Below are positions 1-64,000 of a stretch of DNA of 64,000 nt, piece after piece; the first letter of the stretch is position 1, and each line of letters begins with the position of its first letter. Where the stretch lies: contig JARGFZ010000007.1 in NCBI GenBank assembly GCA_029210965.1, positions 27,052 through 91,051 on the forward strand. The letters run 5' to 3'. The translations under genes and the position numbers were made by a program. This stretch comes from a bacterium. GTDB lineage: Bacteria; BMS3Abin14. The notes below the pieces were generated by a model. It did no database searches. It had not been told where the DNA came from and saw nothing but the letters and a program-made list of their open reading frames with translations.

Positions 1-2
1 AC

Positions 3-101
3 CTCAAGGGGACAATCCCTATAGAAGAGGTGCTTGGCAGGACGACCAATCTCGAGGAGATGAGACAGATGTTGACCCAGGCAGGGATCAATATTGTATG
101 A
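3..101 (+). CDS. 3' end of an upstream gene, possibly the C-terminus of a PilT/PilB-family T4P ATPase (partial)
   Basis: The open frame runs from the window edge to TGA at 99-101 ('...LGRTTNLEEMRQMLTQAGINIV*'). It sits immediately upstream of pilC, as in the Geobacter-type pilB-pilT-pilC-pilS-pilR-pilA arrangement. The fragment is too short for a firm call. Confidence 0.35.
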   Translation, partial: LKGTIPIEEVLGRTTNLEEMRQMLTQAGINIV

Positions 102-167
102 TAAGAAGAGAGGTCAATCGGATGTCCAGCGATGAAGTTAACCTGGTGGTGAACTGGGAGGAGACCC

Positions 168-1376
168 ATGCCTGAGTTCAATTGGGAAGCCACAAGCAGT
201 ACCGGAGACAAGAAAAAAGGCACCATGGAGGCTGCCAGTGCGGAAGCCATACACGCTGCTCTTCGCAGGCAGGGTCTGAACCCAACCAAGGTCAAGGCCA
301 AACCCAAAGAGATCAAGATCAGCATTCCCGGGTTCTCGGATAAGGTAAAGGACAGGGACATCGTCATCTTTACCCGGCAGTTCGCCACCATGATCGACGC
401 CGGGCTGCCCCTGGTCCAGTGTCTTGAGATTCTTTCCAGCCAGGCCGATAACAAGACCCTGGGCAAGACCCTGGAAACGGTTCAGAACGATGTCGAGGCC
501 GGTGCCGCTTACGCCGAGGCCCTGGGAAAACATCCAAAAGTGTTTGATGAACTGTACGTCAATATGGTGGCCGCCGGCGAGACAGGCGGTATCCTGGACA
601 CGATCCTGAACCGGCTGGCCGCTTATATGGAAAAGGCCATGAAGCTGAAGAAGAAGGTCAAATCGGCCATGGTCTACCCCATCACCATCCTGACCGTCGC
701 GGTGGGGGTCATTGCCATCCTCATGATCTTCGTTATTCCCAAGTTCGCCGATATGTTTACCGGCATGGGTGGCGAGCTGCCAGCGATCACGCAAATGGTC
801 ATCGACATGAGCAACTTTGCGGCCAGCTACAAGATACTCTTCATCATCGGGGGTTTTTTCGCATTCAGTTTCCTTTTCAGAACCTACTACGCCACAGATA
901 ATGGCAAGAGGAGGATGGACGGGATCTTCCTCAGGATGCCAGTTATGGGACCCCTTATCCGAAAGGTGTCAGTTGCAAAGTTCACGCGAACCCTGGGAAC
1001 CATGCTGTCCTCCGGAGTCCCCCTGTTGGATGCCCTGGAGATCTGCGCCAAAACAGCAGGCAATAAAGTTGTGGAAGAGGCTGTTTTCAGCACCAGGACA
1101 AGCATCAGCGAGGGTAAGACCATCGCTGATCCTCTCGAGGAAACGGGGGTTTTTCCTCCCATGGTCGTGCAGATGATAAGCGTAGGAGAGGCTACCGGTG
1201 CGCTGGACGCTATGCTTAACAAGATCGCGGATTTTTATGATGACGAAGTGGATACGGCGGTAGAGGCCCTCACCTCTCTCATGGAACCTGTGATGATGGT
1301 ATTTTTGGGCGGCGCCATCGGGTTTGTGGTCATCGCCATGTACCTGCCTATCTTCAAGATGGCCACCCTCGGGTAG
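168..1376 (+). CDS. pilC: Type IV pilus inner-membrane platform protein PilC (GspF family)
   Basis: This is a 402-aa ORF. Its N-terminus ('EAASAEAIHAALRRQGLNPTKV') is PilC-like, and it carries a duplicated GspF-type domain with three predicted TM segments. GGAGGAG lies 5 nt upstream of the ATG, and the next gene is pilS. Confidence 0.9.
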   Translation: MPEFNWEATSSTGDKKKGTMEAASAEAIHAALRRQGLNPTKVKAKPKEIKISIPGFSDKVKDRDIVIFTRQFATMIDAGLPLVQCLEILSSQADNKTLGKTLETVQNDVEAGAAYAEALGKHPKVFDELYVNMVAAGETGGILDTILNRLAAYMEKAMKLKKKVKSAMVYPITILTVAVGVIAILMIFVIPKFADMFTGMGGELPAITQMVIDMSNFAASYKILFIIGGFFAFSFLFRTYYATDNGKRRMDGIFLRMPVMGPLIRKVSVAKFTRTLGTMLSSGVPLLDALEICAKTAGNKVVEEAVFSTRTSISEGKTIADPLEETGVFPPMVVQMISVGEATGALDAMLNKIADFYDDEVDTAVEALTSLMEPVMMVFLGGAIGFVVIAMYLPIFKMATLG

Positions 1377-1384
1377 CCGGATCT

Positions 1385-3058
1385 ATGTTACCGGCTTCCG
1401 GGAGCCACCGTCCCCGAGCCACACTGGAACTTCCACTTTTTCTGAAGATCCTCATGATCTTCAGGGTGTCCACCGTCACTGTGCTGCTGAGTGTGACGGT
1501 GCTCATCCAGCTAAAGGGGAGCCAGGTTCTTTTCTTCGCTCCCCTCTTCACCATCTATCTGATCATCATCGCGGTCTACCTCCTGACCATCTTTTTCGCC
1601 ACCATTTTCAACCAGGTCAGGAACCTGCCCCTCTTCGCTGTTTACCAGGTCGGGACCGACCTTTTCCTTTACACGCTCATTGTGTTCTTTACCGGAGGAC
1701 ACAGCAGTCCATTCCCCTTCCTCTATCTCTTTGCCATCCTCTGGGCCGCGCTGTCCCTGAGGGGAGGCGGTTACTGGACAGCATCCTTCTCTGCCATCCT
1801 CTACGGCGGCATTGTAGACCTTCAGTATTACCGGATCCTCATGCCGCCCTACAGCAGAGAGCTGACAGATATTCTCCTGGTGAACCCGTGGGATATTATC
1901 GGCAGGATATTCCTCCATATTGTCGCCTTTTACGCTGTGGCTTTCCTGGGACACCAGATCGGATACCGTTACCGCTCAGCCAGGGAAGAGCTCAGCGAGA
2001 AGACGGTGGATCTGGAAAAGCTTCAGTCCCTGAGCGACGTTGTTTTCGAGAGTATGACCAGCGGGATCGTTGTTCTTGATGAAAAGGGAATCATCCGCTC
2101 CATGAACTCAGCTTCGGCCCGGATGCTCGGGTTGGAGTGGCCGTCGGCAAAAGGTTTGACGACCTCCCAGATTTTTCATGGCATTCCCATGGAAACTCTC
2201 CTGGAAAAGGCCCCCTACAGTGGGCTTAACAGATGGGAGGGTTCCTTTACCGAAGAGGGCGGGCAGGATCGGATTCTTGGCCTCTCCATCTCACCCCTCC
2301 AGGAACCTGAGCTTGGATATGTGGTGATCTTCACGGACCTTACCGAGCTGAGGAAGATGGAAGACAAACTTCAAATCACAGAGAAGTTGTCGGCCGTAGG
2401 GCGGATGGCGGCAAGTATTGCCCACGAAATACGAAACCCCCTTGCTTCCATGAGCGGTTCCATCCAGATGCTGAAAAAGGACCTTGATCTGGACGGTGAA
2501 GATCTCAAGCTCATGAATATTATCCTGAAGGAGACAGAAAGACTCAACGTCCTGTTGGGGGACTTTCTTGCCTATGCCCGCCCGCCCGCCCCTCATTTCG
2601 AGGATGTAGATCTGCGCGAGATCATCGAGGACGCGGTGAGGCTCCTCCGTAACACCGCTTTGGAGTCTGAACTCAACCTCTTAACCATGCTGCCGGAGGA
2701 AAGGGCCATCCTCTCCGTTGATATGTCCCAGATACACCAGATCATCATGAACCTGGTGAAAAATTCCGCCGAGGCTATCGGCGGAAAAGGTGATATTGTC
2801 ATTTCCCTCACCAGGTCTGGCAATAACCCTGAAGGGGACAGCATCCTCGCCGTGTCAGATAAGGGTCCCGGTATTCCAAAGGAGATCCTGCCCAGGATCT
2901 TCGAGCCGTTCATCACCTCCAAAGTAAGCGGTACAGGGCTGGGACTTGCCATCGTTTACCAGTTGGTGCAGATTCATAAAGGAACTGTGGAAATCCATTC
3001 GGAAGAGGGGCAGGGGACGACGGTATCCGTTCGCCTGGCTCCCTGGAGGGTTCGATGA
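1385..3058 (+). CDS. pilS: Sensor histidine kinase PilS (multi-TM, PAS, HisKA, HATPase_c)
   Basis: The N-terminal roughly 190 aa are polytopic membrane region, followed by a PAS-like region. The H-box is 'AASIAHEIRNPLASMSGS' and the G-box is 'DKGPGIPKEILPRIFEPFITSKVSGTGLGL'. The stop overlaps the pilR start (ATGA). Confidence 0.85.
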   Translation: MLPASGSHRPRATLELPLFLKILMIFRVSTVTVLLSVTVLIQLKGSQVLFFAPLFTIYLIIIAVYLLTIFFATIFNQVRNLPLFAVYQVGTDLFLYTLIVFFTGGHSSPFPFLYLFAILWAALSLRGGGYWTASFSAILYGGIVDLQYYRILMPPYSRELTDILLVNPWDIIGRIFLHIVAFYAVAFLGHQIGYRYRSAREELSEKTVDLEKLQSLSDVVFESMTSGIVVLDEKGIIRSMNSASARMLGLEWPSAKGLTTSQIFHGIPMETLLEKAPYSGLNRWEGSFTEEGGQDRILGLSISPLQEPELGYVVIFTDLTELRKMEDKLQITEKLSAVGRMAASIAHEIRNPLASMSGSIQMLKKDLDLDGEDLKLMNIILKETERLNVLLGDFLAYARPPAPHFEDVDLREIIEDAVRLLRNTALESELNLLTMLPEERAILSVDMSQIHQIIMNLVKNSAEAIGGKGDIVISLTRSGNNPEGDSILAVSDKGPGIPKEILPRIFEPFITSKVSGTGLGLAIVYQLVQIHKGTVEIHSEEGQGTTVSVRLAPWRVR

Positions 3059-4449
3059 AAGGCAGCAAAAAGGGACGGATCATGGTCGTGGATGACGAGC
3101 GGTCCATGAGGGAGATGCTTGAGATCTTTCTGGGCAGGGAGGGGTATGAGGTGGCGGGGTATTCCCTGGCTGGTGATGCCCTCGCTTGCCTTGTTGAGGA
3201 CCAGGGTTTCGATCTTATTATCACCGATATCAACATGCCGGGACTCACCGGTCTGGATCTCCTGAAGTCTGTCAGCCAGTTGGAAAAGGATATCCCTGTC
3301 CTCATGATAACCGCGTACGGTTCTCCTGATTCGGCCGTTGAAGCCATGAAGCTCGGCGCGGTTGACTATATTACCAAGCCGTTCCGCATAGAGGAGATCA
3401 AGGCCCGCATCAGCGCCGCCGTGGAGCGCAGGAAACTGGCTGTGGAGAACGTTGAACTCCACCGTCTTCTCGATCAGCAGTTCGGGTTCGAGAACATTGT
3501 GGGTAAGAGTACGGGGATACAGAGGATATTTGAGATAATCCGCAGGGTCGGCCCCATGGACAGCACGGTGGTTGTCTCCGGTGACAGCGGAACGGGTAAA
3601 GAGCTCATAGCGAGGGCGCTTCATCACCACGCCGGGGGAAGGAAGGGGCCCTTCGTCTCGGTGAACTGCGGCGCCCTGGTGGAGACTCTTCTGGAGAGCG
3701 AACTGTTCGGCCATCGTAAAGGTTCCTTTACAGGAGCCGATTCCGACAGGCGCGGCCTGTTCGAGACCGCAACGGGAGGGACTCTGTTTTTAGACGAGAT
3801 CACGGAGACCTCCACCAGCCTCCAGGTAAAGCTGCTTCGAGCAATTCAGGAGCGGGAGGTGGTCCCTGTGGGCGGCACAACGCCCGTCAATGTTGATGTA
3901 AGGATCATTGTAGCCACGAACCGTGATCTTGCCGGGGAGGTTGAGGCTGGCAGGTTTCGGGAGGACCTTTACTACAGGATCAACGTTATCCACATTCAGA
4001 TCCCGCCCTTAAAGGAGCGCAGCGGAGATATTCCCCTGCTCGTGGAGCATTTCCTGGGTCGTCTGGGGGATCGCCAGGGAAGGACCTTTACCTCAGTCAC
4101 ACCCGAAACCATGAAGCGCCTCGTGGAGTACAGCTACCCCGGGAACGTGCGGGAACTGGAAAACATCGTGGAAAGGGCTGTTGCCCTGGGGGAAGGTGAT
4201 TCCTTCACAATGGACCTTCTTCCAGATGAAGTGCTGCGGGCGCAGGCCAGCAGGAGCTACCCCGAAGTGCCGCTGGGGGAAGGGCAGGACCTCGATTCTC
4301 TTCTGGAAGATTACGAGAGACGGCTCATTGAATCAGCGATCGATCAGACAGGGGGGAACAGGACAAAGGCCGCTGAGGTCCTTGGAGTATCTTTCCGGTC
4401 CCTGCGCTACCGTCTCAAGAAATACGGTTGGGCCGATGAAGAGACGTAA
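3055..4449 (+). CDS. pilR: Sigma-54-dependent response regulator PilR (REC, AAA+ and Fis-type HTH domains)
   Basis: It has a REC domain with conserved Asp ('LIITDINMPG'), a Walker A motif 'GDSGTGKE', the GAFTGA variant 'GSFTGA' and a C-terminal HTH ('KAAEVLGVSFRSLRYRLKKYG'). Confidence 0.9.
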   Translation: MKGSKKGRIMVVDDERSMREMLEIFLGREGYEVAGYSLAGDALACLVEDQGFDLIITDINMPGLTGLDLLKSVSQLEKDIPVLMITAYGSPDSAVEAMKLGAVDYITKPFRIEEIKARISAAVERRKLAVENVELHRLLDQQFGFENIVGKSTGIQRIFEIIRRVGPMDSTVVVSGDSGTGKELIARALHHHAGGRKGPFVSVNCGALVETLLESELFGHRKGSFTGADSDRRGLFETATGGTLFLDEITETSTSLQVKLLRAIQEREVVPVGGTTPVNVDVRIIVATNRDLAGEVEAGRFREDLYYRINVIHIQIPPLKERSGDIPLLVEHFLGRLGDRQGRTFTSVTPETMKRLVEYSYPGNVRELENIVERAVALGEGDSFTMDLLPDEVLRAQASRSYPEVPLGEGQDLDSLLEDYERRLIESAIDQTGGNRTKAAEVLGVSFRSLRYRLKKYGWADEET

Positions 4450-4481
4450 GAGGACACCTTGCTGACACTTTTTGTCACCCG

Positions 4482-4514
4482 AAAAGCCCGGTTTCAATTG
4501 CCGGGCTTTTCTTT
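4482..4514 (+). terminator. Rho-independent terminator after pilR
   Basis: There is a hairpin ('AAAGCCCGG-tttcaattg-CCGGGCTTT') followed by a TCTTT run, 30 nt past the pilR stop. Confidence 0.6.
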
Positions 4515-4583
4515 AATCGAAAAAAATTACATAATTACAGTGGTTTACAGTTGGTAAAGAAATTATTGGCATTTTTTTCGATT

Positions 4584-4599
4584 TGGCACGGCCTATGCA
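4584..4599 (+). promoter_or_regulatory. Sigma-54 (-24/-12) promoter of pilA
   Basis: The sequence is TGGCAC-GGCCT-ATGCA, giving GG-N10-GC spacing that matches the RpoN consensus TGGCAC-N5-TTGCW. It lies about 60 nt upstream of the pilA ATG, and the enhancer-binding protein PilR is encoded immediately upstream. Confidence 0.7.
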
Positions 4600-4657
4600 A
4601 AATACCGGGACAAGAAAACATTTAACCAACAAACCCTTGAAAATGGAGGAGAAAAAA

Positions 4658-5083
4658 ATGTTAATGAAAATGAGAAGTACCCAAAAAGGTTTCACCCTGA
4701 TCGAGCTGATGATCGTTGTGGCGATCATCGGCATCCTGGCGGCTATCGCCATCCCTAACTTCCTTGACCTGAAGGACAAGGCGATCTTCGGTACTGCCAA
4801 GGCCAACGTGGACGTCCTGCGCTCGGTGCTGGCCTCCTACGCTGCCGATTCCCCCACCAACAGGTATCCGACCGCACTCACTTACGCTGACCTCAGTACG
4901 CCGGGAGGACTCCTCCCTGAGGCGAACCTTCCCACCCAACTCACGGACGCCAAGTGGACTACCTTCTCTTATACCAGTCCTAACGGTACGAGCTTCAATA
5001 TCGTAGTGACGGCGAACAACAGGGCCCCGGATCTGATTTACGGATCCCCCTCGGGCATTACGCCCAATGCCTATCCCCACTAA
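4658..5083 (+). CDS. pilA: Major type IVa pilin PilA, 141 aa as a prepilin
   Basis: GGAGGA lies 6 nt upstream of the ATG at 4658. The leader 'MLMKMRSTQKG' is followed by the class III signal 'FTLIELMIVVAIIGILAAIAIPNF', with Gly at -1, Phe at +1 and Glu at +5. The mature protein has no cysteine and a Ser/Thr/Pro-rich C-terminal third. Confidence 0.9.
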   Translation: MLMKMRSTQKGFTLIELMIVVAIIGILAAIAIPNFLDLKDKAIFGTAKANVDVLRSVLASYAADSPTNRYPTALTYADLSTPGGLLPEANLPTQLTDAKWTTFSYTSPNGTSFNIVVTANNRAPDLIYGSPSGITPNAYPH

Positions 5084-5111
5084 TCACCTTCGGGTAGCGT
5101 GAGAGTAAATT

Positions 5112-5152
5112 GAAGGAAGGCGGCGGTCTATACCGCCGCCTTCCTTTTTTTT
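5112..5152 (+). terminator. Rho-independent terminator after pilA
   Basis: A GC-rich hairpin ('GAAGGAAGGCGGCGGT-ctat-ACCGCCGCCTTCCTT') is followed by T8. Confidence 0.75.
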
Positions 5153-5165
5153 CAGGGGTTTTGCC

Positions 5166-6965
5166 ATGGTAAAAGGACGGGGTGTTCCGGTTTTACTTCT
5201 TATATTCGTGCTGGTATTAAGACCCCATATGGCGGGTGGTGCCTACCCCTTTGCTCAGGGGCTTTTTCTGGTCCCGGTCCTTGTGGGGCTTGCCCTGCTT
5301 TTGCTTTCTTCGTTAGCGACCAAAGATATCCCTGAAGGGTACTTCCCGGTATTGCTCCTGCCCTGGAGCCTCCTGCTCTGGTCTCTTATCACTCTTTTCT
5401 GGGCGCCCGACCCGGGGCAGGGATTGAGGGAGATAATTGCTTTTTTTGGAAACCTTACTGTTTTTTTCATGACTTTTCTGCTCATACGTAAAGAGAAGGA
5501 ATTTGAGATCGGATCGCTCCCTGTCCTTGGTTTAATTGTGACCCCTGTTCTTGCAAGCGCTTTTTACCAGCGGGTATTTGGCTTAGGGAAAATCCGTGAA
5601 ACCCTTCGACATTTGGAGACTTCGGGCGAGGATGTGGTCGACCTGGCCCAGATCGTTAGCCAAAACAGGGTGTTCGCTGGTTTTCTCAACCCAAATATGT
5701 TGGCCGGATTTCTGGCCATTGGGGTTTGTTTAACCCTGGATCTACTTCTGACCGCCTCCGACAGGAGACGCTTTCTTTTTTTCACTTTTCTGACGGTGGC
5801 GCAGGGCGCGGTCCTTGTTCTTACCGGATCCATCGGTGGGAGTATGGTTGCTGTGGTCATGGCGGGGGGCGTTCTTTTAGTGCGGCGAAGGTTTAAGCTC
5901 AGGGAGATGGTTCTTGCCGGTGGGGTTGTCGTCCTGATAACGGCTGGACTTCTTGCCATTCGAGGGGAAAATTTCCTGTCTGGTCCTGAAAATTCAATCC
6001 TCCAGCGGGGTGGGTACATGGCCGCAGGAATCCGAATGGCGCTTATCCACCCGGTTCTGGGTTGGGGCTCAGGATCCAGTCCAGGAGCCCTCATGGGTTT
6101 TGTGGCCGAGGGAGTGAGGCCTGTGGCTGACCCTCACAACTTTCTGGTGCGGACCTGGATCTCCTGGGGACTGCCCGGGCTATTATTTCTGGTTGCTTTT
6201 CTGTCCCTGTGGCTTAAGTCTATCGTAGACTTCTTCAGGGTCAAGGGCGTTCGGATGGTTCCTCCGGGATATGCGGGCTTTGTTTTCGGGAGCATGGCCT
6301 TTTTAGGACATAGCCTGCTTGACATGGATTTTTTTGTACCCGAGACAGCGCTATTTGGATGGTGTGTCCTCGGGGCCGCCCTGGGATTGGCTGGCGCTAA
6401 CGATAAGAGTGCCATTACCGGGAAAGCAGAATCCCATAACGGTTTCACTCTTACAATGGGCGCGGTAGCCCTGGTTATGGTCCTGCCCGTGTTCGTTTTT
6501 TTTCAGGGTGAATCCCTCGCTTTTCGCGCCGGCAAGGCCGTAGCGGAAGGTGAGTTTGAGGAGGGAGCTCACCTTTACAAAGACGCAAGGGCCATGCTTC
6601 CCATGAACGGGAGGTTCGCCCTCGATGAAGGTCGTGCCCGATATGCAGCAGGTGAGACGGATCTGGCCAATGAACTCTTCCGGAAGGCAGACTCCCTCAT
6701 GCGGGCCAGTCCCTATCCATCCTGGGAAATAGGGCGTGCGGCCCAGACGGCTGGAAAATGGCAAGGTTCCATCCCTCCACTTGAAACGGCTCTTTTGAGA
6801 TATAAAACCTCGCCGAGAATCAGGATCGATCTTGCGAGGGCGTACCTTAACCTGGGAGATTCCGGCCAGAGCTACAGGCTCCTTGAAGAGGTGCGGCGTA
6901 TGTCAATGTTCGATCCACAGGCCCGGGATCTTGCCGATGAGATCCTTTCGAGAATGGATCTATGA
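5166..6965 (+). CDS. O-antigen ligase (Wzy_C)-like polytopic membrane protein with a C-terminal TPR-like tail, candidate pilin O-oligosaccharyltransferase
   Basis: It has at least 10 TM helices, a periplasmic-loop motif 'DPHNFLVRTWISWGLPG' that resembles the WaaL/PglL/TfpO H-N-x-x-L signature, and a C-terminal soluble TPR-like region ('IDLARAYLNLGDSGQSYRLLEEV'). It lies directly downstream of pilA. Confidence 0.65.
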   Translation: MVKGRGVPVLLLIFVLVLRPHMAGGAYPFAQGLFLVPVLVGLALLLLSSLATKDIPEGYFPVLLLPWSLLLWSLITLFWAPDPGQGLREIIAFFGNLTVFFMTFLLIRKEKEFEIGSLPVLGLIVTPVLASAFYQRVFGLGKIRETLRHLETSGEDVVDLAQIVSQNRVFAGFLNPNMLAGFLAIGVCLTLDLLLTASDRRRFLFFTFLTVAQGAVLVLTGSIGGSMVAVVMAGGVLLVRRRFKLREMVLAGGVVVLITAGLLAIRGENFLSGPENSILQRGGYMAAGIRMALIHPVLGWGSGSSPGALMGFVAEGVRPVADPHNFLVRTWISWGLPGLLFLVAFLSLWLKSIVDFFRVKGVRMVPPGYAGFVFGSMAFLGHSLLDMDFFVPETALFGWCVLGAALGLAGANDKSAITGKAESHNGFTLTMGAVALVMVLPVFVFFQGESLAFRAGKAVAEGEFEEGAHLYKDARAMLPMNGRFALDEGRARYAAGETDLANELFRKADSLMRASPYPSWEIGRAAQTAGKWQGSIPPLETALLRYKTSPRIRIDLARAYLNLGDSGQSYRLLEEVRRMSMFDPQARDLADEILSRMDL

Positions 6966-8839
6966 CCGGTACGGCCCAGCCGCTGGCAAAATCCACCGCA
7001 TTCCTGCCAGAAAAGTCCTTGAGGGCGGTTGATGTCGCTCTGAGCTCCGCTGTGCTTCTCATCCCCTTCATCAGTTGGGGTGAAGTCCCGTGGCTCCTGG
7101 GCCCCTTTGTCCTTCTTGTCGCGGGTGTGCTCCTGGCTGTAATACGGGAAGGATCGATCAGAGGAAGTGTCCAGATCCCTGAGGCCCCTTTCTGGATCCC
7201 GCTTGCCATAGTGTTGGGCCTCTCCCTTAGCCATCTCGTCCGCACTCCGGTACCCTACAGCAGCTTCCTGTTCCTGGTCCACCTGGCCCTTGCGTCGGTA
7301 TTTTTCTACCTTCTCTGGTCGCGGCCAAGGAAGGTGGCCGTTATGGCCATGGTCCTGGTGTGGACCGGCATCCTGGTGACCTGGGTCGCGGTCCAGGCAC
7401 TGGTTCTGGGGATGCGTCCCCCTGCTGGTCCTTTCCCCAACCCCAACTATACAGCGACCGTTCTCCTGGTCTGTCTGGCCATGGCCCTGGGATCTCTCAT
7501 GCCGTCCCGAGAGCGGAAATGGGAAACGGCTGTTATGTTGTCGGCGGCGATGCTCGGTTCCGTCGGCCTCATGCTCATCGGATCGCGATCGGGCGGGCTG
7601 GGGATGATCCTGCTGTGGGCGGGTTATCTCATCTTCAGGAGAGGGCACATGCGCTGGGTGGCGATACTGGTGATTGCCATGATCATCCTTCTTCCCAGCA
7701 CGATCCGGCACCGGGTCACCGAAGGCTACAAGGCCGACCCACACGCCTTTTCCAGGCTCCTGATATGGGGATCGTCCCTCCGGATGGGTGCGGACCACCC
7801 TTTGATCGGTGTGGGCCCCAACCTTTTTTACGAATACGCCCCTGTTTACGCCTTTCCCACTGAGGAACTGCCGGTGCGCTATGGCCGGATCGCCAGAAAA
7901 CCCCACAACGAATACCTGAGGAGCTGGGCCGAGGGGGGTGTCATCGGTGTGATCGGCTTGGGCTTGTTTCTTTTCATTACGCTGCGAATGATGCTCCATT
8001 CGATCAACCTAGGCAGACCGGGACCGGCCCTGGCGGTGGGTATCATCCTTTACCAGGCCCTTTTCCACGATATCACTGAGGTGTTTTCCCTCATGGTGCT
8101 CATGGCCTGGTGTCTCGCGCAGATAACCCCTGAAACTGACCGAACGGTAGAGTCTGGTAATGGACCAAGGCGCTTTATTCCTGTCGCCACAGGTGTGGTG
8201 ATCCTTTGTTTTGCCCTCTGGCTCAACCTGGATCTGGCATCGAGAGCCTTCTGGTTCCAGGGCAAGAGACTTATGGACGTCGACCTGCCGGGTGCGCTCA
8301 AGGCGACGAAGGCTGCCACACTTATAAATCCCCTTCTCCCCGGCGCGTCGAGGGACCTGGCGCAGATCCGCCTGATGATGAGCGACCAGAACACCGATGA
8401 GCAGGAGTTGAGCCGGGTTTTGGCCGCCATTCTCAGGGCCCAGAGCCTCAACCGTCTGGACACCGTGCCCCCCAGACTGCAAGCTGCCATCTACATCAAA
8501 GCGGCCAGGCAGGGTGAAATGAAGGCTGCCGGGGCACTCGCCGCGGCTGCCGGGAAATTGAAGGAGGCTTCGCTTATTGAACCGCACAACGCGCTCATCT
8601 TGCTGAACATGGCTGAGGTGTATTGGGACCTCGGACAGCGTGAAAGGGCTCTGGACCTGCTGGATAATGCCCTGCGTGAAGAACCCAACTACCTTCAAGC
8701 CCACCGGACCAGGATATCCTGGTTGTCAAAACTGGATCCCGGCCGGATAACATGGGCCCAAAGCGAACTGGCAAAGGCAAAGGAAAGGGGGGCAGGGTAT
8801 CGGCCCCAGGGCGATTATGAAGAGATAATACTAAGATAG
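6962..8839 (+). CDS. Second O-antigen ligase (Wzy_C)-like membrane protein with a C-terminal TPR domain
   Basis: It is polytopic and carries the canonical O-antigen-ligase motif 'RKPHNEYLRSWAEGGVIGVIG'. A C-terminal TPR region of about 200 aa is present ('LLNMAEVYWDLGQRERALDLLDNALREEPNY'). Its start overlaps the stop of the previous gene. Confidence 0.7.
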   Translation: MTGTAQPLAKSTAFLPEKSLRAVDVALSSAVLLIPFISWGEVPWLLGPFVLLVAGVLLAVIREGSIRGSVQIPEAPFWIPLAIVLGLSLSHLVRTPVPYSSFLFLVHLALASVFFYLLWSRPRKVAVMAMVLVWTGILVTWVAVQALVLGMRPPAGPFPNPNYTATVLLVCLAMALGSLMPSRERKWETAVMLSAAMLGSVGLMLIGSRSGGLGMILLWAGYLIFRRGHMRWVAILVIAMIILLPSTIRHRVTEGYKADPHAFSRLLIWGSSLRMGADHPLIGVGPNLFYEYAPVYAFPTEELPVRYGRIARKPHNEYLRSWAEGGVIGVIGLGLFLFITLRMMLHSINLGRPGPALAVGIILYQALFHDITEVFSLMVLMAWCLAQITPETDRTVESGNGPRRFIPVATGVVILCFALWLNLDLASRAFWFQGKRLMDVDLPGALKATKAATLINPLLPGASRDLAQIRLMMSDQNTDEQELSRVLAAILRAQSLNRLDTVPPRLQAAIYIKAARQGEMKAAGALAAAAGKLKEASLIEPHNALILLNMAEVYWDLGQRERALDLLDNALREEPNYLQAHRTRISWLSKLDPGRITWAQSELAKAKERGAGYRPQGDYEEIILR

Positions 8840-8873
8840 TTTCGGGTTTCATGTTTCAGGTTTCAAGTTTGAC
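8839..8873. repeat. Heptamer tandem repeat (GTTTCNN) x5
   Basis: The sequence reads GTTTCGG GTTTCAT GTTTCAG GTTTCAA GTTTGAC. It starts at the stop of the second ligase-like gene and runs into repeat-element copy 1. Confidence 0.6.
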
Positions 8874-9029
8874 AGGGTCGCAAAAAGTCCATCATTGGCT
8901 TTTTGCTCCTCGGAAAGCGAAAAGTGTCATTTTCCCTTTCCTTACAAATAAGTGACTTACACCCGCAGTCATTGATTTGGGCGCCCATACGGGGCGCTTT
9001 GCTGGACTTTTTGCGAGTCCATCAAGTTT
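8867..9029 (+). repeat. Copy 1 of a roughly 165-bp multi-hairpin intergenic repeat element
   Basis: It is about 85% identical to 14802..14966 in the same orientation. It begins 'GTTTGACAGGGTCGCAAAAAGTCC...' and contains several internal palindromes ('GCAAAAAGTCC-loop-GGACTTTTTGC', 'GGAAAGnGAAAAG...TTTTCCCTTTCC', 'GGGCGCCC...GGGGCGC', 'GACTTTTTGCGAGTC'). Confidence 0.75.
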
Positions 9030-9062
9030 TGGGCTTCAAAATACAATATCCAGGATCAAAGA

Positions 9063-9098
9063 ACCAGGATCTAAAAATGTATCATCCTGGATTTTTTT
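9063..9098 (+). terminator. Candidate rho-independent terminator downstream of the ligase-like genes and repeat copy 1
   Basis: The stem 'CCAGGAT/ATCCTGG' is followed by T7 ('...ATCCTGGATTTTTTTAT'). Confidence 0.45.
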
Positions 9099-9434
9099 AT
9101 CTAAATGTACCAGATGTTCAGAAGAAAAGCGGACCCCCTCTTCCTTTTTATCCCGTTCCTTCCCTATCTACGCCCCCACCTCTGCAAGTAGAACATAACG
9201 GGGAACAGGAAAGCGGTTCCCAACATCTACAGGGTTCGGTTGCTGAAGGGGACGATCTCCAACAGCCAGGGCTCGCGGTAGTTGGGAGGCAAGGCTACGA
9301 GAGGGAAGAACTCCCAGGTCAGATAAGGGTAGAAAACCTTCATGGCCGCGATTCCGTCTGGTGCGTAGGTCTATTTGATGTTGTATTTTACCAGAGTCGA
9401 AGTTCTCCGTGGTAAGAGATGGCGGTGGTAAGGT

Positions 9435-10355
9435 TCACTCTATTCCCTTGTGCAGGAGGCGCCACAGCCTGTTTTCCATTGCCCCCAAAAGTGCTCTGGG
9501 CTGAATAGCGAACCGCCTGGCCTTGTAATAATATCTGAGGAACGCCCGGTCTAAAAGGTTTCGGTCGCGTCCCGTGAAATCCCGGAACACAGCGTTCACT
9601 TCTTCCCCCCGATGGCGGCCCACTTCTCCGGACCCCGTGAGCCCTTCGCTGTGAACCCTGAAAGCGGAAAGGAAATCCGGGATCCGTCTGGAGTTGGCAC
9701 CCGCCGCATGCATCCTGTAAAAAAGGTCGTAATCCATGGCGTATCGGTAGAGTTTCAGGCCACCGATCCTGTGAAACAGATCAGTCCTCCAAAGGGCGGA
9801 CTGCTGATGGATGATGATGTTGATCTCGTAGATGAAATCCCGGATGTCGAAATCGATTGTGTGCACACGTTTGGTGACTCGATCATCCACGTCCACTTCA
9901 ACCTGATCGCCGTAGACGAGGTCGGTTTCGGGATCATCCATGAAAGCCCGGGCCATTTTATACAGAGCGCCGGGGAGGAGGAGGTCGTCGGAGTTGATCC
10001 ACGTCATACAGGCGCCGGTGGCCTTACCTGCACCCTGGTTGATGGCGTCGCTCTGCCCGCGATCGGGTAAGGTATGCCAGTAGGCGAGGCGTCTTTCATA
10101 TTTCCTGATGATGTCGACGCTGCCGTCGGTGGAACCGCCATCGATGACGATGTGTTCAAGGTTAGGATAGTCCTGGTTGTGGATGGAAAGGATGGTCCTC
10201 TCCAGAAAAGCGGCCTGATTGTAGGATGGAGTGATGACCGAGATCCTTGGCCACGCAGCGTCGGATTTAGGAGAAGCCTCCGGGTCGAAACGTGGTGATT
10301 TAATGAATTCCCTGATCTCGCGGGTGATCTTCCTGCTGACCGGTAGAAAATCCAT
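9435..10355 (-). CDS. Family 2 glycosyltransferase
   Basis: This is a 306-aa ORF on the minus strand. The GT2 N-terminal signature 'VITPSYNQAAFLERTILSIHNQDYPNLEHIVIDGGSTDGS' and the DxD-type motif 'WINSDDLL' are present. Confidence 0.85.
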   Translation of the reverse strand: MDFLPVSRKITREIREFIKSPRFDPEASPKSDAAWPRISVITPSYNQAAFLERTILSIHNQDYPNLEHIVIDGGSTDGSVDIIRKYERRLAYWHTLPDRGQSDAINQGAGKATGACMTWINSDDLLLPGALYKMARAFMDDPETDLVYGDQVEVDVDDRVTKRVHTIDFDIRDFIYEINIIIHQQSALWRTDLFHRIGGLKLYRYAMDYDLFYRMHAAGANSRRIPDFLSAFRVHSEGLTGSGEVGRHRGEEVNAVFRDFTGRDRNLLDRAFLRYYYKARRFAIQPRALLGAMENRLWRLLHKGIE

Positions 10356-10698
10356 CAGGGTGTATCCAGGCTTTCAATCTTCATGGACATTTTCATCCTT
10401 TCCAGGGTCTTGTCCAAAGGGTGAAGGGAACCAGCAGGACCGCAGTATAATCCGTTGGTTTGTGTTGGTGGAAAATGGACCGCAATGTGGCACTCACCAC
10501 TTTTCACTTCTGCCACCGATAGTGACTATTTTTATGTTGGAAAGGTCAGTTTTGTCGGCTATACTACGAAAAATAGTCATAGTGCTGGTCTGTACCTTAC
10601 CATGTTTCTTTTATATCTGACCCTGATGAGTGGATACGGAAGTATAAGGGAAAGATCGGAAGGCGGTCAACAACGTTACGGATTTTCGAGGTTCATGC

Positions 10699-12645
10699 AT
10701 GTGCGGCATAGGGGGAATCTACCGCAGAGGTCAGATCCCGCCTGCCCACAGTTCCCTTCTGGAGGCTATGGCCGACGCCCTGGCTCACAGGGGACCTGAT
10801 GGCCGAGGGACCTGGAGCGATCCTCCATCTGGCATCGGTTTGTGTCACACGAGACTGGCCGTTCTGGACCTCAGTCCCAGGGGCGCCCAACCCATGACCG
10901 ATGTCGACGGCAGGGGATGGATCGTTTACAACGGTGAGGTTTATAACTATGGTGCGCTCCGGCAGGAACTTGAAGGGCTCGGCTGCCGGTTCATGAGCGA
11001 AACGGACTCTGAGGTGGTCCTTGTAGCCTGCCTTACCTGGGGCGTCGAGGAAGCCCTCGACAAGTTTTTGGGGATGTTCGCCTTTGCTCTCTGGATCCCC
11101 GGAGAATCGGCCCTCTACCTTGTACGTGACCGGATGGGAATCAAGCCTCTCTATTACGGGTGGGCCGGTGATGACCTGGTCTTCGGTTCCGAGTTAAAGG
11201 CCCTTTGTGTTCATCCAGGTTTTACCAGGACAGTAGACCCCAGAGCTCTTGAGCTGTTCCTCATGCTCCAGTATATCCCCTCTCCCGGAACGATCTATAC
11301 CGATGCCCGCAAGCTGCCGCCAGGTCATTTCATACGGCTGGATCCGGAAGGGGAGACTCTGGTGGCCTGGTGGGACCCCTATCATGTCCATAATGAGACT
11401 GAGTGGATGGGAAGCGGATCTGCCGTTCTGGAACTGTCCGGGCTCCTGGACGATTCGGTGCATCGCCGTCTTGTGTCGGACGTTCCACTTGGAGCCTTTC
11501 TGTCCGGGGGGATGGACTCGGGACTGGTGGTCGCCGCCATGGGCAGAACGGGAGTGAGTTCTCCCTCCACCTTCACTGTTTCCTACGCTGAGGACGATTA
11601 CGATGAAGGGCCCATGGCTGCGGATGTGGCCGGATATCTGGGCACCAGGCACCACCAGGTGAAGATCGACAGCCGCACTCTCCTTGACCGGATATTTGAT
11701 CTCCCACAGATCTTCGATGAGCCTCTCAGCGATCCGTCGGCCCTCCCCATGATCGTGCTGTCACGCCTCGCCCGTGAGCACGTCACCGTTATTCTCAGCG
11801 GTGACGGCGGGGATGAACTCTTCGGCGGTTATGACAGGTACCGGGCCGTTGACGGCTACCTGAACCGTTTTGCCGGTTTATCTCCATTCATAAGGCGGTC
11901 TGCCGCCGCCATCATGGCCGGGATCCCCTCAAGGTCCCTGGCCCGAGCCAACAGTTTCCTGAAGAAGGTATCCGGTAGGGCTCCCGTGGAGAATTTCCCG
12001 GGAAAGTGGGAAAAACTCCTCAAGCTTATCGTTCAAAATGACCCTGCCTCAGCCTACCAGACATCCATCGGGATATTTTCGGCCGCCGAAGCCGGTGAGG
12101 CCCTCGGAGGACAAAAAGTTCCCGCCCTTCCGGACGCTTTCCTGTCATGCCTTAACGGGCCATCCAATAGTTCGTTCATACGCCGGATGATGGATCTGGA
12201 CACCAGGACCTTTCTCGCCGATGACGTTCTGGCCAAAGTGGACAGGGCCAGCATGGCATCAGGACTGGAGGTCAGGGTTCCTCTCCTGGATCACAGGATT
12301 GTCCAGTGGAGCAGGAGGGTGGATGATGAAGACCTGTTTGAGGGGAGTCAAGGCAAGGCGCCCCTCAGGCGGTTGGCCCGGAGGGACCTTCCCGCGCATA
12401 TTGCCAACCGGCCGAAGATGGGTTTCACGATGCCCCTGGATTCATGGCTGCGAGGGGAGCTTCGGGAGCTAATTAATCAGTATCTGGGAACAGGTTCGAG
12501 GGTGCTGGAGAACTATTTTGATCTTGGTTATGTGAACCGGCTGGTACGGGAGCACCTGACAGGTCAGAGCAACCATCACGAAAAACTCTGGAACCTCCTC
12601 GTTTTCGCACTGTGGGAAGAAAAGTGGAAACCGGCAGCCGCATAG
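10699..12645 (+). CDS. asnB: Asparagine synthetase B-type glutamine amidotransferase, common in polysaccharide loci
   Basis: The N-terminal 'MCGIGGI' has the class-II glutaminase Cys2. The PP-loop 'SGGMDSG' is present (residues 'FLSGGMDSGLVVAAM'). Confidence 0.88.
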   Translation: MCGIGGIYRRGQIPPAHSSLLEAMADALAHRGPDGRGTWSDPPSGIGLCHTRLAVLDLSPRGAQPMTDVDGRGWIVYNGEVYNYGALRQELEGLGCRFMSETDSEVVLVACLTWGVEEALDKFLGMFAFALWIPGESALYLVRDRMGIKPLYYGWAGDDLVFGSELKALCVHPGFTRTVDPRALELFLMLQYIPSPGTIYTDARKLPPGHFIRLDPEGETLVAWWDPYHVHNETEWMGSGSAVLELSGLLDDSVHRRLVSDVPLGAFLSGGMDSGLVVAAMGRTGVSSPSTFTVSYAEDDYDEGPMAADVAGYLGTRHHQVKIDSRTLLDRIFDLPQIFDEPLSDPSALPMIVLSRLAREHVTVILSGDGGDELFGGYDRYRAVDGYLNRFAGLSPFIRRSAAAIMAGIPSRSLARANSFLKKVSGRAPVENFPGKWEKLLKLIVQNDPASAYQTSIGIFSAAEAGEALGGQKVPALPDAFLSCLNGPSNSSFIRRMMDLDTRTFLADDVLAKVDRASMASGLEVRVPLLDHRIVQWSRRVDDEDLFEGSQGKAPLRRLARRDLPAHIANRPKMGFTMPLDSWLRGELRELINQYLGTGSRVLENYFDLGYVNRLVREHLTGQSNHHEKLWNLLVFALWEEKWKPAAA

Positions 12646-13805
12646 GGGTTCTTCATGTCATCAGCGGCCTTGGTCTGGGAGGAGCCGAGAGGATGCTCGT
12701 GTGGTCAGCCAGATATCACGACCGGAACCTGATCAGGATGGGTGTGGTAAGCCTCATGTCCGGTGGTGAACTTGCCGACGAGATCCTCAGGGAGGATGTT
12801 GAGGTATATGAACTGGGACAGGCCAGGGGCAGGCTATCACCCTCCTCCTTTACCAGACTGATGAACATTACCAAGGAGTTTGATCCCCAGGTCATTCAGG
12901 GGCACATGTATCACTCCAACCTTCTGGTGCGGATCGCGGGCGGGTTGAGACGACAGACAAGGGTGTTGAGCACGAGACATATTGATCTTGCTTCCCCTGC
13001 CAGACGGTTCATAAACGGGGCCACCGGGTTTTTAAACGACGGCACCCTTGTTTTCTCCCAGAAGGTGCTCGATGAGGAAAGAAAGGAGAACCTGTTTCGA
13101 CGCTCCATAAAATTAGTTCAGTACGGGGTCGAGATACCGGATCGTCAAGACGCTGATCGCGAGCCGGGAGAGGCGTTGGAGGACGAGGGAAGGGGCGAAC
13201 TGAGAGAGGACCTGAAAATCCCCCCGGATGCTTTTGTCTGGACGGCAGTGGGCCGGCTATCAAGGCAGAAGGGTTTTGCCTGTCTGATCGATGCTTTTTC
13301 CAAAATAGAGAACCTCGGTGAGGGCTCCTTCCTGCTCATCGTAGGTGATGGAGAGGACAGGGGAATGCTGGAGGACCGGGCAAGGGAGAAAGGGGTAGAC
13401 CAAAGGGTTATCTTCGCCGGGTTCAGGCCTGATACGATGCCCCTTCTGGGCATTTCCGATGCTTTCGTCCTGTCGTCCCTGTGGGAGGGAGGTCCTCTGG
13501 TGATCCTGGAGGCTATGGCCGCCGGTCTTCCCGTTGTATCAACGCGGGTCGGGGATGCTGCATCCATGGTGACGGAAGGTGTGACCGGCACCCTGGTGGA
13601 ACCAGGGGATGCCGGACAGCTTGCCGAGGCCATGAACCAGGTCCAGAGTATGGGGTCTGACATCCGTGAGTGGGGCCTCAGGGGGCGCCGCAGGGTTGAG
13701 GAACATTATGATTTCAGGCGTGTGCAAGGGGAGATGGAAACCTACTATCAGGAGCTTGCCGGTGTCACCGGGCCGGTACAGAAACGGGGGATCAGTCCTG
13801 GATGA
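12612..13805 (+). CDS. Family 1 (GT4-type) glycosyltransferase
   Basis: It has the GT-B fold signature 'VLSSLWEGGPLVILEAMAAGLPVVSTRVGD', an E-X7-E-like motif. The start overlaps the asnB 3' end, so the true start may be a downstream GTG or ATG. Confidence 0.85.
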   Translation: MGRKVETGSRIGVLHVISGLGLGGAERMLVWSARYHDRNLIRMGVVSLMSGGELADEILREDVEVYELGQARGRLSPSSFTRLMNITKEFDPQVIQGHMYHSNLLVRIAGGLRRQTRVLSTRHIDLASPARRFINGATGFLNDGTLVFSQKVLDEERKENLFRRSIKLVQYGVEIPDRQDADREPGEALEDEGRGELREDLKIPPDAFVWTAVGRLSRQKGFACLIDAFSKIENLGEGSFLLIVGDGEDRGMLEDRAREKGVDQRVIFAGFRPDTMPLLGISDAFVLSSLWEGGPLVILEAMAAGLPVVSTRVGDAASMVTEGVTGTLVEPGDAGQLAEAMNQVQSMGSDIREWGLRGRRRVEEHYDFRRVQGEMETYYQELAGVTGPVQKRGISPG

Positions 13806-14800
13806 TTATTAAATACACCTTCACCTTTATCGTTTCTCTGGGCGCCGTTCTTGCTCTCACGCCATGGATGGCAAGGACTGCCAAAGACATCGGGATCGTT
13901 GACAGACCGGACGGAGATTTGAAAAATCATCCTGAACCCGTACCCTACATGGGGGGGCTTGCCGTTTTCGTGGCATTTCTTATTGGCTTTTCTCTCTTCT
14001 ACGAACTGGACAAGCAGATGCTTGCCATATTGCTGGGAGGAACCCTTATCGTGCTCCTGGGTTTTTTAGACGATATCGGGAACCTGGGGCCCGCCACCAA
14101 ACTTCTGGGACAGGTTCTTGCGGTCCTCATCGTAATGAAGGCGGGTATAGCCATCAAGATAGTCTTCCTTCCTCTTTATATTACATATCCGCTGTCTTTC
14201 CTCTGGCTCATGGGGATGACCAACGCCTTTAACATTATCGACATCATGGACGGCCTCTCCTCGGGCGTGGGCGCGATAGCATGTGTCTTCCTCTTCATCG
14301 TGGCACTTTCCTCGGGACAGGCAGGTGTAGCCCAAATGGTCCTTGCTCTCATGGGCGCACTCATCGGTTTCCTCAGGTTCAATTATCACCCGGCCAGAAT
14401 ATATCTGGGTGATGCCGGCAGTTTGTTCATCGGTTTCATGCTGGGTGCTCTGGGAATGGTGGGGATATATGCCAGAGTGAACCCCGTGGCTGTTTTAGCT
14501 CCCATATTCATTCTGGGGGTGCCTGTTTTCGACACCCTTTTTGTCATGATGGTTCGGTGGAAGCGCGGGCTTAATCCTCTGAAGGGGAGCCCGGACCACT
14601 TTGCCCTGCGGCTCCGGAGGTGGCGCCTTACAGTGTCTCAGACAGTTATTTTGAGTTACGGGGTCTCATTTTTAATGGGAACTGTAGCTTTGATCATGGT
14701 GTACGGTAATGAACAGACCGCTGTCGGCGCTCTGCTTACAGTAAGCCTTGGCATGATGCTGTCGGCCCTGTGGTTGTGGAAGATAGACGGAAACCTTTAA
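13802..14800 (+). CDS. Polyprenyl-phosphate sugar-1-phosphate transferase (WecA/MraY-like), an initiating glycosyltransferase
   Basis: There are 10-11 TM segments. The N-terminal motif 'DIGIVDRPDGDLKNHPEPVPYMGG' and the 'NAFNIIDIMDGL' DD-type motif are typical of WecA/WbpL/MraY. Confidence 0.85.
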   Translation: MIIKYTFTFIVSLGAVLALTPWMARTAKDIGIVDRPDGDLKNHPEPVPYMGGLAVFVAFLIGFSLFYELDKQMLAILLGGTLIVLLGFLDDIGNLGPATKLLGQVLAVLIVMKAGIAIKIVFLPLYITYPLSFLWLMGMTNAFNIIDIMDGLSSGVGAIACVFLFIVALSSGQAGVAQMVLALMGALIGFLRFNYHPARIYLGDAGSLFIGFMLGALGMVGIYARVNPVAVLAPIFILGVPVFDTLFVMMVRWKRGLNPLKGSPDHFALRLRRWRLTVSQTVILSYGVSFLMGTVALIMVYGNEQTAVGALLTVSLGMMLSALWLWKIDGNL

Positions 14801-14801
14801 C

Positions 14802-14966
14802 GTTTGACAGGGTCGCAAAAAGTCCGATCCGGGACTTTTTGCTCCACGGAAAGGGAAAAGCGTCGTTTTCCCTTTCCTCACAGATCAATGACTTACGGTG
14901 TAAGTCATTGATCCGGGCGCCCCGCGTGGGGCGCGTTGATGACTTTTTGCGAAGTCATCAACGTTT
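14802..14966 (+). repeat. Copy 2 of the roughly 165-bp multi-hairpin repeat element
   Basis: It aligns end to end with 8867..9029 and begins 1 nt after the stop of the WecA-like gene. Hairpin stems are conserved, while loops and some stem positions carry paired substitutions. Confidence 0.75.
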
Positions 14967-14973
14967 AGGAGGA

Positions 14974-16977
14974 ATGATCCTGTCTGTGGATGATAGCAGC
15001 CGCCAAAAGTTAAGGAGTTTTTCCAGCCCGGTAGTCCTGGCCGCCCTTATCCTCCTACTCCTTGTAGTGGGAAAGGAGGTCATGTTCCCGGTGAGGGTCA
15101 TGGTGTGGCACGTTAGTGCCCTCTTGTGGTGGTTGACCGTCTCGGCTGCCTGTCTGGGGCAGGGTGCCTTTTGGTTCAAGGTGCTGGGGGGTGAAAAGCT
15201 GTTACTGCCTCCGGGTATGGTCATCAGCGTCATTATGGGGCTCGGTCTGGGGGCCATGTCGATGGAAGTTCTGGTATTGGCCGCATTGGGGCTCATGAAC
15301 ACACCCGCTCTGACGATACTGGTTCTCCTGGTCCTCATCCAGTCAATGCTTTTCGGAAGAAAGTTCGTATTTGCAGCTGTTAGAAGCGCGTCGCGGGACG
15401 CTTCCCGGCGGGCAAAGGAGGCTGTCCTTCCCCTTGGGATGGTCCTTATTTCCGCTGTGATCTCCTTTCCAATTGTCCTGGTGCCTACAAGGGCTTTCGA
15501 CGCCCTGAGTTATCATCTCGAGGTGCCGCTTCGTTTTCTCCAGGCTGGCGGTATGGTCAACATTCCCGAGAACCTCTACTCCTATTCACCACTCCTGACC
15601 CAGATGCTTTACGGACTGGGGATGGGACTTGTGGGTGCTGATCTTGCCGGTCTTTTTTATTACCTGTTTTTTATCCTTACTATCTGGACGATCTGGAGCG
15701 GTGGCGAAAAACTTTTCGGCAACCTGGGGGCCGCCTGGGCTGCGGCTCTCCTGGCGCTTACCCCCGTATTCCTGGTGGAGGTTCCCCAGACCGGCGCCGA
15801 CTGGTCCATGACCTTTTTCCTGCTTGCGGCCCTGTTCCTGGTCACTCGCGAGGAACGGGACGTAAAGCAAATGGTCCTGGCCGGGATCCTGGCAGGGATG
15901 GCGGCGGGCTGTCGCCATCAGGCGCTGGGCTATGCCATTGTCCTGATCCCCGCAGCCGGTCTCGCTACGGATCTTTTCAAAAGACGTACCGGTATTATAA
16001 GATGTTGGTCAGTTTTCGTGCTGTCTTCAATGGTTTCAACGGCTCCGTGGTACCTGAAAAACCTGGTCCAGACCGGCGACCCCCTCTACCCGCTTCTAAG
16101 TTCCATAACAGGAAAACTTGGCCACAACATTGACTTCGTGGATTCCTTTGTAGGTTCAAGGTCCACAGATCTTCTCTGGTCCTGGATAATGGTGCCCTAC
16201 CAGGCTACCTTCGATCCGATGAGGCTGAGCATGACCGCTACTATCGGGATCCTGCCCATCGCCCTCGTCTTGCTGCTGCCGTTTGTTAAAAAGAAACAAG
16301 GTGGCAGTGCCTTTCTTCTGCTCTGGGTTCTGCTGTCTTTTGTCGCGTGGCACCTGACTTTCCGAACTTTCCGTTACGCCATGCCGATGATGGTCGTGGG
16401 CTATCTCTGGCTGGGTGCGCTCCTTGCCCACATTGCCCGTGGAAATGGTTTCAGGGCGAATGTTTTGAAGGTTGTTGTTTCCGTTTCCCTTATCGCCAAT
16501 GCAGGGGTGTTTCTGGGACTTTTCGATTACACAAATAAAAGCATAGATGCCGCCCTGGGAACCAGGTCTCCCGAGCGGTACCTCACGGAGACATATGAGA
16601 TCTATCCGGCCATAAATTTCCTGAACCGGATCGATCCGCCGCCTGGCAGGGTTCTTTTTCTCGGTGAAATGAGGGGGTTTTATTCAAGATTTTCCAGGGA
16701 AGTGCCGTCCCACAACGCTCCCAACCGTCTCCTGGAAATGGTTAAACGGGGTGAATACCCCGAGCAAATGGTACAGGAACTCAAGAATGCCGGGTTTACC
16801 CACATCCTCTTTAACCCCGCGGAGTGGGAGAGAATGGCCTACGGGAACCGGAACGCCCCGCTGTGGGTACTCACGGCTCTGGAAAAAGAGGCACTTGATT
16901 CCATGTTAAGGGGGCAGACGGACCGTGTCTTCGCCGCCAACGGGGTCAGTGTTTACAGGATCCGAAATGAGTATTGA
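14974..16977 (+). CDS. Large polytopic membrane protein, paralog A; GT-C-like or uncharacterized transmembrane glycosyltransferase candidate
   Basis: The track ORF 14770..16977 starts inside the repeat element. I place the start at the ATG at 14974, just after AGGAGG, although the spacing is short and this is uncertain. The N-terminal two-thirds has roughly 12-14 TM helices, and a soluble domain of about 200 aa follows. It shares conserved blocks with the next gene ('F(F)DA(M/L)(T/S)YHLE', 'YPAINFLNRIDPPPGRVLFLGEMRGFYSRFSREV', 'AGFTHILFN'). Confidence 0.55.
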   Translation: MILSVDDSSRQKLRSFSSPVVLAALILLLLVVGKEVMFPVRVMVWHVSALLWWLTVSAACLGQGAFWFKVLGGEKLLLPPGMVISVIMGLGLGAMSMEVLVLAALGLMNTPALTILVLLVLIQSMLFGRKFVFAAVRSASRDASRRAKEAVLPLGMVLISAVISFPIVLVPTRAFDALSYHLEVPLRFLQAGGMVNIPENLYSYSPLLTQMLYGLGMGLVGADLAGLFYYLFFILTIWTIWSGGEKLFGNLGAAWAAALLALTPVFLVEVPQTGADWSMTFFLLAALFLVTREERDVKQMVLAGILAGMAAGCRHQALGYAIVLIPAAGLATDLFKRRTGIIRCWSVFVLSSMVSTAPWYLKNLVQTGDPLYPLLSSITGKLGHNIDFVDSFVGSRSTDLLWSWIMVPYQATFDPMRLSMTATIGILPIALVLLLPFVKKKQGGSAFLLLWVLLSFVAWHLTFRTFRYAMPMMVVGYLWLGALLAHIARGNGFRANVLKVVVSVSLIANAGVFLGLFDYTNKSIDAALGTRSPERYLTETYEIYPAINFLNRIDPPPGRVLFLGEMRGFYSRFSREVPSHNAPNRLLEMVKRGEYPEQMVQELKNAGFTHILFNPAEWERMAYGNRNAPLWVLTALEKEALDSMLRGQTDRVFAANGVSVYRIRNEY

Positions 16978-17022
16978 TCCTGTCATCCTTGCCTTGCTGG
17001 CTTCCAGGACGATGGAGTCCCT

Positions 17023-18882
17023 GTGGGGCCTTTGAGCGCCTACCTGTGGTGGATCGTCATTCTGGCTGTGTCATGGGGTCAGGGGGCACTCCTGCTGCGT
17101 GTATTGTATTCTGAAGGTCCGAAGGGCGAACGTGAAATGAGGCCAGCTCTGGTCATCGGACTGGGTCTGGGAGCCCTGTCTCTGGAGATATTTCTTCTGG
17201 GGCTGGCCGGGTTTTATAATACGCAGGCCATTACCGCTCTGGTCCTTGCAGTCCTGGTCGCCGTTGCGCCTGTCCTGAGGAAGGATATCGTCCGTATCCT
17301 CCCCGGAGTCACGCCCGGGGTCCAGAAGTTCGGTCCCGGAACAAGGATCCCTCTTATCCTGATAAGTATCGCCGGCCTCGTTAACCTCCTGTTTACACTC
17401 GTTCCCCCGGTTTTTTTCGATGCCATGACATATCACCTGGAACTGCCCTCCCGTTACCTTTTGGAGGGCAAGGTATTTCACGTATCCGAAAACCTGTATT
17501 CCGGTTATCCCCAGATAGCCGAGATCCTTTTCGGGGCCGGGATGGCCCTTGACGGTCTTGACCTGGCGGGAATGATCTCTATGACTTTCCTTCTCCTTAC
17601 CATTCTCCTTCTGTGGGAATGGGGGAAGGAACGGTTCGGGGAAGCGGGAACGGCCTGGGGCATCGCCCTCCTGGTCCTGACACCCCCTCTCATGGTCATT
17701 GCGGGGTTCTTTGAGAACGACTGGGCCGCCGCGTTCTTTACGCTTGCGACCCTTGCCATCCTTGCTGAAGGGGATCGAAGACCGGCGAGCATGGTGCTGG
17801 CAGGCTGCATGGCCGGCTTGGCCACTGGCTGCAAATACAATGCCCTGGCTTTCGCTCTGGCCGCTCCCCTGGCTGCGGGGATCTGGGACGACCTCAGGGA
17901 AAAGAGGGGCCTCCATTCAGTTCCATGGGGGATCTTCCTCTTGTCCGCCCTGGTTGTGGTCTCCCCCTGGTACCTGAAGAACCTCCTTTTTACAGGTGAT
18001 CCCCTCTATCCTCTTCTCGCGGGATTTGCCGGGAAGGTCCCTGGCCTTAAGATCCTTGCGGCCGACACGCATTACCATACTATTTCCATTAAGGATATCT
18101 GGACATGGGCCCTTGTTCCCTACTTCGCTGTGTTCAAACCCTGGAGCTTGCAGTTCCCCATGTCTATCGGTAGGCTCCCCGTGGTGCTTTTACTGACCCT
18201 GCCTTGGCTCAAGGGCAGCCGGACCGGGAACAGGTTTCTCGGTACCTGGGCCCTGCTTTTCTTCGTGGCCTGGTACTTCTCTTTCAGATCTGGACGGTTT
18301 CTGATCCCTCTGCTGGCTGTCGCGTTCCTTTATATGGGTACCGGTTTTGCGCGTGTCCTGGCAGTTGATTCAATCTGGAGCAGACTCTTGAAGGCGTTCG
18401 CTGTTATCATGCTGCTGGCCAACGTGTGGATTTTCCTTGATTTCGACGCCGGGTACGCTAACCGGGCCGGGATCGCTTTCGGGATGACGAAGGATAAGGA
18501 ATACCTTTCCAGTAACTATCCCCTGTACCCTGCCATTAATTATCTAAACAACCTCGACCCGCAGCCGGGCAAGGTCCTTTTTTTGGGGGAAATGAAGGGT
18601 TTCTACTCCAACTTTTCCAGGGAGGTTGCCACTTTCGAAATGCCGCATAGGCTCATTGAAATGGTAAAGGACGGCAGGACATCGAATGAAATGGCGAATG
18701 AGCTTTCCAGGGCCGGATTCACCCACATCCTTTTCAACACCTGGGAAATGAAAAGGCTTGCGGCAAAGTCTCCTTTCCTGAGGATCGATGATGAGGCGGC
18801 ATCCATGTTGACCCGGTTCCTGTCCGACCAGGCTGATATCGCGTTCGAGGAGAAAGGGATATATGTCTTTACCCTCCGCTAA
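17023..18882 (+). CDS. Large polytopic membrane protein, paralog B, a tandem duplicate of 14974..16977
   Basis: This 619-aa protein has the same architecture and motif blocks ('FFDAMTYHLELPSRYL', 'YPAINYLNNLDPQPGKVLFLGEMKGFYSNFSREV', 'AGFTHILFN'). Confidence 0.55.
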   Translation: MGPLSAYLWWIVILAVSWGQGALLLRVLYSEGPKGEREMRPALVIGLGLGALSLEIFLLGLAGFYNTQAITALVLAVLVAVAPVLRKDIVRILPGVTPGVQKFGPGTRIPLILISIAGLVNLLFTLVPPVFFDAMTYHLELPSRYLLEGKVFHVSENLYSGYPQIAEILFGAGMALDGLDLAGMISMTFLLLTILLLWEWGKERFGEAGTAWGIALLVLTPPLMVIAGFFENDWAAAFFTLATLAILAEGDRRPASMVLAGCMAGLATGCKYNALAFALAAPLAAGIWDDLREKRGLHSVPWGIFLLSALVVVSPWYLKNLLFTGDPLYPLLAGFAGKVPGLKILAADTHYHTISIKDIWTWALVPYFAVFKPWSLQFPMSIGRLPVVLLLTLPWLKGSRTGNRFLGTWALLFFVAWYFSFRSGRFLIPLLAVAFLYMGTGFARVLAVDSIWSRLLKAFAVIMLLANVWIFLDFDAGYANRAGIAFGMTKDKEYLSSNYPLYPAINYLNNLDPQPGKVLFLGEMKGFYSNFSREVATFEMPHRLIEMVKDGRTSNEMANELSRAGFTHILFNTWEMKRLAAKSPFLRIDDEAASMLTRFLSDQADIAFEEKGIYVFTLR

Positions 18883-20179
18883 CTCCCGTGCCCCGGTCGT
18901 CATTATCGGGGCAGGCTTAGCCGGGCTGGCGGCGGGACGCGTTCTCGGTGCCGCTGGCGCGGACTACCTTATTGTGGAGGCCGCAGACCGTCCTGGCGGC
19001 CTGTGCCGTACCGAGGTGGTGGACGGTTTCACCTTCGACTACACCGGGCACCTTCTGCATTTAAGGGAGGGGGAGTCCAGGGACCTTATCCTTGAGCTGA
19101 TCGGGGATGGTCTTGTAGAGCAAAACCGGAAGGCTTCCGTATATGTGGAAGGGGTTTTTGTGGATTATCCCATCCAGGCCCATTTCGGTAAATTGCCGGC
19201 CCCTTTCGCCGGGAAGTGCCTGGAGGAGCTTCTGGTAGCTGCTGATGGGACGGTTTCCGGGGAGATATTTTTTGACCAGTGGGCGGAAAAACGGTTCGGT
19301 AAAACCCTGGCCAGGCTTTTCATGATCCCCTACAACGCCAAGCTCAACGTTCATCCCCTGGAAGAGATGGAGATCTCCTGGACATCCTGGTCGGTGCCTG
19401 TTCCCACAGCCCGGGAACTCAGGGCCATCGCACGGGGGGAAACTCCTCCTGCCTACGGTTACAACGCCACCTTTTTCTATCCCCGCAAGGAAGGCATAGA
19501 GATCCTGCCCCGCAGCCTGGCCCGTGGTCAGGAGACCTTCATTCTCAACGGTACGAAAGTTGACCGGGTGAACGCTTTTGCCCAAACGGTGACCCTGGAT
19601 AGGGGTGAGGTACTTCCCTTCAGCTCTCTCATAAGCACCGTGCCTCTTCCGGGGCTCCTGGAAATAACTGAGGGCCTGAACAGTTCTCTGGCCCGATCCG
19701 CCGGGAGCCTCAGGTATAGTTCGGTCCTCGGGATCTGCATGGGTCTCGACGGTCCTGTCAACACCCAGGATCATTGGGTCTACTTCCCCGATGAGCGTCT
19801 GCCTTTTTACCGCGTGGGTTTCCCCACGAACTTTTCCGCCAGGGTCGCGCCTTCAGGCTGTGGTTCCCTTTACGCCGAGGTGGCTTATATCCCGGGTTCA
19901 CCCCCGGATGCGGACCGGGTTGCTGATAAAGTTCTCGAGACCCTGGCCGATACGGGGCTCATTGATCGGTCCACCAGGGTTGCGGCCAGAGTTGATCAGG
20001 AAATGCCCTGTGCCTACGTTTTTCATGACCTTTACAGAGCCAACCATCTCGATGCCATTCTTGGGTCATTGGGTGAAAAAGGTATTCGATCCGTGGGGCG
20101 TTACGGGGCCTGGGAGTACTCTGCCATGCAGGATGCGGTTCAGTGGGGGCTTAACGCTGCCAGGGGGGTCCTGGGATGA
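18863..20179 (+). CDS. FAD-dependent oxidoreductase of the amine-oxidase or UDP-galactopyranose-mutase type; UGM-like (Glf) favoured
   Basis: It has an N-terminal Rossmann motif 'VVIIGAGLAGLAAG', a 'DRPGGLCRTEVVDGFTFDYTGHLLH' block resembling the UGM substrate-binding region, and a C-terminal 'GRYGAWEYSAMQDAVQWG' resembling the UGM 'GRLxxYxYxNMD' motif. It is embedded in a glycosyltransferase cluster. Confidence 0.5.
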   Translation: MSLPSANSRAPVVIIGAGLAGLAAGRVLGAAGADYLIVEAADRPGGLCRTEVVDGFTFDYTGHLLHLREGESRDLILELIGDGLVEQNRKASVYVEGVFVDYPIQAHFGKLPAPFAGKCLEELLVAADGTVSGEIFFDQWAEKRFGKTLARLFMIPYNAKLNVHPLEEMEISWTSWSVPVPTARELRAIARGETPPAYGYNATFFYPRKEGIEILPRSLARGQETFILNGTKVDRVNAFAQTVTLDRGEVLPFSSLISTVPLPGLLEITEGLNSSLARSAGSLRYSSVLGICMGLDGPVNTQDHWVYFPDERLPFYRVGFPTNFSARVAPSGCGSLYAEVAYIPGSPPDADRVADKVLETLADTGLIDRSTRVAARVDQEMPCAYVFHDLYRANHLDAILGSLGEKGIRSVGRYGAWEYSAMQDAVQWGLNAARGVLG

Positions 20180-21336
20180 GCCGGATCCCTGTGGTACACG
20201 TTATAACCAAACTGGAGTTCGGCGGCGCCCAGCAGAACACCCTGTATACAGTAGCTTCTCTGGATCGGGAGCGCTTCGAACCGGTTCTCATGACGGGCCC
20301 CGGTGGTTATCTCATGCCTGAGGCCCTGGACCTGGACCTGGACCTGAGGGTTGTGTCCAACATGGAGCGTGCCCTGAGACCGGGTGTCGATGGGGCGGCC
20401 TACAGGGAATTGGGCAAACTTCTCGAACCCTACCGGGGCCGACCGGCTATCGTTCACACTCACAGCTCCAAGGCGGGCATCCTGGGCCGCTGGGCTGCCC
20501 GTAAGAACCGTGTCCCGGTTATCATCCACTCCATCCACGGGTTCGGTTTCACCCCGGCACAAAGTCCTCCAAAACGATTTCTCTTCCAGACGGCAGAGCG
20601 TCTTACCTCCCGCATCACCGATCATTTTATCGCCGTGTCCGAATCCAACCGTAAAGATGGGGCACGCCTGGGTCTTTTCAGCCCGGAGCGGTGCACCCTT
20701 ATCAGATCGGGTTTCGACCTTGACCGGTTCCTCCGTGCCCAACCGGTCAAGCCCGATCTCCTTCTTGATCTGGGTATCCCTCACGGATCACCCCTCGTTC
20801 TCATGGTTGCCTGTTTAAAGCCCCAGAAGGCTCCCCTCGATTTTGTCAATCTGGCTGCCCTGGTGCATCGTGACTTTCCGGAAGTCAGATTCCTGCTTGC
20901 AGGTGACGGGGAACTGAGAGGAACCCTTCTTGCAGAGGTGGACCGCCTGGGGCTGAAAGGTGTTTTTATAGCTCCGGGATGGCGTGAGGATATTCCCGAG
21001 CTCATGAAGAGCAGCCGCGTCGTTGTCCTTACCTCGAGATGGGAGGGGCTCCCGAGGGTGATACCCCAGGCCAAGGCGGCTGCCCGTCCGGTAGTAGCTG
21101 CCGCCGTTGACGGTTCCGTTGAGGCCATAAGGGAAGGTGTGGACGGGTACCTCTGCCCCCCCGGGGATGTGGACTCCATGGCCCAAAGGGTGATCTGTCT
21201 CCTGAAAGACCAGGGCCTGGCCGATCGCATGGGCCGGGAAGGGAACCGGGTAGTGGACGAATGGGACCAGGACCAGATGGTGAGGAAGCAGGAGGAGCTC
21301 TACGAGCGACTCCTCAGAGAAAAGAACATATGGTGA
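20176..21336 (+). CDS. Family 1 (GT4-type) glycosyltransferase
   Basis: The N-terminus 'PVVHVITKLEFGGAQQ' and the C-terminal block 'VVLTSRWEGLPRVIPQAKAAARPVVAAAVDGSVE' are typical of GT-B retaining glycosyltransferases. Confidence 0.85.
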   Translation: MSRIPVVHVITKLEFGGAQQNTLYTVASLDRERFEPVLMTGPGGYLMPEALDLDLDLRVVSNMERALRPGVDGAAYRELGKLLEPYRGRPAIVHTHSSKAGILGRWAARKNRVPVIIHSIHGFGFTPAQSPPKRFLFQTAERLTSRITDHFIAVSESNRKDGARLGLFSPERCTLIRSGFDLDRFLRAQPVKPDLLLDLGIPHGSPLVLMVACLKPQKAPLDFVNLAALVHRDFPEVRFLLAGDGELRGTLLAEVDRLGLKGVFIAPGWREDIPELMKSSRVVVLTSRWEGLPRVIPQAKAAARPVVAAAVDGSVEAIREGVDGYLCPPGDVDSMAQRVICLLKDQGLADRMGREGNRVVDEWDQDQMVRKQEELYERLLREKNIW

Positions 21337-21446
21337 ACAGTGAATAGTGAAAAGTGAACGGTCAAGACATGTATTGACGAGGAGTTATTAAGATCAGGTT
21401 GTTTTAGATTAACACTCTTCACACTTCACGGTTCACTATTCACAGC
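21333..21446. repeat. Intergenic inverted repeat built from (GTGAAYR)n heptamers
   Basis: The left arm is 'GTGAACAGTGAATAGTGAAAAGTGAACG' and the right arm is 'CTCTTCACACTTCACGGTTCACTATTCACAG', its reverse complement, with a loop of about 55 bp. It lies between the GT1 stop and pilD. Confidence 0.6.
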
Positions 21447-21497
21447 AACTTTGGAGATCTGAAATATGAGATATTATTCTACTAAAGGATCCCGACA

Positions 21498-22325
21498 ATG
21501 AGCATACAGTTCCAGATAGTGATATTCGCCTTCCCATTCGGGGCCATCATGGGCAGTTTCGCCAATGTTCTCATCCACCGGCTGCCCATGAGCCTGTCCA
21601 TTGTATCTCCCGGTTCACGGTGCCCGTCTTGCGGTAGTGGGATCAGGTGGTCCGACAACATCCCCATCCTCAGCTATTTCATCCTGGGAGGGCGCTGCCG
21701 TATCTGCAAGACGACCATCTCACCGAGGTACCCTCTTGTGGAGGCCTTGAGCGGCCTATTGTTCGCGGCCGTGGGCATGAGATTCGGGATCCCGGCGGCA
21801 ACTGTCCCGTTGGCTCTGCTGGAAACTGTCTTGTTGGTTCTGGCGGCAACTGTCCCGCTGGCTCTGTTCGTCTGGGCCCTTGTGGTCATCACTTTCATAG
21901 ATCTTGACCACCGCATCATACCTGACGTCATCTCTGGGCCCGGAACCATACTTGGTCTCGCTTGCAGTTTTCTCCCGGGTTTTCCCCGGCCGATGGATTC
22001 GGTGGCGGGTGTGGGCATAGGGGCCGGGTTCCTTTTCCTCGTCCTTTATGCCTACGAGAAGATCATGGGAGAGGAGGGGATGGGGTTGGGAGATGTCAAG
22101 CTCCTTGCCATGATTGGTGCGTTCCTGGGCTGGCAGGCCCTTCCGGTCACGATACTGGTCTCTTCCTTGTCCGGCAGCGTTGTGGGTGTGGGGTATGCCC
22201 TTGTAAAGGGTGAATCGGTGAGAAAATTCCCGGTTCCCTTCGGCCCCTTTCTGGCCCTCGGGGCCCTTGTTCACCTTTTCTTCGGAGTCCAGCTGATACA
22301 ATGGTATCTGGGAAAACTGTCATAA
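21498..22325 (+). CDS. pilD: Prepilin leader peptidase / N-methyltransferase PilD (peptidase A24)
   Basis: The N-terminal DiS_P_DiS domain has the zinc tetracysteine 'CPSCGSGIRW...CRICK'. The A24 catalytic region is C-terminal. An internal direct duplication encodes 'AATVPLAL' twice. Confidence 0.9.
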   Translation: MSIQFQIVIFAFPFGAIMGSFANVLIHRLPMSLSIVSPGSRCPSCGSGIRWSDNIPILSYFILGGRCRICKTTISPRYPLVEALSGLLFAAVGMRFGIPAATVPLALLETVLLVLAATVPLALFVWALVVITFIDLDHRIIPDVISGPGTILGLACSFLPGFPRPMDSVAGVGIGAGFLFLVLYAYEKIMGEEGMGLGDVKLLAMIGAFLGWQALPVTILVSSLSGSVVGVGYALVKGESVRKFPVPFGPFLALGALVHLFFGVQLIQWYLGKLS

Positions 22326-23965
22326 AAGGCCTGGGTTTCGGGCGCCAGCGCGGACTGAGGTTCGAGATCATGTTCAGCCTCGGACTGATCATGTTCAGCG
22401 GCGTAGTTATTCTGGGGGCCACAGCCCTGAGGGCGGCTGAGAAAACGATCCTCCTTCAAAAACTCGAATCCCTTACCCAGGTCACCCGTGCTGTGCAGCT
22501 GGGACTTTCCGGCTGGTGGAACCAGGAAGGCCCTTCGCGGAATCTGCAGGTGATCCTGAACCAGACCACGGCAGGCCTTGGTATCACCTCTTTCAAGGTC
22601 GCTGACCTGGAAGGCCGCCTTCTAGCGGGGATCCGTGAAAGTGATACCGGTACTACATCGGATCCTTTCCTCATCCGTGCCCTGGAAACGAGATCGATCG
22701 TGGTGCCGGGTCAGATCACAGGAAAGCTTCCGAAATCGGCCAGCGGTTCATGGACTTTTGCCGCTCCGGTGTTCAAGGATGGGGTCATGATGGGTGCCTT
22801 TTTGGTCACCTATCCCCTGGAAAATCTGGGGGTCGTTCTGAAGCTCCACCGTAAGCTCGTTTATACCTTCGCCTTAATAGACGGCCTCATGATCGTCCTG
22901 TTCGGATGGTGGCTTATCGGGAGGGTTGCCATAAATCCCATAATTCGCATCTCCAGAGGGGCTGAGGCTCTGGCGGCAGGAGAATATGACACGAGGGTCC
23001 AGGTTCAGGGGGCCAGGGAGATCGAGGCTCTGGCCGCGGTTTTTAACTCCATGGCAGAGAGGGTTCAGGCAGCGGTCTATAAACAGGACGAGCACCTGGC
23101 TGCCATCGAGCGCACCAACTGGGAGCTCATGTCCACCCAGAGGGAGATGGTCCGGGTGGAAAAGCTTGCCTCCGTGGGGCAGTTGGCGGCCGGGGTGGCC
23201 CATGAGATCGGCAACCCCCTCTCGGCTATTCTGGGTTACGCCTCCATCCTCCTGAGGGAAGAGAAGGATCCCGAGGCCCAGCAGTATCTCGGCTATATTG
23301 AGAAGGAGACGGAGAGGATCCAGAGGATCATCAGCGGTCTTCTTGAGTTCTCCCGTCCCAGGGATTCCCATGTGGAGATCCTGAGTGTTAACGAAATTGT
23401 CAAAAGCACCATCGATCTGGTGACTCCCCAGCAGATCTTCAGGAATATGGTGGTTAAAACGATCCTGTCCGATCAGGATCCTCTGGTCAGCGGAGACAGC
23501 CATCAGCTCCAGCAGATCCTCATCAACATCCTCCTTAACGCGGCCCAGGCCGTGGAAGGGGAGGGTCACCTGGAGGTGCGGACAAGGTCCACGGTGCTCC
23601 AGGCAGGTGAAGGTGCCGTTCCCAGGAGGAGGGCCGCTGATTTCCGGAAGAGGGTCACCGATCCCCTGAACGAAGACTACGTGGCTATGAGACGCTCTTT
23701 CCCCGATGCTCCTCTGCTCAAGGAAGGGGATCGCGCGGTAGCCATTTCGATCAGGGATTCAGGGGGCGGCGTTCCCCCCGAGATCGCAGACAAGATATTC
23801 GATCCGTTTTTCACCACCAAGGGACCGGGTGAGGGCACAGGCCTGGGACTTGCCATCGCCCACGGCATCGTCGAGGCCCACGGGGGACGGCTCTGTCTGG
23901 AGAACCCGGAGGAGGGCGGCGCGATGTTCACGGTGCTGTTGCCGGAGAAAAGCAGTGAACAGTGA
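22301..23965 (+). CDS. Sensor histidine kinase with periplasmic sensor, HAMP, HisKA and HATPase_c domains; second pil-linked two-component system
   Basis: The H-box is 'ASVGQLAAGVAHEIGNPLSAILGYAS' and the G-boxes are 'DSGGGVPPEIADKIFDPFFTTKGPGEGTGLGLAI'. Two TM segments flank a periplasmic domain of about 150 aa. The true start may be the ATG at about 22370 ('MFSLGLIMF'). Confidence 0.85.
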   Translation: MVSGKTVIKGLGFGRQRGLRFEIMFSLGLIMFSGVVILGATALRAAEKTILLQKLESLTQVTRAVQLGLSGWWNQEGPSRNLQVILNQTTAGLGITSFKVADLEGRLLAGIRESDTGTTSDPFLIRALETRSIVVPGQITGKLPKSASGSWTFAAPVFKDGVMMGAFLVTYPLENLGVVLKLHRKLVYTFALIDGLMIVLFGWWLIGRVAINPIIRISRGAEALAAGEYDTRVQVQGAREIEALAAVFNSMAERVQAAVYKQDEHLAAIERTNWELMSTQREMVRVEKLASVGQLAAGVAHEIGNPLSAILGYASILLREEKDPEAQQYLGYIEKETERIQRIISGLLEFSRPRDSHVEILSVNEIVKSTIDLVTPQQIFRNMVVKTILSDQDPLVSGDSHQLQQILINILLNAAQAVEGEGHLEVRTRSTVLQAGEGAVPRRRAADFRKRVTDPLNEDYVAMRRSFPDAPLLKEGDRAVAISIRDSGGGVPPEIADKIFDPFFTTKGPGEGTGLGLAIAHGIVEAHGGRLCLENPEEGGAMFTVLLPEKSSEQ

Positions 23966-24041
23966 ATGGTGAACAGTGAACGGTAACAGCGGAAAAGTTT
24001 TAGTGTTTATTCGGTTCATTTTTCACGATTCACGATTCACC
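23954..24041. repeat. Intergenic (GTGAACR)n inverted repeat
   Basis: The left arm is 'GTGAACAGTGAATGGTGAACAGTGAACGG' and the right arm is 'GGTTCATTTTTCACGATTCACGATTCACC'. Confidence 0.6.
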
Positions 24042-24084
24042 TGTTATTTTGAATTTTGAAACTGAACTCACAGGACGGTGATTT

Positions 24085-25458
24085 ATGGAGCTACACAAGA
24101 TATTAGTTGTCGATGACGAGGAGAGTGTCCGTTCCATGGTGGCGGTTCTCCTCCAGAAGGAGGGTTACCAGGTCAGCAGCGCCCAGGGTGGAAGTGAAGC
24201 CCTGGAGCTTCTGGGAGAACAACCTTTCGACCTGGTCATTTCCGACATTCGCATGCCCCGCATGGATGGGCTGCAGCTGCTCGAACGTATCCATGCCCTC
24301 TACCCCGATATCACGGTCATCATGATGTCGGCCTTCGGAACGGTGGACCTTGCCGTGGAGGCCATGAAAAGGGGCGCATACGATTACATCAGCAAGCCGT
24401 TCAAGCCTGATGAGATTCTTCTGGCTCTCAGGAAAGCTCAGGAGCGGGAGGGGCTTCGGAGGGAGAATACCCGCCTCAAGGAGGAGGTTGGTGAGCGGTT
24501 CAGCCTCGAGGGGATCGTGGCTCGCAGCCCCTCCATGGTGAAAATCATGGAGTCTGTGCGCAAGGTCGCCGGTTACAGAAGCCATGTGCTGGTGACGGGG
24601 GAGAGCGGGACCGGCAAGGAGGTCCTTGCCAGGGCCGTTCACAACCTGAGCCCATGGAAGGATGACCCCTTCGTCGCCGTTAACTGCGGTGCCATTCCTG
24701 CCACACTCATGGAGAGCGAGTTTTTCGGGCATGCCCGGGGAGCCTTCACCGATGCCGTAACGGACAAGGCCGGCCTCTTCGAGGAAGCCAGCGGAGGTAC
24801 TCTGTTTTTAGATGAGATCGGCGACCTGCCCCTGGAGCTGCAGGTCAAGTTCCTCCGCGCCATCCAGGAGGGCGAGGTGAGGAGGGTGGGGGATAATACG
24901 GCTATCGAAGTCGATGTGAGGATCATCGCCGCTACCGCAGTGGAGTTGTCAAAGGCGGTCCGGGAGGGCCGGTTCAGGGAAGATCTTTTCTACAGGCTCA
25001 ACGTTGTGCCGATCCAGATCCCGCCCCTGAGGCAGCGCCCCGAGGATATCTATCCCCTGGCCGATCACCTGCTCTATCGCATATCCATGCGCCTGGGTGG
25101 CGGACAGCGGAACCTTTCCCCGGATGGGATGAAGGCCCTGCTGAAGTATCCATGGCCCGGAAACGTCCGGGAAATGGAGAACCTGTTCGAACGGGCGTCG
25201 ATCCTTGCCGATTCCACCACCCTGGAGCTGGAGGACATCCTGCCCCTGCTGGCCGAAATGGAGACAGGAGAAGAGACGAGCCTTTCACCCGACGAGTTGT
25301 CCATTAAGATCGCCTCTCGTCACATGGAAAAGAGGCTCATTGTAAAAGCCCTGAAAAAGACCCAGTACAACAGGAGCCAGGCAGCCCGCCTCCTGGAGAT
25401 CAGCCACAGAGCACTGCTGTACAAGATCAAGGATTACGAGATAGAGGTACCTAAGTGA
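24085..25458 (+). CDS. Sigma-54-dependent response regulator (NtrC/PilR2-like)
   Basis: It has a REC domain ('LVISDIRMPRMDG'), a Walker A motif 'GESGTGKE', the GAFTGA variant 'GAFTDA' and a Fis-type HTH 'QAARLLEISHRALLYKIKDY'. Confidence 0.9.
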   Translation: MELHKILVVDDEESVRSMVAVLLQKEGYQVSSAQGGSEALELLGEQPFDLVISDIRMPRMDGLQLLERIHALYPDITVIMMSAFGTVDLAVEAMKRGAYDYISKPFKPDEILLALRKAQEREGLRRENTRLKEEVGERFSLEGIVARSPSMVKIMESVRKVAGYRSHVLVTGESGTGKEVLARAVHNLSPWKDDPFVAVNCGAIPATLMESEFFGHARGAFTDAVTDKAGLFEEASGGTLFLDEIGDLPLELQVKFLRAIQEGEVRRVGDNTAIEVDVRIIAATAVELSKAVREGRFREDLFYRLNVVPIQIPPLRQRPEDIYPLADHLLYRISMRLGGGQRNLSPDGMKALLKYPWPGNVREMENLFERASILADSTTLELEDILPLLAEMETGEETSLSPDELSIKIASRHMEKRLIVKALKKTQYNRSQAARLLEISHRALLYKIKDYEIEVPK

Positions 25459-25460
25459 CA

Positions 25461-25518
25461 GAATGTAGAACGCAGAATGTAGAACGCAGAATAAACGGAT
25501 CACGGTTCACTGTTCACG
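25461..25518. repeat. Tandem 14-mer (GAATGTAGAACGCA)x2 plus a (TTCACNG) palindrome
   Basis: 'GAATGTAGAACGCAGAATGTAGAACGCAGAAT' is followed by 'CACGGTTCACTGTTCACG'. It lies immediately after the response regulator stop. Confidence 0.55.
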
Positions 25519-25603
25519 TAATAGTTATTCGCTTGCTATGAAAAAAGTGCGTCATTAAAGTTTGGCTTGGCGTAAATATCCTTTATTAAAGGTGGGTTAT
25601 CCA

Positions 25604-25619
25604 TGGTACGGCTCTTGCT
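25604..25619 (+). promoter_or_regulatory. Candidate sigma-54 promoter for the minor-pilin operon
   Basis: The sequence is TGGTAC-GGCTC-TTGCT, with GG-N10-GC, and the predicted TSS falls at about 25630, just 5' of the GGAGGA ribosome-binding site. The very short leader makes this tentative. Confidence 0.3.
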
Positions 25620-25641
25620 TTACCAGTGGCATGGAGGAAAC

Positions 25642-26310
25642 ATGAAGAATCGGTTTTCCAAAAATGAAAAGGGATTTACGCTGGTGGAGTTGATGCTGGC
25701 TGTTTCCATCAGTCTCATCATCACCTCTATAGCTGTCTACAACCTTCTGGGGGACCTTCCCAAGTACCGCCTCAGGGCAACCGCCAACAAGGTCGCTGCC
25801 ACATTGCAGTACCTTAAGGTAAGAGCTGTGGCCACAAACAAGATGGCCTGGATAAATGTCAACTACGACACGGCGGGCAGCCACTATTTCACGGGGTTCG
25901 TTGACGAAGCGCCCTACAACACCGCAGACAACCCGGCTGACTATAACGCTGCAGGTATCGACCTTCCTGACATCGTGGGTTCCACCCCCTGTTTCAAACT
26001 GCCGGTCAACGTCAGCTTCGGCTTTCCCGATGGTTTCACCTCCGGGGCGGGACCGGACGGCACAGCCTTCCCGGGGGCCGGTAACTTTATTACGACCCAT
26101 GCAGTGGGCACCTATGCCGGGGGTACCCAAGGCGGGTATTTTGGCTACAGGCCCACTGGTGTCCCGGTCATAAACCTGCAAAGTTCCATGACCGCTCCTA
26201 CTCCAGCTGTCATCTACCTGAAGAACAGCCTGGGTGAGGGGTATGCGGTATCTGTTCAGATCACGGGGCGAGTGAAGGTATCTCGATGGAGCGGTGGGGT
26301 ATGGCAATGA
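25642..26310 (+). CDS. Minor pilin of the FimT/FimU/GspH family (prepilin)
   Basis: GGAGGA lies 3 nt upstream of the ATG at 25642. The class III signal is 'MKNRFSKNEKG|FTLVELMLAVSISLIITSIAV', followed by a 'RATANKVAATLQYLKVRAVATN' helix typical of the GspH/FimT family. Confidence 0.75.
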   Translation: MKNRFSKNEKGFTLVELMLAVSISLIITSIAVYNLLGDLPKYRLRATANKVAATLQYLKVRAVATNKMAWINVNYDTAGSHYFTGFVDEAPYNTADNPADYNAAGIDLPDIVGSTPCFKLPVNVSFGFPDGFTSGAGPDGTAFPGAGNFITTHAVGTYAGGTQGGYFGYRPTGVPVINLQSSMTAPTPAVIYLKNSLGEGYAVSVQITGRVKVSRWSGGVWQ

Positions 26311-26369
26311 CGAATTACGAAGATACCAAATCAGGCAAGCATTACCTATTTCACAGGCTGTGCAGGCTG

Positions 26370-26858
26370 ATGGTTAAAGGGTTAACCCCTGGATCCAGAG
26401 ACGGGTTCGGCCTCCTGGAACTGATCATCGCCATGACCATTCTGGCCATCGGCATTCTGGGGATCATGAAACTCCAGATGCAGTCAGGTTTCGGGAACGC
26501 GGCTTCCCGGCAAAACAGCGCTGCTGTGAACCTGGCCCGCTCCAAGATGGAGGAGTTAAAGAGGATCGGTGCCTACTCTGTTCAGGAAGGCGCCATCGTG
26601 GGTTTGAATGATACCGATACCACCAACGATCTGGCTGACTGGTCCACCCCCGATTTCACTGAGGGTCCTTTTAACGAGAGCGCGGATTCCACTTCCGGGG
26701 GAGATCTCTACACCAGGTCATGGAACGTGGTTCACGACTTTCCCATTGCCGGTTTCAAAACGATCCGGATCCGGGTCAGCTGGACCTCCCGGGGTGTGGA
26801 GAAACACGTGGACATGGAGACCCAGATCGGTCTCAAGGATATGGAATATTTCCAGTAG
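26370..26858 (+). CDS. pilV: Minor pilin PilV (prepilin)
   Basis: The start is placed at 'MVKGLTPGSRDG|FGLLELIIAMTILAIGILGIMKLQ', and the protein is about 160 aa like PilV. The upstream extension in the track ORF overlaps the previous gene. Confidence 0.7.
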   Translation: MVKGLTPGSRDGFGLLELIIAMTILAIGILGIMKLQMQSGFGNAASRQNSAAVNLARSKMEELKRIGAYSVQEGAIVGLNDTDTTNDLADWSTPDFTEGPFNESADSTSGGDLYTRSWNVVHDFPIAGFKTIRIRVSWTSRGVEKHVDMETQIGLKDMEYFQ

Positions 26859-26908
26859 GACGGATCAGATCGCTAACTGAGGCTCTCTTGTTGATGGAGG
26901 ATGGAAAG

Positions 26909-36482: not shown

Positions 36483-37064
36483 ATGGCTATCGATGCACAA
36501 ACAATCGCCAACCTTTCCCCGGCCAAAAAGATCCTTCTGGTGCTGGTATCCGTAGTCCTGGTTTTCGGGCTTTACTGGCAGCTGGCCTATAAAGGGAAGG
36601 CAAGAACGATCGACAGGCTCAGGAACGACCTGAGCAATAAACAGGCCAAACTCAATGAAAATGAGGCCATTGCCAGAAACCTCCCGAGGTTCAAGGAGGA
36701 GGTCCAGAAACTTAACCAGCAGTTGGGCAAGGTCGTTCAGGAACTGCCAAACAAAAGGGAGATCCCCGACCTGCTGGAGAAGATCAGCAACCTGGGTGCT
36801 CTAAACGGCCTTGAGGTTATTTATATCAAACCGCAGAACGATGTTGATCAGGGTTTTTATGCCGAGGTTCCTATAGCGATCAAGGTAAAAGGCGGTTATC
36901 ACGAGGTAGGACTTTTCCTCGATGCACTTAGCAGGCTGCCGAGGATCATCAATGTCAGCGATATCACCATGGGCAACGCCAAGGAAGATGAGCGCAGCGG
37001 AGTTATCGTCCTGGACATCAGTGCCCTTGCCACGACTTACAGATACGTCGAGAAGGGGGGATGA
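36483..37064 (+). CDS. pilO: Type IV pilus assembly protein PilO
   Basis: The start is at 'MAIDAQTIANLSPAKKILLVLVSVVLVFGLY', with GGGAGG upstream. It has a single TM segment, a coiled coil and a PilO core. Confidence 0.8.
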   Translation: MAIDAQTIANLSPAKKILLVLVSVVLVFGLYWQLAYKGKARTIDRLRNDLSNKQAKLNENEAIARNLPRFKEEVQKLNQQLGKVVQELPNKREIPDLLEKISNLGALNGLEVIYIKPQNDVDQGFYAEVPIAIKVKGGYHEVGLFLDALSRLPRIINVSDITMGNAKEDERSGVIVLDISALATTYRYVEKGG

Positions 37065-37606
37065 TCATGAGTTTTAGGAACTTCTCACTCCCTGTCCTCC
37101 TGATTTTCCTGACAGGGGTCATGGTTGCGGGGTCAGCCTGCAGTAAAAAGGCGCCCCCATCGAAGCCGCTGGCTCCGTTAGCTGTGACGCCCAAAAAAGC
37201 GGCGCCTGCGGCAACTGCGACAGTCGCAGCTGAGGATCAGGTTTCGGCCTTTGGCTACGAAGTGTCGGGCAGAAACCCCTTTGGCTCACTCCTGAGAGTC
37301 AAGAAATTGGTGGCGGAAGGGATTCCTGAAGAGCAGTTGACACCGCTCCAGAGAATTCCGGTCACTGATATGAAGGTGGAGAGTATCATTATCAGCAGCA
37401 GGAAATCGGTAGCCCACGTCATTACTCCCGATGGGAAGGCTCATATTATTGCGATTGGAACACTAATGGGCCGGCACAAGGGTAAGGTTGTCAGGATGAA
37501 CTCGGACGAAATTATCGTAGAGGAACAGTTTGAGGATTACCTGGGAAGGGCGTTCAAGCAGGAAACGGTTCTCAGGTTACGCGAAAAAGAAGGGGAGAAT
37601 CTGTGA
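37061..37606 (+). CDS. pilP: Type IV pilus assembly lipoprotein PilP
   Basis: The lipobox is 'MVAGSAC|SKK'. A Pro/Ala-rich linker precedes a C-terminal beta-domain. Confidence 0.8.
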   Translation: MIMSFRNFSLPVLLIFLTGVMVAGSACSKKAPPSKPLAPLAVTPKKAAPAATATVAAEDQVSAFGYEVSGRNPFGSLLRVKKLVAEGIPEEQLTPLQRIPVTDMKVESIIISSRKSVAHVITPDGKAHIIAIGTLMGRHKGKVVRMNSDEIIVEEQFEDYLGRAFKQETVLRLREKEGENL

Positions 37607-40431
37607 TGAAGCGTTTTATCGCAAAACTGCCGTGGGTTCTTCTGGCGGTCTTCGCCCTGGTCGCAAGCGGGTGTGCTGCTCCCAAGAGCCAGATGCGCTC
37701 CTCCGTGGAAGAAGCAGCCTTGGCCAGTGTCACCTCGGTGACAGGTGAGGAACTGCCGGACAGGGTTCGACTGAACATTGAGGGTACGGCAACCCTCGCT
37801 TACACGGTGTTCAGACTTTCAGAACCGTTGAGGCTTATCGTTGATCTGGCTGATACCGACATAACCGGTCTCGGTGAACTGATCACGGTGGACCTTGGGA
37901 ACGTTGCCACTGTCAGCCCCATCCAGTTGTACGAGGATGCCGGGCGTATCGGCCGCCTCGAAGTCTCCCTGGTGGAGTTGTGGGACTATGAAACTTCAAG
38001 GGCTGATAACACCATAATTATCGATTTCCTCAAGCCTGTTACGGTTTCGGAAGAGACCCCCCAGGCTGATGAAATGCTCCCGGCACAACCGGTCTCCGAT
38101 AAACCGCCTGTAGAAGTGGTGGAGCTGGAACTGACCCCCGGAGGGGAAACTACGGATGCCCAGGGTGAAATTATGGCAGAAGGAACCGCTGCCGCTCAGG
38201 TTCAGGAGGATCTGCCTCCGGCCGGGTTCATTAACAGTGTCCTTTTTGTAGAGGCTGGCGACGGGTTGACCGTTGAATTCGTTGCTGATGGTAGCGTTTC
38301 AGAGTACCTGACTATGGAACTTTCAGACCCGACCCGTCTTGTGCTTGACGTTCAGAATGTGGCAAAGGGGTTCGCACCAAGCAGGATCCCGGTTGAAATG
38401 GGTGGTGTAACCAATATTCGGGTGGGTGAACATTACGATCAAAACAAGCTGCGTTTCGTTTTTGACATGGAGGGTGACCAAATACCTCCCTATTTTGTGG
38501 AATCTGCGGGATCCGGGCTGGTACTGCGAATTGGCGAGGGAGTTGTCCCGGTCCAGCAGATTGAGGCCGCAGCTGCTCAGCCCGAATTCGAGCCGGAACC
38601 CGCATCCTCCTTCACCGAGGTTTCCGCCTCCGCCCAGGTGGCTATGGCCGACAAGTCTGAGGAAAGTCTCGAACCCGCGCCTGCTACTGCCGTGGCCGGA
38701 GCGGTGGCCCAATCTGATAGCGGAGTGTCCGAAATCCGGTATCGGGCCGAAGTCTCAGGCGGTGCTGTCCTGGTCATCTCGGATCCTCCCGTCGAATACG
38801 AGATCTCCCAACCGGATGCGAGCCATCTTCTCATTGATCTCAGAGATGTAGCTCTCTCCAGGGATCTGGTCAGGAGTCAGGATACCAGGGATATGGATGG
38901 GGCACTTCAATCGATGAGTTCCTATAACCCAAGGGGCGGCGGAGGCGGCAGAATAAGCCTGACCTTTATCCCAGGCACTACCTACGAGGTGGATCAGACC
39001 GGCGGGACCCTTACTGTGTCCCTGACGGCTCCTGCGGCGGTACCGATGGCCCAGTCAATCGCTCAGAAAGTCCAGCCGGAAGCAGTTGCTCTTATTCAGA
39101 CACCCGTGTCACCGGCTCTGGTGCCGGCCGCAGCTACCGCTTCTGCTACCGAGAAGATGGTGGTAGAGGACATTGCGGTCCCCAGGGAAGTGGGACCGCA
39201 ATACACAGGGGAACGGATCACCCTTGATTTTCAGAACGCCGACCTGCTCAACGTGCTGAGACTCATAGCAGAGGTTAGCGGACTCAATATTATCACGGCG
39301 GAAGGTGTGGGCGGAAAGATCAGCATGCGCATGCAGGATGTTCCATGGGACCAGGCTCTTGATATCATCCTTAAAACCAAGGGCCTGGGACAGGTTCGGG
39401 AAGGTAACGTAGTGCGAATCGCCCCGCGGGCAATCCTGGAAGGTGAAAGGATTGCTGAACTCAAAGCCAAGGAGGCTGAAGTTAAGATGGAGAACCTGAT
39501 CCTTGAGATCGTGCCAATCAGCTACTCCAAGGCCGAGGATCTGGTGAGCCAATTAAACTCTTTCCTCAGTGCCAGGGGATCCATCACAACCGACAAGAGG
39601 ACCAACTCCCTTATTGTAAAGGACATCGAGGAGAATGTTAAAAAGATCAAAGATCTGGTGGGAGAGTTGGATGTTCCAACGCCTCAGGTAAGGATCGAAG
39701 CCAGGATCGTCATCGTTGATGAGGGCTACGTGAAGAACCTCGGTATTCAGTGGGGAGGGGTCCACGACGATGGGGCCGGAACCCAGATCTTCGGTGAATC
39801 GGGTACATCCAGTACCGGTTTTTCAGGCGCTCTCGTCAACATGCCTGCATCAAACGCCAATACTGTCCTCGGGTTCACCTTTGGCAACATCAATAATTTC
39901 ACCAACTTGGACCTCAGGCTAAGTGCTCTGGAGCAGACGAACAACGGACGAATCATTTCAAGTCCGTCCCTGCTCGTCATCCAGAACGAAACGGCCAATA
40001 TTGAGGTGAACAACCCCTTCCCTGAAAACCGAACATCTACTGAGGTAAGTGATGAGGGGTCGACCACGACAACCGAAGTTTCCTTCCCGGACATATGGAC
40101 CAAACTGAAAATAACTCCCCAGGTAACGAGCAGTGATGATATCTTCATGGAGGTTCTGGTGGAGAAGGACAGCAAGGGACAGCAGGCTGTCTTTGATGAC
40201 AACATTTTCACCGGTGTGAACAAGCACAAGCTGGAAACCAAGATTATTCTGAAAAATCACGGAACGGCAGTCATCGGCGGTCTCTATACCGAGAACGAGG
40301 GGCAAAGCAACAGCAGCGTACCGTTTTTCTCCAAGATCCCTGTTCTCGGGTGGTTGTTCAAGAACAAGAACACCTCAAACAATAGAGATGAGCTTCTCAT
40401 TTTTATCAACGCCACCATCGTCGAAGGTTAA
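37603..40431 (+). CDS. pilQ: Type IV pilus secretin PilQ (942 aa) with an N-terminal lipobox and three AMIN domains
   Basis: The signal/lipobox is 'LVASGC'. Three AMIN-like repeats are present ('RLNIEGTATLAYTVFRLSEPLRLIVDLADTDI', 'LTVEFVADGSVSEYLTMELSDPTRLVLDVQNVA', 'RYRAEVSGGAVLVISDPPVEYEISQPDASHLLIDLRDVAL'). The N0/N1 domains and a C-terminal secretin domain follow ('NNGRIISSPSLLVIQNETANIEV', 'ELLIFINATIVEG'). Confidence 0.9.
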   Translation: MMKRFIAKLPWVLLAVFALVASGCAAPKSQMRSSVEEAALASVTSVTGEELPDRVRLNIEGTATLAYTVFRLSEPLRLIVDLADTDITGLGELITVDLGNVATVSPIQLYEDAGRIGRLEVSLVELWDYETSRADNTIIIDFLKPVTVSEETPQADEMLPAQPVSDKPPVEVVELELTPGGETTDAQGEIMAEGTAAAQVQEDLPPAGFINSVLFVEAGDGLTVEFVADGSVSEYLTMELSDPTRLVLDVQNVAKGFAPSRIPVEMGGVTNIRVGEHYDQNKLRFVFDMEGDQIPPYFVESAGSGLVLRIGEGVVPVQQIEAAAAQPEFEPEPASSFTEVSASAQVAMADKSEESLEPAPATAVAGAVAQSDSGVSEIRYRAEVSGGAVLVISDPPVEYEISQPDASHLLIDLRDVALSRDLVRSQDTRDMDGALQSMSSYNPRGGGGGRISLTFIPGTTYEVDQTGGTLTVSLTAPAAVPMAQSIAQKVQPEAVALIQTPVSPALVPAAATASATEKMVVEDIAVPREVGPQYTGERITLDFQNADLLNVLRLIAEVSGLNIITAEGVGGKISMRMQDVPWDQALDIILKTKGLGQVREGNVVRIAPRAILEGERIAELKAKEAEVKMENLILEIVPISYSKAEDLVSQLNSFLSARGSITTDKRTNSLIVKDIEENVKKIKDLVGELDVPTPQVRIEARIVIVDEGYVKNLGIQWGGVHDDGAGTQIFGESGTSSTGFSGALVNMPASNANTVLGFTFGNINNFTNLDLRLSALEQTNNGRIISSPSLLVIQNETANIEVNNPFPENRTSTEVSDEGSTTTTEVSFPDIWTKLKITPQVTSSDDIFMEVLVEKDSKGQQAVFDDNIFTGVNKHKLETKIILKNHGTAVIGGLYTENEGQSNSSVPFFSKIPVLGWLFKNKNTSNNRDELLIFINATIVEG

Positions 40432-40501
40432 AAGACCCACAACAGCGACAAACGCATCCGCCGATAGGGGCGGATGCGTTTTTTTTAGGAGGATATGAGA
40501 C

Positions 40502-41659
40502 ATGCTTCGATTCCTGACGGCAGGTGAATCCCATGGCGAATCGCTCATTGCCATTCTTGAAGGGCTTCCTGCGGGCCTGGAGGTGAGTTCCGGTCAGATT
40601 AATCTAGAGCTTGCAAGAAGGCAGAAAGGTTATGGACGTGGAAAACGGATGGAAATCGAGAGCGACAAGGTGGAATTTTTTTCCGGGATGCGGGGAGGAA
40701 GGACTTTAGGCAGCCCCCTGGCAATGCGCATAAAAAATCGGGATTGGGATAATTGGCAGAATACGATGGGACCCGAGGGGAGAAATCGTGATGCCCGATC
40801 GGTTTCCAGTCCCCGGCCCGGTCACGCAGATCTTGCCGGAGGTATAAAGTACGGACATAAAGATTTCAGGAATATCCTTGAAAGAGCCAGTGCGAGAGAG
40901 ACGGCTGCCAGGGTGGCCGTGGGAGCCGTGGTAAAGGCCCTGTTGGAACGGTGCGGGGTAACCATCGGCGGACATGTTGTGTCCATTGGAGGATCATCCC
41001 CTTCAACCGCGGAATTTAAAAGGCACAGAGAGGGAGCTATTGCGGAAACCTCGCCGGTACGATGCCTGGACAAATCCGCCGAGAGGGAAATGGTAAAACT
41101 TATCGATAAAGCGATGGAAGATGGTGAGACCTTAGGTGGTGTTTTCGAGATAAAAGCCTTTGATGTTCCGGTGGGGTTGGGTAGTCACGTTCACTGGGAC
41201 CGACGTCTGGATTCTGATCTGGCCTCTGCAGTTATGAGTATTCCTGCCATTAAAGGCGTTCAGATCGGATCTGGGTTTCGAGCTGCCCAACTGCCCGGTT
41301 CAGCCGTCCACGACGCTATTTTTTACGATAAGACCAGAGGATTTTATCGTGAGACGAACAATGCCGGAGGTATCGAAGGGGGGATCACCAATGGGGAAAC
41401 AGTGATCCTCTCAGCTGCCATGAAGCCCATACCGACCCTGATGTCGCCCCTGGGATCTGTTCATTTCCTGAGTAAGAGGAAAGTTGATGCCGCAGTGGAA
41501 CGCTCCGATGTCACAGCTGTTCCTGCAGCATGCGTTATTGGTGAATCTATGGTTGCCTTTGTGCTGGCCAAGCACATGTGCGAAAAATTTGGTGGTGACT
41601 CCATGGATGAGATGCTGCAAAATCTGGAGGCGTATAAGAGTTACATTGAAAAACTGTAG
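40502..41659 (+). CDS. aroC: Chorismate synthase
   Basis: The N-terminal 'MLRFLTAGESHGESLIAILEGLPAGL' and the 385-aa size fit AroC. Confidence 0.9.
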   Translation: MLRFLTAGESHGESLIAILEGLPAGLEVSSGQINLELARRQKGYGRGKRMEIESDKVEFFSGMRGGRTLGSPLAMRIKNRDWDNWQNTMGPEGRNRDARSVSSPRPGHADLAGGIKYGHKDFRNILERASARETAARVAVGAVVKALLERCGVTIGGHVVSIGGSSPSTAEFKRHREGAIAETSPVRCLDKSAEREMVKLIDKAMEDGETLGGVFEIKAFDVPVGLGSHVHWDRRLDSDLASAVMSIPAIKGVQIGSGFRAAQLPGSAVHDAIFYDKTRGFYRETNNAGGIEGGITNGETVILSAAMKPIPTLMSPLGSVHFLSKRKVDAAVERSDVTAVPAACVIGESMVAFVLAKHMCEKFGGDSMDEMLQNLEAYKSYIEKL

Positions 41660-41663
41660 AAAC

Positions 41664-41771
41664 GGTGAACAGTGAACAGTGAACGGTATAATCACAGCTG
41701 CACACATTGTTGATATTATTTTTATCCTTTTCCAATTAATGCAGTTTTTTTTCATAGTTCACTTTTCACAA
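41664..41771. repeat. Intergenic (GTGAACR)n inverted repeat flanking the aroB promoter region
   Basis: 'GGTGAACAGTGAACAGTGAACGG' is followed 60 nt later by 'TCATAGTTCACTTTTCACAAG'. Confidence 0.55.
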
Positions 41772-41842
41772 GAGTGGAGATCCACCAACAATGAATTTCA
41801 AGCAAAATTATCTTGCTGGCTTCAAGGGATCGGGCAAAAGCG

Positions 41843-42910
41843 GTGACTGAAACAATACATGTCGGCCTTGGAAACAGATCCTATCCGATCACCATAGGCG
41901 ATAAGGCCTGGTCAGGCCTGCTGCCCCACCTTGAAAAAAATCCTTTTACATCATCTATCACCGTCATCGATGAACGGGTGAACCGACTTTACGGTGAAAG
42001 GTTTTTCGGGCTTACGGACAAGACAGGCAAACCCTCATTCCGTTTTATTCTCCCTGAGGGCGAGCAAAGTAAATCATTCCCCTTTCTGGAATCACTCTGC
42101 AGGGACATGGCAAGGAACGGAATGGATCGCGGGTCCCTGGTATTGGCACTGGGTGGTGGTGTGGTTGGTGATCTGGCAGGTCTTGCCGCCTCCGTATATC
42201 TTCGGGGAGTCCGCCTTATCCAGCTTCCAACAACCCTGCTTTCCATGGTGGACAGCAGTGTTGGTGGAAAAACCGGGATTAACATATCCGAGGGGAAAAA
42301 CCTGATCGGAACCTTTTACCAGCCGGAAGCCGTTTTCGCTGACATATCGGTACTGGGCACTCTTGATGAGCGAGACTGGTATTCGGGCCTGGCAGAGATC
42401 CTGAAAATCGCTTTGGCGTTGGATGCGGGACTATTCGACTACCTGGAATCGGTGGGGGATCTTGGACCTTCCGGAGATCTGGATGTCACCAGGACCGTTG
42501 CTGCCGCGTGCCGGCAGAAGGCGAATGTAGTGGAGCTGGATGAAAAGGAAGCCGGCTTGCGAAAGGCCCTGAATTTTGGCCATACCCTGGGGCATGGTGT
42601 TGAAGCGTCTCTTGGGTATGGAGTTCTCAGACACGGCGAGGCGGTTCTCTTTGGGATGAGGGCAGCTCTCATCCTTTCGACCAGAATGTGTGGTCTCCCC
42701 TCCGATCAGTTTCAAAGGGCCATTAAACTTTTAGACCGGATCCCGGTCCCGGATGTGGAAATTCCCCATGATCTTAACAGGTTCATAATTAAGGACAAAA
42801 AGAGTTCCGGCAACAGAATATCTGGTGTTTTCATTAAGGAGATAGGCAAACACGAATTTGTTTCCCTTGAGGATCCATCTGTGTTGGTGGAGGCGTTGAA
42901 AGTTCCGTGA
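41843..42910 (+). CDS. aroB: 3-dehydroquinate synthase
   Basis: The start is GTG at 41843 ('MTETIHVGLGNRSYPITIG'), and the NAD-binding 'GGGVVGDLAG' is present. The track ORF uses an upstream TTG at 41813. Confidence 0.85.
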   Translation: MTETIHVGLGNRSYPITIGDKAWSGLLPHLEKNPFTSSITVIDERVNRLYGERFFGLTDKTGKPSFRFILPEGEQSKSFPFLESLCRDMARNGMDRGSLVLALGGGVVGDLAGLAASVYLRGVRLIQLPTTLLSMVDSSVGGKTGINISEGKNLIGTFYQPEAVFADISVLGTLDERDWYSGLAEILKIALALDAGLFDYLESVGDLGPSGDLDVTRTVAAACRQKANVVELDEKEAGLRKALNFGHTLGHGVEASLGYGVLRHGEAVLFGMRAALILSTRMCGLPSDQFQRAIKLLDRIPVPDVEIPHDLNRFIIKDKKSSGNRISGVFIKEIGKHEFVSLEDPSVLVEALKVP

Positions 42911-43200
42911 TTCGTGATTTGTGAATCGTGAATGGTTAGGGATGTAATATCGTGACTCGTGATTTGTAGTCGGAGAGATCAGTAATCAGTAATCAGTAAA
43001 TGGGAAGTGGTGGAAGCTGGAAAGCGGTAAGGTCTCGCTGATTCGTTGTTTTTTCGAATTACGAATCACCAATCACGGCCCTTAACCATTTGACTTGAAT
43101 TACTAAATCCCATAGCATTAAGGGATGATTGATTGAGAATTTGAAACGCTTTCATGCTCTTATTCTCAATTCGGAATGCGTAATTCGTAATAGTAATAAT
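42905..43200. repeat. Repeat-rich intergenic block of about 300 bp, with 7-bp periodic (GTGATTC / GTAATCA / CGTAATT) arrays and an embedded palindrome
   Basis: It includes 'GTGATTCGTGATTTGTGAATCGTGAATGG', 'CGTGACTCGTGATTTGTAG', 'CAGTAATCAGTAATCAGTAAATGG', 'CGAATTACGAATCACCAATCACGG' and 'GCGTAATTCGTAATAGTAATAATGCG'. The palindrome is 'TTGAGAAT...ATTCTCAA' at about 43130-43170. Confidence 0.55.
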
Positions 43201-43224
43201 GCGAAACGCAGGGAGAGGTAACCC

Positions 43225-44592
43225 ATGAGCGATGATGCTATTGAGCGCTATGAACAGATGCTGTTGGAAGACCCCCAGTCAAGGGCATTTGCTCCCCTGG
43301 CTGAGGCTCACCGCAAAACGGGACGCCTGGATGATGCGATCAATGTAGCCAGAGCAGGGCTTGAGCTGAATCCTGGTTACAGCGGCGGATTAGTCGTACT
43401 TGGCCGGGCCCTCTATGAAAAGGGGGAACTCGACAACGCGATCGAGGTTCTGCTAGAGGCGCTCAAAGACACACCGGAGAATTATCTGGGACAAAAGTTC
43501 CTTGGGAAAGTCCTTTTGGCCAAGGGTGAGAATAAGGGGGCGCTGACAGCTCTCGATGCGGCAAACCTTCTTAGTCCGGAGGATGAAGAGGTGACAAGAC
43601 TCCTTGATGAAGTGAGGAGCAAGGCTGTTACCCCACCGACCATGGACTATAATGAATATGCTGCCGATTCTGCCGAAAAGGCCCGACTCGTCACTTACGA
43701 ACAAAAACCTACAACGATAGACGGGATAGAGCTTTCTCCCCTGCCGGGTGGTGAGATCGAAGAGACGTTCACCTTCTCAGGCGGAGGCACCGCCGATCCG
43801 GCGGATTTGGCCCCTGTCGATGATATCGACGGTGAAGATATGACGGCCACTGTGATCGAGGAGGAAGAGATCGAACAGGCCTCGGACCTTGAATCCCTTG
43901 ACGAACTGGGTGCTGAGGCAGCGGCGTTTATCCGGGAGGGCGAGAGTTTTGTGGAGGAATCCCTGGAGGATCTTCCAGATGAAGCGTTATTTTCAGTGGA
44001 AGAGGAAATGGATGTGGATGTTGAGCCTGAAGAGATTTTTACCCCTTCTGCTGAACCGCCTGTAGCTGCAGCGCAAGAGGCTGCGTTCGTACCAGTATTC
44101 GCGCCTGCGCCCGAACCCGAGCCTGTTCCCGAACCCGCACCTGCGCCCGAACCTTTTCCAACGCCAGTGTCTGTGCCCGCACCCGAACACCAGCATGCGC
44201 CCCAGCCAGTGTTTGAGCCAGCGCCCGTTACCCAGCTTGCACCCGAACCTGAACCGGAAATTCGGGCGGAAATTCCGATACCGCTGGATCCGCCTTCCGG
44301 TGATGATCAGTTTTCCACCGAAACCCTGGCGGAACTTTATGCCCAGCAGGGTCTTATTGAAAAAGCGGCGAATATTTACCGTCGGATCCTGGATCAGGCG
44401 CCGGAAAATGAAGCTGTGAAATTGAAGCTCGAAACCCTGGAGGAGCAAACTCCAGTAATCGTGGGATCCGTTCAGGAGGTTAAGCCCCGTGAAGAGGGCC
44501 AAACCCAGTCCCCTCAGAAGGGTGGTAATGAGGACCCTTTGAGTATGCTGGAGCGGCTTCTTGAAAATGCGGAAAGGATAAAGGGACCATGA
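43225..44592 (+). CDS. TPR protein with a long acidic/Pro-rich linker and a C-terminal TPR-like motif resembling the FimV C-terminal domain
   Basis: There are about four N-terminal TPR repeats. A roughly 200-residue D/E-rich segment follows with (P-E-P/A-P) repeats ('PAPEPEPVPEPAPAPEPFPTPVSVPAPE'). The C-terminal 'TLAELYAQQGLIEKAANIYRRILDQAPENEAVKLKLETL' matches the pattern of the FimV C-terminus ('LDLARAYIDMGDxEGARxILxEVL...'). It has no signal peptide or TM segment. Confidence 0.6.
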   Translation: MSDDAIERYEQMLLEDPQSRAFAPLAEAHRKTGRLDDAINVARAGLELNPGYSGGLVVLGRALYEKGELDNAIEVLLEALKDTPENYLGQKFLGKVLLAKGENKGALTALDAANLLSPEDEEVTRLLDEVRSKAVTPPTMDYNEYAADSAEKARLVTYEQKPTTIDGIELSPLPGGEIEETFTFSGGGTADPADLAPVDDIDGEDMTATVIEEEEIEQASDLESLDELGAEAAAFIREGESFVEESLEDLPDEALFSVEEEMDVDVEPEEIFTPSAEPPVAAAQEAAFVPVFAPAPEPEPVPEPAPAPEPFPTPVSVPAPEHQHAPQPVFEPAPVTQLAPEPEPEIRAEIPIPLDPPSGDDQFSTETLAELYAQQGLIEKAANIYRRILDQAPENEAVKLKLETLEEQTPVIVGSVQEVKPREEGQTQSPQKGGNEDPLSMLERLLENAERIKGP

Positions 44593-44948
44593 TCTTCGAA
44601 GATGTGCTGAAAAATATCGTTGAACGTTCCGATGGGGTGCTAGGTGCGGTGATCATGGGTATGGACGGAATCTCAATAGGTGAACACCTGGTTGATCCTG
44701 GTTGCACTATCCAGACCGTCGGAATAGAGTATGCGCTTGCTATCAAGAGTATACAAAAAGCCTCCGCGTCCCTTTCTGCCGGTTTGGTTCAGGAGGTTTT
44801 TATTAACACTCAGAACAACATTTTTATTCTGAGACTTATAACCGATGATTATTTCATTGCCGTAGCCATGGAGCCTGAAGGCAACCACGGGAAGACACGT
44901 TACCTGATGCGGTTATCGGTCCCGTCTCTGTTAAAGGAATTTGAATGA
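44589..44948 (+). CDS. Roadblock/LC7-domain protein (MglB-like)
   Basis: The 119-aa protein has 'GVLGAVIMGMDGISIGEH' typical of Roadblock/LC7 proteins. Its start overlaps the stop of the TPR gene. Confidence 0.7.
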   Translation: MIFEDVLKNIVERSDGVLGAVIMGMDGISIGEHLVDPGCTIQTVGIEYALAIKSIQKASASLSAGLVQEVFINTQNNIFILRLITDDYFIAVAMEPEGNHGKTRYLMRLSVPSLLKEFE

Positions 44949-45047
44949 CCCCAGTCCCAGGTTCTGGTTCTGTTTGATAAAAACCTGCCCATAAGGGTCA
45001 AAGAATTAACTGACATCACGGCAAATCGCGAATGGGGAGGGAATTAA

Positions 45048-45608
45048 TTGATCAGTACAAACCAGTTCAAGAGAGGTATTAAGGTCGAAATCGAGGGTGA
45101 ACCGTTTTCAATTATTGAATTTCAGCACGTAAAACCTGGCAAAGGGGGGGCTTTCGTCCGCACCAAACTCAAAAGCCTTATCACTGGTAACGTTTTGGAC
45201 AGAACCTACCGGTCCGGGGAAAAGCTGAAAAGGCCCGATTTTGAAGAAAAGCAGATGCAGTATCTTTACAGGGACGAGAGCGGGTTTCATTTCATGGATA
45301 CTGGTACCTACGAGCAGGTACTCTTGACTGCCGAGGACATGGGCGATCTCCAGGATTATCTCAAAGAGGAACTCGAGGTCACTGTACAGATGTACAACGG
45401 AAAGCCCATTGGGATTGATCTGCCCATTTTTGTAGAGCTTGCCATAGTCAAGGCTGAGCCGGGTGTAAAGGGCGATACAGCCACGGGAGCAACAAAACCC
45501 GCGGAAATGGAAACGGGTGCAGTGATCTTTGTCCCCCTCTTTTTGGGAGAAGGAGACGTTGTGAAGATCGATACACGCTCAGGGGAATATATCGAACGCG
45601 TGAGATAG
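45048..45608 (+). CDS. efp: Elongation factor P
   Basis: 'MISTNQFKRGIKVEIEGEPFSIIEFQHVKPGKGGAFVRTKLKSL' is the canonical EF-P N-terminus, including the 'KPGKG' loop. Confidence 0.9.
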   Translation: MISTNQFKRGIKVEIEGEPFSIIEFQHVKPGKGGAFVRTKLKSLITGNVLDRTYRSGEKLKRPDFEEKQMQYLYRDESGFHFMDTGTYEQVLLTAEDMGDLQDYLKEELEVTVQMYNGKPIGIDLPIFVELAIVKAEPGVKGDTATGATKPAEMETGAVIFVPLFLGEGDVVKIDTRSGEYIERVR

Positions 45609-45616
45609 GAGAGAAT

Positions 45617-46108
45617 TTGATGGATATCAAGGAGATTAAGGAGATCCTGAGACTTCTGGACCGATACGGTGTTCAGGATTTTACCCTTCAGAGGGGTGAT
45701 AACAGGATTCGTGTGCGAAAGGGTGGAGTCCTTGAGGAGCCTGGCCAGGTGAGGTACCGGGAAATCCCGGTGAACGAGGTGCCGTCATCGGCAGTCTCGT
45801 CGCCTCAAGGTTACCCGGCGGCACCGCCATCTTCGTTGCCAGGAGACCAGCTTACGGTAGGTGACAATCAGTTTCTTGTTACTTCGCCCATTGTGGGAAC
45901 CTTTTACAGAGCGCCCTCGCCGGAAGAACCACCCTATGTGGAGGTTAACAGCGTCGTCACCAAGGGAGCGGTGCTCTGTATCGTTGAAGCGATGAAGATA
46001 ATGAACGAGATAGAGTGTGAGGTCACCGGGAAGATCTCAACGATTCTGGTGGAAAACGCCCAGGCCGTTGAATACGGTGAGCCTCTCTTTATCGTTGACC
46101 TGGCGTGA
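45617..46108 (+). CDS. accB: Biotin carboxyl carrier protein of acetyl-CoA carboxylase
   Basis: The biotinyl-lysine motif '[10 protein letters not shown]' is C-terminal, and the central linker is Pro/Ala-rich. Confidence 0.9.
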
Positions 46109-47457
46109 ATGCTTTGAAACTTTTTTCAAAAATACTTGTTGCCAACAGAGGCGAGATCGCTCTGAGGGTTATCCGTGCCTGCAGGGAACTTGGGATCAAG
46201 ACAGTGGCCGTTTATTCAGAAGCGGACCGGGACGCCTTACATACCCGCTTCGCGGACGAGGGGATATGTATTGGTCCGGCCAATCTGTTGCAGAGCTATT
46301 TGAACATCCCTGCCGTGATCAGCGCCGCAGAGGTGTCGGACTGTGAAGCGATCCATCCTGGATACGGATTTCTGGCAGAGAACCCGGAGTTTGCCGAGAT
46401 CTGTGAGGCCAGCGGTATTACCTTTATTGGCCCCCGATCCGAACATATTAGATTGATGGGAAATAAGATCCAGGCACGAAACCTTGCCGCGCGGGCTGGT
46501 GTTCCCATGCCGCCTGGAGGGATCGAAGGGGTTAGTGACCCGGAGGAAGCTCTTATTGCAGCCAAACAGCTCGGGTTCCCGGTTATTATCAAGGCTGCTG
46601 CCGGAGGAGGGGGACGTGGTATCCGGGTCGTTCATTCAGAAGCTTCCTTCAGAACCTCATTTTCCATGGCCCAATCTGAGGCAAGCTCTTCCTTCAACGA
46701 CCCGGAGGTATATGTAGAAAAGTTTATCGAGTCACCGCGGCATGTTGAGATCCAGATAATGGCTGATAACCAAGGCAATGTTATTCATTTGGGTGAAAGG
46801 GATTGCAGTATACAGCGACGATTCCAGAAGCTCATTGAAGAGGCCCCATCACCGGCTGTAAGCGAAGAACTGCGGGTGCAAATGGGTAAAGCGGCTGTTA
46901 ACCTGACGCGGGAGGCCGGATATGTGAATGCCGGAACGGTGGAATTTCTTTTAGACCGGGATGGAAAATTCTACTTTATGGAGATGAATACCAGGATTCA
47001 GGTCGAACACCCGGTGACCGAAATGGTCACGGGGGTTGACCTGGTTAAGGAGCAGATCAGGGTAGCGGCAGGCCACCCCCTCGGATTCAAACAGGAGGAT
47101 ATAAGGATTCAGGGTCACGCTATTGAATGCCGTATCAACGCTGAGGACCCGGTAGACTATCGGCCCTGTCCCGGGACGATCTCCTTCTACTATGCACCAG
47201 GCGGTCCAGGGATAAGGGTAGATTCCGCGGCCTTTGAAGATTACTATATCACTCCACACTACGATTCCATGATAGCCAAGCTCGTGGCCCACGGTCGTGA
47301 TCGGGAAGAGGCTGTTGCAAGGATGCAAAGAGCCCTGGAGGAGTTTGTCATCGAGGGGATAAAGACAACCATACCACTCCATCAGAGGATCCTGGCTACC
47401 ATGAAATTCAGAAAGGGTGATTACGGCACCGATTTTCTTGAAGAATTAAAGAAATAG
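46105..47457 (+). CDS. accC: Biotin carboxylase
   Basis: '[35 protein letters not shown]' is present along with the ATP-grasp motifs, and the size is 450 aa. Confidence 0.9.
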
Positions 47458-47477
47458 GCGAAAGTCAGATAGGGAAC

Positions 47478-47545
47478 CATGAATGGTGAACTGCGGAAGT
47501 AGCCGGATGACATGCCGCTCTGAACCGTTCACGGTTTTATTTTTA
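47478..47545 (+). terminator. Repeat-derived hairpin plus T-run after accC
   Basis: The inverted arms are 'CATGAATGGTGAACTGCGG...CCGCTCTGAACCGTTCACGG', with an inner palindrome AACCG-ttca-CGGTT followed by 'TTTTATTTTTAC'. Confidence 0.5.
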
Positions 47546-47616
47546 CATCTTACGGCAAAATGAAGGACGTTCAAAAACATCATTCATTATGATACCATTC
47601 TAGCTTTGTTTAAATA

Positions 47617-50430
47617 ATGTTGAAATATGAACGGGAAAATTCAAACATGGCAGATAAGGCAAAATTATTTAAGATAGCGCAAAAACACCTGTCCAAGGGG
47701 AACCTGGACAAGGCTATCAAAACCTTCCAGCAGTTGGCAGAGGTTGATCCCAACGATCAGCGGCTTATTTTGCGTCTTGCTGAAATTCTGGCCCGAGCCG
47801 GGAGGAAAAAGGAAGCCGTCGAGAACTATGAAAAGGTTGCCGCCGGATACATCAAACAGGATTTCCCTCCCAAGGCAATTGCTGTATACAGGACTATTCT
47901 TCGTCTGGACCCGGAGCTTTTTTCAGCCTACGAAAAACTGGCGGAACTCTATAAAAGCCAGGGGCTAGAGGCTGAGGCCCTGGCTATTTTCGAAAACCTT
48001 TTCAAGGTTTACGAAAGGAAGAACGACGAAGACAAACAGATAGATGTCCTCAAGCTCATGGCCGACATGGATCCCGAGAATCTGGGGTTCCAGGTCAGGT
48101 TGGGAGAGACCCTGGCCAGGAAGGGTCGGAAAAAAGAGGCTGCCGAGGCTTTGGCAAAAGCTGCAGCCACCCTCAGCCGGAGAGGATTCCACGACAGAGC
48201 TTCCCAGCTTTTCGAAAAAATCACCGCCTTGAATCCCGACAACACAGCGGTGCGAAGAGAGCTTTGTGCCCACTACCTCGAGAGCGGGAAGTATAATGAG
48301 GCCCGCACCGAGATCGAAGCAATCCTCGCGATTGAACCAGATGATCCACGGATGGTTCTCCTTTTGGGCCGAATCCTTTTCCAGTTGGGGAAAAGTGGTG
48401 AGGGAGAGGAGAAAATCTCGGAGTCGATCAAGCTTTTCCTGAAAGCCGGTGAGCTTGAATCTGTGATGAGGGAGTTTCTTTTTGTTGCCCAGTCTCATTT
48501 TAACAATGGTGAGGATTACGAGGCAGAGGCTTTTTATCGCCAGATCTTGTCAAATGTGCCAGGAGAGGTGAGGGCAATAAAAGGGCTCGTGTCGGTGGCG
48601 GAAAAGAGGAAAGATCGTGTTGGTCAGATAGACAATCTCCTTCTTCTTGGCCGGACAATGCAGCAGGCTGGAGATCGGGAGGGTGTTATAGATTCCTTCA
48701 GAAGGGTCAATGAGCTTGATCCCCTGAACGAGGAAGCCAAAGCTTATCTTGCTGGTGCTGGTCCTGTTGAACCCCCCGTTGTTCAGTTTGAAGAACAATC
48801 CATTGGTCTGGAAGGTGAGATCCAGGATGCGGATCTCGATGAAATCGAAGAGGTCGAACTTTTTGATGCTGAGGACATGGATCTGGAGGACATCAGTGAG
48901 GATGTCCTCGAAGAAGACATCGATGAAGAGATCCAGCTCATAGATGATGAGGAACCTGACAGGATTGTTCTTGATGCTGACGAGCCTCAGGTTGATTTTG
49001 GCGCAAAAGAGGTGGAGGAGGGGTTTATCCCTGAAATCGTTCTTGAAGATTACAAGGATGATTTCGAAGTGGATATCGGGGATTTTGAAACTGTGATGGA
49101 GGTCTCTGAAGTTGCCGGGGACGTTGCCGGGGAAGAGGCCGGGGGAGAAACAGAACCTGCAGGTTTTGACGAAGTGCAGGCTTCAGAATCTGTCGAACAG
49201 TTATCCGACGAGATGTCGCTTGAAGAGCTCCTCGCTGAAGCGGAAGTCTATGAAAGGTATGGCCTCAAAGAAAAGGTAGCCGAGACTCTGGAGAAAGCAA
49301 GGGTCAGGGCGCCTGGTGACCAGGAGGTACTCTCCAGGATAGCGGCCTTTGATTCGGGTACTAAAGTCCAGGGACTGTGTCCAGTCGCTGGGGATTCGGC
49401 ACAGGAACTGCCTGAAACAGAGGATCCCCATCACGACCCCTTTTCAGAAGAACTCGAAGAGGCCGACTTCTACCATTCTCAGGGACTCGACGATGAGGCT
49501 TCCAAAATTTACAAGTCTATTCTGGAGCGTGACCCTCAGCAAAACAGGGCCTTGCAAGCACTTTCCTCTATCGAGGTGAAGGGCGCACCGGACGAGCCTG
49601 GGGCGGCAGAACCTGTTGATGAAGGGCGCACAACGGCTTTGTCTGTTGACCCCGGTGTGCCGGTAGAAACAGCTCTTGAATCGCGGTTCAATCCGGATAC
49701 CGCTAAAGATGTCAAAAGTAAACTTATAGTAGAAGATTCAACTCCTGAAGGCATGAACGACTTCCTTGATATCGCTGAGGAGCTTCGCATAGAGATTGCT
49801 GAGGAGGATGCTGCGGAAGCCCGGATCGGACCTGCTGACGGGCCGGTCTCATTTGAAGAGATATTCAGCCAGTTCAAGGAAGGAATTAAGGAAACCCTGG
49901 GAGATGAGGAGTACGAAACCCACTACAACCTGGGGATCGCATACAAAGACATGGGCCTTTATGATGATGCCATCCTGGAGTTCGAGTCGGGTACCAGGGA
50001 TCCTGCTCTGGCCCAGGATAGCTTTAGCCTGATGGCTATGTGCTATGTGGAGAAAAGGGATTACGAGTCAGCGATAAACGCCATTGTTCAAGCCATTGAT
50101 ATTTCAAATGGAGGGAGCAAAACGGGGCTTTTCTTCCAACTTGGTGAGGTGAAGGAAAAACAGAACTTGTGGTCGGAGGCTATAAAGGCTTATGAGCAGG
50201 TACAATCCGATGATCCTGCCTTCCAGGGTATAGGTGAAGCTATTGAGCGTGTTAAGGCTTCCCTTTCCCGTGGGGTGATCCAGGATGAGCCTGATGACTT
50301 GTCGGATGGCGGTATGGATAATATGCTTACGGACCTGATACGGGAGGTTGAGGAAATGGCCAAAGAGTCTTCCGGCGAAACAACGGACGAACCGGGTAAA
50401 CCCAAAAAAGACAGGATATCCTATCTATAA
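47617..50430 (+). CDS. Large TPR-repeat protein (937 aa) with a central hyper-acidic region; MshN/FimV-like pilus-biogenesis accessory candidate
   Basis: There are about 10 N-terminal TPR repeats. A roughly 250-aa D/E-rich segment follows ('DADLDEIEEVELFDAEDMDLEDISEDVLEEDIDEE'). The C-terminal TPR units include 'EADFYHSQGLDDEASKIYKSILERDPQQNRAL', the same unit type as in 43225..44592. It lies immediately upstream of an ExeA/MshM-like ATPase. Confidence 0.6.
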   Translation: MLKYERENSNMADKAKLFKIAQKHLSKGNLDKAIKTFQQLAEVDPNDQRLILRLAEILARAGRKKEAVENYEKVAAGYIKQDFPPKAIAVYRTILRLDPELFSAYEKLAELYKSQGLEAEALAIFENLFKVYERKNDEDKQIDVLKLMADMDPENLGFQVRLGETLARKGRKKEAAEALAKAAATLSRRGFHDRASQLFEKITALNPDNTAVRRELCAHYLESGKYNEARTEIEAILAIEPDDPRMVLLLGRILFQLGKSGEGEEKISESIKLFLKAGELESVMREFLFVAQSHFNNGEDYEAEAFYRQILSNVPGEVRAIKGLVSVAEKRKDRVGQIDNLLLLGRTMQQAGDREGVIDSFRRVNELDPLNEEAKAYLAGAGPVEPPVVQFEEQSIGLEGEIQDADLDEIEEVELFDAEDMDLEDISEDVLEEDIDEEIQLIDDEEPDRIVLDADEPQVDFGAKEVEEGFIPEIVLEDYKDDFEVDIGDFETVMEVSEVAGDVAGEEAGGETEPAGFDEVQASESVEQLSDEMSLEELLAEAEVYERYGLKEKVAETLEKARVRAPGDQEVLSRIAAFDSGTKVQGLCPVAGDSAQELPETEDPHHDPFSEELEEADFYHSQGLDDEASKIYKSILERDPQQNRALQALSSIEVKGAPDEPGAAEPVDEGRTTALSVDPGVPVETALESRFNPDTAKDVKSKLIVEDSTPEGMNDFLDIAEELRIEIAEEDAAEARIGPADGPVSFEEIFSQFKEGIKETLGDEEYETHYNLGIAYKDMGLYDDAILEFESGTRDPALAQDSFSLMAMCYVEKRDYESAINAIVQAIDISNGGSKTGLFFQLGEVKEKQNLWSEAIKAYEQVQSDDPAFQGIGEAIERVKASLSRGVIQDEPDDLSDGGMDNMLTDLIREVEEMAKESSGETTDEPGKPKKDRISYL

Positions 50431-50592
50431 AATGCTGCACTTTGAATTCCAGCCAGCATTTTATAGATAGTCATTTCCTGCAATGTTGAAATGACCATGT
50501 CAGGAGAATCCAAATGTTGATACAACCCTTATTTTCTTTCCTGAGGCCTGATCCGGTTGGCTGCCGGTTAAACGGATACGAGGAAATGACCT

Positions 50593-51651
50593 GTGAGCTA
50601 CCTTGATTTTTACGGGCTTCAGATAGAGCCGTTTTCCAACGCTCCAAATGAGCGGTTCTACTACAATAGCGCTCAGCACGCACGGGCTTTGACCAGGATC
50701 ATGTACGTGGCAGAGACCATGAAAGGCCTGGCTGTGGTGGTGGGCGACATAGGAACGGGGAAAACGACACTGGCCAGGAAGGTCCTGGACGGCCTGCCTT
50801 CCGAGGTTTACGAATCGGCTCTTCTGGTGATCCTGCATGCGGAGATTTCCCAGGAATGGCTGCTCAGAAGGATAGCCCAACAGCTGGGTATCGAAAACCC
50901 TGCCACCGAGAAACTCCAGATTATCGGACAACTATACCGTAAACTCCTTCATCTCCATGAAATGGGCAAAAAGGCTGTGGTCCTCATTGACGAGGCGCAG
51001 ATGCTTAATACCCGAGAACTCATGGAGGAGTTCCGGGGGCTTTTGAACCTGGAGGTGACGGCGCACAAATTGATCACTTTTATTTTTTTCGGGCTGCCGG
51101 AGGTTGAGGATACCCTGGCGCTGGATCCGCCTCTCCTGCAGAGGGTTGCCATGAAGATCAGGTTATCGACCCTCACTGACGAGGCGACAAAAGCCTACGT
51201 TGTCCACAGGATGGCTATTGCCGGCAGCAGGGAAACCATCTTTACCGATGGGGCACTGAAGCTTATTTATAAGTATTCCGACGGTTTTCCGAGAAAGATC
51301 AACGTTCTTTGCGATAATGCCCTTTTTCAGGGTTTTCTCATGCGGCAACGGGTGATCGATGAAACTATTGTCATGGAAATGGCAGCTGACCTGGGCTTTG
51401 ACGCCAGGATGGACAACCGAGCTGATATACCATCCATGGCTATTCCCGCCTCCTGGAACCCGGACGGTGTGAATGCGGAGGATGTTATTCCAGGTGAAAT
51501 GCTGGTGCAGAACTTGAAAAATCCGGTTGTCCCCGAGATCCCACTGGAAGCGGTTCCGGAACAGTTGCAGACCCAGAACGCCCAGATCACCAGCGAGGAC
51601 CTGGACCTGAAACTGGAGGAGTTTTTTGAGGATACGTTTAAGGAAAGTTGA
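50593..51651 (+). CDS. ExeA/GspA/MshM-family AAA ATPase
   Basis: The Walker A motif is 'GDIGTGKTTL' and the Walker B motif is 'VVLIDEAQML'. The N-terminal 'LDFYGLQIEPFSNAPNERFYYNSAQHARAL' is the hallmark of ExeA/MshM. Confidence 0.8.
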   Translation: MSYLDFYGLQIEPFSNAPNERFYYNSAQHARALTRIMYVAETMKGLAVVVGDIGTGKTTLARKVLDGLPSEVYESALLVILHAEISQEWLLRRIAQQLGIENPATEKLQIIGQLYRKLLHLHEMGKKAVVLIDEAQMLNTRELMEEFRGLLNLEVTAHKLITFIFFGLPEVEDTLALDPPLLQRVAMKIRLSTLTDEATKAYVVHRMAIAGSRETIFTDGALKLIYKYSDGFPRKINVLCDNALFQGFLMRQRVIDETIVMEMAADLGFDARMDNRADIPSMAIPASWNPDGVNAEDVIPGEMLVQNLKNPVVPEIPLEAVPEQLQTQNAQITSEDLDLKLEEFFEDTFKES

Positions 51652-51692
51652 CGAGGTCAACTTTCCTGGTGAACCGTGAACAGTAAATTCGT

Positions 51693-51718
51693 GCCGGAGC
51701 TTTGAGCTCCGGTTTTGT
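51693..51718 (+). terminator. Rho-independent terminator after the ExeA-like gene
   Basis: The hairpin 'GCCGGAGC-tttg-AGCTCCGG' is followed by TTTT, and is preceded by 'GGTGAACCGTGAACAG' repeat units. Confidence 0.7.
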
Positions 51719-52031
51719 ATTCAGGACGCAGCACCCAGCACCCAGTAAAAAACCTTCATTTTTGTTAAGCGGCTAAAGCTATTGAATGCAAAGGACGCGG
51801 AGGGACGCAGAGGAAAAGCTGAAATATGGGTAAACAGGGCATTCCCGAAGAGTCGGACTTCACATTCTCAGGTTTTAATGATCCAGAATCTAAAATCCTA
51901 GGTCCAAGTTTTTCGCCGAACCGCCGATACCTGATTTTCATTCTACGTTCTACATTCTGATTTATACGGTTAGCTCTTGACATCTAACTTCTTAAGACCC
52001 TATAATCATTCAAATTTTTCAAGGGGGAGCC

Positions 52032-52247
52032 ATGAGCAAAGCAAGGCAGGACCTGATCAAGCGAATTCTTGAAGAAGATGAGGAGTACAGAGATCTGCAC
52101 GAGAAGCATCTGGCCTTTGAAGAGCAAATACAGGAACTCCAGAAAAGACCCCCGTCTACTGAAATTCACTTTGAAATCGAGGGGTTAAAGAAACAAAAGC
52201 TGCAGGGGAAAGACAAGATGGAAAGGATTCTTACCAAGTATAGCTAG
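52032..52247 (+). CDS. DUF465/YdcH-family small protein
   Basis: The 71-aa 'LIKRILEEDEEYRDLHEKHLAFEEQIQELQKR...EIEGLKKQKLQGKDKMERIL' matches the DUF465 pattern. Confidence 0.55.
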   Translation: MSKARQDLIKRILEEDEEYRDLHEKHLAFEEQIQELQKRPPSTEIHFEIEGLKKQKLQGKDKMERILTKYS

Positions 52248-52351
52248 GATTGCATGCTGGTGGCTTATTCAAGGCGAGGCCATTGGCCTCGTTTTTTTTG
52301 CATCTAATAGAGTATTTATTAAGGATAACCCCCTAAAAAAAGGAAGTTTTT

Positions 52352-54016
52352 ATGAGTGGAAAAATGAGAAGCGATCGTGTCAAGAAGGGACCGGAAAGGG
52401 TACCATCACGTGCTCTTCTCTATGCCACAGGGGTGACCCCCTCCGCTCTGAAACGGCCTCATATAGGGGTATTCACCAGCTTTACCGACATCATCCCGGG
52501 CCACGTTGGGATGAGGGAGCTGGAAAGGGCCATCGAAAAAGGTGTCCACACTGGTGGCGGCCTCTCCTTTCTGGTGGGGATCCCTGGAGTGTGCGATGGC
52601 GTGGTTATGGGGCATGAAGGAATGAGATACAGTCTGCCCACGAGGGAGTGGATATCTGACCTCGTTGAGGCAGTTACCCAAGGGCACGCTTTTGACGGCA
52701 TCATTCTGCTCACCAACTGTGACAAGATCAGCCCCGGTATGCTCATGGCAGCAGCCCGTCTGGACATACCTGCACTCATGGTAACGGCCGGCCCCATGCA
52801 CTCTGGTATGTACAAGGGCCAGCGTCGTTCCCTGGTGAGGGACACTTTCGAGGCGGTGGGACGGTACCAGGCCGGGCAGATGGACGAGGAAGAGCTCGAG
52901 TGTTTGGCCCTGGAGACCTGCCCGGGACCTGGAGCCTGCCAGGGAATGTACACGGCCAACACCATGGCCTGCGTCACAGAGTCCCTGGGTCTCTCCTTGC
53001 CATATAGCGCAACGGCTCTGGCCGGTTTCGCCGAGAAGAAGCGCATCGCTTTTGAGAGTGGCGAGCGCATTGTGGCCATGATCAATGAAGGGCTTACCAC
53101 CTCGAAGATCCTGTCTCAAAACGCTTTTGAGAACGCCATAGCAGTGGACATGGCCCTGGGAGGTTCTACAAACACCGCCCTGCATGTCCCTGCCATAGCC
53201 CACGAGGCCAATATCAAGGTCGACCTGGACATGTTCGACCGGATCAGCGCAAAAACACCCCACATCGCCAACATTCGGCCGGGTGGCGAGCACTTTATGG
53301 AAGATCTTCATTACGCCGGAGGAGTGCCAGCTGTGTTGTCGCGCTTACAGCCCCTTTTAAAACCGGCCATGACCGCTGCCGGGGTGGATATCATGAAGAT
53401 AGCGGAGTCGGCCGAGATCAAGGACGACGATGTCATACGGTCCATGGATAACCCTTATCACGCACAGGGAGGGATCGCTGTTTTGAGGGGCAACCTTGCC
53501 CCCGACGGCTGCGTCGTCAAGCAGACTGCCGTGAGCGATGACATGCTCGTATTTGAGGGGCCTGCTCGTGTATTTGAGCAGGAAGAGGAAGCCATGGCGG
53601 CTGTTATGGCTCGGACGATCCTGGACGGCGACGTTCTTGTGATCCGGAACGAAGGACCTCGAGGCGGCCCCGGTATGAGGGAGATGCTGTCTGTTACTGC
53701 GGCATTATCCGGGTTGGGGCTTAAGGTGGTTCTCCTCACCGATGGCCGATTTTCCGGAGGAACCAGAGGCCCTTGCATCGGGCACATTTCTCCGGAGTCC
53801 GCAGCTGGCGGAAATATTGCCTTTGTTCAGGAAGGTGACACGATCAGGGTAGATATACCGGGGCGAAATCTTGATCTCATGGTTTCGGAAGATGAACTTG
53901 AAACCAGACGGAAGCTCTGGACCCCTCCGAAACCAAAATATCGCCGCGGTATCCTGGGACGTTACGCACGCCTCGTCCATTCGGCAGCCACAGGCGCTAT
54001 ATTGGACGACGAGTAA
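52352..54016 (+). CDS. ilvD: Dihydroxy-acid dehydratase
   Basis: '[23 protein letters not shown]' is present, with the [2Fe-2S] cysteines in the 'NCDKISPG' context, and the size is 554 aa. Confidence 0.9.
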
Positions 54017-54129
54017 AATTGATGGACTAGCAAAAACTCCATCACCCCGTTCTGCCATTGGCGGGATCGCCCTCAATAAAACTTGAAGATATTTTTTGCG
54101 AGGTTAACAAGAATTGACGGAGACAGGTT

Positions 54130-55854
54130 ATGCAGATGACAGGCGATCAAATACTGGTTCAATCGCTGAAAGATGAAGGGGTCGATATCATGTTCGGCTA
54201 CCCAGGGGGGGTACTGCTGGGTTTATACGATGCCCTGTTTAATAGTGGTATCAAACATGTGCTTCCGAAACATGAACAGGCGGCGGCTCATGCCGCGGAC
54301 GGTTACGCCAGGTCCACCGGGAAAGTAGGGGTCGTTCTGGCCACCTCGGGTCCCGGTGCTACCAACCTGATCACAGGGGTGGCCACAGCCTTCATGGATT
54401 CAGTCCCCCTTGTAGTTTTGACCGGCCAGGTCTCGACCCACATGATCGGCGGCGACGCCTTTCAGGAAGCGGATATCATCGGGATCACGCGTCCTATAAC
54501 AAAGCACAGTTATCTGGTCACGAAGACCGAGGACATTGCCAGGATTGTTCAGGAGGCGTTTCACATTGCGGGAACGGGAAGGCCCGGCCCCGTCTTGATC
54601 GATTTACCCAAAGACGTGCTGACCGGCAAAGCAAAGTACAATCGTCCGAAGTCTGTAAATATCAGAGGGTACAAACCCAAGGTCGAGGGACACTCTGGGC
54701 AGATAAAGCGTGTCCTGACAGAGATCAAAAAGGCCAAAAAGGCGGTCATTTACGCTGGTGGCGGAGTTATCCTTTCGGGGGCCAGCGCGGAGCTTTTAAA
54801 GTTTGCGGAGTACAACCAGATCCCGGTGACCAACACACTCCTGGGACTGGGCGGATTTCCGGCGGACCACCCGCTTTTTCTGGGAATGCTTGGAATGCAC
54901 GGTGCCTACGTGGCCAACATGACCATCCATGAATCGGACCTCATTCTGGCCATCGGGGCACGGTTCGATGACAGGGTGACAGGCAACGTGGCCAAGTTCG
55001 CTCCCAATGCCCGGGTCGTTCACATTGACATCGACCCGTCTGCCATCAGCAAGAACATCGTTGTCCACGTCCCTGTGGTGGGAGACGTCAAGGGTGTTCT
55101 AACCGAACTGAACCGCCTTCAGAAGAAGGAAGAGCCGGTGTGGGGCGAGATCAGGCAGAGTTGGCTCGATCATGTCCGCCGGTGGTCTGAGGAAAGACCT
55201 TTTTCCTATGACAAGGACACCAAGCAGATCAAGCCACAGTATGTCATCGAACGTCTTAGCGAACTTGCCCCGAAGGACGCCATCATCACCACTGAGGTGG
55301 GTCAGAACCAGATGTGGACGGCCCAGTTCTACAATTTTACCAAACCCAGAACCCTCCTCTCCTCCGGGGGGCTGGGTACCATGGGTTACGGTTTTCCGGC
55401 GGCTATGGGGGCTCAGTTCGCAAATCCGGACAAACTGGTTGTTGACATCGCGGGTGATGGAAGCATTCAGATGAATATTCAGGAACTGGCTACCATCGCC
55501 CAATACAACCTGCCGGTGAAGATCCTCATCCTCAACAACTGCTTCCTGGGTATGGTCAGGCAGTGGCAGGAACTGTTCTACGGTGCCAGATACTCCTCTA
55601 CATGCCTCGCCTCCAACCCCGATTTTGTCAGGATCGCTGAAGCCTATGGTGTCAAGGGGATCAAGGTCGAGGACAAGAAGGATGTTGACGCAGGCCTGAT
55701 CGAGATGATCAATCACGATGGTCCGGTGCTTCTCGAGGTCATGGTGGACCGGGAGGAGGGAGTCTATCCCATGGTTCCTGCCGGCGCAGCATCGAGCGAT
55801 ATGATTTTCGGCCCGAATAAGAAAGACACAAAGAAGCTCAAGGTTGTTAAATAA
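54130..55854 (+). CDS. ilvB: Acetolactate synthase large subunit
   Basis: It has the TPP and FAD domains ('GYPGGVLLGLYDAL', 'GGLGTMGYGFPAAMGA'). Confidence 0.9.
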   Translation: MQMTGDQILVQSLKDEGVDIMFGYPGGVLLGLYDALFNSGIKHVLPKHEQAAAHAADGYARSTGKVGVVLATSGPGATNLITGVATAFMDSVPLVVLTGQVSTHMIGGDAFQEADIIGITRPITKHSYLVTKTEDIARIVQEAFHIAGTGRPGPVLIDLPKDVLTGKAKYNRPKSVNIRGYKPKVEGHSGQIKRVLTEIKKAKKAVIYAGGGVILSGASAELLKFAEYNQIPVTNTLLGLGGFPADHPLFLGMLGMHGAYVANMTIHESDLILAIGARFDDRVTGNVAKFAPNARVVHIDIDPSAISKNIVVHVPVVGDVKGVLTELNRLQKKEEPVWGEIRQSWLDHVRRWSEERPFSYDKDTKQIKPQYVIERLSELAPKDAIITTEVGQNQMWTAQFYNFTKPRTLLSSGGLGTMGYGFPAAMGAQFANPDKLVVDIAGDGSIQMNIQELATIAQYNLPVKILILNNCFLGMVRQWQELFYGARYSSTCLASNPDFVRIAEAYGVKGIKVEDKKDVDAGLIEMINHDGPVLLEVMVDREEGVYPMVPAGAASSDMIFGPNKKDTKKLKVVK

Positions 55855-55891
55855 TACCGGGCTTAAAAGATCTTAAACTGCTGCGAGGTGA

Positions 55892-56371
55892 GTGATGAAG
55901 CATACAATTTCCATAACAGTTGAGAACAGGTTCGGCGTCCTGTCGCGGGTGGTGGGTCTTTTCTCCGGGCGAGGTTTCAACATAGACAGCCTGAGCGTCG
56001 GTGAGACTATCGATCCGGAGATCTCCCGGATAACCATCGTAACCAGAGGAGACGACCGGATCATTGAGCAGGTCACGAAACAGCTGCACAAACTGGTGGA
56101 CGTTATCAAGGTTATCGACCTGACCGACCTGAACTTCGTGGACAGGGAATTGATCCTGATTAAGGTCAGCGCCGCAGAGAAGGCAAAGGCTGAGATCCTC
56201 AGGATCAATGAGATCTTCCGTGGCAAGATTGTCGATGTTTCACCTGCCAGCTATACTTTTGAGGTTACTGGCGACGAAGAAAAGATCGAGGCGTTTCTCA
56301 AACTTGTGAAGCCTTTTGGTGTGAAGGATGTCTCCAGGACCGGCAAAGTGGCGATCAGCAGAGAGATGTGA
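55892..56371 (+). CDS. ilvN: Acetolactate synthase small (regulatory) subunit
   Basis: The ACT domain is '[33 protein letters not shown]' and the size is 159 aa. Confidence 0.9.
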
Positions 56372-56414
56372 ACCGCCATTTAAAATAGTCGCAGGAATGA
56401 ATTTAGAATTCCAT

Positions 56415-56446
56415 ATTCCACATTCTACATTCTACATTCCGATTTT
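56415..56446. repeat. (CATTCTA)n tandem repeat in the ilvN-ilvC intergenic region
   Basis: 'CCATATTCCACATTCTACATTCTACATTCCG' is related to the GAATGTAGAAC units at 25461 and to 'CATTCTACGTTCTACATTCTG' at about 51936. Confidence 0.5.
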
Positions 56447-56465
56447 TTTGAAAGGAGCAAAACAC

Positions 56466-57485
56466 ATGGACGTACTAACTGAGAAGGATCTGTACTTGAA
56501 AGGTAAGCCTTTGGCTGGAGTGAAGGTGGCGATCATCGGTTACGGCAGTCAGGGTCATGCCCAGGCCCTGAACCTCAAGGAAAGCGGTGTGGATGTGACC
56601 ATCGGTCTCATTGAGGGTGATGCGGGCCGTGAGGCTGCAAAAAAAGCCGGTTTTTCAGTCAAGACTATCGAGGAGGCCAGCGCCGGCGCTGATCTCGTCA
56701 TGATGCTTGTTCCTGATGAGTTCCACAAAGTGGTTTTTGAGGGACAGATCCTTCCCAACATCAAGGATGGTGCGGTACTGGCTGTGTCCCACGGTTTCTC
56801 CATCCATTACGGGCAGGTGGTGCCCCCCAGGACCATGGATGTCATCATGGTCGCTCCTAAAGGCCCTGGGCACCTGGTACGCAGCGAATTCCTCCAGGGA
56901 CGTGGTGTACCTGTCCTTGTGGCTGTCCACCAGGATGTTTCCGGTAAGGCCAGGCAATATGGCATGGAGTACGCTGTAGGAACCGGCGCCGGTCGGGTGG
57001 GCATTCTTGAGACCACCTTCCGTGAGGAGACCGAGACGGACCTGTTCGGTGAGCAGGCGATCCTGTGCGGTGGTGCGGTGAGTCTGGTCGTGGCAGGTTA
57101 CGAGACCCTTGTGAACGCCGGTTACGCTCCCGAGATGGCCTATTTTGAATGCCTTCACGAACTCAAACTCATCGTGGACCTGCTCTACCAGGGCGGCATC
57201 GGTACCATGAACTATTCCGTGAGCAATACCGCAGAGTATGGCGGGTTGACAAGAGGTGACAGAGTCATCGACGAACATGTCCGGGAGGAGATGGAGGAGA
57301 TACTCGCTGAGGTGCAGAGCGGGGAGTTTGCCAGGGAGTGGATCCTGGAGAACCAGGCCGGGAGGCCCGTGTTCAACGCCCTCAGCCGTGAAATGAACGA
57401 TCATCCCATCGAAGAGGTGGGCAAGCGGCTCCGGGCCCTCATGCCGTGGCTCAAGGAAGAATCTGCCGTTAAGGATAAGGAATAA
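56466..57485 (+). CDS. ilvC: Ketol-acid reductoisomerase
   Basis: AAAGGAG lies 6 nt upstream of the ATG at 56466. '[37 protein letters not shown]' is the IlvC N-terminus. The upstream part of the track ORF is intergenic. Confidence 0.9.
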
Positions 57486-57497
57486 GGAACACAGCAC

Positions 57498-58127
57498 ATG
57501 TCTGTAGTGGCAAGGGAAGGGATACCTCACATATCGATCCCGTCCTTCCTGGCGGTGATACTTCTCCTCACGGGCTATCCCCTGGGAGGAGCCGCGGCCG
57601 GTATAGTCGCCATTTCGGTGGCCCTTTTCTTCAGGGACCCTGAAAGAGCCCATTCGGCGGGTCCGGGGGAGATCCTGTCTCCGGCCGATGGGCGCATCGT
57701 TGCTGTTGATCGGGTCCAGGAGGACCGCCACCTGGACGGCGGGGCCCTCCGGATAAGCGTTTTCATGAGCATCTTTAACGTTCATGTGAACCGGGTACCC
57801 ATGGATGCCAGTGTGGTCACTGTAAAACACATCTCGGGCGGATTCGCCATGGCACACCTGGACGATGCCGGACTTATCAATGAGCGGACCGAGATCCTCC
57901 TTGTGGACAGTTCAGGCAGAAAAAGTCTGATGGTCCAGGTGGCGGGGTTAGTGGCGAGGAGGATCATCTGCAGGTTGAGGCAAGGCGATGATGTGGTGAG
58001 GGGAAGCAGGTTCGGTCTCATCTGTTTTGGTTCAAGAGTTGACCTGTACCTTCCTGAGAAAGCTCAGCCCCTGGCCCGGATCGGCGATCGTGTCCGGGCT
58101 GGCCAGAGTGTGCTGGCTCAAATGTGA
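57498..58127 (+). CDS. psd: Phosphatidylserine decarboxylase proenzyme (short form)
   Basis: The 209-aa protein has a C-terminal 'FGS' self-cleavage-type motif 'GSRFGLICFGSRVDLYLP'. It is adjacent to pssA. Confidence 0.8.
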   Translation: MSVVAREGIPHISIPSFLAVILLLTGYPLGGAAAGIVAISVALFFRDPERAHSAGPGEILSPADGRIVAVDRVQEDRHLDGGALRISVFMSIFNVHVNRVPMDASVVTVKHISGGFAMAHLDDAGLINERTEILLVDSSGRKSLMVQVAGLVARRIICRLRQGDDVVRGSRFGLICFGSRVDLYLPEKAQPLARIGDRVRAGQSVLAQM

Positions 58128-58207
58128 TGGACTCGTAATAAGTCCATCATTCAGGATCTCGAAGAGACTTTTTACGAAGTTGTTAAACAAGATGAGGGGG
58201 ACTTTAA

Positions 58208-59002
58208 ATGGATGGTGACGGACCAAGCCGGCGAGCTGTATATCTTCTGCCCAATATGATCACGACCCTGGCTCTCTTCACCGGTTTCATTTCGGTGGTC
58301 GCTTCCATCGATGGGAATTACCAGCGGGCCGCAGTGGCCATCGTTGTGGCCGGTGTGTTCGACGCCCTGGACGGACGGATCGCCCGGCTGACCAGGACCT
58401 CTTCCCTTTTCGGGGTACAGTACGACAGCCTTTCCGACATTACCGCTTTCGGTGTGGCCCCGGCCCTCCTGGTGTTCACGGCGGTTCTGCACCCCCTGGG
58501 TCGCTTCGGGTGGCTGGGGGCGTTCCTGTTTTTGGCCTGCGGAGCGCTCCGGCTGGCGCGTTTCAACGTACAGGCCCAGCGGGTAGGGGAGAAGCACTTT
58601 ACCGGATTGCCGATCCCTGCCGCCGGCGGGATGGTTGCCGTATCGGTCCTGCTGGTCATGGAACTGGTGCCCAACGGCGGGTTCGAACCCCAGGCTGTGA
58701 AGGTGGTCTTTATCGCCGGTGTCTACGCACTGTCTTTCCTCATGGTGAGTATGGTGCCGTACCCGAGCTTTAAACAGATCGTCATCCCGCGCCGTAAAGC
58801 TTTCCAGGCCCTGGCCTTCGTGACCGTGCTCCTTGTGACCATGGCCAATTACCCCGTCTATTTTCTGTTCGGGTTCGGGTTTTTCTATATCGTCATCAGC
58901 CCGATCATAGGGGCCTGGATCCTGAAAAAACTTGGTGTTCTGGACACTGAAAAACTGGAAACCTTCACAATCGAGGATGAGGACATTCTCGAAGACAATT
59001 GA
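58208..59002 (+). CDS. pssA: CDP-diacylglycerol--serine O-phosphatidyltransferase
   Basis: The CDP-alcohol phosphatidyltransferase motif 'DALDGRIARLTRTSSLFGVQYDSLSDITAFGVAPA' is present, and the protein is multi-TM. Confidence 0.85.
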   Translation: MDGDGPSRRAVYLLPNMITTLALFTGFISVVASIDGNYQRAAVAIVVAGVFDALDGRIARLTRTSSLFGVQYDSLSDITAFGVAPALLVFTAVLHPLGRFGWLGAFLFLACGALRLARFNVQAQRVGEKHFTGLPIPAAGGMVAVSVLLVMELVPNGGFEPQAVKVVFIAGVYALSFLMVSMVPYPSFKQIVIPRRKAFQALAFVTVLLVTMANYPVYFLFGFGFFYIVISPIIGAWILKKLGVLDTEKLETFTIEDEDILEDN

Positions 59003-59194
59003 GAGGAGGTGGTGGCGCACCATGGGGCTAGGTGAAAGTGACCTTGGAATGAACAGTATCGGTACCGGTAACGGTCGTGGTGGCGCTGCCGTCAGTTAGA
59101 AAGAGGGGCGAACCCTCAACTTTAGACCTTCCCCCCGGCACCGTAATTCAAAAAAACAGTATACCCCGGGTACGGGGAACGGAAGGAGCAACAA

Positions 59195-60742
59195 ATGTCC
59201 GACAGGATAATCATTTTCGATACGACCTTAAGAGATGGCGAACAATCACCCGGAGCTTCCATGAACCTGGAGGAGAAGCTCCAGGTGGCCAGGCAGCTGG
59301 AACGCATGAACGTGGACGTCATAGAGGCGGGGTTCCCCATAGCCTCCGAGGGCGACTTCGAAGCTGTGCGCGCTGTGGCCAGGGCGATGAAGAAGACCGC
59401 CGTGGCAGGTCTGTGCCGGGCCAGCAAAAAGGACATCGACAGGGCCTGGGAGGCGCTCAAGGAGGCGAAAATACCGAGGATCCACACCTTCCTGGCCACT
59501 TCGGACATCCACGTCAAACTCAAGCTCCAGAAGACCCACGACCAGGTGAAACAGATCGCTGTGGATGCCGTTCGTCACGCGGCAGGATATACCGATAACG
59601 TTGAGTTTTCGGCTGAAGACGCGGCGCGAAGCGATGTGTCCTACCTGTGTGAGGTCATTGAGGCTGTTATCGAGGCCGGGGCAAAGACCGTCAACATTCC
59701 GGACACCGTGGGATACGCTATACCCGACGAGTTCGGAAACCTTATCGCCACCATCCGCGACCGGGTTCTCAATGTGGATCAGGCTATCCTTTCCGTTCAC
59801 TGCCACAACGACCTGGGGCTTGCTGTTGCCAACTCCCTGGCAGCCGTCCAGGCAGGAGCCCGACAGGTGGAATGTACTATCAACGGGATCGGAGAACGGG
59901 CCGGTAACGCTTCCCTGGAGGAGACGGTCATGTCTCTCAGGACCCGTCAGGATTATCTGAATGCACACACGGATATTTGCACCGAGGAGATCTACAGGGC
60001 GAGCAGGCTGGTTTCCGGTATTACCGGGATCCTGGTCCAGCAGAACAAGGCCATCGTTGGAGCCAACGCCTTTGCACACGAAGCAGGCATTCACCAGGAC
60101 GGCATGCTCAAGGACAGGACCACCTACGAGATCATGACCCCGGAGTCGGTGGGGATCAAGGAAAGTTCCCTGGTCCTGGGAAAACATTCCGGCCGTCACG
60201 CCTTCAGGAACCGCCTGGATGAGTTGGGCATCGAACTTACTGACGAACAGCTCCAGACAGCCTTCATTGCCTTTAAAAGCCTGGCCGACAAGAAGAAGAC
60301 GATTTACGACGAAGATATCGAGGCCCTCATCGCAGAGGAGATCCTGCGTCTCCCGGACAAGTTCAAACTGATCAGCGCCAACTTTACAAGTGGGACCGGA
60401 GTTGTACCCTCCGCCACCGTTGAGGTGGAGATCGACGGCAAGGTAAAGACAAATGCGGAGTTCGGTGACGGTCCTGTGGATGCCGTTTTCAAGGCCATCA
60501 AGAAGACCTGCAAGAGCAGGGCGAAGCTTTTGAGGTTCACCGTATCAGCCATCACCGGGGGAGCAGACGCCATGGGTGGTGTAACCGTACGTATCAAGGA
60601 GAACGGGTACACCATCATCGGGCAGGGTGCCCATTCGGACATCATCGTGGCCTCTGCGAGGGCCCTGATCAACGCCCTGAACAAACTGGAGTACAGGAAG
60701 AAGACCCAGAAGACAGCGGAGATGGAGAGGCCGAGCTTATAA
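59195..60742 (+). CDS. leuA: 2-isopropylmalate synthase
   Basis: '[18 protein letters not shown]' is present, along with the HxH metal site '[18 protein letters not shown]' and a C-terminal LeuA dimerisation domain. Confidence 0.9.
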
Positions 60743-60744
60743 AC

Positions 60745-60840
60745 AAGTCCAACGCCCAAAGTCCAACGTCCAAAGTAAACATTAGGACTCAGGTGGTACC
60801 TGTTTAAACCCGTTGGACATTGGACACGGGACATTGGACC
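60745..60840. repeat. Intergenic inverted repeat built from (GTCCAAYG) octamers, between leuA and leuC
   Basis: The left arm 'AAGTCCAACGCCCAAAGTCCAACGTCCAAAGT' and the right arm 'CCGTTGGACATTGGACACGGGACATTGGACC' are reverse-complementary. Confidence 0.6.
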
Positions 60841-60853
60841 GGAGGCAGAGAAT

Positions 60854-62113
60854 ATGCCCATGACCATTACACAAAAGATCCTTGCGGCCCATTGCGGCCG
60901 GGATGAAGTGCACCCGGGGGAGATCATCATGGCGGATATCGACCTTGCTCTGGGTAACGATATTACCGCCCCCATTTCCATCAAGATCCTAAGGGAAAAG
61001 GGGATCAAGAAGGTGTTTGATCGTGACAGGGTCGCCCTGGTGCCTGACCACTTTGCTCCCAACAAGGACATTGCTTCAGCCCAGCAGTGCAAGGACCTCA
61101 GGGAGTTCGCCCGGGATTTCGATATAACGCACTACTTTGAACTGGGTGAAATGGGTGTGGAACATGCCCTCCTCCCCGAAAAGGGTCTGGCCCTTCCGGG
61201 CGAGCTCATCATTGGAGCGGACAGTCATACCTGCACCTATGGTGCCCTTGGCGCGTTTTCCATGGGTATGGGAAGTACCGATCTGGCTGGCGCCTTGATC
61301 AGTGGAAAGGCGTGGTTCAAGGTTCCCGGCGCGATCAAGTTCGTCATCGATGGGAAACTGAAGCCCTGGGTGGGTGGTAAGGACCTCATTCTCTACATCA
61401 TAGGAAAGATCGGGGTCGACGGCGCTCTTTATCAGTCCATGGAGTTTACGGGAGAAACGGTTCGCGCTCTTCATATGTCCGACCGCTTGACAATGTGCAA
61501 CATGGCCATAGAGGCCGGTGCCAAGAACGGCATCATCGAGCCTGACGAGATCACCGAAGAGTACGTCAGGGAACGGACATCCAGACAATGGAAGAACTAC
61601 AGCAGCGATGCCGATGCCGAGTACCTGGATGAGATCCGGATAAACGCTTCGGATGTGGATCTGCAGGTGGCTTTCCCTCACCTCCCTGAAAACTCCAGGC
61701 CGGTGGGTGAGGCCAGGAATGTGGCCATCGATCAGGTCGTCATCGGATCGTGCACCAACGGTCGCCTGGAGGACTTTCAGGCGGCAGCAAGGGTCCTCAA
61801 GGGAAGAAAAGTCGCCCCGGGTGTTCGGCTGATCATGATCCCGGCCACACCCCTTATCTATCGCCAGACCATGGAGGAAGGACTCTTCGACATCTTCCTG
61901 TCTGCGGGAGCAGTCATTAGCCCTCCCACATGCGGTCCGTGCCTGGGTGGACACATGGGAATCCTCGCAGAGGGAGAAGTCGCTGTGGCAACGACGAACA
62001 GGAACTTCGTGGGCCGCATGGGTCACCCCAAGAGCGAGGTGTATCTGGCCGGGGCGCCGGTGGCAGCGGCGTCGGCGGTCGCGGGGACCATAAGTTCCCC
62101 GGAAGATCTATAA
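60854..62113 (+). CDS. leuC: 3-isopropylmalate dehydratase large subunit (419-aa type)
   Basis: It begins '[13 protein letters not shown]', and the aconitase-family Cys ligands are in the 'GSCTNGR' and 'CGPCLG' contexts. Confidence 0.9.
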
Positions 62114-62216
62114 AACAAGAATGGTGAAGGAAGAAGGAAGAAGAAAGACATAAAATAGGCACAGATAAAGTGCTTTTTCTTCCTCCTCCATCCTTCCCTA
62201 TTCCTCCTTCTTAAAT
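62114..62216. repeat. Purine-rich / pyrimidine-rich inverted repeat between leuC and leuD
   Basis: 'GGTGAAGGAAGAAGGAAGAAGAAAGACA' is followed by 'CTTTTTCTTCCTCCTCCATCCTTCCCTATTCCTCCTTCTT', forming a long imperfect hairpin. Confidence 0.55.
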
Positions 62217-62732
62217 ATGGGAGTTGATATGGATAAGATCTTAAAAGGCAACACCTGGCGTTACGGGGACGATGTGGACACAGACGCCATCATTCCCGCA
62301 CGCTATCTCAACACCTCCGACCCGGGGGAGCTCGCCTTGCATTGTATGGAGGACGCGGACCCTGATTTTCCCAATAAAGTTGCACCGGGGGACATTATTG
62401 TGGGCGGCAAGAACTTCGGATGCGGGTCGTCCCGAGAGCATGCTCCCATTGCCATTAAGGCAGCGGGTGTCTCATGTGTTATTGCTGGTTCCTTCGCAAG
62501 GATTTTCTACCGCAACGCCTTCAATATGGGGCTTCCCATTTTTGAATCAGCGGAGGCGGCGAAGGGGGTTCGGACCGGAGACAAGGTGGAGGTGGATCCT
62601 GCCACCGGGATCATTAAAAATCTCAGCACTAAAAAACAATACAATGCCGAACCGTTCCCGCCTTTCATGATGGATCTCATCAAGGCCGGCGGGCTGATAC
62701 CTTTTCTTCTCAAGGAGCAATCACATGGCTGA
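62217..62732 (+). CDS. leuD: 3-isopropylmalate dehydratase small subunit
   Basis: '[15 protein letters not shown]' is present. An alternative start at ATG 62229 has GGGAG 5 nt upstream. Confidence 0.9.
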
Positions 62733-63822
62733 ATCAAAACAGGAGTTCGACATACTTGTCCTCCCCGGCGACGGCATAGGGGTAGAAGTCACCGCGGAGG
62801 CTGTCAAAGTCCTCAAAGCCACAGGGCAGCTCCACGGATTTACATTCAAGCTGAAGACAGCCCTGGTGGGTGGAGCGGCTATTGATGCCGAGGGAGCGCC
62901 TGTAAGCAAAGAGACCATAAAGTTGGCCGCTGATGCAGATGCCGTTCTCCTGGGGGCCGTTGGCGGTACCAAATGGGATGATCTTCCCACCGACAAAAGG
63001 CCGGAAAAAGGACTTCTCGGAATGCGCAAGGATCTGGACCTTTTTGCCAACCTGCGTCCTGTCCAGGTTTTTGGTCCCCTGGCATCAGCATCGACTCTCA
63101 AACCGGAGGTAGTAAAAGGTATCGATCTCCTGGTGGTCAGGGAACTGGTATCGGACCTCTATTTCGGTGAACCCAGAGGCATCAGGGATACGCCCAACGG
63201 CCGGGAAGGGTTCAACACCATGCGTTATCTGGACTGGGAGGTCGAGCGCATAGCTCGGAAGGCCTTTGAAATAGCCATGGGACGCCCCCGCAGGAAGTTG
63301 ACCTCGGTAGACAAGGCCAACGTCCTGGAGACGAGCGCGCTCTGGCGGGAGGTCGTCATCGAAGTGGCCCGTGATTTCCCGGATGTGGAACTGGACCACA
63401 TGTTTGTGGACAACTGCAGCATGCAGCTCATCAGGAACCCGGCACAGTTCGACGTTATCGTCACCGGGAACATTTTTGGGGATATTATCTCCGATGAGGC
63501 CTCCATGCTCACCGGGTCCATAGGGATGCTGCCCTCGGCCAGCCTTGGAGAGGGAGTGGCTCTATATGAACCTGTCCACGGCAGCGCTCCTGACATAGCC
63601 GGGCAGGGAAAAGCCAACCCCCTCGCCATGATCCTGTCTGCGGCCATGATGCTGGAGATAAGCTGCCAGGCACCCGAAGCGGCCGGGTCGATACGGGTAG
63701 CGGTGAACCGTGTTCTGGAAGAAGGCTACAGGACCGGAGATATCGCCCAGGAGGGATCAAATGTGGTTTCCTGCAGCGAGATGGGCGATCTGGTGACTGA
63801 GCGCCTGAGCGGACAGGTTTAA
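62725..63822 (+). CDS. leuB: 3-isopropylmalate dehydrogenase
   Basis: The N-terminal '[15 protein letters not shown]' and '[27 protein letters not shown]' are present, and the size is 365 aa. Confidence 0.9.
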
Positions 63823-64000
63823 TGAGATCCATTAAGGTCGGTATAATTGGGTTGGGAAACATCGGATGCGGGACGATGCAGATCCTTACCGAGAACAGGG
63901 AGATCCTGAGCGAGCGCGTTGGTGCCACCATCGATGTGGTCTATGCAGCCGACCTGGATTTGAACCGACCGCGGCCGGTTGATGTCCCTCAGTCCATCCT
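63822..64000 (+). CDS. hom: Homoserine dehydrogenase, 5' partial
   Basis: The ATG overlaps the leuB stop (TAATG). 'IKVGIIGLGNIGCGTMQIL' is a Rossmann N-terminus typical of Hom. Confidence 0.65.
   Translation, partial: MRSIKVGIIGLGNIGCGTMQILTENREILSERVGATIDVVYAADLDLNRPRPVDVPQSI

Follow-up and report, generated by a model that had tools for sequence, protein, structure and literature searches.

The window, i.e. the whole 64,000-nucleotide stretch of DNA analysed here, contains a type IV pilus supercluster of the order pilC-pilS-pilR-pilA ... pilD-pilS2-pilR2 ... pilMNOPQ, whose interval between pilA and pilD (positions 5166-21336) is filled by a glycosylation-type set of ten genes in an otherwise pure pilus context. 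These genes code for two tandem membrane proteins (Lig1 and Lig2), a GT2 glycosyltransferase, an AsnB-like protein, two GT4-type enzymes, a WecA-like transferase, two GT-C proteins, and a UGM-like enzyme, and ORF analysis together with Pfam and NCBIfam searches recovered every gene listed in a preliminary description of the locus (Table 1). The assignments made there of two Wzy_C membrane proteins with TPR tails behind the pilA terminator, a WecA-like initiating transferase, two tandem GT-C-like paralogs, and a UGM-like FAD enzyme are all borne out by the respective matches. The minus-strand orientation of the GT2 gene had not been mentioned. With respect to G+C content (0.50-0.60), the island is no different from its flanks, and no tRNA genes or Rfam families were found within the window. 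The pilD gene also forms the downstream boundary in two related loci (L010 and L033), and the PilQ secretin encoded in the pilus cluster indicates a diderm organism. A pilin-fused adhesin of 1948 aa is further encoded in the window, as are several minor pilins. An open reading frame at 8903-9415 (orf170) was rejected as a gene; on the other strand, there is a GT-C-like pseudogene remnant, whose intact counterpart in locus L004 codes for a protein of 520 aa with roughly nine transmembrane (TM) helices and weak similarity to PMT/TMEM260 proteins (Pfam below cut-off).

The gene order of the window corresponds to that of the Myxococcus xanthus-type T4aP supercluster. The full order in Myxococcus is reportedly pilB-T-C-S-R-A-G-H-I-D-S2-R2-M-N-O-P-Q, with the pilGHI ABC transporter genes in the slot between pilA and pilD, which is taken by the glycosylation island in the window. 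For the Cystobacterineae, a clustering of T4aP genes that includes two PilSR pairs has been described (PMC6060248). The island had previously been likened to the pilin glycosylation islands of Pseudomonas, a parallel that holds for pilin accessory genes as such, but those lie directly downstream of pilA rather than between pilA and pilD, and the Myxococcus-type supercluster is the better structural comparison for the island slot.

Table 1. Features of the pilA-pilD region, with positions in the window and supporting matches.
Feature	Position	Strand	Evidence and remarks
Sigma54-type -24/-12 promoter element, TGGCAC-N5-ATGCA	4584..4599	+	Read from sequence, upstream of pilA
pilA, major type IVa pilin	4658..5083	+	N_methyl motif; 141 aa
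Intrinsic terminator after pilA	5112..5147	+	16-bp stem, 10 G-C pairs, T tract
Lig1	5166..6965	+	Pfam Wzy_C (PF04932) 41.8 bits, TPR_19/TPR_16; candidate pilin O-oligosaccharyltransferase
Lig2	6962..8839	+	Pfam Wzy_C 61.0 bits, TPR_19
Pseudogene remnant	9185..9385	-	tblastn: 67 aa, 66% identical to C-terminal part of L004 protein
GT2	9435..10355	-	Pfam Glycos_transf_2 106 bits; soluble, GT-A fold, divergently transcribed; core
AsnB-like glutamine amidotransferase	10699..12645	+	Pfam Asn_synthase 316 bits; accessory
GT1a, GT4-family (Glycos_transf_1)	12612..13805	+	Pfam; accessory by distribution across loci
WecA/MraY-family polyprenyl-phosphate HexNAc-1-phosphate transferase	13802..14800	+	PF00953 121 bits; initiating, core
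GTC1, GT-C (PMT_2/GT39-like), polytopic	about 14974..16977	+	Pfam PMT_2; accessory
GTC2, GT-C paralog with C-terminal alpha/beta domain	17023..18882	+	PMT_2 41.5 bits (cut-off 26.1)
UGM-like flavoenzyme, eukaryote type	18863..20179	+	PDB 4dsg, E 2.7e-44, residues 11-434; core
GT1b, GT4-family	20176..21336	+	Pfam; core
pilD, prepilin peptidase	21498..22325	+	Pfam A24_N_bact and Peptidase_A24; downstream island edge

The pilin gene and the ligase-like proteins

The element upstream of pilA would function as a sigma54 promoter, which is consistent with the genes for PilS and PilR (a sigma54 activator) just upstream. The pilA product consists of an 11-aa leader and a mature protein of 130 aa (FTLIEL...) without any Cys, and its best NCBIfam match is the Myxococcus-type PilA, below the cut-off; an alternative in-frame ATG is present at position 4643. 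The best-conserved stretch of the exposed domain is a C-terminal Ser/Thr/Pro tail of the consensus G-[ST]-P-S-G-I-[ST]-P-N-x-Y-P-H, with a conservation of 0.85 over the last 13 residues versus 0.60-0.68 in the rest of the globular part (11 homologs aligned). The tail ends with YPH in most loci, with WP, N, TP, and R as variants, and the PilA of the window, which ends in His, does not contain the C-terminal Ser/Thr used as glycosylation site by TfpO and TfpM. The terminator hairpin (GACGGCGG...CCGCCGTC) and its T tract are kept in all of the 11 related loci examined, and Lig1 starts only 19 nt past the stem, the entire gap between pilA and Lig1 amounting to 82 bp.

The start of Lig2 overlaps the stop codon of Lig1 by 4 nt, and the two proteins, which both exceed the gathering cut-off of Wzy_C (31.7 bits), share 23% identity over the Wzy_C core. 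Lig1 (599 aa) contains 13 predicted TM helices and a TPR tail of about 150 aa (residues about 450-597), which is kept throughout the clade. Because the 13th helix (residues 427-445) follows a WaaL-like core of 12 helices, the TPR domain is predicted to be periplasmic, as judged from TM count and charge distribution. The membrane domain adopts the 12-TM fold of WaaL, its best structural match, and not that of GT-C enzymes. Its large periplasmic loop carries the motif H324-N325-x9-G335-x-x-G338, and R281 and R318 are invariant among 23 homologs; these Arg and His residues may be equivalent to R215, R288, and H338 of E. coli WaaL. The corresponding loop motif of Lig2 is HNEYLRSWAEGGVIG. An H-N-x-x-L motif shared with PglL, TfpO, and PilO had been noted in both proteins, and the sequences are indeed present (HNFLV in Lig1, HNEYL in Lig2), but they belong to a generic H-[NSQ]-x9-G-x-x-G pattern of WaaL and PglL proteins and do not single out protein oligosaccharyltransferases. 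In both proteins, the membrane domain gives Wzy_C alone, PglL_A (PF15864) and Wzy_C_2 (PF11846) not being detected at E<=10, and there is no hit to an NCBIfam family of O-oligosaccharyltransferases (O-OTases). Neither sequence nor fold tells a protein O-OTase from a WaaL.

Glycan genes and their distribution across related loci

The WecA-like protein scores 96 bits with TIGR02380 (wecA), which is below the cut-off, and shows 63-82% identity across the loci. Since no TM helix is predicted in the GT2 enzyme, which is found in nearly all islands, it is not a polyprenyl-phosphate sugar synthase of the GtrB/ArnC type. The AsnB-like protein resembles TIGR03108, likewise below the cut-off, and probably amidates a sugar carboxylate. 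The UGM-like protein exhibits full-length similarity to the UDP-galactopyranose mutases of Trypanosoma and Aspergillus and retains their active-site motifs, namely the GH with the flavin-loop His, the Arg of PFYR, and GRYGAWEY (GRxGxWxY), while matching neither GLF of Pfam nor the bacterial Glf family TIGR00031; it is probably a nucleotide-sugar pyranose/furanose mutase. Both minimal islands, L010 and L033, contain its gene, and GT1b is found in these two as well as in L027 and L028.

GTC1 and GTC2 are 40% identical over 621 residues; the open reading frame of GTC1 already opens at position 14770, with homology starting near codon 69-115. The AlphaFold2 model of GTC2 (pLDDT 88.7) retrieves STT3, ArnT (5f15), AglB, PglB, and ALG12 in Foldseek with E values from 1e-7 to 5e-4, and the first external loop of the GT-C proteins has two invariant residues, D133 and H138. 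Neither of the two contains a TPR domain or is encoded next to pilA. Other versions of the island code for extra GT-C-like proteins, one of them with a TPR tail and some with weak PMT/TMEM260-like matches.

The arrangement recurs in more than 30 related contigs and therefore does not reflect chance, but these represent unclassified metagenome-assembled genomes of one uncultured lineage, and the syntenic loci are thus not independent observations. The succession of pilA, terminator, and Lig1 is invariant in the window and about 26 contigs, i.e. in every relative with upstream DNA, at Lig1 identities that fall from 94% to about 38% or still less (P0210). The content 3' of Lig1 turns over, with Lig2, AsnB, GT1a, GT-C, and a methyltransferase being gained or lost and prfC being inserted in one case (L045). 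The smallest island (L033) is reduced to pilA, Lig1, GT2, WecA, the UGM-like gene, GT1b, and pilD, indicating that Lig2, AsnB, GT1a, and the GT-C genes are accessory. Lig2 is absent from the more divergent islands, the AsnB-like gene from L004, L006, L010, and L033, and the GT-C genes from L027 and L033, in both of which pilA-Lig1 and the core genes for the glycan are retained. The glycan gene set of the preliminary description exists, but includes these accessory members, while the minimal islands (L033 and L010) represent a coherent kit for a short glycan, consisting of an initiating transferase, two glycosyltransferases, the mutase, and Lig1. The lack of Wzy, Wzz, and OPX export genes in a Pfam scan of the window fits the expectation for such a short glycan; moreover, none of the island versions seen contains a Wzx or ABC flippase, and genes for the LPS core were not found near the island when the pilus cluster of the window was scanned. 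The nearest outgroup Wzy_C-TPR genes are located away from pilin genes, either next to genes for sugar epimerases and an ABC transporter of the Wzm/Wzt type (P0217) or within a Wzy_C-GT2-WecA trio (P0212), and the TPR tail alone is therefore no evidence of a pilin acceptor.

Candidate function of Lig1 and competing assignments

We consider it somewhat probable on balance that Lig1 is a pilin-linked O-OTase using a dedicated short, furanose-containing, undecaprenyl-linked glycan. As suggested by the anatomy of the region, pilA would be transcribed from the PilS/PilR-dependent sigma54 promoter, with most transcripts ending at the conserved hairpin and read-through feeding Lig1 (and Lig2), because there is no space for a separate promoter. 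At the cytoplasmic face, the WecA-like enzyme would form undecaprenyl-PP-HexNAc, which GT1b and the soluble GT2 would extend to a short oligosaccharide, while the mutase would supply a UDP-furanose, most simply UDP-Galf, and GT1a and the AsnB-like amidotransferase would decorate the glycan further in the window; enzyme families are read from the sequences, whereas the substrates are our proposals. After flipping by a flippase presumably encoded outside the island, the glycan would be transferred en bloc in the periplasm to a Ser/Thr of PilA by the Wzy_C domain of Lig1 (with the invariant R281 and H324), the TPR domain presumably docking the pilin and the exposed tail G-S-P-S-G-I-T-P-N-A-Y-P-H being the likeliest target region. 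Among the accessory, strain-variable components, the GT-C paralogs may add sugars from polyprenyl-phosphate donors to glycan or protein, and Lig2 may be a second transferase with another range of glycans or acceptors. Pilin glycosylation by the island, as already proposed in the preliminary description, is thus partly supported: the invariant pilA-Lig1 junction, the WaaL/O-OTase fold with its catalytic His, and the precedent of a TPR domain in TfpW argue for it, but PglL-specific Pfam domains and a flippase are missing, PilA ends in His, and the outgroup proteins belong to non-pilin glycan loci.

It appears unlikely that the island is instead an LPS or lipo-oligosaccharide O-unit cluster, with Lig1 and/or Lig2 as WaaL enzymes capping lipid A-core with a short WecA-primed furanose unit and with the adjacency to pilA as an inherited accident of gene order. 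Classic O-antigen loci combine a WecA-like primer with genes of the GT4, GT2, and Glf-like types, the AsnB and GT4 enzymes look exopolysaccharide- or O-antigen-type, and the outgroup P0217 adjoins Wzm/Wzt and sugar-nucleotide enzymes, but Wzx, Wzy, Wzz, and ABC transporter genes are missing from the island and LPS core genes from its vicinity. A diderm organism probably needs a WaaL somewhere, yet WaaL genes usually reside in LPS core or O-antigen loci, whereas Lig1 lies inside a pilus supercluster, where its junction with pilA and the shared terminator have been kept amid reshuffling elsewhere in the island. While the closest structural match of Lig1 is WaaL itself, its identity to the enzyme from Cupriavidus metallidurans (7TPG/7TPJ) is 18%, and the Lig1-family profile does not reach WaaL by sequence; WaaL comprises 12 TM helices without a TPR domain, compared to 13 predicted helices plus TPR in Lig1, and would have no need of the protein-binding domain that is retained clade-wide.

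We give even less credence to a broad protein O-glycosylation system or a surface polysaccharide cooperating with the pili, as with Myxococcus exopolysaccharide, in which Lig1 and Lig2 would act on many periplasmic or surface proteins or polymerise the glycan and PilA, if a substrate at all, would be one of many. In favour of this, two divergent Wzy_C-TPR enzymes lie in tandem, Acinetobacter reportedly possesses one pilin-specific and one general O-OTase, the pilin-free outgroup trio points to an ancestral module without pilin specificity, and the pilin-fused adhesin and minor pilins of the window would be possible substrates; however, polymerase, co-polymerase, and export genes (Wzz, OPX) are absent, and a general system needs no strict linkage to pilA, which is yet absolute in the clade. 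That the GT-C paralogs glycosylate PilA directly from polyprenyl-phosphate donors in a TfpW-like manner, leaving Lig1 and Lig2 to another glycoconjugate, is highly improbable despite the confident GT-C fold of GTC2 near ArnT, STT3, AglB, and PglB, the invariance of an Asp in external loop 1, its NCBI name (GT39, the protein O-mannosyltransferase family), and the ArnT-like GT-C nature of TfpW (bioRxiv 10.1101/2020.04.19.049825), since L027 and L033 maintain pilA-Lig1 and the core glycan genes without any GT-C gene, the window paralogs have neither a TPR domain nor a place next to pilA, and a donor-synthesis gene of the GtrB/ArnC/DprE type is lacking, the GT2 being devoid of a membrane anchor.

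Relation to known O-glycosylation systems

Wzy_C is common to the four characterised classes of O-OTases, and the genes for TfpO, TfpM, and PglS adjoin that of their own pilin substrate (PMC9829042). TfpO (PilO; P. aeruginosa 1244 and Acinetobacter) and TfpM (Moraxellaceae) resemble Lig1 as polytopic Wzy_C proteins with a catalytic His, encoded directly 3' of the major pilin gene on the same strand, with en bloc transfer of a short Und-PP glycan as the proposed mechanism (PMC9829042). As described, they are set apart by their size of about 425-460 aa without TPR, compared to the 599 aa of Lig1 with an extra TM helix and TPR, and they target a C-terminal Ser/Thr of the pilin, whereas the PilA of the window ends in His; moreover, TfpO borrows O-antigen units made elsewhere, whereas the glycan genes lie inside the Lig1 island. 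PglL (Neisseria, Burkholderia, Acinetobacter) and PglS (Acinetobacter baylyi) are similar to Lig1 in size (520-600 aa), Wzy_C core, and catalytic Arg/His residues, and also match the proposal for Lig1 in using internal sequons in exposed Ser/Ala/Pro-rich segments and in their frequent adjacency to pilin genes (PMC3643930; PMC9829042), which has been recorded for 21 of 31 predicted PglL homologs (PMC3643930). However, Wzy_C of PglL is flanked by PglL_A and Wzy_C_2 (PglL_B-type), which are both missing from the hits of Lig1 and Lig2, and neither PglL nor PglS carries the TPR domain of the latter.

TfpW, a proven pilin glycosyltransferase (D-arabinofuranosyl transferase) of P. aeruginosa group IV (Pa5196/PA7), is likewise encoded directly downstream of pilA, has a polytopic domain followed C-terminally by a large TPR domain in the periplasm as predicted for Lig1, and uses a furanose sugar, as would the Lig1 island; its TPR domain is structurally most similar to that of O-GlcNAc transferase, and pilA, tfpW, and sugar biosynthesis genes are clustered in some species (bioRxiv 10.1101/2020.04.19.049825). 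The membrane domain of TfpW is of the ArnT-like GT-C type, compared to the WaaL-like Wzy_C of Lig1, and its D-Araf is provided on polyprenyl phosphate via DprE1/DprE2-type enzymes, in contrast to the UGM-like mutase and WecA-like primer of the island. We tentatively suggest, as a possibility we hold with less than even confidence, that Lig1 represents a fifth class of bacterial O-OTases, combining a WaaL-fold Wzy_C domain with a periplasmic TPR docking domain in convergence with the GT-C enzyme TfpW. Lig1 would then attach a dedicated furanose-containing glycan to an internal Ser/Thr-Pro sequon near the C-terminus of a Cys-free pilin, and the island would serve as a hot spot for exchanges of Wzy_C and GT-C transferases that diversify the glycan of the pilus. 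Note that GTC1 and GTC2 share the GT-C type and the invariant D133 with TfpW-type enzymes, but neither its TPR domain nor its position beside pilA.

Setting of the island in the pilus supercluster

A type IVa pilus supercluster occupies the initial 41 kb of the window, and the gene island which the preliminary description had placed between pilA and pilD as a candidate glycosylation system is fully confirmed, as is every one of its gene identifications, by Pfam or NCBIfam matches, fold comparison or alignment. The pil cluster of Myxococcus xanthus, reportedly described by Wall and Kaiser in 1999, is said to have the gene order found in the window, but harbors pilGHI in the pilA-pilD slot which is filled by the island here. 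This slot of Myxococcus-type superclusters can thus hold different accessory systems in different lineages. None of the signs of horizontal transfer looked for at the island was present (G+C anomaly, flanking tRNA or known RNA family).

Features of the window and one protein of a related locus, with nucleotide coordinates
Feature	Coordinates	Strand	Remarks
pilC	168-1376
pilS	1385-3058
pilR	3055-4449
pilA	4658-5083
Candidate glycosylation island	5166-21336
Lig1	5166-6965		Pfam Wzy_C threshold passed; C-terminal TPR repeats
Lig2	6962-8839		Pfam Wzy_C threshold passed; C-terminal TPR repeats
Pseudogene remnant	9185-9385	-	67 aa, 66% identity to a 520-aa protein with ~9 TM helices, intact in locus L004 (13416-14978)
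GT2	9435-10355	-	soluble GT-A enzyme, no membrane helix
AsnB-like	10699-12645		good family match
GT1a	12612-13805		good family match
WecA-like	13802-14800		good family match
GT-C paralogs (polytopic)	~14974-16977 and 17023-18882		40% identical to each other
UGM-like flavoenzyme	18863-20179		aligns from end to end with the UDP-galactopyranose mutases of Trypanosoma and Aspergillus, E 2.7e-44
GT1b	20176-21336		good family match
pilD	21498-22325
Second histidine kinase (HAMP) and sigma54 activator pair	22301-25458		directly 3' of pilD
Minor pilins	from 25603		among them the 1948-aa ORF of the next row, a pilin-fused protein with Ig domains
1948-aa ORF	26720-32566	+	prepilin N-terminal methylation motif at residues 78-102, then Big_7, Big_3_3, Invasin_D3
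pilMNOPQ	34836-40431
587-aa protein of locus L003	5763-7526	-	~9 TM helices and C-terminal TPR, 5' of GT2

The ORFs of pilD and the second kinase overlap, and the kinase-activator pair fits the PilS2/PilR2 arrangement of Myxococcus; two PilSR pairs within clustered T4aP genes have also been described elsewhere (PMC6060248). The 1948-aa ORF among the minor pilins, whose start is probably near 26930, is from its sequence a candidate for a giant pilin-fused adhesin.

Linkage of pilA and Lig1

Both the enzyme architecture and the gene set of the island, which comes from an uncultured lineage, are new, and pilin-linked protein O-glycosylation is its most likely function, a reading which we hold with moderate confidence. 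Lig1, the first of the two Wzy_C and TPR membrane proteins encoded 3' of pilA, would then act as the oligosaccharyltransferase, with a dedicated short furanose-containing glycan linked to undecaprenyl-PP as donor. Its gene directly follows pilA on the same strand, with a gap of 77-210 bp, in every contig with DNA 5' of Lig1 among the 45 loci compared (the window and about 26 others). The linkage spans Lig1 identities from 94% to about 38% and is retained next to the still more distant homolog P0210. Because all syntenic loci belong to one lineage, it amounts to a single, long-lived association and not to a series of independent ones. All homologs of Lig1 come from MAGs without classification or from metagenome contigs and bear no label other than "bacterium". 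Lig1 evolves faster than four other proteins of these loci, with identities of 38-79% versus 79-87% for PilC, 68-88% for PilR, 63-82% for WecA and 62-76% for PilA.

A sigma54-type element (TGGCAC-N5-ATGCA, 4584-4599) was read from the sequence 5' of pilA, and the strongest terminator-like hairpin of the region follows the gene (5112-5147, 16-bp stem), its stem ending 19 nt before the start of Lig1. A hairpin of the form GACGGCGG...CCGCCGTC with a T tract lies between pilA and Lig1 in all 11 loci examined. The mature PilA comprises 130 amino acids without Cys and terminates in the tail G-[ST]-P-S-G-I-[ST]-P-N-x-Y-P-H, which shows a conservation of 0.85 versus 0.60-0.68 in the remaining exposed domain. 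Three conserved hydroxyl residues adjoin prolines in this tail, which we may speculate to be a plausible internal sequon. The branch of the clade that has diverged most has two tandem pilA paralogs 5' of Lig1 (L010 5723-6816, L032 1466-2699, L034 606-1687), the first of them only 45-50% identical to the PilA of the window.

Architecture of Lig1 and relation to known transferases

Lig1 and its neighbor Lig2 share only 23% identity across the Wzy_C core and are therefore old paralogs. The predicted structure of Lig1 (pLDDT 85, pTM 0.87) matches the fold of the O-antigen ligase WaaL (Foldseek, TM 0.61), a link found by fold comparison only, as searches of the PDB with Lig1, Lig2 and Lig1-family profiles yielded nothing but TPR proteins and noise. 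The large loop (residues 267-325) contains the invariant residues R281, R318 and H324-N325. A Lys-containing loop leads from the 12-helix core into a strongly hydrophobic 13th helix (427-445), after which come about 150 residues of TPR. Because both termini of WaaL are cytoplasmic and Lig1 has one extra helix, the TPR domain should be located in the periplasm, on the active-site side, as judged from the TM count and charge distribution together with the model. It superposes on the TPRs of O-GlcNAc transferase and SPINDLY at 1.8-4 Å. Neither Lig1 nor Lig2 matches any oligosaccharyltransferase, WaaL or polymerase family of NCBIfam; the only match there is a weak one of the N-terminal half of Lig1 (window 5166-5900) to the IctB family (TIGR00947, E 7.7e-6). 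The invariant FLNPNMLAGF motif of Lig1 resembles the NPNL pattern reported for a cyanobacterial IctB-like Wzy/WaaL group (PMC4594306).

The WaaL-like fold also suits a ligase cluster for LPS or lipo-oligosaccharide, which would be an ordinary finding; it is the foremost of the alternatives, albeit an unlikely one, and none of the island versions seen contains Wzx, an ABC transporter, Wzz or an outer-membrane export protein. By an exhaustive profile search, the Lig1 clade is a small group of about 13 clusters (50% identity) within a large family, in which 67 representatives score E<=1e-30 and 12,549 score E<=1e-3. Its nearest outgroups possess TPR-like tails, yet have no pilin nearby: P0217 adjoins a Wzm/Wzt ABC transporter and sugar epimerases, while P0212 belongs to a Wzy_C-GT2-WecA trio. 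Both the TPR tail and the module of ligase, GT2 and WecA are thus older than the association with pilA, and do not by themselves point to a pilin acceptor. The P0212 trio is in keeping with general glycosylation, or with a polysaccharide system associated with the pili, a reading which the lineage-wide pilA linkage speaks against and which is a somewhat fainter prospect than the LPS ligase cluster. No pilin was found near the more distant Wzy_C relatives P0128, P0129 and P0139 or the distant GT-C relatives P0098, P0104 and P0106, whose contexts are uninformative.

To our knowledge, only four classes of O-oligosaccharyltransferases have been characterised, all from Proteobacteria and none with a dedicated acceptor-binding domain. 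If Lig1 does glycosylate pilin, this Wzy_C enzyme, with its own periplasmic TPR domain and tied to pilin lineage-wide, would show how the WaaL fold can acquire acceptor recognition, and would provide a new enzyme-sequon pair to examine. Pilin glycosylation affects phage resistance, adhesion and pilus mechanics, and bioconjugate vaccine production relies on such transferases as tools. The four classes, PglL, PglS, TfpO and TfpM, all contain Wzy_C and none contains TPR; the genes of TfpO, TfpM and PglS adjoin that of the pilin modified (PMC9829042), and 21 of 31 PglL homologs in a survey were adjacent to pilin genes (PMC3643930). Lig1 lacks the PglL-specific Pfam domains, and differs in size and domain content from the published descriptions of TfpO and TfpM, from whose class it is further set apart by a PilA not ending in Ser or Thr. 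It joins a TfpO-type catalytic module to the domain layout of TfpW, a polytopic transferase with a periplasmic TPR domain.

Glycan genes and variation of the island

The label of UGM-like enzyme given in the preliminary description is justified by the end-to-end alignment and by the retained flavin-loop His, PFYR arginine and GRxGxWxY motif. However, the enzyme belongs to the eukaryote type, nearer to trypanosomatid and fungal mutases, and falls outside the bacterial Glf models, TIGR00031 reaching only E 8e-5 over the dinucleotide-binding N-terminus. The possibility that GT2 serves the GT-C enzymes as a polyprenyl-phosphate sugar synthase of the GtrB/ArnC type was rejected, because GT2 has neither a TM helix nor such an NCBIfam match.

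The second GT-C paralog is confidently modelled with a GT-C fold (pLDDT 88.7; best matches STT3, ArnT, AglB, PglB and ALG12) and has an invariant Asp and His in its first external loop. TfpW is a GT-C enzyme as well, which arabinosylates group IV Pseudomonas pilins and is clustered with pilA and furanose-biosynthesis genes in some species (bioRxiv 10.1101/2020.04.19.049825). That the GT-C enzymes are the true pilin transferases is nonetheless very improbable given the smallest islands: L010 consists of two pilA copies, Lig1, GT2, WecA, one GT-C, UGM, GT1b and pilD, and L033 has the same type of set without any GT-C. Their content defines Lig1, GT2 and the WecA-like, UGM-like and GT1b enzymes as the conserved core. 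Lig2, AsnB, GT1a and the GT-C genes are present or absent 3' of Lig1 and are thus accessory; if Lig1 is the pilin transferase, they would represent variable decoration modules.

Further variants include an additional methyltransferase in L001, three further polytopic proteins in L004, and the 587-aa protein of L003, whose overall architecture is like that of TfpW/TMTC-type enzymes and in which no catalytic family was detected. L045 keeps the pilA-Lig1 junction despite the insertion of prfC, which encodes peptide chain release factor 3 and is a housekeeping gene (9437-11035), between GT2 and a membrane protein of 517 aa that is weakly GT22-like. Two MAG chromosomes that were submitted as complete (CP070698, CP070682) show the island ending mid-gene, at residue 40 of WecA (L007 16100-21773) and at residue ~486-520 of Lig1 (L008 11450-21449), beyond which lie housekeeping genes with no relation to it (cytochrome c assembly, nuo genes, sigma factor); these breaks likely reflect misassembly, or else rearrangement, of a region that varies among strains. 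Within the window, orf170 (8903-9415) was discarded as a gene, as it has no family match and lies opposite a GT-C remnant. The intact L004 counterpart of this pseudogene shows weak PMT/TMEM260-like Pfam matches, and the remnant is, at the sequence level, evidence of gene decay and turnover within the island.

Follow-up and report, generated by a model that had tools for sequence, protein, structure and literature searches.

Two similar, palindrome-rich repeats lie in the same orientation on either side of a group of glycosylation genes in the 64,000-nucleotide stretch of bacterial DNA analyzed here (the window), and the question they raise is whether the pair acts on the genes between them or is there on its own account. 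An earlier note on this DNA had offered several answers: that the pair brackets a glycan cassette that can be swapped, that the repeat is a structured noncoding RNA, or that it is a MITE or REP-like element.

Both copies are found on the + strand, copy A at 8865-9029 and copy B at 14799-14966, with five palindromes apiece, as the earlier note had described. They are the only two in the window, and the 23-mer of the element 5′ end occurs in it exactly twice, with 0 occurrences expected from shuffles. The copies are indeed similar, though the proposed figure of ~85% identity was too high; pairwise global alignment of 8867-9029 with 14802-14966 gives 135/167 (81%) identity, or 80% for the cores (153 nt in A, 154 nt in B), and the longest run common to the two is 24 nt. 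The features are collected in Table 1. Copy A occupies a 3′ untranslated region, with the stop codon of the Wzy_C/TPR gene 31 nt upstream of its core, while copy B lies inside an operon, in the WecA-like/PMT_2 spacer; both are in the sense orientation downstream of a gene, and the ORFs that cross them are spurious overlaps only. The left duplication of copy B overlaps the TAA stop (14798-14800) of the WecA-like gene, and directly 3′ of its right duplication is the AGGAGG ribosome-binding site of the PMT_2 gene, which starts at ATG 14974 or, per the annotation of GCA_032251125.1, at GTG 14986. The left duplication of copy A falls inside a heptamer array (8838-8870).

Table 1. Repeat copies A and B and the genes around them, in window positions.
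Feature	Position	Strand	Basis or remark
Wzy_C/TPR protein (O-antigen-ligase / pilin O-glycosylase-like)	6962-8839	+	
Copy A left target-site duplication, AAGTTT	8865-8870	+	hexamer recurs at 9024-9029
Copy A terminal inverted arms	8869-8894 / 9000-9025		81% complementary
Copy A core (GACAGGG…CCATC)	8871-9023	+	nhmmer, family model positions 2-165, E = 1e-49
Copy A right target-site duplication, AAGTTT	9024-9029	+	
Bracketed genes	9435-14800	.	GT2, AsnB-like, GT1, WecA/MraY-family
GT2	9435-10355	-	
AsnB-like	10699-12645		
GT1	12612-13805		
WecA/MraY-family	13802-14800		
Copy B left target-site duplication, AACGTTT	14799-14805	+	empty site in L162 holds a single AACGTTT
Copy B core	14806-14959	+	nhmmer E = 2e-53; folds, inverted repeats
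Copy B 5′ terminal inverted repeat, GACAGGGTCGCAAAAAGTC	14806-14824	+	family consensus ends
Copy B hairpin 1, GCAAAAAGTCC / GGACTTTTTGC	14815-14842	+	5′ arm within 5′ terminal repeat
Copy B hairpin 2, GGAAAGGGAAAA / TTTTCCCTTTCC	14848-14877	+	
Copy B hairpin 3, GATCAATGACTTAC / GTAAGTCATTGATC	14883-14913	+	
Copy B hairpin 4, GCGCCCC / GGGGCGC	14917-14934	+	
Copy B hairpin 5, CGTTGATGACTT / AAGTCATCAACG	14934-14963	+	3′ arm is 3′ terminal repeat plus first bases of duplication
Copy B 3′ terminal inverted repeat, GACTTTTTGCGAAGTCATC	14941-14959	+	
Copy B right target-site duplication, AACGTTT	14960-14966	+	
PMT_2-family glycosyltransferase	14974-16977	+	directly downstream of copy B

Copy number bears on these readings, since the earlier note had named copies scattered through the genome as what would point to a simple REP or MITE, and many scattered copies exist. 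An exact 20-mer from the element 5′ end is found at 36 loci in 5 MAGs, in which a profile search detects about 45 copies, and a 19-mer of the element matches at least 120 sediment metagenome contigs. The 773 kb of metagenome contigs listed hold 224 non-overlapping copies, 134 of them full length. Copies were seen in intergenic DNA only, often directly on a stop codon. Between co-directional genes, 35 are sense and 43 antisense (p = 0.43), and other spacers holding copies are convergent (19) or divergent (17). Head-to-tail arrays provide 23 clear pairs, 23/23 on the same strand. Since array neighbors are 85% identical, as compared to 80% for non-adjacent copies on the same contig, most of these pairs appear to be separate insertions rather than fresh duplications. 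Deletion derivatives also occur, among them minimal hairpins of ~50 nt formed by the two terminal repeats alone and copies that lack hairpins 3 and 4. These are joined at an internal direct repeat, GACTTTTTGC, which in copy B lies in hairpin 5 and is repeated by the 3′ arm of hairpin 1. The host lineage is uncultured and unclassified, from sediment and hydrothermal settings, and its nearest named EF-P relatives are 65-72% identical. Many copies lie at contig ends in the MAGs, and the assemblies are thus visibly broken by the family.

The ends of the element and the DNA into which it has inserted show how the copies came to be dispersed. The family consensus is 161 nt long, begins TTGAYAGGG, and is bounded by imperfect 19-nt terminal inverted repeats, GAYAGGGTCGCAAAAAGTC / GATGACTTCGCAAAAAGTC, where the partner of GAYAGGGTCGCAAAAAGTC is also written GACTTTTTGCGArrTCATC. 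In the consensus of 160 unique copies, GATAGGGTCGCAAAAAGTC agrees with the reverse complement of the 3′ end, GATGACTTCGCAAAAAGTC, at 15/19 positions, and the inner 12 nt of the terminal repeats of copy B are perfectly complementary. The target-site duplication is ~6 bp long with the consensus AAYNTT, and the preferred site is (TC)AAYNTT. An exact 6-mer duplication flanks 34/91 copies, where 2000 permutations gave 3.2 on average and at most 10; with one mismatch allowed the count is 50/91, against 18 expected. The exact empty site of copy B is present in the nearest relative, L162 (PFL40 contig JALHUC010000279.1, WecA 86% identical), which reads …AACCTTTAACGTTTAGGAGGAATGATCCTGTCTGTGGATG… (short form CTTTAACGTTTAGGAGG) with a single AACGTTT, and is the window sequence minus the element and one AACGTTT. 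In individual copies the variable positions of the hexamer change together on the two sides of the element, and the empty site has the hexamer only once, so that it represents a true target-site duplication. L038 and L040 likewise have an empty site B, and site A is without the element in L164 (Wzy 94% identical) and L165, in all cases with the same gene order. Insertion is orientation-specific relative to the asymmetric target. Joined to the duplicated AAYNTT, the …CATC end of the element restores the preferred target on the 3′ side of each insertion, and this fits the frequent same-orientation head-to-tail arrays.

When tested for the defining features of MITEs as given in PMC10969869, the element is <500 bp and non-coding, with terminal inverted repeats, a target duplication, many dispersed copies and insertion polymorphism. 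The family is therefore a new MITE, ordinary in kind, and the option of a MITE or REP-like element in the earlier note was the correct one, in that the repeat is multi-copy, intergenic and carries both terminal inverted repeats and target duplications. We consider it highly probable that copies A and B are independent insertions of this non-autonomous element of ~154 nt. Some observations count against a MITE. The outer 7 nt of the terminal repeats (GAYAGGG vs GATGACT) differ at 4/7 bases, an unusual feature at DDE-element ends; orientation-specific insertion is more a mark of systems with site-specific or single-strand transposition than of classical MITEs; a clean duplication is seen in only 37-55% of copies; and the stem conservation and compensatory pairs described below point to some structural selection. 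No autonomous partner was found in the material searched: none of the 44 window ORFs encodes a transposase, integrase or RAYT, in the ~1 Mb of loci examined no ORF family recurs in several copies and no transposase has a solo terminal repeat beside it, and neither set holds an autonomous element with the same terminal repeats.

Part of this pattern could be expected of REP/BIME-type palindromic units (REPINs) spread by a RAYT tyrosine transposase, or of an IS200/IS605-like single-strand element guided by hairpins, rather than of a DDE-type MITE. The element is a mosaic of palindromes and strictly intergenic, its insertion is orientation-specific at a short asymmetric target like its own 3′ end (TCAAY…), its head-to-tail arrays are always on the same strand, and its outer terminal bases are not inverted repeats. 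However, REP/RAYT and IS200/IS605 elements are not known to make a target-site duplication, and the duplication here is a true one by both its copy-by-copy co-variation and its single occurrence in the empty site. In addition, REP units are imperfect palindromes of 20-40 nt with a conserved GTAG-type head at the 5′ end, while the consensus here is a 161-nt unit of five palindromes with no such head, and there is no Y1 or RAYT gene among the 44 window ORFs. We regard an origin of this type as very unlikely.

If the repeats are MITE insertions, how are the two in the window related to each other? Copy A is a degenerate member of a subfamily common in MAG PFL40 and is 95% identical to the PFL40 copies L001, L019 and L023, while A and B are only 78-81% identical. 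The two rank 64th and 100th of 159 among each other's relatives, and by sequence comparison they belong to different subfamilies. Each also retains its own intact duplication (AAGTTT/AAGTTT and AACGTTT/AACGTTT), which argues that A and B inserted independently and leaves no sign of exchange between them; the differing duplications and subfamilies together support an independent origin.

These relationships bear directly on the proposal that the direct copies allow the 5.8-kb GT2-asnB-GT1-wecA module to be excised or exchanged, as a recombination or phase-variation cassette. The copies do bracket glycan genes in direct orientation, MITE pairs are recombination hotspots (PMC10969869), and the gene content of the locus varies among relatives, in which AsnB, methyltransferase and PMT_2 genes are each present or absent. 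Furthermore, the PFL40 contigs L012 and L032 have a common 3′ flank and different 5′ flanks, which could reflect exchange between copies, but chimeric joins made at repeats in short-read assembly explain it equally well; the two contigs may be such chimeras, created at family copies. The matched duplication kept by each copy, and their placement in different subfamilies, argue against exchange between A and B. At ~80% identity, and with no identical run longer than 24 nt, the two copies are poor RecA substrates. A junction of Wzy and PMT_2 across one hybrid copy was seen in none of the relatives examined. Gene order is unchanged where one or both copies are missing, as at the empty sites above, and also in L039, L041 and L165, which carry copies at other spacers and in the opposite orientation, so nothing supports excision or swapping of the cassette. 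The earlier picture of a swappable glycan cassette is thus not borne out, and we judge it to be highly improbable.

A composite transposon, in which the left end of A and the right end of B move the whole 6.1-kb segment as a unit, seems more improbable still. A valid inverted pair is indeed formed by the outer terminal repeats, 5′ in A and 3′ in B, and there is precedent for MITE-flanked mobilization of gene blocks in the class 1 integrons of Acinetobacter, which are bracketed by MITEs (PMC10969869). As in that system, two direct MITEs of the same family surround several genes. In contrast, the Acinetobacter MITEs are identical and the block has one shared duplication, whereas here the copies are ~80% identical, belong to different subfamilies, and carry their own duplications. 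Insertion as a unit would have left one and the same duplication at both outer flanks, but these read AAGTTT to the left of A and AACGTTT to the right of B. Unlike in the Acinetobacter blocks, the genes that A and B enclose belong natively to their locus: relatives without copies have them in synteny with the type IV pilus locus around them, and the L162 empty site lacks B alone, with the genes on both sides present. An integron attC/cassette array was also considered and rejected. No integrase is encoded in the window, the family is found in either orientation and also in spacers next to housekeeping genes (such as the one that follows rplQ in L064), and copy B was inserted alone, without any gene.

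The most conspicuous property of the repeat is its predicted structure. Copy B contains five perfect hairpins with stems of 11, 12, 14, 7 and 12 bp, and 54/54 of the stem pairs are Watson-Crick, the reference structure being defined on copy B itself. Folded as RNA, copy B has a minimum free energy of -89.8 kcal/mol (z = -9.0), and folded as DNA one of -54.9 (z = -9.7). Copy A has the same five palindromes with mismatches, at -66.5 kcal/mol (z = -6.0). The differences between A and B had been described as concentrated in loops or occurring as paired stem changes. The first part holds, since differences are denser in unpaired columns (19/54) than in stem columns (15/105). The second holds less well, since most stem differences are one-sided and weaken copy A, with 9/14 differing pairs broken, a count inflated by a register shift in hairpin 5, and only one pair is a clean double change. 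The GGACT/AGTCC versus TGACTT/AAGTCA difference is this register shift, a real paired change in hairpin 5 and a subfamily character.

Compensatory variation becomes apparent only on alignment of the whole family, where it involves 4-5 stem pairs. One pair in hairpin 2 is found as CG, GC and TA, hairpin 3 has two compensatory positions (AT/GC and TA/GC), and across 25 copies 98% of the hairpin 4 cells are paired. Conservation is higher in stems than in loops (entropy 0.40 vs 0.78). These alignments indicate that some selection on structure exists, be it at the level of DNA, RNA or protein binding. Do the five hairpins then constitute a functional cis-regulatory or small RNA, selected at the RNA level, with possible roles as an mRNA stabilizer, an RNase processing site, or a terminator or insulator between operon genes? 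The stability of the predicted folds (z = -6 to -9), the stem conservation with its compensatory pairs, and the sense orientation of A and B, which would be co-transcribed with the upstream gene, are consistent with such a function, and analogous effects are documented for REP, ERIC, Correia and BOX (PMC2229807, PMC3184786, PMC10969869). On the other hand, the DNA strand folds equally well, and the copies have no orientation preference, as the sense and antisense counts above show. Stem mismatches in 8640 stem cells comprise 359 G·U and 349 A·C, and this near equality argues that neither strand's RNA is favored; such pairing counts are biased toward copy B, on which the structure is defined. 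Rfam returned 0 matches at the gathering score for the whole window, and 0 even at E ≤ 1 for 8800-15050, and a simple scan of copy B found no terminator-like or promoter-like site. Therefore, the structured RNA reading of the earlier note is not supported, and we consider it very unlikely.

As a MITE, the family resembles Correia of Neisseria, QMITE2 of Coxiella and MITEAba12 of Acinetobacter, which are likewise non-coding and <500 bp, with terminal inverted repeats, short duplications, numerous intergenic copies that are dispersed and vary in presence from strain to strain, and transcripts predicted to form very stable stem-loops. No sequence relationship to these elements was seen. The duplication here is 6 bp at (TC)AAYNTT, as compared to TA for Correia and 7-9 bp for QMITE2. 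The interior of the element is made up of five separate perfect palindromes, not of one long hairpin. It also differs from them in its orientation-specific insertion with regeneration of its own target and head-to-tail arrays, in not being AT-rich (the host genome is ~55% G+C), and in having no known parent insertion sequence. BOX of Streptococcus pneumoniae and the BIMEs of enterobacteria are similar in that they are modular, hairpin-forming short units sited between genes inside transcription units, with variants that differ by internal modules, the counterparts here being the minimal form, the form without hairpins 3 and 4, and the full five-hairpin form. However, BOX and BIME units are without a regular target-site duplication, and BIMEs are spread by RAYTs, whereas clear duplications and an exact empty site are found here. 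With respect to placement, the copies recall ERIC/IRU and REP, B lying between co-directional genes and A in a 3′ untranslated region. As strong transcribed hairpins within operons, REP and ERIC alter mRNA decay. The absence of both an orientation bias and a strand-specific wobble signal suggests that any such effect of the present family would be incidental rather than selected.

Taken as MITE insertions, the copies would have been moved by a transposase encoded elsewhere, presumably via a DDE-type cut-or-copy mechanism. The palindromes may have been kept because lineages that are still transposing need them, at the DNA level or through the symmetric binding of a protein, or alternatively because hosts tolerate such copies. 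Since A and B lie on the sense strand downstream of a gene, they would be transcribed as a very stable multi-hairpin RNA. Such RNA may have side effects on the decay of the mRNA or on the coupling of translation, of the kind known from REP, ERIC and Correia. It is also conceivable, though we think it rather unlikely, that the family, rather than being a passive MITE, is specific in both the site and the orientation of its insertion, renews its own target (TCAAYNTT) and has its five palindromes under selection. The palindromes might then be read by a hairpin-recognizing or otherwise non-canonical, so far unrecognized transposase, or the host might have adopted copies as operon punctuation controlling mRNA processing or translational coupling. 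A candidate site for such punctuation would be the WecA-like/PMT_2 spacer of this island of type IV pilin glycosylation genes. Insertions in the spacer that separates the WecA-like gene from the next one have occurred independently in at least three lineages, represented by the window, L039 (in reverse) and L041/L165.

The main value of these results lies in annotation and in caution, as an attractive story of glycan cassette switching is removed as unsupported. In its place, a previously undescribed repeat family is defined that is abundant in an uncultured sediment and hydrothermal lineage. Its consensus, terminal repeats and 6-bp AAYNTT duplication can be used for repeat masking in assembly and binning, for strain typing by insertion site, and in the search for the transposase. 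Finally, the recurrent hits 3′ of the WecA-like gene offer a natural test, in which filled and empty alleles may be compared for the effect of hairpin arrays on operon expression.

The two hairpin-rich repeats of the window, copies A and B, lie on the same strand at the positions where the earlier note placed them. A repeat finder recovers an ungapped core of 105 nt shared by both (77% identity, spacing 5936 nt), and the window contains exactly two occurrences of the 23-mer from the 5′ end, versus none expected in shuffles. The likeness that the note described is borne out, but its figure of about 85% is slightly too high, as global alignment of 8867-9029 with 14802-14966 gives 135/167 identities (81%; 80% for the cores alone). 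Copy B contains five perfect palindromes, whose stems measure 11, 12, 14, 7, and 12 bp, and its folding energy is −89.8 kcal/mol for RNA (z = −9.0) and −54.9 kcal/mol for DNA (z = −9.7). The same five palindromes are present in copy A in mismatched form, and its fold favours long-range pairing of its own two ends, with arms of 26 nt that are 81% complementary. The copies differ in 19 of 54 unpaired columns versus 15 of 105 stem columns. The concentration of differences in loops therefore stands, but the paired stem changes put forward with it mostly do not; the stem differences are mostly one-sided and weaken copy A, with only one clean double substitution. The example drawn from hairpin 5 (GGACT/AGTCC versus TGACTT/AAGTCA) is a genuine paired register shift, but it is a subfamily character. 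Copy A is bounded by a duplication of AAGTTT and copy B by one of AACGTTT. Very probably, the two copies represent independent insertions of a new MITE family.

A count of copies, which the earlier note had proposed as a check, shows that the window repeats are members of a dispersed family with many copies in MAGs and metagenome contigs. The 5′-end 20-mer is matched exactly at 36 loci in five MAGs of uncultured bacteria (PFL40, SZUA-204, ZodW_Metabat.265, SZUA-178, and one SRR-derived bin), with many of these matches at contig ends, and a profile built from full-length copies finds ∼45 copies in the MAG loci and only two in the window. At least 120 metagenome contigs, mostly from marine and sediment assemblies, match the 19-mer; the 19-mer matches listed comprise 773 kb with 224 non-overlapping copies, of which 134 are full length. 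Rfam, suggested as a check for a structured ncRNA, yields no family for the whole window at the gathering score, nor for 8800-15050 at E ≤ 1. Distant blastn of copy B against a plasmid collection gave no match, and no literature naming the accession numbers was found.

The consensus of 160 unique full-length copies runs TTGAtAGGGTCGCAAAAAGTCC…GTTGATGACTTTTTgCGAagtCATCAActtT, and the terminal repeats that bound the family are also written GAYAGGGTCGCAAAAAGTC … GACTTTTTGCGA. When the 5′ end of the consensus, GATAGGGTCGCAAAAAGTC, is compared with the reverse-complemented 3′ end, GATGACTTCGCAAAAAGTC, 15 of 19 positions agree; the terminal inverted repeats are imperfect, with a perfect inner 12-mer. 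Among shorter variants, a minimal hairpin of ∼50 nt retains only the two terminal repeats, others are without hairpins 3 and 4 or without hairpin 2, and one variant copy carries 5′-type sequence at both ends. The deletion joints of the variants coincide with an internal direct repeat, GACTTTTTGC, that hairpin 5 shares with the 3′ arm of hairpin 1.

Relatives provide both filled and empty sites. The WecA-like protein encoded upstream of copy B has many orthologues, and the closest with genomic context (86% identical) is on the PFL40 contig JALHUC010000279.1 (locus L162). There, the next gene follows 24 nt after the WecA-like gene, and the spacer (…AACCTTTAACGTTTAGGAGGAATGATCCTGTCTGTGGATGATAGCAGCCGCCAAAAG) is the window sequence minus the element and one AACGTTT. 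This exact empty site marks copy B as a recent insertion, one that struck the WecA-like gene at its TAA stop codon, kept intact by the left duplication, with the next gene's AGGAGG just downstream. Among other relatives, no element occupies this spacer in locus L038 (84% identical) or in CP070682.1, a complete genome (L040, 75% identical); loci L041 and L165 have a truncated plus-strand copy in it, and locus L039 has a full copy pointing the other way. Thus, this spacer, which matches the preferred target of the family, has been struck repeatedly, and independently in at least three lineages. In L039 (JAVVEN010000004.1), a clean terminator-like hairpin, AAAAGCCCACCCGTGCGGATTCGGTGGGCTTTT (11014-11044), follows the WecA-like gene, and the reverse-orientation copy comes after it. 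At site A, neither PFL40 (L164; Wzy protein 94% identical) nor L165 has the element.

The target-site duplication consists of the 6 bases before GAYAGGG, which appear again directly after …CATC. An exact hexamer duplication is seen in 34 of 91 copies versus 3.2 expected (maximum of 10 in 2000 permutations), and in 50 of 91 versus 18 expected when one mismatch is allowed. The consensus of the duplicated hexamer is AAYNTT, usually with TC before it. A 2-bp duplication with element ends of TTGA…TCAA was ruled out, since non-consensus hexamers (e.g., TCTTTT, ATTGTT, AGATTT, AATAC, and AAACTT) co-vary on both flanks, and in the non-consensus copies L005, L008, L002, L027, and L020a the "AA" and "T" vary with the flank. 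Clear head-to-tail pairs number 23, all of them on the same strand and spaced by exactly one hexamer. Tandem duplication as their source is mostly rejected: array neighbours average 85% identity versus 80% between copies farther apart on one contig, and therefore most pairs are separate insertions rather than fresh tandem duplications. The element end …CATC followed by the duplicated AAYNTT recreates the preferred TCAAYNTT target, which explains both the arrays and the TC preferred at positions −8 and −7. In 80% of copies, the third base of the hexamer is a pyrimidine, with no matching purine bias at position 4; the target is thus read asymmetrically and insertion is oriented. Among the features of the family, oriented insertion at an asymmetric target is the most unusual. 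The outer bases of the two element ends are unlike each other, and together with the oriented insertion this leaves a small chance of a non-classical mobilising enzyme.

With Pfam, no transposase, integrase, or RAYT was found among the 44 window ORFs, and all-against-all clustering of 992 ORFs from ∼1 Mb of loci revealed no multi-copy transposase-like or mobile gene family. Matches to the 5′ repeat only are truncated or minimal copies beside ordinary genes (aroA, rplQ, rpoA), and solo terminal repeats outside annotated copies in the fetched loci have no adjoining ORF. Viral contigs were rejected as carriers; the five matches, all within the same conserved non-coding region of one phage lineage, involve the 19-mer only, and the likeness to the terminal repeat is probably a coincidence. 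A conserved non-coding sequence common to these IMG/VR contigs (L167-L171; e.g., L167:5830-6040) includes GACAGGGTCGCAAAAAGTCGGGC, and repeated AATGAGACTG(A/G)GACTCA motifs flank it.

The earlier note had the pair bracketing a glycan module that could be deleted or swapped. The idea is reasonable because identical MITE pairs are known to mobilise gene blocks (PMC10969869), but the A-B pair is without such a signature. The gene order of two Wzy_C/TPR genes, GT2 (minus strand), AsnB, GT1, WecA, and PMT_2 is common to relatives that have copies at other spacers or none; elsewhere, copies lie in the GT2/AsnB spacer (L039, L041, L165) and, reversed, after Wzy (L041). A composite transposon requires one shared outer duplication, which is not present around the pair, and A and B each have a separate matched duplication. 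Copy A is 95% identical to PFL40 copies and 78–81% identical to B, the two rank 64th and 100th of 159 among each other's relatives, and their longest identical run is 24 nt. Synteny, separate duplications, divergence, and the short shared run argue against a swappable module, and they do not fit a pair that recombined or had a common origin. Relatives do differ in which genes the island contains: AsnB, a Methyltransf_24 gene, and PMT_2 genes (one or two) are each present or absent, and this variation does not follow repeat presence. In PFL40, L012:4317-4520 and L032:3734-3940 are copies of different subfamilies whose 5′ flanks differ and whose sequence 3′ of the element is identical (AACCTTAGTCCGTTAAGTTTTCCCCTGCG…); the flanking hexamers are matched in L032 and unmatched in L012. 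Either the assembly is chimeric at the repeat, or the copies have truly exchanged sequence.

The window belongs to the core chromosome and carries a type IV pilus cluster (pilC, pilS, pilR, pilin, two Wzy_C/TPR proteins, glycan genes, pilD, a giant pilin-like protein, pilX, and pilMNOPQ) and, after it, aro, efp, accBC, and ilv/leu genes. The Wzy_C/TPR domain combination resembles TfpO/PglL-type pilin O-oligosaccharyltransferases. The type IV pilus surroundings suggest a pilin/pilus glycosylation island, and the bracketed genes probably constitute a native pilin or surface-glycan island of this locus. The host belongs to an unclassified lineage; its EF-P shares 72% identity with the protein of "bacterium BMS3A…" and 65% with those of Deltaproteobacteria MAGs.

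Positions in the window of the two copies, the surrounding genes, and other repeats
Feature	Positions	Remarks
Copy A	8865-9029	plus strand
Duplication of copy A	8865-8870 and 9024-9029	AAGTTT
Copy B	14799-14966	plus strand
Duplication of copy B	14799-14805 and 14960-14966	AACGTTT
Type IV pilus context	168-5083 and 20176-40431	around the bracketed genes
Pilin	4583-5083	upstream, with pilC, pilS, pilR, and two Wzy_C/TPR proteins
pilD	21498-22325	downstream of the bracketed genes
1948-residue protein	26720-32566	downstream; N-terminal pilin methylation motif
NtrC-type response regulators	3055-4449 and 24085-25458	paralogous; contain the 96-nt direct repeat
96-nt direct repeat	3936-4031 and 24954-25049	73% identity
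Heptamer array	8838-8870	insertion site of copy A
Other heptamer arrays	21333-21358, 23953-24060, 25459-25518, 34282-34312, 41661-41684, 42906-43191, 51729-51958, 56408-56440, 60745-60839, 62126-62148	

The window also holds heptamer tandem arrays of 3–5 units each, which account for 22 of 54 Tandem Repeats Finder rows. Their unit sequence varies by site, several being GTGAACA/TTCACNG variants, and 18 of 20 distinct arrays are intergenic in a window whose non-coding share is only ∼8%. They resemble the cyanobacterial STRR heptamer repeats. Hexamer or heptamer runs likewise flank elements in relatives (AAGAACT in L039, GATTTGA in L165, TTGGAC in L018). The 96-nt direct repeat was rejected as a mobile repeat, being a conserved AAA+/sigma-54 interaction region.

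The hairpins had been read in the earlier note as pointing to selection for RNA or DNA secondary structure. Stem cells are paired in 89.5% of cases across 25 copies versus 38–54% with slid partners. Several pairs are truly compensatory, among them one of hairpin 2 (CG 103, GC 28, TA 12) and two of hairpin 3 (AT/GC, 101 and 47; TA/GC, 131 and 16), and entropy is 0.40 in stems versus 0.78 in loops. The compensatory pairs and the lower variation of stems show that palindromy is maintained in the lineages that founded the subfamilies. Mismatches of the G·U and A·C types are balanced at 359:349 over 160 copies and 45:47 over 25 copies; single hairpins have opposite biases (111:24 in hairpin 1, 9:80 in hairpin 2), which reflect inherited subfamily changes. 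Between co-directional genes, 35 copies are sense and 43 antisense, with no preference (p = 0.43), and further copies lie in 19 convergent and 17 divergent spacers. Simple terminator and promoter scans find none in copy B and only one weak spurious site in copy A, and a candidate terminator hairpin after copy A (9053-9102) is no better than shuffled sequence (z = −1.0). Equal mismatches, the lack of an orientation preference, and the negative scan of copy B thus amount to a symmetric signal, which fits selection at the DNA level, for transposition competence or symmetric protein binding, and not an RNA transcribed from a single strand. Both window copies are sense to their upstream gene and would thus be transcribed as strong hairpins, and by analogy with REP, ERIC, and Correia elements, it is plausible that they may have an incidental effect on mRNA decay or coupling.

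Follow-up and report, generated by a model that had tools for sequence, protein, structure and literature searches.

The kind of repeat described here has already been noticed in bacteria and evolves fast. STRR heptamers are known from heterocystous cyanobacteria, and heptameric repeats are over-represented in intergenic DNA (Mazel 1990 and Mrazek 2007, as cited in PMC4692102); polymerase slippage has been proposed as the cause (PMC4692102). The GGGAATC and GGGGA(T/C)T repeats of Xanthomonas and Nostoc also form intergenic heptamer arrays, some of them as inverted pairs (PMC4692102). The TAACTGA repeats of Beggiatoaceae, Cyanobacteria and Bacteroidetes are likewise intergenic heptamers with a patchy distribution across phyla; this single unit is nearly always repeated directly, ends one to a few nt before start codons, and is inverted in 1 of 170 sets (PMC4679880). 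The closest match to the layout reported here are the 'putative global regulator binding sites' of classes 1-3 in G. metallireducens, which consist of three to five tandem 7-9-mers (GTTGCTYN, TCTCCGTS[Y] and MTYCTGA) in opposite-strand pairs at variable distance, are intergenic, lie also within operons (proB|proA) and are missing from the sister species (PMC2700814). They were read as IHF/HU sites without tests, and no comparative or population evidence was given (PMC2700814).

The REP/BIME elements of E. coli share with the repeats reported here an intergenic position behind stop codons, an imperfectly palindromic structure without U-tract and an occurrence within operons. REP elements stabilise the upstream mRNA, and, as Liang, Rudd and Deutscher reportedly observed in 2015, a REP at most ~15 nt from the stop codon lowers translation. 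Each genome carries REPs of one conserved sequence, which are mobilised by RAYT transposases. Intrinsic terminators are also hairpins 3' of a stop codon; they have a GC-rich stem of 5-15 bp, a loop of 3-8 nt and a U-tract.

Heptanucleotide arrays in the intergenic DNA of a 64-kb window

The window, by which we mean the whole 64-kb stretch of DNA that was analysed, belongs to the metagenome-assembled genome of an uncultured, non-cyanobacterial organism. It contains pil, ilv/leu, aro and acc genes and no photosynthesis genes, in an order which we take to be Geobacter-like. Since the host is not a heterocystous cyanobacterium, its repeats represent the broader heptamer-repeat kind and not STRR in the strict sense; they belong with the STRR/heptamer repeats and the paired sites of G. 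metallireducens.

TRF returned 20 period-7 rows for the window, among them arrays of three or more head-to-tail units. The non-coding DNA, which makes up 6.2% of the window (about 4 kb), holds 12 of the 14 period-7 runs, and such runs are almost absent from genes. When 11 period-7 runs in non-coding DNA were compared with 200 dinucleotide shuffles of this DNA, the shuffles gave a mean of 0.095 and a maximum of 1. Over the window, 8-14 runs were counted for period 7 versus 0-7 for periods 4, 5, 6, 8, 9, 10 and 11; in the non-coding DNA, periods 5, 6, 8, 9 and 11 yielded zero runs and period 10 a single one. The heptamer arrays are a non-random, heptamer-specific, intergenic feature, and the initial observation is confirmed.

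At least 12 spacers and more than 10 unrelated 7-nt units are involved within this one window; GTGAACR is shared by five or six sites and each remaining unit is found at a single site. As in STRR, the units are intergenic, stand in at least three tandem copies at many loci and are of several types per genome; GTGAACR itself occurs in cyanobacteria, and slippage is the proposed origin there. The inverted pair starting from the stop codon dominates here, whereas the STRR literature, as far as cited above, does not describe it as a rule. Opposite-strand paired arrays at variable distance, as in G. metallireducens, occur in seven window spacers; that species has few unit classes with 8-24 sites each, whereas in this window, apart from GTGAACR, there is nearly one unit per spacer. 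The Xanthomonas and Nostoc units are G-rich and G-quadruplex-capable (PMC4692102), in contrast to the units here, which are mostly not G-rich and have arm pairing as their common theme. A TAACTGA-type assignment was rejected because the units are many, start mostly from stop codons and are mirrored. REP/BIME membership was likewise discarded, since the units differ between spacers and Rfam gave no match; moreover, REP arms are not tandem oligomers, unlike the arms here.

All arrays listed in the initial annotation of this DNA were recovered by sequence inspection and TRF. The 'GCACCCA x2' it placed at 51741-51760 truly lies at 51729-51745, about 12 nt away, and its 8-mer 'GTCCAAYG' is in fact a 7-mer, NGTCCAA. 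Of its nine hairpin regions, those in seven spacers are clearly two-armed, and the rest are arrays without a convincing inverted partner. The predicted stems (RNAfold, seven spacers) comprise 20-30 bp with -23 to -57 kcal/mol and z -1.5 to -5.6; they are long, AT-rich and interrupted, and enclose loops of 20-130 nt. Their arms were found independently by a repeat search (I2, I3, I9, I10 and I16). The stems begin at the stop codon of the upstream gene or a few bases away, and the position just past stop codons given in the initial annotation holds for most arrays, which start at or within a few bases of the upstream stop. T-runs, said to follow some of them, exist at the 47478 hairpin and, as T7, at the 56408 array; the other hairpins have none. 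The two-armed regions are as follows (dG in kcal/mol):

21333..21446, unstranded: hairpin H1, flanked by a glycosyltransferase gene and pilD; 5' arm (21333-21362) of GTGAAC(A/T/G) x4 with the TGA stop of the gene (21334-21336) inside the first unit, 3' arm (21416-21446) of TTCACNN x4; dG -35.3, z -3.5; repeat I2, 28 nt, 82% complementary
23953..24041, unstranded: hairpin H2, flanked by genes for a histidine kinase and a sigma-54 response regulator; 5' arm of GTGAACR x5 overlapping the stop codon (23963-23965), 3' arm of TTCA(T/C)NN x4, then T-rich sequence; dG -34.4, z -5.6
41661..41771, unstranded: hairpin H4 between aroC and aroB; 5' arm of GTGAACA x3.4, 3' arm weak and degenerate, TTCATAGTTCACTTTTCAC; dG -25.3, z -1.5
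42905..43191, unstranded: composite region separating aroB from a TPR gene; arm A (42905-42933) of GTGATTC x4 with the stop TGA (42908-42910) in the first unit, inner arrays including GTAATCA x3 (42978-42999), arm B (43052-43083) CGAATTACGAATCACCAATCACGG, arm C (43168-43191) of AATTCGN x3; dG -57.3, arm B being able to pair with A or C (repeats I3 and I9)
47478..47537, unstranded: short hairpin H6 after accC, in which ATGAATGGTGAAC pairs with GAACCGTTCACGG, then TTTTATTTTT
60745..60840, unstranded: hairpin H8 between leuA and leuC; arms NGTCCAA x4 (5') and TTGGACN x4 (3'), the latter ending at the leuC ribosome-binding site; dG -34.7; repeat I10
62123..62212, unstranded: hairpin H9 between leuC and leuD; arms GAAGGAA x3.3 (5') and TTCCTCC-type units (3'); dG -32.8, z -4.1; repeat I16

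Five or six further spacers carry arrays for which a partner is absent; the hairpin form is thus not obligatory. The arrays without a convincing inverted partner, together with two newly listed ones, are:

8838..8870, + strand: AGTTTCA/GGTTTCA (GTTTCAN) x4.7, abutting the stop of the 6962-8839 gene; partnerless, beyond the range of the initial annotation
25459..25518, + strand: two adjoining arrays, CAGAATGTAGAACG x2.4 (25459-25492) and ACGGTTC/TTCACNG x3.4 (25495-25518); no hairpin (dG -12, z +0.2)
34282..34312, + strand: CAGTAGC-type x4.4, directly past the stop of a pilX-like gene; newly listed
51664..51690, + strand: GTGAACC GTGAACA GTAAAT, partnerless, with a canonical terminator directly after it (51693-51713)
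51729..51745, + strand: mini-array of CAGCACC x2.4, partnerless
51936..51958, + strand: CATTCTA/CGTTCTA, reverse-complementary to the 25459 unit and immediately 5' of a 12/12 sigma-70-like promoter (51977-52006)
56408..56440, + strand: ATTCCAC/CATTCTA x4.7 between ilvN and ilvC, followed by the T7 run; weak fold, dG -12.7
57470..57489, + strand: TAAGGAA x3, covering both the stop codon of ilvC and the ribosome-binding site of psd; newly listed

A GC hairpin with a T-run and canonical appearance is located at ~34352-34385, downstream of the 34282..34312 array.

Turnover and covariation in the leuA-leuC-leuD spacers

Relatives, too, have hairpins in the spacers leuA-leuC and leuC-leuD, built there from modified or different 7-mers; between orthologous spacers at 83-98% LeuC identity the hairpin is kept and the unit is changed. 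One relative (L002) is without the leuA-leuC hairpin and another (L001) without the leuC-leuD hairpin. Two 99.8%-identical contigs differ in the leuC-leuD hairpin by exactly one 7-nt unit. Near-identical strains are thus separated by steps of 7 nt in their arrays, the result of slipped-strand mispairing. This unit indel, together with the unit turnover among relatives, bears out the replication-slippage repeat system suggested by the initial annotation.

In the leuA-leuC hairpin, the base that precedes the TCCA core pairs with the one that follows TGGA; the pair is G:C in the window and in L123, A:T in L125, and T:A in L209, L211 and L212. The change at this unit position is uniform across all units of both arms. 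In an alignment of five sequences, hand-anchored by structure on the core, 84% of cells are paired and eight pairs are changed on both sides; the covariation score of 0.293 compares with 0.147 in shuffles and was reached by 0 of 500 of them, and slid registers gave at most 53% paired cells. Furthermore, the 5' arm folds better with its own 3' arm than with that of other strains (-31.9 vs -20.6 and -35.6 vs -23.9 kcal/mol). Because unit changes spread across all units of both arms, complementarity is preserved, and the drift is concerted and compensatory. Strains at 89-100% LeuC identity all share one and the same 3' arm in the leuC-leuD hairpin.

One spacer allele was found swapped along with the final 19 nt of the gene before it, between near-identical flanks. 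The gene end in the swapped allele is homologous though diverged (FVRGEI vs FLRKEI), a sign of homologous recombination rather than insertion. Whole spacer alleles are exchanged via short recombination tracts.

Occurrence in other phyla

In a pattern scan of genomes, (GTGAACR)3 was detected at at least 120 loci in more than 10 phyla. GTGAACR arrays, many of them mirrored, occur in Gemmatimonadota, Cyanobacteria, Bacteroidota and others; Anabaena, Calothrix, Scytonema, Rivularia and Brasilonema are among the carriers. Among the pattern-scan loci listed, together with the window, L001 and L002, there are 346 period-7 runs versus at most 29 for any period that is not a multiple of 7, and 133 of these 346 arrays have an inverted partner within 300 nt. 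At unrelated LeuC loci period 7 is again the top period, with hairpins immediately 3' of leuC. Across phyla, 0-30 nt separate the upstream stop from the near arm, and the hairpins stand between co-directional (32), convergent (9) or divergent (6) genes. A purine-rich 5' arm combined with a pyrimidine-rich 3' arm predominates over the opposite polarity (37 vs 10, p ~1e-4). TAACTGA arrays co-occur with GTGAAC arrays at loci from the scan. Thus, the mirrored heptamer layout recurs in many phyla, and the repeats, which might have been a local curiosity, extend beyond the window to relatives and other phyla as a family.

Interpretation and possible function

On balance, we regard the elements as probably being slippage-driven heptanucleotide simple-sequence-repeat palindromes (STRR-like), likely U-tract-less mRNA stem-loops whose arms are held complementary. 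In such an element, three to five copies of a 7-nt unit run from the upstream stop, or from a few bases away, and are followed 20-130 nt on by the reverse-complement array, so that either DNA strand, or the mRNA, can fold into the predicted 20-30 bp stem, often with one interruption per unit. Slipped-strand mispairing adds or removes 7-nt units. The arms may be held complementary by template switching within a strand as the DNA is replicated (quasi-palindrome correction), by selection acting on the stem, or by the two together; creation and maintenance of hairpins by template switching has been described (PMC8794818). The most likely cellular role is that of stem-loops behind stop codons which, by analogy to the REP/BIME elements of E. 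coli as functional counterparts, could set or protect the 3' ends of mRNAs and provide partial insulation between adjoining cistrons, with a stem length tunable via slippage. Stem-loops without U-tracts occur at Rho-dependent 3' ends (PMC13613805, citing Dar & Sorek 2018). A transcript-strand signature is absent from the 45 hairpins between co-directional genes: the stronger fold is sense in 21 and antisense in 24, and G-U pairs number 161 vs 142 (Wilcoxon p = 0.84). Selection at the RNA level is thus not demonstrated; maintenance at the DNA level could by itself account for the complementarity. The purine-first arm polarity lies outside what the stem-loop and slippage model explains.

This symmetry in stability and G-U pairs is also what a neutral, self-maintaining by-product would show, in which slippage makes the arrays, template switching makes and repairs the inverted copy, and the product is harmless and functionless. 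The extreme sequence turnover, the variable presence in relatives (L002, L001), the orphan arrays, the occurrence of the layout with unrelated units in many unrelated phyla and the already published slippage hypothesis (PMC4692102) are all consistent with it. However, a hairpin is retained in the same spacer, with compensatory change, over LeuC identities from 100% to 85%, its start is tightly constrained to the stop codon, the purine-arm-first polarity is strong, and the leuC-leuD 3' arm does not vary. We therefore consider a purely neutral origin conceivable but somewhat unlikely.

A more far-reaching and rather speculative proposal is that post-stop heptamer-array hairpins are a general slippage-tunable intercistronic control element of many phyla. 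Gain or loss of 7 nt would alter stem length and, through it, how stable the mRNA 3' ends of housekeeping operons are, how much read-through occurs or how tightly translation is coupled in them. A periodic, sequence-tolerant partner (an OB-fold, cold-shock or S1-type binder, or a helicase) or avoided Rho loading would account for the fixed 7-nt period and the purine-arm-first rule. If true, this would give a function to the STRR/heptamer repeats, unexplained since 1990.

In our reading, the elements probably belong neither to the canonical intrinsic terminators nor to the target sites of a single sequence-specific protein. The initial annotation had proposed terminators or attenuators, i.e. 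Rho-independent hairpins that stop or attenuate transcription past the upstream gene. The sites directly follow stop codons, a T-run is present at the 47478 hairpin, T-rich DNA follows the 23953 hairpin and the 56408 array, and the alternative pairings A:B or B:C in 42905-43191 would suit an attenuator; a putative attenuator or insulator role is possible. Against termination, most hairpins lack the short GC stem, small loop and U-tract of this class. The terminator scan of the window picked a single hairpin, the short, GC-containing inner stem of H6 at 47522-47537 with its T-run, yet found strong textbook terminators elsewhere:

5113-5146, textbook terminator
40450-40481, textbook terminator
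51693-51713, textbook terminator, a separate one behind the 51664 GTGAAC array
52271-52295, textbook terminator

Moreover, several elements separate genes that remain neighbours in the same orientation in relatives (leuA|leuC|leuD) or that act in one pathway (aroC|aroB); ilvN|ilvC is a further pair of one or the other kind. Apart from the 47478 inner stem, we thus judge terminators to be quite unlikely.

Binding-site arrays for a repeat-recognising protein, also raised by the initial annotation, could serve an IHF/HU-like DNA-bending regulator or an OB-fold cold-shock/S1-type RNA binder covering about 7 nt each. The strict 7-nt periodicity, the global-regulator sites proposed for the same layout in G. 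metallireducens (PMC2700814), the binding of one CspB per heptamer with weak specificity (PMC4679880) and the arrays adjoining promoters or ribosome-binding sites (51936-51958 before the 51977 promoter; 56408) would fit. The window genes, however, include no array-linked candidate, and more than 10 unrelated units in one 64-kb window of one genome, together with unit changes at an orthologous site where complementarity alone is kept, make a sequence-specific protein, or the REP-type transposase suggested alongside it, improbable; we give this reading very little weight.

Miniature mobile elements of the REP/RAYT or MITE-like type inserting into spacers are barely credible, despite the GTGAACR arrays at five or six window loci and the wholesale replacement of one spacer allele between near-identical strains, since the window genes include no transposase gene (RAYT, i.e. 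Y1 transposase, included), a shared element sequence, boundary or termini and target-site duplications are all absent, each locus has its own unit, the homologous gene end of the swapped allele points to homologous recombination, and the hairpins evolve in situ at orthologous positions.

Heptamer arrays and hairpins in the window

All tandem arrays listed in the initial annotation were found when the sequence was read at the coordinates cited, with two corrections: the GCACCCA array, placed at about 51741-51760, lies at 51729-51745, and GTCCAAYG, written as an octamer, is a heptamer. Additional arrays absent from that list are present at 8838-8870, 34282-34312 and 57470-57489. Tandem Repeats Finder returned 20 period-7 rows for the window. 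Using our own run detector, 12 of 14 period-7 runs were located in non-coding DNA, which makes up 6.2% of the window, and not a single run of period 5, 6, 8, 9 or 11 was detected there. Compared with 200 dinucleotide-preserving shuffles, the non-coding DNA contained 11 period-7 runs versus a mean of 0.095 and a maximum of 1. The heptamer arrays and hairpins of the window are real and non-random.

Hairpins had been proposed for at least nine intergenic regions. This holds for seven spacers, in which an array is mirrored by a reverse-complement array; the other arrays (25459-25518, 51664-51690, 51729-51745, 51936-51958 and 56408-56440) lack a convincing partner. The hairpin arms were also recovered by an independent repeat search, and the fold energies of the seven hairpins range from -23 to -57 kcal/mol, with z as low as -5.6.

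Two-arm hairpins of the window (arms by sequence reading)
21333-21446: hairpin H1, arms GTGAACAGTGAATAGTGAAAAGTGAACGG ... CTCTTCACACTTCACGGTTCACTATTCACAG
23953-24041: hairpin H2
41661-41771: hairpin H4
42905-43191: composite hairpin H5
47478-47537: hairpin H6
60745-60840: hairpin H8, arms AGTCCAACGCCCAAAGTCCAACGTCCAAAG ... GTTGGACATTGGACACGGGACATTGGAC
62123-62212: hairpin H9, arms GAAGGAAGAAGGAAGAAGAAAGA ... TCTTCCTCCTCCATCCTTCC

Order of genes and elements (Pfam-based; nearly all genes on the + strand)
pilC-pilS-pilR-pilin, glycosyltransferases, H1, pilD, histidine kinase, H2, sigma-54 regulator
arrays, pseudopilins, 1948-aa pilin-like protein, pilX-like gene, array and terminator
HTH gene, pilMNOPQ, terminator, aroC, H4, aroB, H5, TPR gene
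efp-accB-accC, H6, TPR gene, AAA gene, array and terminator, promoter, DUF465 gene, terminator
ilvD-ilvB-ilvN, array, ilvC-psd-pssA-leuA, H8, leuC, H9, leuD-leuB

The 5' arm starts at the stop codon of the upstream gene, and the first units contain TGA at 21334-21336, 23963-23965 and 42908-42910. A role of the hairpins as terminators, as suggested initially, was not borne out: most of them are devoid of terminator features, a heptamer hairpin is combined with a T-run only in the inner stem at 47522-47537, and strong canonical terminators are located separately from the hairpins at 5113-5146, 40450-40481, 51693-51713 and 52271-52295. Scans of the window for Rfam families at gathering thresholds and for tRNAs gave no matches. 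A reading of the arrays as CRISPR was dropped, as there are neither constant-length spacers nor long repeats.

Concerted change of hairpin arms in related genomes

The leu spacers were compared with those of related contigs showing 83-98% LeuC identity to the window, which were reached via homologues. The window's own LeuC shows 100% identity to a protein encoded in a metagenome-assembled genome. In the leuA-leuC spacer the hairpin is present in all readable relatives except L002; the L210 contig holds only the 3' part of this spacer. The units differ between the genomes.

Units of the leuA-leuC hairpin
Window and L123: 5' arm GTCCAAN, 3' arm TTGGACN
L125-L128: 5' arm ATCCAAN, 3' arm TTGGATN
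L209, L211 and L212: 5' arm TTCCANN, 3' arm TGGAAN
L001: 5' arm GATCTCR, 3' arm TGAGATC

At the position 5' of the conserved TCCA core and the paired position 3' of TGGA, the genomes have G:C, A:T or T:A, and each genome repeats its one pair throughout the four units of either arm. When the leuA-leuC spacers were aligned automatically (MAFFT/RNAalifold), the 3' arms fell out of register and little covariation was found. This alignment was replaced by one of five sequences anchored on the TCCA and TGGA cores. In this small, structure-fitted alignment 84.3% of the cells pair, with changes on both sides in eight pairs; its covariation score, which reflects the same fitting, was 0.293 versus 0.147 in shuffles, and 0 of 500 shuffles reached it. 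Slid registers were paired to 53% at most. When each 5' arm was folded with the 3' arm of its own genome, the mean energy was -31.9 kcal/mol, compared with -20.6 kcal/mol for the arms of other genomes.

The corresponding values for the leuC-leuD spacer were -35.6 and -23.9 kcal/mol. Here, the units found among the relatives are unrelated to each other (GAAGGAA, GAATAGG, CCAGTAG, GCGAAGN and GGGCGAA), and LeuC identity does not predict which unit is present. The slippage-driven repeat system envisaged in the initial annotation is supported in its slippage part by L125 and L126, which are 99.75-99.9% identical along 9 kb and whose leuC-leuD hairpins differ by exactly one 7-nt unit. On the basis of these sequence comparisons, we demonstrate concerted evolution of the two arms together with slippage.

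The apgM-lysC spacer is wholly replaced between L125 and L126, one allele carrying nested GTATCGG/GTAATGG hairpins and the other a GACGCGG/CCGTGTC hairpin. De novo replacement or mobility was rejected as the explanation, because in the exchange the upstream gene also received a homologous version of its final 19 nt (FVRGEI versus FLRKEI); this argues for a short tract of homologous recombination. In the nested arrangement (L125, 7310-7518), a GTAATGG/CCATTAC hairpin lies inside the loop of an outer hairpin of the GTATCGG/CCGATAC type.

In strains with 89-100% LeuC identity, the leuC-leuD 3' arm CTTC(A/C)TCCTCCATCCTTCCCTATTCCTCCTTC (62177-62212 in the window) is nearly invariant, being identical in L210, L125 and L126 and differing by one base in the window, while the 5' arm is variable and has gained or lost units. 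The 3' arm includes CCTCC, which resembles an anti-Shine-Dalgarno sequence, and the 5' arm GGAGGAAGGAAG resembles a Shine-Dalgarno sequence.

Distribution of heptamer repeats in bacteria

The repeats are not confined to the window: besides the hairpins in the spacers of relatives, 185,579 species genomes scanned with the pattern GTGAACRGTGAACRGTGAAC gave at least 120 matches to GTGAACR-type arrays, with about 4 expected by chance according to our own estimate. Among the matches listed are Gemmatimonadales, many Cyanobacteria, Bacteroidota/Saprospiraceae, Cloacimonadota, Acidobacteriota, delta- and betaproteobacterial genomes and others. The window, L001, L002 and the matches listed together contain 346 period-7 runs and at most 29 runs of any other period, multiples of 7 excluded. 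The units of the period-7 runs are very diverse and include TAACTGA, and for 133 of the 346 an inverted 14-mer lies no more than 300 nt away. Period 7 was again the most frequent period in a control set of 756 kb around unrelated LeuC genes (61-68% identity, among the matches listed from a metagenome scan), in which a heptamer hairpin immediately follows leuC at several loci. The density of period-7 runs per 100 kb was 3.3 at these control loci, 12.5 in the window and 24.9 in close relatives.

It is known that the intergenic DNA of bacteria contains an excess of heptameric repeats, for which slippage tied to the polymerase footprint was proposed as the cause; GGGAATC-type arrays of Xanthomonas and Nostoc differ in length among sister species and at times form inverted pairs (PMC4692102). 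Arrays of TAACTGA have been described from Beggiatoaceae, Cyanobacteria and Bacteroidetes; cold-shock proteins bind at one molecule per heptamer (PMC4679880). In the Geobacter metallireducens genome, sites made of tandem 7-9-mers were annotated as 24 + 21 + 8 opposite-strand pairs, e.g. in the proB/proA gap, and were guessed to be IHF/HU sites (PMC2700814); their layout is that of the window hairpins. The elements described here are no new kind of element and belong, as its mirrored form, to this already recorded, still unexplained class of heptamer repeats in intergenic DNA.

Arm polarity, origin and possible function

Hairpins were found between 32 co-directional, 9 convergent and 6 divergent gene pairs, and the distance of one arm to the upstream stop codon was 0-30 nt. 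Because the element is a palindrome, its 5' arm is identical on either strand. Among the matches listed, this arm was GTGAAC and not GTTCAC in 18 of 20 scan hits (p = 4e-4), or 22 of 23 once the window was added. For other units the purine-richer arm came first in 37 of 47 cases (37 versus 10, p about 1e-4). Stop codons carried by the 5' arm were dropped as a description of this polarity; purine richness describes it better, since the bias persists in stop-free units (16 versus 5). Across the mirrored hairpins of the window and L001-L213, the purine-richer 5' arm often contains a stop codon.

The main rival explanation regards the hairpins as a neutral by-product. In its favour, no transcript-strand signature was observed when 45 hairpins flanked by co-directional genes were compared on both strands: in 21 the sense fold was the stronger one, in 24 the antisense fold, and G-U pairs numbered 161 versus 142 (p = 0.84). 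Maintenance at the DNA level is sufficient to account for the complementarity of the arms. Template switching during replication can create a hairpin and introduce compensatory changes in a single step (PMC8794818), and it may be the process that maintains the arms. As to function, steady-state 3' ends of Rho-dependent transcripts are marked by stem-loops without U-tracts (PMC13613805), and the hairpins probably act as U-tract-less mRNA stem-loops or as insulators. For E. coli REP hairpins, Liang, Rudd and Deutscher reportedly found in 2015 that upstream mRNA is stabilised and that translation is reduced when the hairpin lies within about 15 nt of the stop codon.

Heptamer repeats of cyanobacteria, Xanthomonas, Beggiatoaceae and Geobacter have been on record for decades, with no agreement on their function or origin. 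The lineage studied here shows their mirrored form unusually clearly: a hairpin is kept in the same spacer across more than 10% protein divergence as its unit shifts in concert on both arms, and the gain or loss of units in 7-nt steps and the rule of the purine-rich arm first, found across phyla, are also clear here. This clean comparative series makes the old question experimentally approachable, namely how template switching and slippage build and keep hairpins in bacterial genomes, and whether heptamer hairpins tune operon expression. In practical terms, terminator predictors may mis-call heptamer hairpins, and metagenome scaffolds are broken by them: runs of N lie in or next to such hairpins in L124 (8199-8300 and ~2560-2630) and L002 (~10640-10740), so that assemblers seem to break at these elements.

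Further features of the window

In the region of H5 (42900-43190), the segment 43052-43083 shows complementarity with 42900-42928 as well as with 43169-43190. These mutually exclusive, attenuator-like pairings sit upstream of the TPR gene at 43225. Tandem repeats of 18 and 42 nt (CCTGCGCCCGAACCCGAA and similar; 44104-44244) run in frame within this gene (43225-44592); they probably encode a Pro/Glu/Ala-rich linker and have no relation to the heptamer arrays. A perfect 17-nt inverted repeat (CTATCTATAAAATGCTG / CAGCATTTTATAGATAG, 16 nt between; 50421-50470), which is neither heptameric nor followed by a T-run, spans the stop codon (50430) of a 937-aa TPR gene. Another inverted repeat of 26 nt (8869-8894 / 9000-9025, 105 nt apart, 81% complementary) spans the start of an ORF without Pfam match (8903-9415).

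Directly 3' of the CATTCTA array, a 12/12 sigma-70 consensus promoter at 51977 (TTGACA, 18 nt spacer, TATAAT) is followed by a 71-aa DUF465 gene (52032-52247) and the strong terminator at 52271-52295; the region 51977-52295 looks like a compact stand-alone transcription unit. An 11/12 promoter match at 34492-34520 precedes 2.3 copies of the direct repeat AAACTTAGCA (34537-34559) and an 81-aa Cro/C1-type HTH gene just upstream of pilM, a layout (34492-34823) that appears operator-like. The 1948-aa protein encoded at 26720-32566 combines an N-terminal pilin methylation motif with Ig-like domains and is a candidate giant pilin-like protein or tip adhesin of the type IV pilus cluster.

What the first reader, a model, noticed from the sequence alone, without database searches (positions are those of the whole stretch)
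43225..44948. FimV-like TPR/acidic scaffold protein paired with a Roadblock/LC7 (MglB-like) protein next to the pil cluster
The 455-aa protein combines N-terminal TPRs, a low-complexity acidic region of about 200 aa with PEPEP repeats, and a C-terminal motif that pattern-matches the FimV C-terminal domain, but it lacks LysM, a signal peptide and TM segments. Its stop overlaps the start of a Roadblock/LC7 protein. Roadblock proteins are GAPs or partners of MglA-type small GTPases that set pilus polarity in Myxococcus. A cytoplasmic FimV-C-like scaffold coupled to a Roadblock protein may be a polarity or localisation module for the adjacent T4P machine.
Basis: inference. Interest (0 to 1): 0.55.

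Follow-up and report, generated by a model that had tools for sequence, protein, structure and literature searches.

The report
MglC polarity adaptor with TPR partner
The small Roadblock gene is an orthologue of MglC, a known cell-polarity adaptor of Myxococcus, and the acidic TPR gene overlapping it belongs to a widespread uncharacterised family linked to pilus genes, not to FimV.

Summary
Both ORFs are real: 43225-44592 (455 aa) and 44589-44948 (119 aa), joined by an ATGA stop/start overlap.

The 119-aa protein is a full-length homologue of M. xanthus MglC (PDB 7ct3, E 1.6e-19). It has a Roadblock fold (pLDDT 93) and keeps both MglC interface motifs: D26/I28 (F25 is Met) and K102/R104/R108.

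The region is syntenic with the M. xanthus pil-mglC-sgmX region: pilMNOPQ, aroC/B, TPR, mglC, efp, accB, accC, an SgmX-like TPR protein, then an AAA ATPase.

The 455-aa protein has four parts: a 3-repeat TPR domain, a 228-aa acidic Pro-rich disordered region, an isolated TPR-like motif, and a short amphipathic C-terminal helix. It is not FimV-like. TIGR03504 gives no hit even at E<=10, while a positive control scores 81 bits, and there is no LysM or TM segment.

It belongs to a large family annotated only as "TPR repeat protein". At least five divergent lineages place a member directly upstream of, and overlapping, mglC. Other lineages have the TPR gene at the same efp-accBC position without mglC.

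My best reading is a cytoplasmic scaffold made together with MglC that links the Mgl polarity module to type IV pili. No mglA lies in the window, and I could not test the rest of the genome.

The parts
43090..43118 (+). Sigma-70-like promoter candidate (TTGACT-17-TAGCAT) for the TPR-mglC pair
   Evidence: Consensus scan. It lies inside the only block of the aroB-TPR spacer that is conserved in L001 and L002, including L002, whose TPR protein is only 69% identical. Function is inferred, not shown.
43225..44592 (+). Gene for the 455-aa cytoplasmic TPR / acidic-IDR / TPR / C-helix protein (NCBI MDF1525571.1, 'tetratricopeptide repeat protein')
   Evidence: ORF; GGGAGAGG ribosome-binding site upstream; 100% identical database entry; orthologues at the same position in L001-L010 and L081.
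43225..43626 (+). N-terminal TPR domain (aa 1-134, eight helices), with the family motif DP.SRAFAPLAEA.RK.G
   Evidence: Pfam TPR hits; AF2 pLDDT 88-97; Foldseek finds only generic TPRs (CTPR, OGT, MamA); the motif is invariant in alignment A2.
43627..44310 (+). Acidic, Pro-rich intrinsically disordered region (aa 135-362)
   Evidence: 25% D/E, 16% P, net charge -53; block-mean pLDDT 37-59; length and sequence are highly variable among orthologues, and the region is nearly absent in the 280-aa Desulfuromonadales forms.
44311..44454 (+). Isolated TPR-like motif (aa 363-410: STETLAELYAQQGLIEKAANIYRRILDQAPENEAVKLKLE).
   Evidence: Pfam TPR_14 at 367-401; helices 365-408 at pLDDT ~90; conserved across the family. 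Its best matches in the window are two similar isolated motifs in the SgmX-like protein. No TIGR03504 hit.
44533..44589 (+). C-terminal amphipathic helix (aa 437-455: DPLSMLERLLENAERIKGP). The family consensus is L..LE.WL.N.ER.+R, and most orthologues have Trp where the window has Leu.
   Evidence: Helix 438-453 (block-mean pLDDT 86 over residues 441-450); conserved across lineages; helical hydrophobic moment 0.54 against a shuffle mean of 0.27.
44589..44592 (+). ATGA stop/start overlap (translational coupling)
   Evidence: Read directly. The same 4-nt overlap occurs in L001-L003, L007-L010, L016, L018 and L081; other lineages show overlaps of 8-37 nt or a gap of 0-1 nt.
44589..44948 (+). mglC orthologue (119 aa, Roadblock/LC7 fold; NCBI MDF1525572.1)
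   Evidence: phmmer against PDB finds MglC 7ct3 at E 1.6e-19 over the full length and no MglB hit at E<=10. AF2 pLDDT 93.3 with an a-b-b-a-b-b-b-a topology. The Foldseek top hit is MglC. D26-G27-I28 and K102/R104/R108 are conserved.
34836..40431 (+). Context: pilM-pilN-pilO-pilP-pilQ
   Evidence: Pfam PilM_2, PilN, PilO and PilP hits; the 942-aa ORF 37603-40431 was assigned as PilQ from its position directly after pilP and from PilQ-sized secretin homologues (Secretin/AMIN Pfam hits) at the same position in related loci, not scanned against Pfam here.
45048..47457 (+). Context: efp-accB-accC, between mglC and the SgmX-like gene as in Myxococcota
   Evidence: ORFs; synteny across 80 loci; Pfam-annotated equivalents in L081.
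47617..50430 (+). Context: 937-aa SgmX-like TPR protein (candidate MglA effector and T4P activator)
   Evidence: NCBIfam NF052243 SgmX, 210.6 bits, E 4.7e-62, over model positions 2-248 (the T4P-activating TPR1-8 region); this is below the equivalog cut-off of 1800. It sits at a conserved position after accC in Myxococcota loci. SgmX = MXAN_5766 (PMC7519303).
50593..51651 (+). Context: AAA_22 ATPase, counterpart of MXAN_5765 downstream of sgmX
   Evidence: Pfam AAA_22 at E 3e-22; conserved after the SgmX-like gene in many loci; an ATPase gene MXAN_5765 next to MXAN_5766 is reported in PMC3983030.

Best explanation
The two genes form a translationally coupled operon.

Gene 2 encodes an orthologue of MglC. 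MglC is the Roadblock-fold adaptor of the Myxococcus MglA/MglB/RomR front-rear polarity module. By analogy, this protein should be a homodimer with no GAP activity of its own. It would bind the GAP MglB through the D26/I28 surface and an acidic helical partner through the K102/R104/R108 cleft.

Gene 1 encodes a cytoplasmic scaffold with four parts: a three-repeat TPR docking domain, a long acidic Pro-rich disordered spacer, one isolated TPR-like motif of the kind also found in SgmX-like proteins, and a short amphipathic C-terminal helix.

I infer that the two proteins are made in fixed proportion and act together. The scaffold would tether or position the MglC (and hence MglB) complex relative to the type IV pilus machine or the cell pole. 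It would work alongside the SgmX-like T4P activator encoded four genes downstream.

Shown here: the identity of MglC, conservation of its interface residues, the domain architecture, the overlap, and synteny in several phyla. Inferred: physical interaction between the two proteins, polar localisation, dependence on MglA, and any effect on piliation.
For: Identity of gene 2:
- MglC homology is full length. The Foldseek top hit is 7ct3.
- The FDI-region residues D26 and I28 and the KRR residues are invariant or nearly so in the family. Their roles in M. xanthus are described in PMC10329633 and PMC4719450.

Synteny:
- The order pilMNOPQ-(aro)-X-mglC-efp-accB-accC-sgmX-like-AAA22 recurs in Myxococcota, Desulfuromonadales, Acidobacteriota-labelled MAGs and the window's own lineage.
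- It fits the M. xanthus gene numbers MXAN_5770 (mglC), 5766 (sgmX) and 5765. That the three genes in between are efp, accB and accC is inferred from Myxococcota MAG loci; no M. xanthus record was read.

Conservation of the pair:
- A TPR-family member lies directly upstream of mglC, overlapping it or 0-1 nt away, in L001-L010, L016, L018, L023/25/26/28/33/34/48/63, L081, L083, L085 and L086.
- This holds although TPR identity to the window falls to about 30-40% over only the N-terminal domain.
- The downstream 118-123-aa genes are MglC homologues (BLASTP 1e-16 to 1e-26).

Other support:
- A conserved promoter-like block lies upstream of the TPR gene.
- The SgmX-like neighbour scores 210 bits and shares the isolated TPR-like motif with the TPR protein.
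Against:
- No mglA, mglB or romR lies in the window. I could not establish that they exist in this lineage. The MglA search was swamped by Myxococcota sequences.
- Members of the TPR family with the same N-motif, mid-motif and C-helix occur without an adjacent mglC in Gemmatimonadota-like, Chitinivibrionia, Nitrospinota and other contigs. The family's core function therefore cannot depend on a neighbouring mglC.
- Myxococcota and several Acidobacteriota-labelled MAG loci have mglC without this TPR gene.
- MglC sequences from TPR-coupled and TPR-less loci show no group-specific residue that would mark a TPR-binding surface.
- The window protein has Leu where most orthologues have the conserved Trp in the C-helix.
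Confidence: 0.6

Rival explanations
1. FimV/HubP-type polar landmark. The TPR protein would be a soluble FimV-like hub whose C-terminal FimV domain recruits pilus regulators.
For: The architecture resembles the cytoplasmic part of FimV: a long acidic low-complexity region followed by a TPR-like motif. The gene lies near pil genes.
Against: TIGR03504 gives no hit on the whole protein (E<=1) or on C-terminal fragments (E<=10), while a FimV-type control scores 80.8 bits. There is no LysM hit and no TM segment. No FimV chain appears among the PDB sequence or fold hits. The motif is an ordinary TPR that also recurs in SgmX-like proteins.
Confidence: 0.05
2. Independent neighbours. The TPR protein would be a T4P-associated or housekeeping-cluster factor that does not bind MglC. 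On this view mglC was simply inserted downstream of it in some lineages, and the overlap reflects operon compaction only.
For: The TPR family sits at the same place, before (aroQ)-efp-accB-(T2SSE ATPase)-accC, in loci with no mglC, and after aroB in L092. mglC occurs without the TPR gene in Myxococcota and in Acidobacteriota-labelled MAGs. No MglC residues are specific to TPR-coupled loci.
Against: Wherever both genes occur they are immediately adjacent, on the same strand, and overlapping or 0-1 nt apart. This holds in at least five divergent lineages, although the TPR sequence has diverged to about 30-40% identity. That pattern is typical of co-translated partners.
Confidence: 0.25
3. RomR-like adaptor without a receiver domain. 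The acidic IDR and C-terminal helix of the TPR protein would dock in the basic KRR cleft of the MglC dimer, as the RomR C-terminal helix does. The TPR domain would take the place of RomR's receiver domain as the input or anchoring module.
For: RomR is a folded N-terminal domain, a long Pro-rich IDR, and an acidic C-terminal helix that binds MglC at 2.6 nM with an essential Trp (W394) (PMC12719032; PMC10329633). The TPR protein is a folded N-terminal domain, an acidic Pro-rich IDR, and a conserved C-terminal amphipathic helix with a near-invariant Trp in most orthologues. The window MglC keeps K102/R104/R108.
Against: The RomR helix, decoded from the mutagenic primers in the supplement, reads ..REVIEKIAWEVVRSW... 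It does not align in register with L..LE.WL.N.ER. The window protein has Leu in place of the Trp. The C-helix is kept in family members that have no neighbouring mglC. There it looks as much like a membrane-targeting amphipathic helix (F..WLKSLKR). Whether romR is present or absent in these genomes is unknown.
Confidence: 0.2

Closest known systems
MglC of Myxococcus xanthus (MXAN_5770; PDB 7ct3/7cy1). It belongs to the MglB_orphan1 subfamily of Roadblock/LC7 proteins.
   Same: Same length (119 vs 120 aa). Alignable end to end at 33% identity. Same fold. D26-G27-I28 and the K/R/R cleft residues are conserved. Not next to mglA. Same genomic position between pilQ and efp-accBC-sgmX.
   Different: F25 is Met here. 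The gene is preceded by, and translationally coupled to, a TPR gene, whereas Myxococcota MAG loci have a Cys-rich lipoprotein gene at that position. The host is an unnamed uncultured lineage with genomes of about 2-2.8 Mb. Binding to MglB and RomR is untested.
RomR of M. xanthus (partner of MglC)
   Same: Overall layout: a folded N-terminal domain, a long Pro-rich disordered region, and a short C-terminal helix. The window MglC retains the basic cleft that binds RomR-C.
   Different: The TPR protein has no receiver domain (no Response_reg hit). It has an extra isolated TPR motif. Its C-helix sequence does not match RomR's in register. No homology was detected.
SgmX of M. xanthus (MXAN_5766), the MglA-GTP effector that activates T4P
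   Same: Both are cytoplasmic multi-TPR proteins with acidic or Pro-rich linkers, encoded in the same supercluster. The 455-aa protein's isolated motif is most similar to the isolated motifs of the window's SgmX-like protein and of many 700-1200-aa SgmX-like proteins.
   Different: It is much shorter, with 3+1 repeats against 14. It lacks the SgmX N-terminal signature and the C-terminal ..K+RVSYL tail. NCBIfam SgmX does not hit it significantly (E 0.05 on the motif alone).
FimV / HubP / TspA polar landmark proteins (TIGR03504)
   Same: A highly acidic low-complexity region plus a TPR-like element, and association with type IV pilus genes.
   Different: No TIGR03504 domain (tested with a positive control), no LysM domain, no TM segment and no signal peptide.

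Membership tests
MglC (MglB_orphan1 subfamily, Roadblock/LC7) | Roadblock/LC7 fold (alpha-beta-beta-alpha-beta-beta-beta-alpha) | tested here: met
   AF2 pLDDT 93.3 and pTM 0.85, with exactly this topology. Foldseek against PDB returns MglC, archaeal and Streptomyces Roadblocks, and MglB, all at probability 1.00.
MglC (MglB_orphan1 subfamily, Roadblock/LC7) | Sequence closer to MglC than to MglB | tested here: met
   phmmer against PDB gives MglC 7ct3 at E 1.6e-19 over residues 2-116, and no MglB chain at E<=10. In structure-based alignments, identity is 32% to MglC and 9-12% to MglB.
MglC (MglB_orphan1 subfamily, Roadblock/LC7) | Conserved Asp next to the invariant Gly (D26-G27), and the F25/D26/I28 surface that binds MglB | tested here: met
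   The window has M25-D26-G27-I28. D26, G27 and I28 are invariant in A1 and A3. Position 25 is Met in 60% of TPR-coupled MglCs and Phe in 70% of the others. Definition from PMC4719450 and PMC10329633.
MglC (MglB_orphan1 subfamily, Roadblock/LC7) | Basic K104/R106/R110 cleft that binds the RomR C-terminal helix | tested here: met
   K102, R104 and R108 align with K104, R106 and R110.
MglC (MglB_orphan1 subfamily, Roadblock/LC7) | Orphan gene, not within four genes of mglA | tested here: met
   tblastn with M. xanthus MglA (sequence verified against PDB 6hjh) finds nothing in the window or in the 80 loci fetched around mglC homologues (+/-10 kb where the contig allowed). Pfam annotation of the window's larger ORFs shows no small GTPase.
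MglC (MglB_orphan1 subfamily, Roadblock/LC7) | Genome also encodes a group-1 MglA (and MglB) | not testable with these tools
   Only 64 kb of the genome is available. An MglA homologue search returned only the 120 best hits, all close to the Myxococcus query (87-97% identity; the named ones are Myxococcota), and none lay on this lineage's chromosomes. PMC4719450 reports that every genome with an MglB_orphan1 member encodes a group-1 MglA; applying that here is an inference.
MglC (MglB_orphan1 subfamily, Roadblock/LC7) | Direct binding to MglB and RomR, with polar localisation | not testable with these tools
   This needs biochemistry or microscopy.
Pfam PF03259 Robl_LC7 | HMM score at or above the gathering threshold (23 bits) | tested here: not met
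   16.3 bits, E 0.0083. Some close homologues carry a precomputed PF03259 hit. The fold-level test is met, so this reflects model sensitivity and is not evidence against the fold.
FimV/HubP polar landmark | C-terminal FimV domain (TIGR03504) | tested here: not met
   No hit on the full protein at E<=1 or on fragments 355-455 and 362-407 at E<=10. A FimV-type 48-mer control scores 80.8 bits, E 5e-23.
FimV/HubP polar landmark | Periplasmic LysM domain, a signal or TM segment, and inner-membrane anchoring | tested here: not met
   No LysM among the Pfam hits at E<=1. The maximum 19-residue hydropathy is 0.83. The N-terminus is MSDDAIERYEQ.
FimV/HubP polar landmark | Long, highly acidic cytoplasmic low-complexity region | tested here: met
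   Residues 135-362 are 25% D/E with net charge -53 and are disordered in the AF2 model. The feature is not specific to FimV.
RomR | N-terminal response-regulator receiver domain | tested here: not met
   No Response_reg hit; the N-terminus is TPR.
RomR | Acidic C-terminal helix with the conserved E390/K391/W394/E402 pattern | tested here: inconclusive
   A conserved C-terminal amphipathic helix exists, with Trp in most orthologues and Leu in the window. It does not align in register with RomR ..EKIAWEVVRSW...
SgmX (applies to the neighbouring gene 47617-50430) | NCBIfam NF052243 at or above the equivalog cut-off (1800 bits) | tested here: not met
   210.6 bits, E 4.7e-62, mainly over model positions 2-248. 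The synteny (accC-sgmX-AAA ATPase) is met. I call it SgmX-like, not SgmX.

The most novel reading that the evidence does not exclude
The TPR / acidic-IDR / W-helix family would be an unrecognised, ancestral component of the Mgl polarity and T4P system that Myxococcus has lost. It would act as a receiver-less RomR analogue or polar tether. Its C-terminal helix and acidic tail would load the MglC dimer, and through it MglB. Its TPR domain would dock on the pilus machine, on the SgmX-like activator or on the membrane. This would offer a candidate for the unexplained step of what anchors the RomR/MglC/MglB complex at a pole.
Probability: 0.2. Interest if true: 0.7.

Novelty: new variant of a known kind. 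Interest (0 to 1): 0.5.

Why it matters
MglC, RomR, MglB and SgmX have been studied almost only in Myxococcus xanthus. [quoted passage not shown]

This locus shows that the pil-mglC-sgmX supercluster extends well beyond Myxococcota. It also shows that in several phyla mglC is translationally coupled to a conserved scaffold protein that M. xanthus lacks at this position.

That yields a concrete candidate partner that can be tested by two-hybrid, pull-down, AlphaFold-Multimer, or deletion in a cultivable Desulfuromonadales relative. It also gives a name-worthy family to hundreds of proteins now annotated only as "tetratricopeptide repeat protein".

If the two proteins do not interact, the result is still useful. 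The Roadblock gene can be annotated as mglC, and the FimV label should be dropped.

Tried and rejected
1. FimV C-terminal domain. NCBIfam/TIGR03504 was run on the full protein and on fragments and found nothing, with a positive control working. PDB sequence and fold searches returned only generic TPRs. Rejected.

2. Finding MglA in this lineage. tblastn against the window and the 80 fetched loci was negative. A 5.8-billion-protein search with MglA was meant to recognise lineage hits by their chromosome-length fingerprint. It listed only the 120 best hits, all 87-97% identical to the Myxococcus query, so it was uninformative. The exact-match contig lookup for the window's TPR protein was not on record.

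3. Group-specific residues. I compared 25 TPR-coupled with 61 TPR-less MglCs looking for a TPR-binding surface. There was no clear discriminating position; the C-terminal ..E(L/F) tail is common to both groups.

4. RomR-C against the TPR C-helix. I decoded the RomR helix from the published mutagenic primers. There is no convincing register match, so I claim only an analogy.

5. Rfam scan of 42700-45200 found nothing meaningful.

6. Literature searches for MXAN_5771, for the chromosome accessions, and for roadblock+TPR+T4P+Geobacter found no prior description of the pair.

7. Multimer structure prediction was not possible.
Full report
**Observation**

The first gene ends ...GGA CCA TGA and the second starts at the embedded ATG, so they share the four bases ATGA. 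An AAGGG stretch lies a few bases upstream.

The 455-aa protein has the composition described.
- Pfam TPR models hit residues 3-125 and 367-401, at E 1e-14 to 1e-17 for the whole protein.
- Residues 135-362 are 25% Asp/Glu and 16% Pro, with net charge -53.
- The most hydrophobic 19-residue window scores only 0.83, so there is no membrane segment.
- There is no LysM hit.

An AlphaFold2 model built on 39 homologues gives five regions:
- eight confident helices at residues 3-134 (pLDDT >93);
- disorder from about 135 to 362;
- three confident helices at 365-408 (pLDDT ~90);
- disorder from 412 to 435;
- a final helix at 438-453 (block-mean pLDDT 86 for residues 441-450).

**The FimV claim fails its own test**

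TIGR03504 (FimV_Cterm) does not hit the protein at E<=1. It also does not hit the excised C-terminal fragments at E<=10. A FimV-type 48-residue control scores 80.8 bits in the same library.

PDB sequence and fold searches with the whole protein or its C-terminal 101 residues return only generic TPR proteins: consensus TPRs, O-GlcNAc transferase, MamA and TTC0263. The "FimV-like" motif is an ordinary isolated TPR.

**The Roadblock protein is MglC**

Pfam Robl_LC7 is below threshold (16.3 vs 23 bits). However, phmmer against PDB finds M. xanthus MglC (7ct3) at E 1.6e-19 over residues 2-116, and finds no MglB chain.

The AF2 model has pLDDT 93.3 and the alpha-beta-beta-alpha-beta-beta-beta-alpha Roadblock topology. 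Its best Foldseek hit is MglC, followed by other Roadblock proteins and MglB.

The residues that define MglC function in M. xanthus are present.
- D26 and I28 of the FDI patch, which binds MglB, are conserved; F25 is Met here.
- K102/R104/R108 correspond to K104/R106/R110, the basic cleft that binds the RomR C-terminal helix (PMC4719450 and PMC10329633).

MglC is not a GAP. It is the adaptor that links RomR to the GAP MglB, and MglA-GTP releases MglB from it (PMC10329633; PMC13408092).

**Context**

The window is one large type IV pilus region, with housekeeping genes interleaved and the ilv/leu genes at its 3' end. In order it contains:
- pilC, pilS/pilR and a pilA-like gene;
- a probable glycosylation island, then pilD;
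- a second histidine kinase with a sigma-54 response regulator;
- minor pilins, including a 1948-aa pilin-like adhesin;
- pilMNOPQ, aroC and aroB;
- the TPR gene and mglC;
- efp, accB and accC;
- a 937-aa TPR protein that hits the NCBIfam SgmX model at 210 bits over the T4P-activating N-terminal region;
- an AAA_22 ATPase, then ilv/leu genes.

This fits the M. xanthus gene numbers: mglC = MXAN_5770, three intervening genes, sgmX = MXAN_5766, and an ATPase MXAN_5765. That the three intervening genes are efp, accB and accC is inferred from Myxococcota MAG loci; no M. xanthus record was read.

I scanned one genome per species for MglC relatives and obtained 80 loci. The order pilMNOPQ-(aro)-X-mglC-efp-accB-accC-sgmX-like-AAA22 recurs in Myxococcota, Desulfuromonadales (Geopsychrobacteraceae), Acidobacteriota-labelled MAGs and the window's own lineage. 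That lineage consists of unnamed MAGs labelled only "bacterium". The closest is PFL40 at 97% MglC identity, and three others are closed chromosomes of 2.0-2.8 Mb.

**What is gene X?**

The gene upstream of mglC differs between lineages.
- In Myxococcota it is a roughly 250-aa Cys-rich lipoprotein.
- In several Acidobacteriota-labelled MAGs, pilQ abuts mglC directly.
- In the window's lineage (L001-L010, L081) it is the orthologue of the 455-aa protein, with the same 4-nt overlap.
- In Geopsychrobacteraceae and other Desulfuromonadales, and in two unclassified MAGs, it is a 258-293-aa version. This version keeps the same N-terminal motif (..DP.S..F..LAE.YRK.G..D.A), usually the same mid motif ([LM]A[ED]LY..QG....A..[IV]Y..[IL]...P.N), and the same C-terminal helix (L..L.RWL.NI..RR). 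It has a much shorter acidic linker.

Much more distant homologues were found only through the N-terminal domain: P0127, P0134 and P0142. These again sit immediately upstream of 118-123-aa genes, between pilQ and accB-accC. Those small genes are MglC homologues by BLASTP (1e-16 to 1e-26), with D-G-I and G(K/R)xR intact. The pair is therefore conserved in at least five divergent lineages, although the TPR sequence has diverged strongly.

**The TPR family is wider than the pair**

I searched 1.84 billion representative proteins with residues 355-455. There were 1800 hits at E<=1e-3, and the 150 best listed fall mainly into two classes.

1. Proteins of roughly 280-750 aa with the same three signatures. 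Where a source names them, they come from Nitrospinota, Chitinivibrionia, Thermoanaerobaculia, Gemmatimonadales and "bacterium", always as "tetratricopeptide repeat protein".
2. SgmX-like proteins of 700-1200 aa that carry several copies of the mid motif and a conserved ..K+RVSY(I/L) tail, as the window's 937-aa protein does. Within the window, the best match of the 455-aa protein to that neighbour is exactly this isolated motif.

Five class-1 members from other phyla were looked up.
- Three (Gemmatimonadota-like, an unnamed contig and Chitinivibrionia) lie upstream of (aroQ)-efp-accB-[T2SSE ATPase]-accC.
- A fourth (Gemmatimonadota-like) lies before aroQ-pepP-accB-[T2SSE ATPase]-accC.
- One lies after pilQ-aroC-aroB.
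- None of these has an mglC, and a Nitrospinota member stands alone.

The family therefore tracks the pil/aro/efp/accBC neighbourhood. mglC is a frequent but not obligatory downstream partner.

**Mechanism**

The pair has its own conserved promoter-like block, TTGACT-17-TAGCAT at 43090-43118, conserved in L001 and L002. With the translational coupling, the simplest reading is a two-protein unit.

By orthology, MglC is a dimeric adaptor with an MglB-binding face and a basic cleft for an acidic helix.

The TPR protein offers four elements: a peptide-docking TPR domain, a long acidic spacer, an SgmX-type TPR motif, and an amphipathic C-terminal helix (hydrophobic moment 0.54 vs 0.27 for shuffles).

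I propose it is a scaffold that positions MglC, and through it MglB, relative to the T4P machine, the SgmX-like activator or the pole.

One attractive sub-hypothesis is that it imitates RomR. RomR is a folded N-domain, a Pro-rich IDR, and an acidic C-helix whose W394 is essential for nanomolar binding to MglC (PMC12719032). Most orthologues of the TPR protein carry a Trp in the C-helix. There are three objections:
- the RomR helix, decoded from published primers as ..REVIEKIAWEVVRSW.., does not align in register;
- the window protein has Leu at that position;
- the helix persists in family members without a neighbouring mglC, where it looks as much like a membrane-targeting helix.

No residues distinguish TPR-coupled from TPR-less MglCs. 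Interaction, localisation and dependence on MglA all remain inferred.

**What could not be settled**

There is no mglA, mglB or romR in the window. I could not query the rest of the genome, and an MglA search returned only the 120 best hits, all close to the Myxococcus query. McLoon et al. report that all genomes with an MglC-type orphan encode a group-1 MglA. The SgmX-like neighbour points the same way. Applying either to this genome is an inference.

**Verdict**

The FimV label is wrong. The Roadblock gene is mglC. The polarity-module idea is strengthened by the synteny with sgmX.

The new element is the conserved, uncharacterised TPR-IDR partner family. I found no description of it in the searchable literature.

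I rate this a new variant of a known system, of moderate interest. It is a well-defined hypothesis for people working on bacterial polarity, but not a surprise of kind.

Noticed in passing
window 47617-50430 and 50593-51651: A 937-aa SgmX-like TPR protein (NCBIfam SgmX 210 bits over the T4P-activating region). It has two isolated acidic-flanked TPR motifs and a C-terminal tail KKDRISYL. Dozens of 700-1200-aa SgmX-like representatives share that tail (..K+RVSYI/L). It is followed by an AAA_22 ATPase equivalent to MXAN_5765. The conserved tail is unexplained.
   Followed up: partly
window 25603-34278: A minor-pilin block containing a 1948-aa protein with a prepilin N-methylation motif plus Big_7, Big_3_3 and Invasin_D3 Ig-like domains, which looks like a giant pilin-like adhesin. 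A 580-aa PilX_N protein follows it.
   Followed up: no
window 4583-22325: The pilA-like gene (4583-5083) is followed by two Wzy_C (O-antigen-ligase-like) + TPR membrane proteins. Next comes a 12-kb island of glycosyltransferases, an asparagine synthase, two PMT_2 proteins and an amine oxidase, and then pilD. This is probably a pilin glycosylation island embedded in the pil cluster.
   Followed up: no
window 1385-4449 and 22301-25458: There are two separate histidine kinase + sigma-54 response regulator pairs in the pil region. The first is PilS/PilR-type (6TM_PilS domain). The second is a HAMP kinase with an NtrC-type regulator just upstream of the minor pilins.
   Followed up: no
window 42900-43224 (aroB-TPR spacer): The spacer holds tandem heptamers (CGTGATT/CGTGAAT, and CAGTAAT x3) and 29-nt inverted arms at 42900-42928 and 43055-43083. 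These are absent from the closest relatives L001 and L002, and there is no Rfam match. It may be a small inserted repeat element or an array of operator sites upstream of the conserved promoter block.
   Followed up: partly
L087, L088, L089, L091 (loci fetched around TPR-family homologues): In Gemmatimonadota-like, Chitinivibrionia and related contigs, a PilT/PilB-type T2SSE ATPase gene is inserted between accB and accC. The TPR-family gene sits upstream of (aroQ)-efp, and there is no mglC. This is an unexplained, conserved link between acetyl-CoA carboxylase genes and pilus ATPase genes.
   Followed up: partly
L011-L080 (Myxococcota loci), immediately upstream of mglC: In Myxococcota MAG loci the slot occupied here by the TPR gene holds a roughly 250-300-aa lipoprotein with a Cys-rich C-terminus (..C.GC......C...). 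I found no characterisation of it. A few Deltaproteobacteria-labelled loci instead have a 219-260-aa gene there whose C-terminus (..YRVRVGPF..) I judged SPOR-like by eye, without a domain search.
   Followed up: no
window 8903-9415: A 170-aa ORF between the second Wzy_C/TPR gene and a family-2 glycosyltransferase has no Pfam hit.
   Followed up: no
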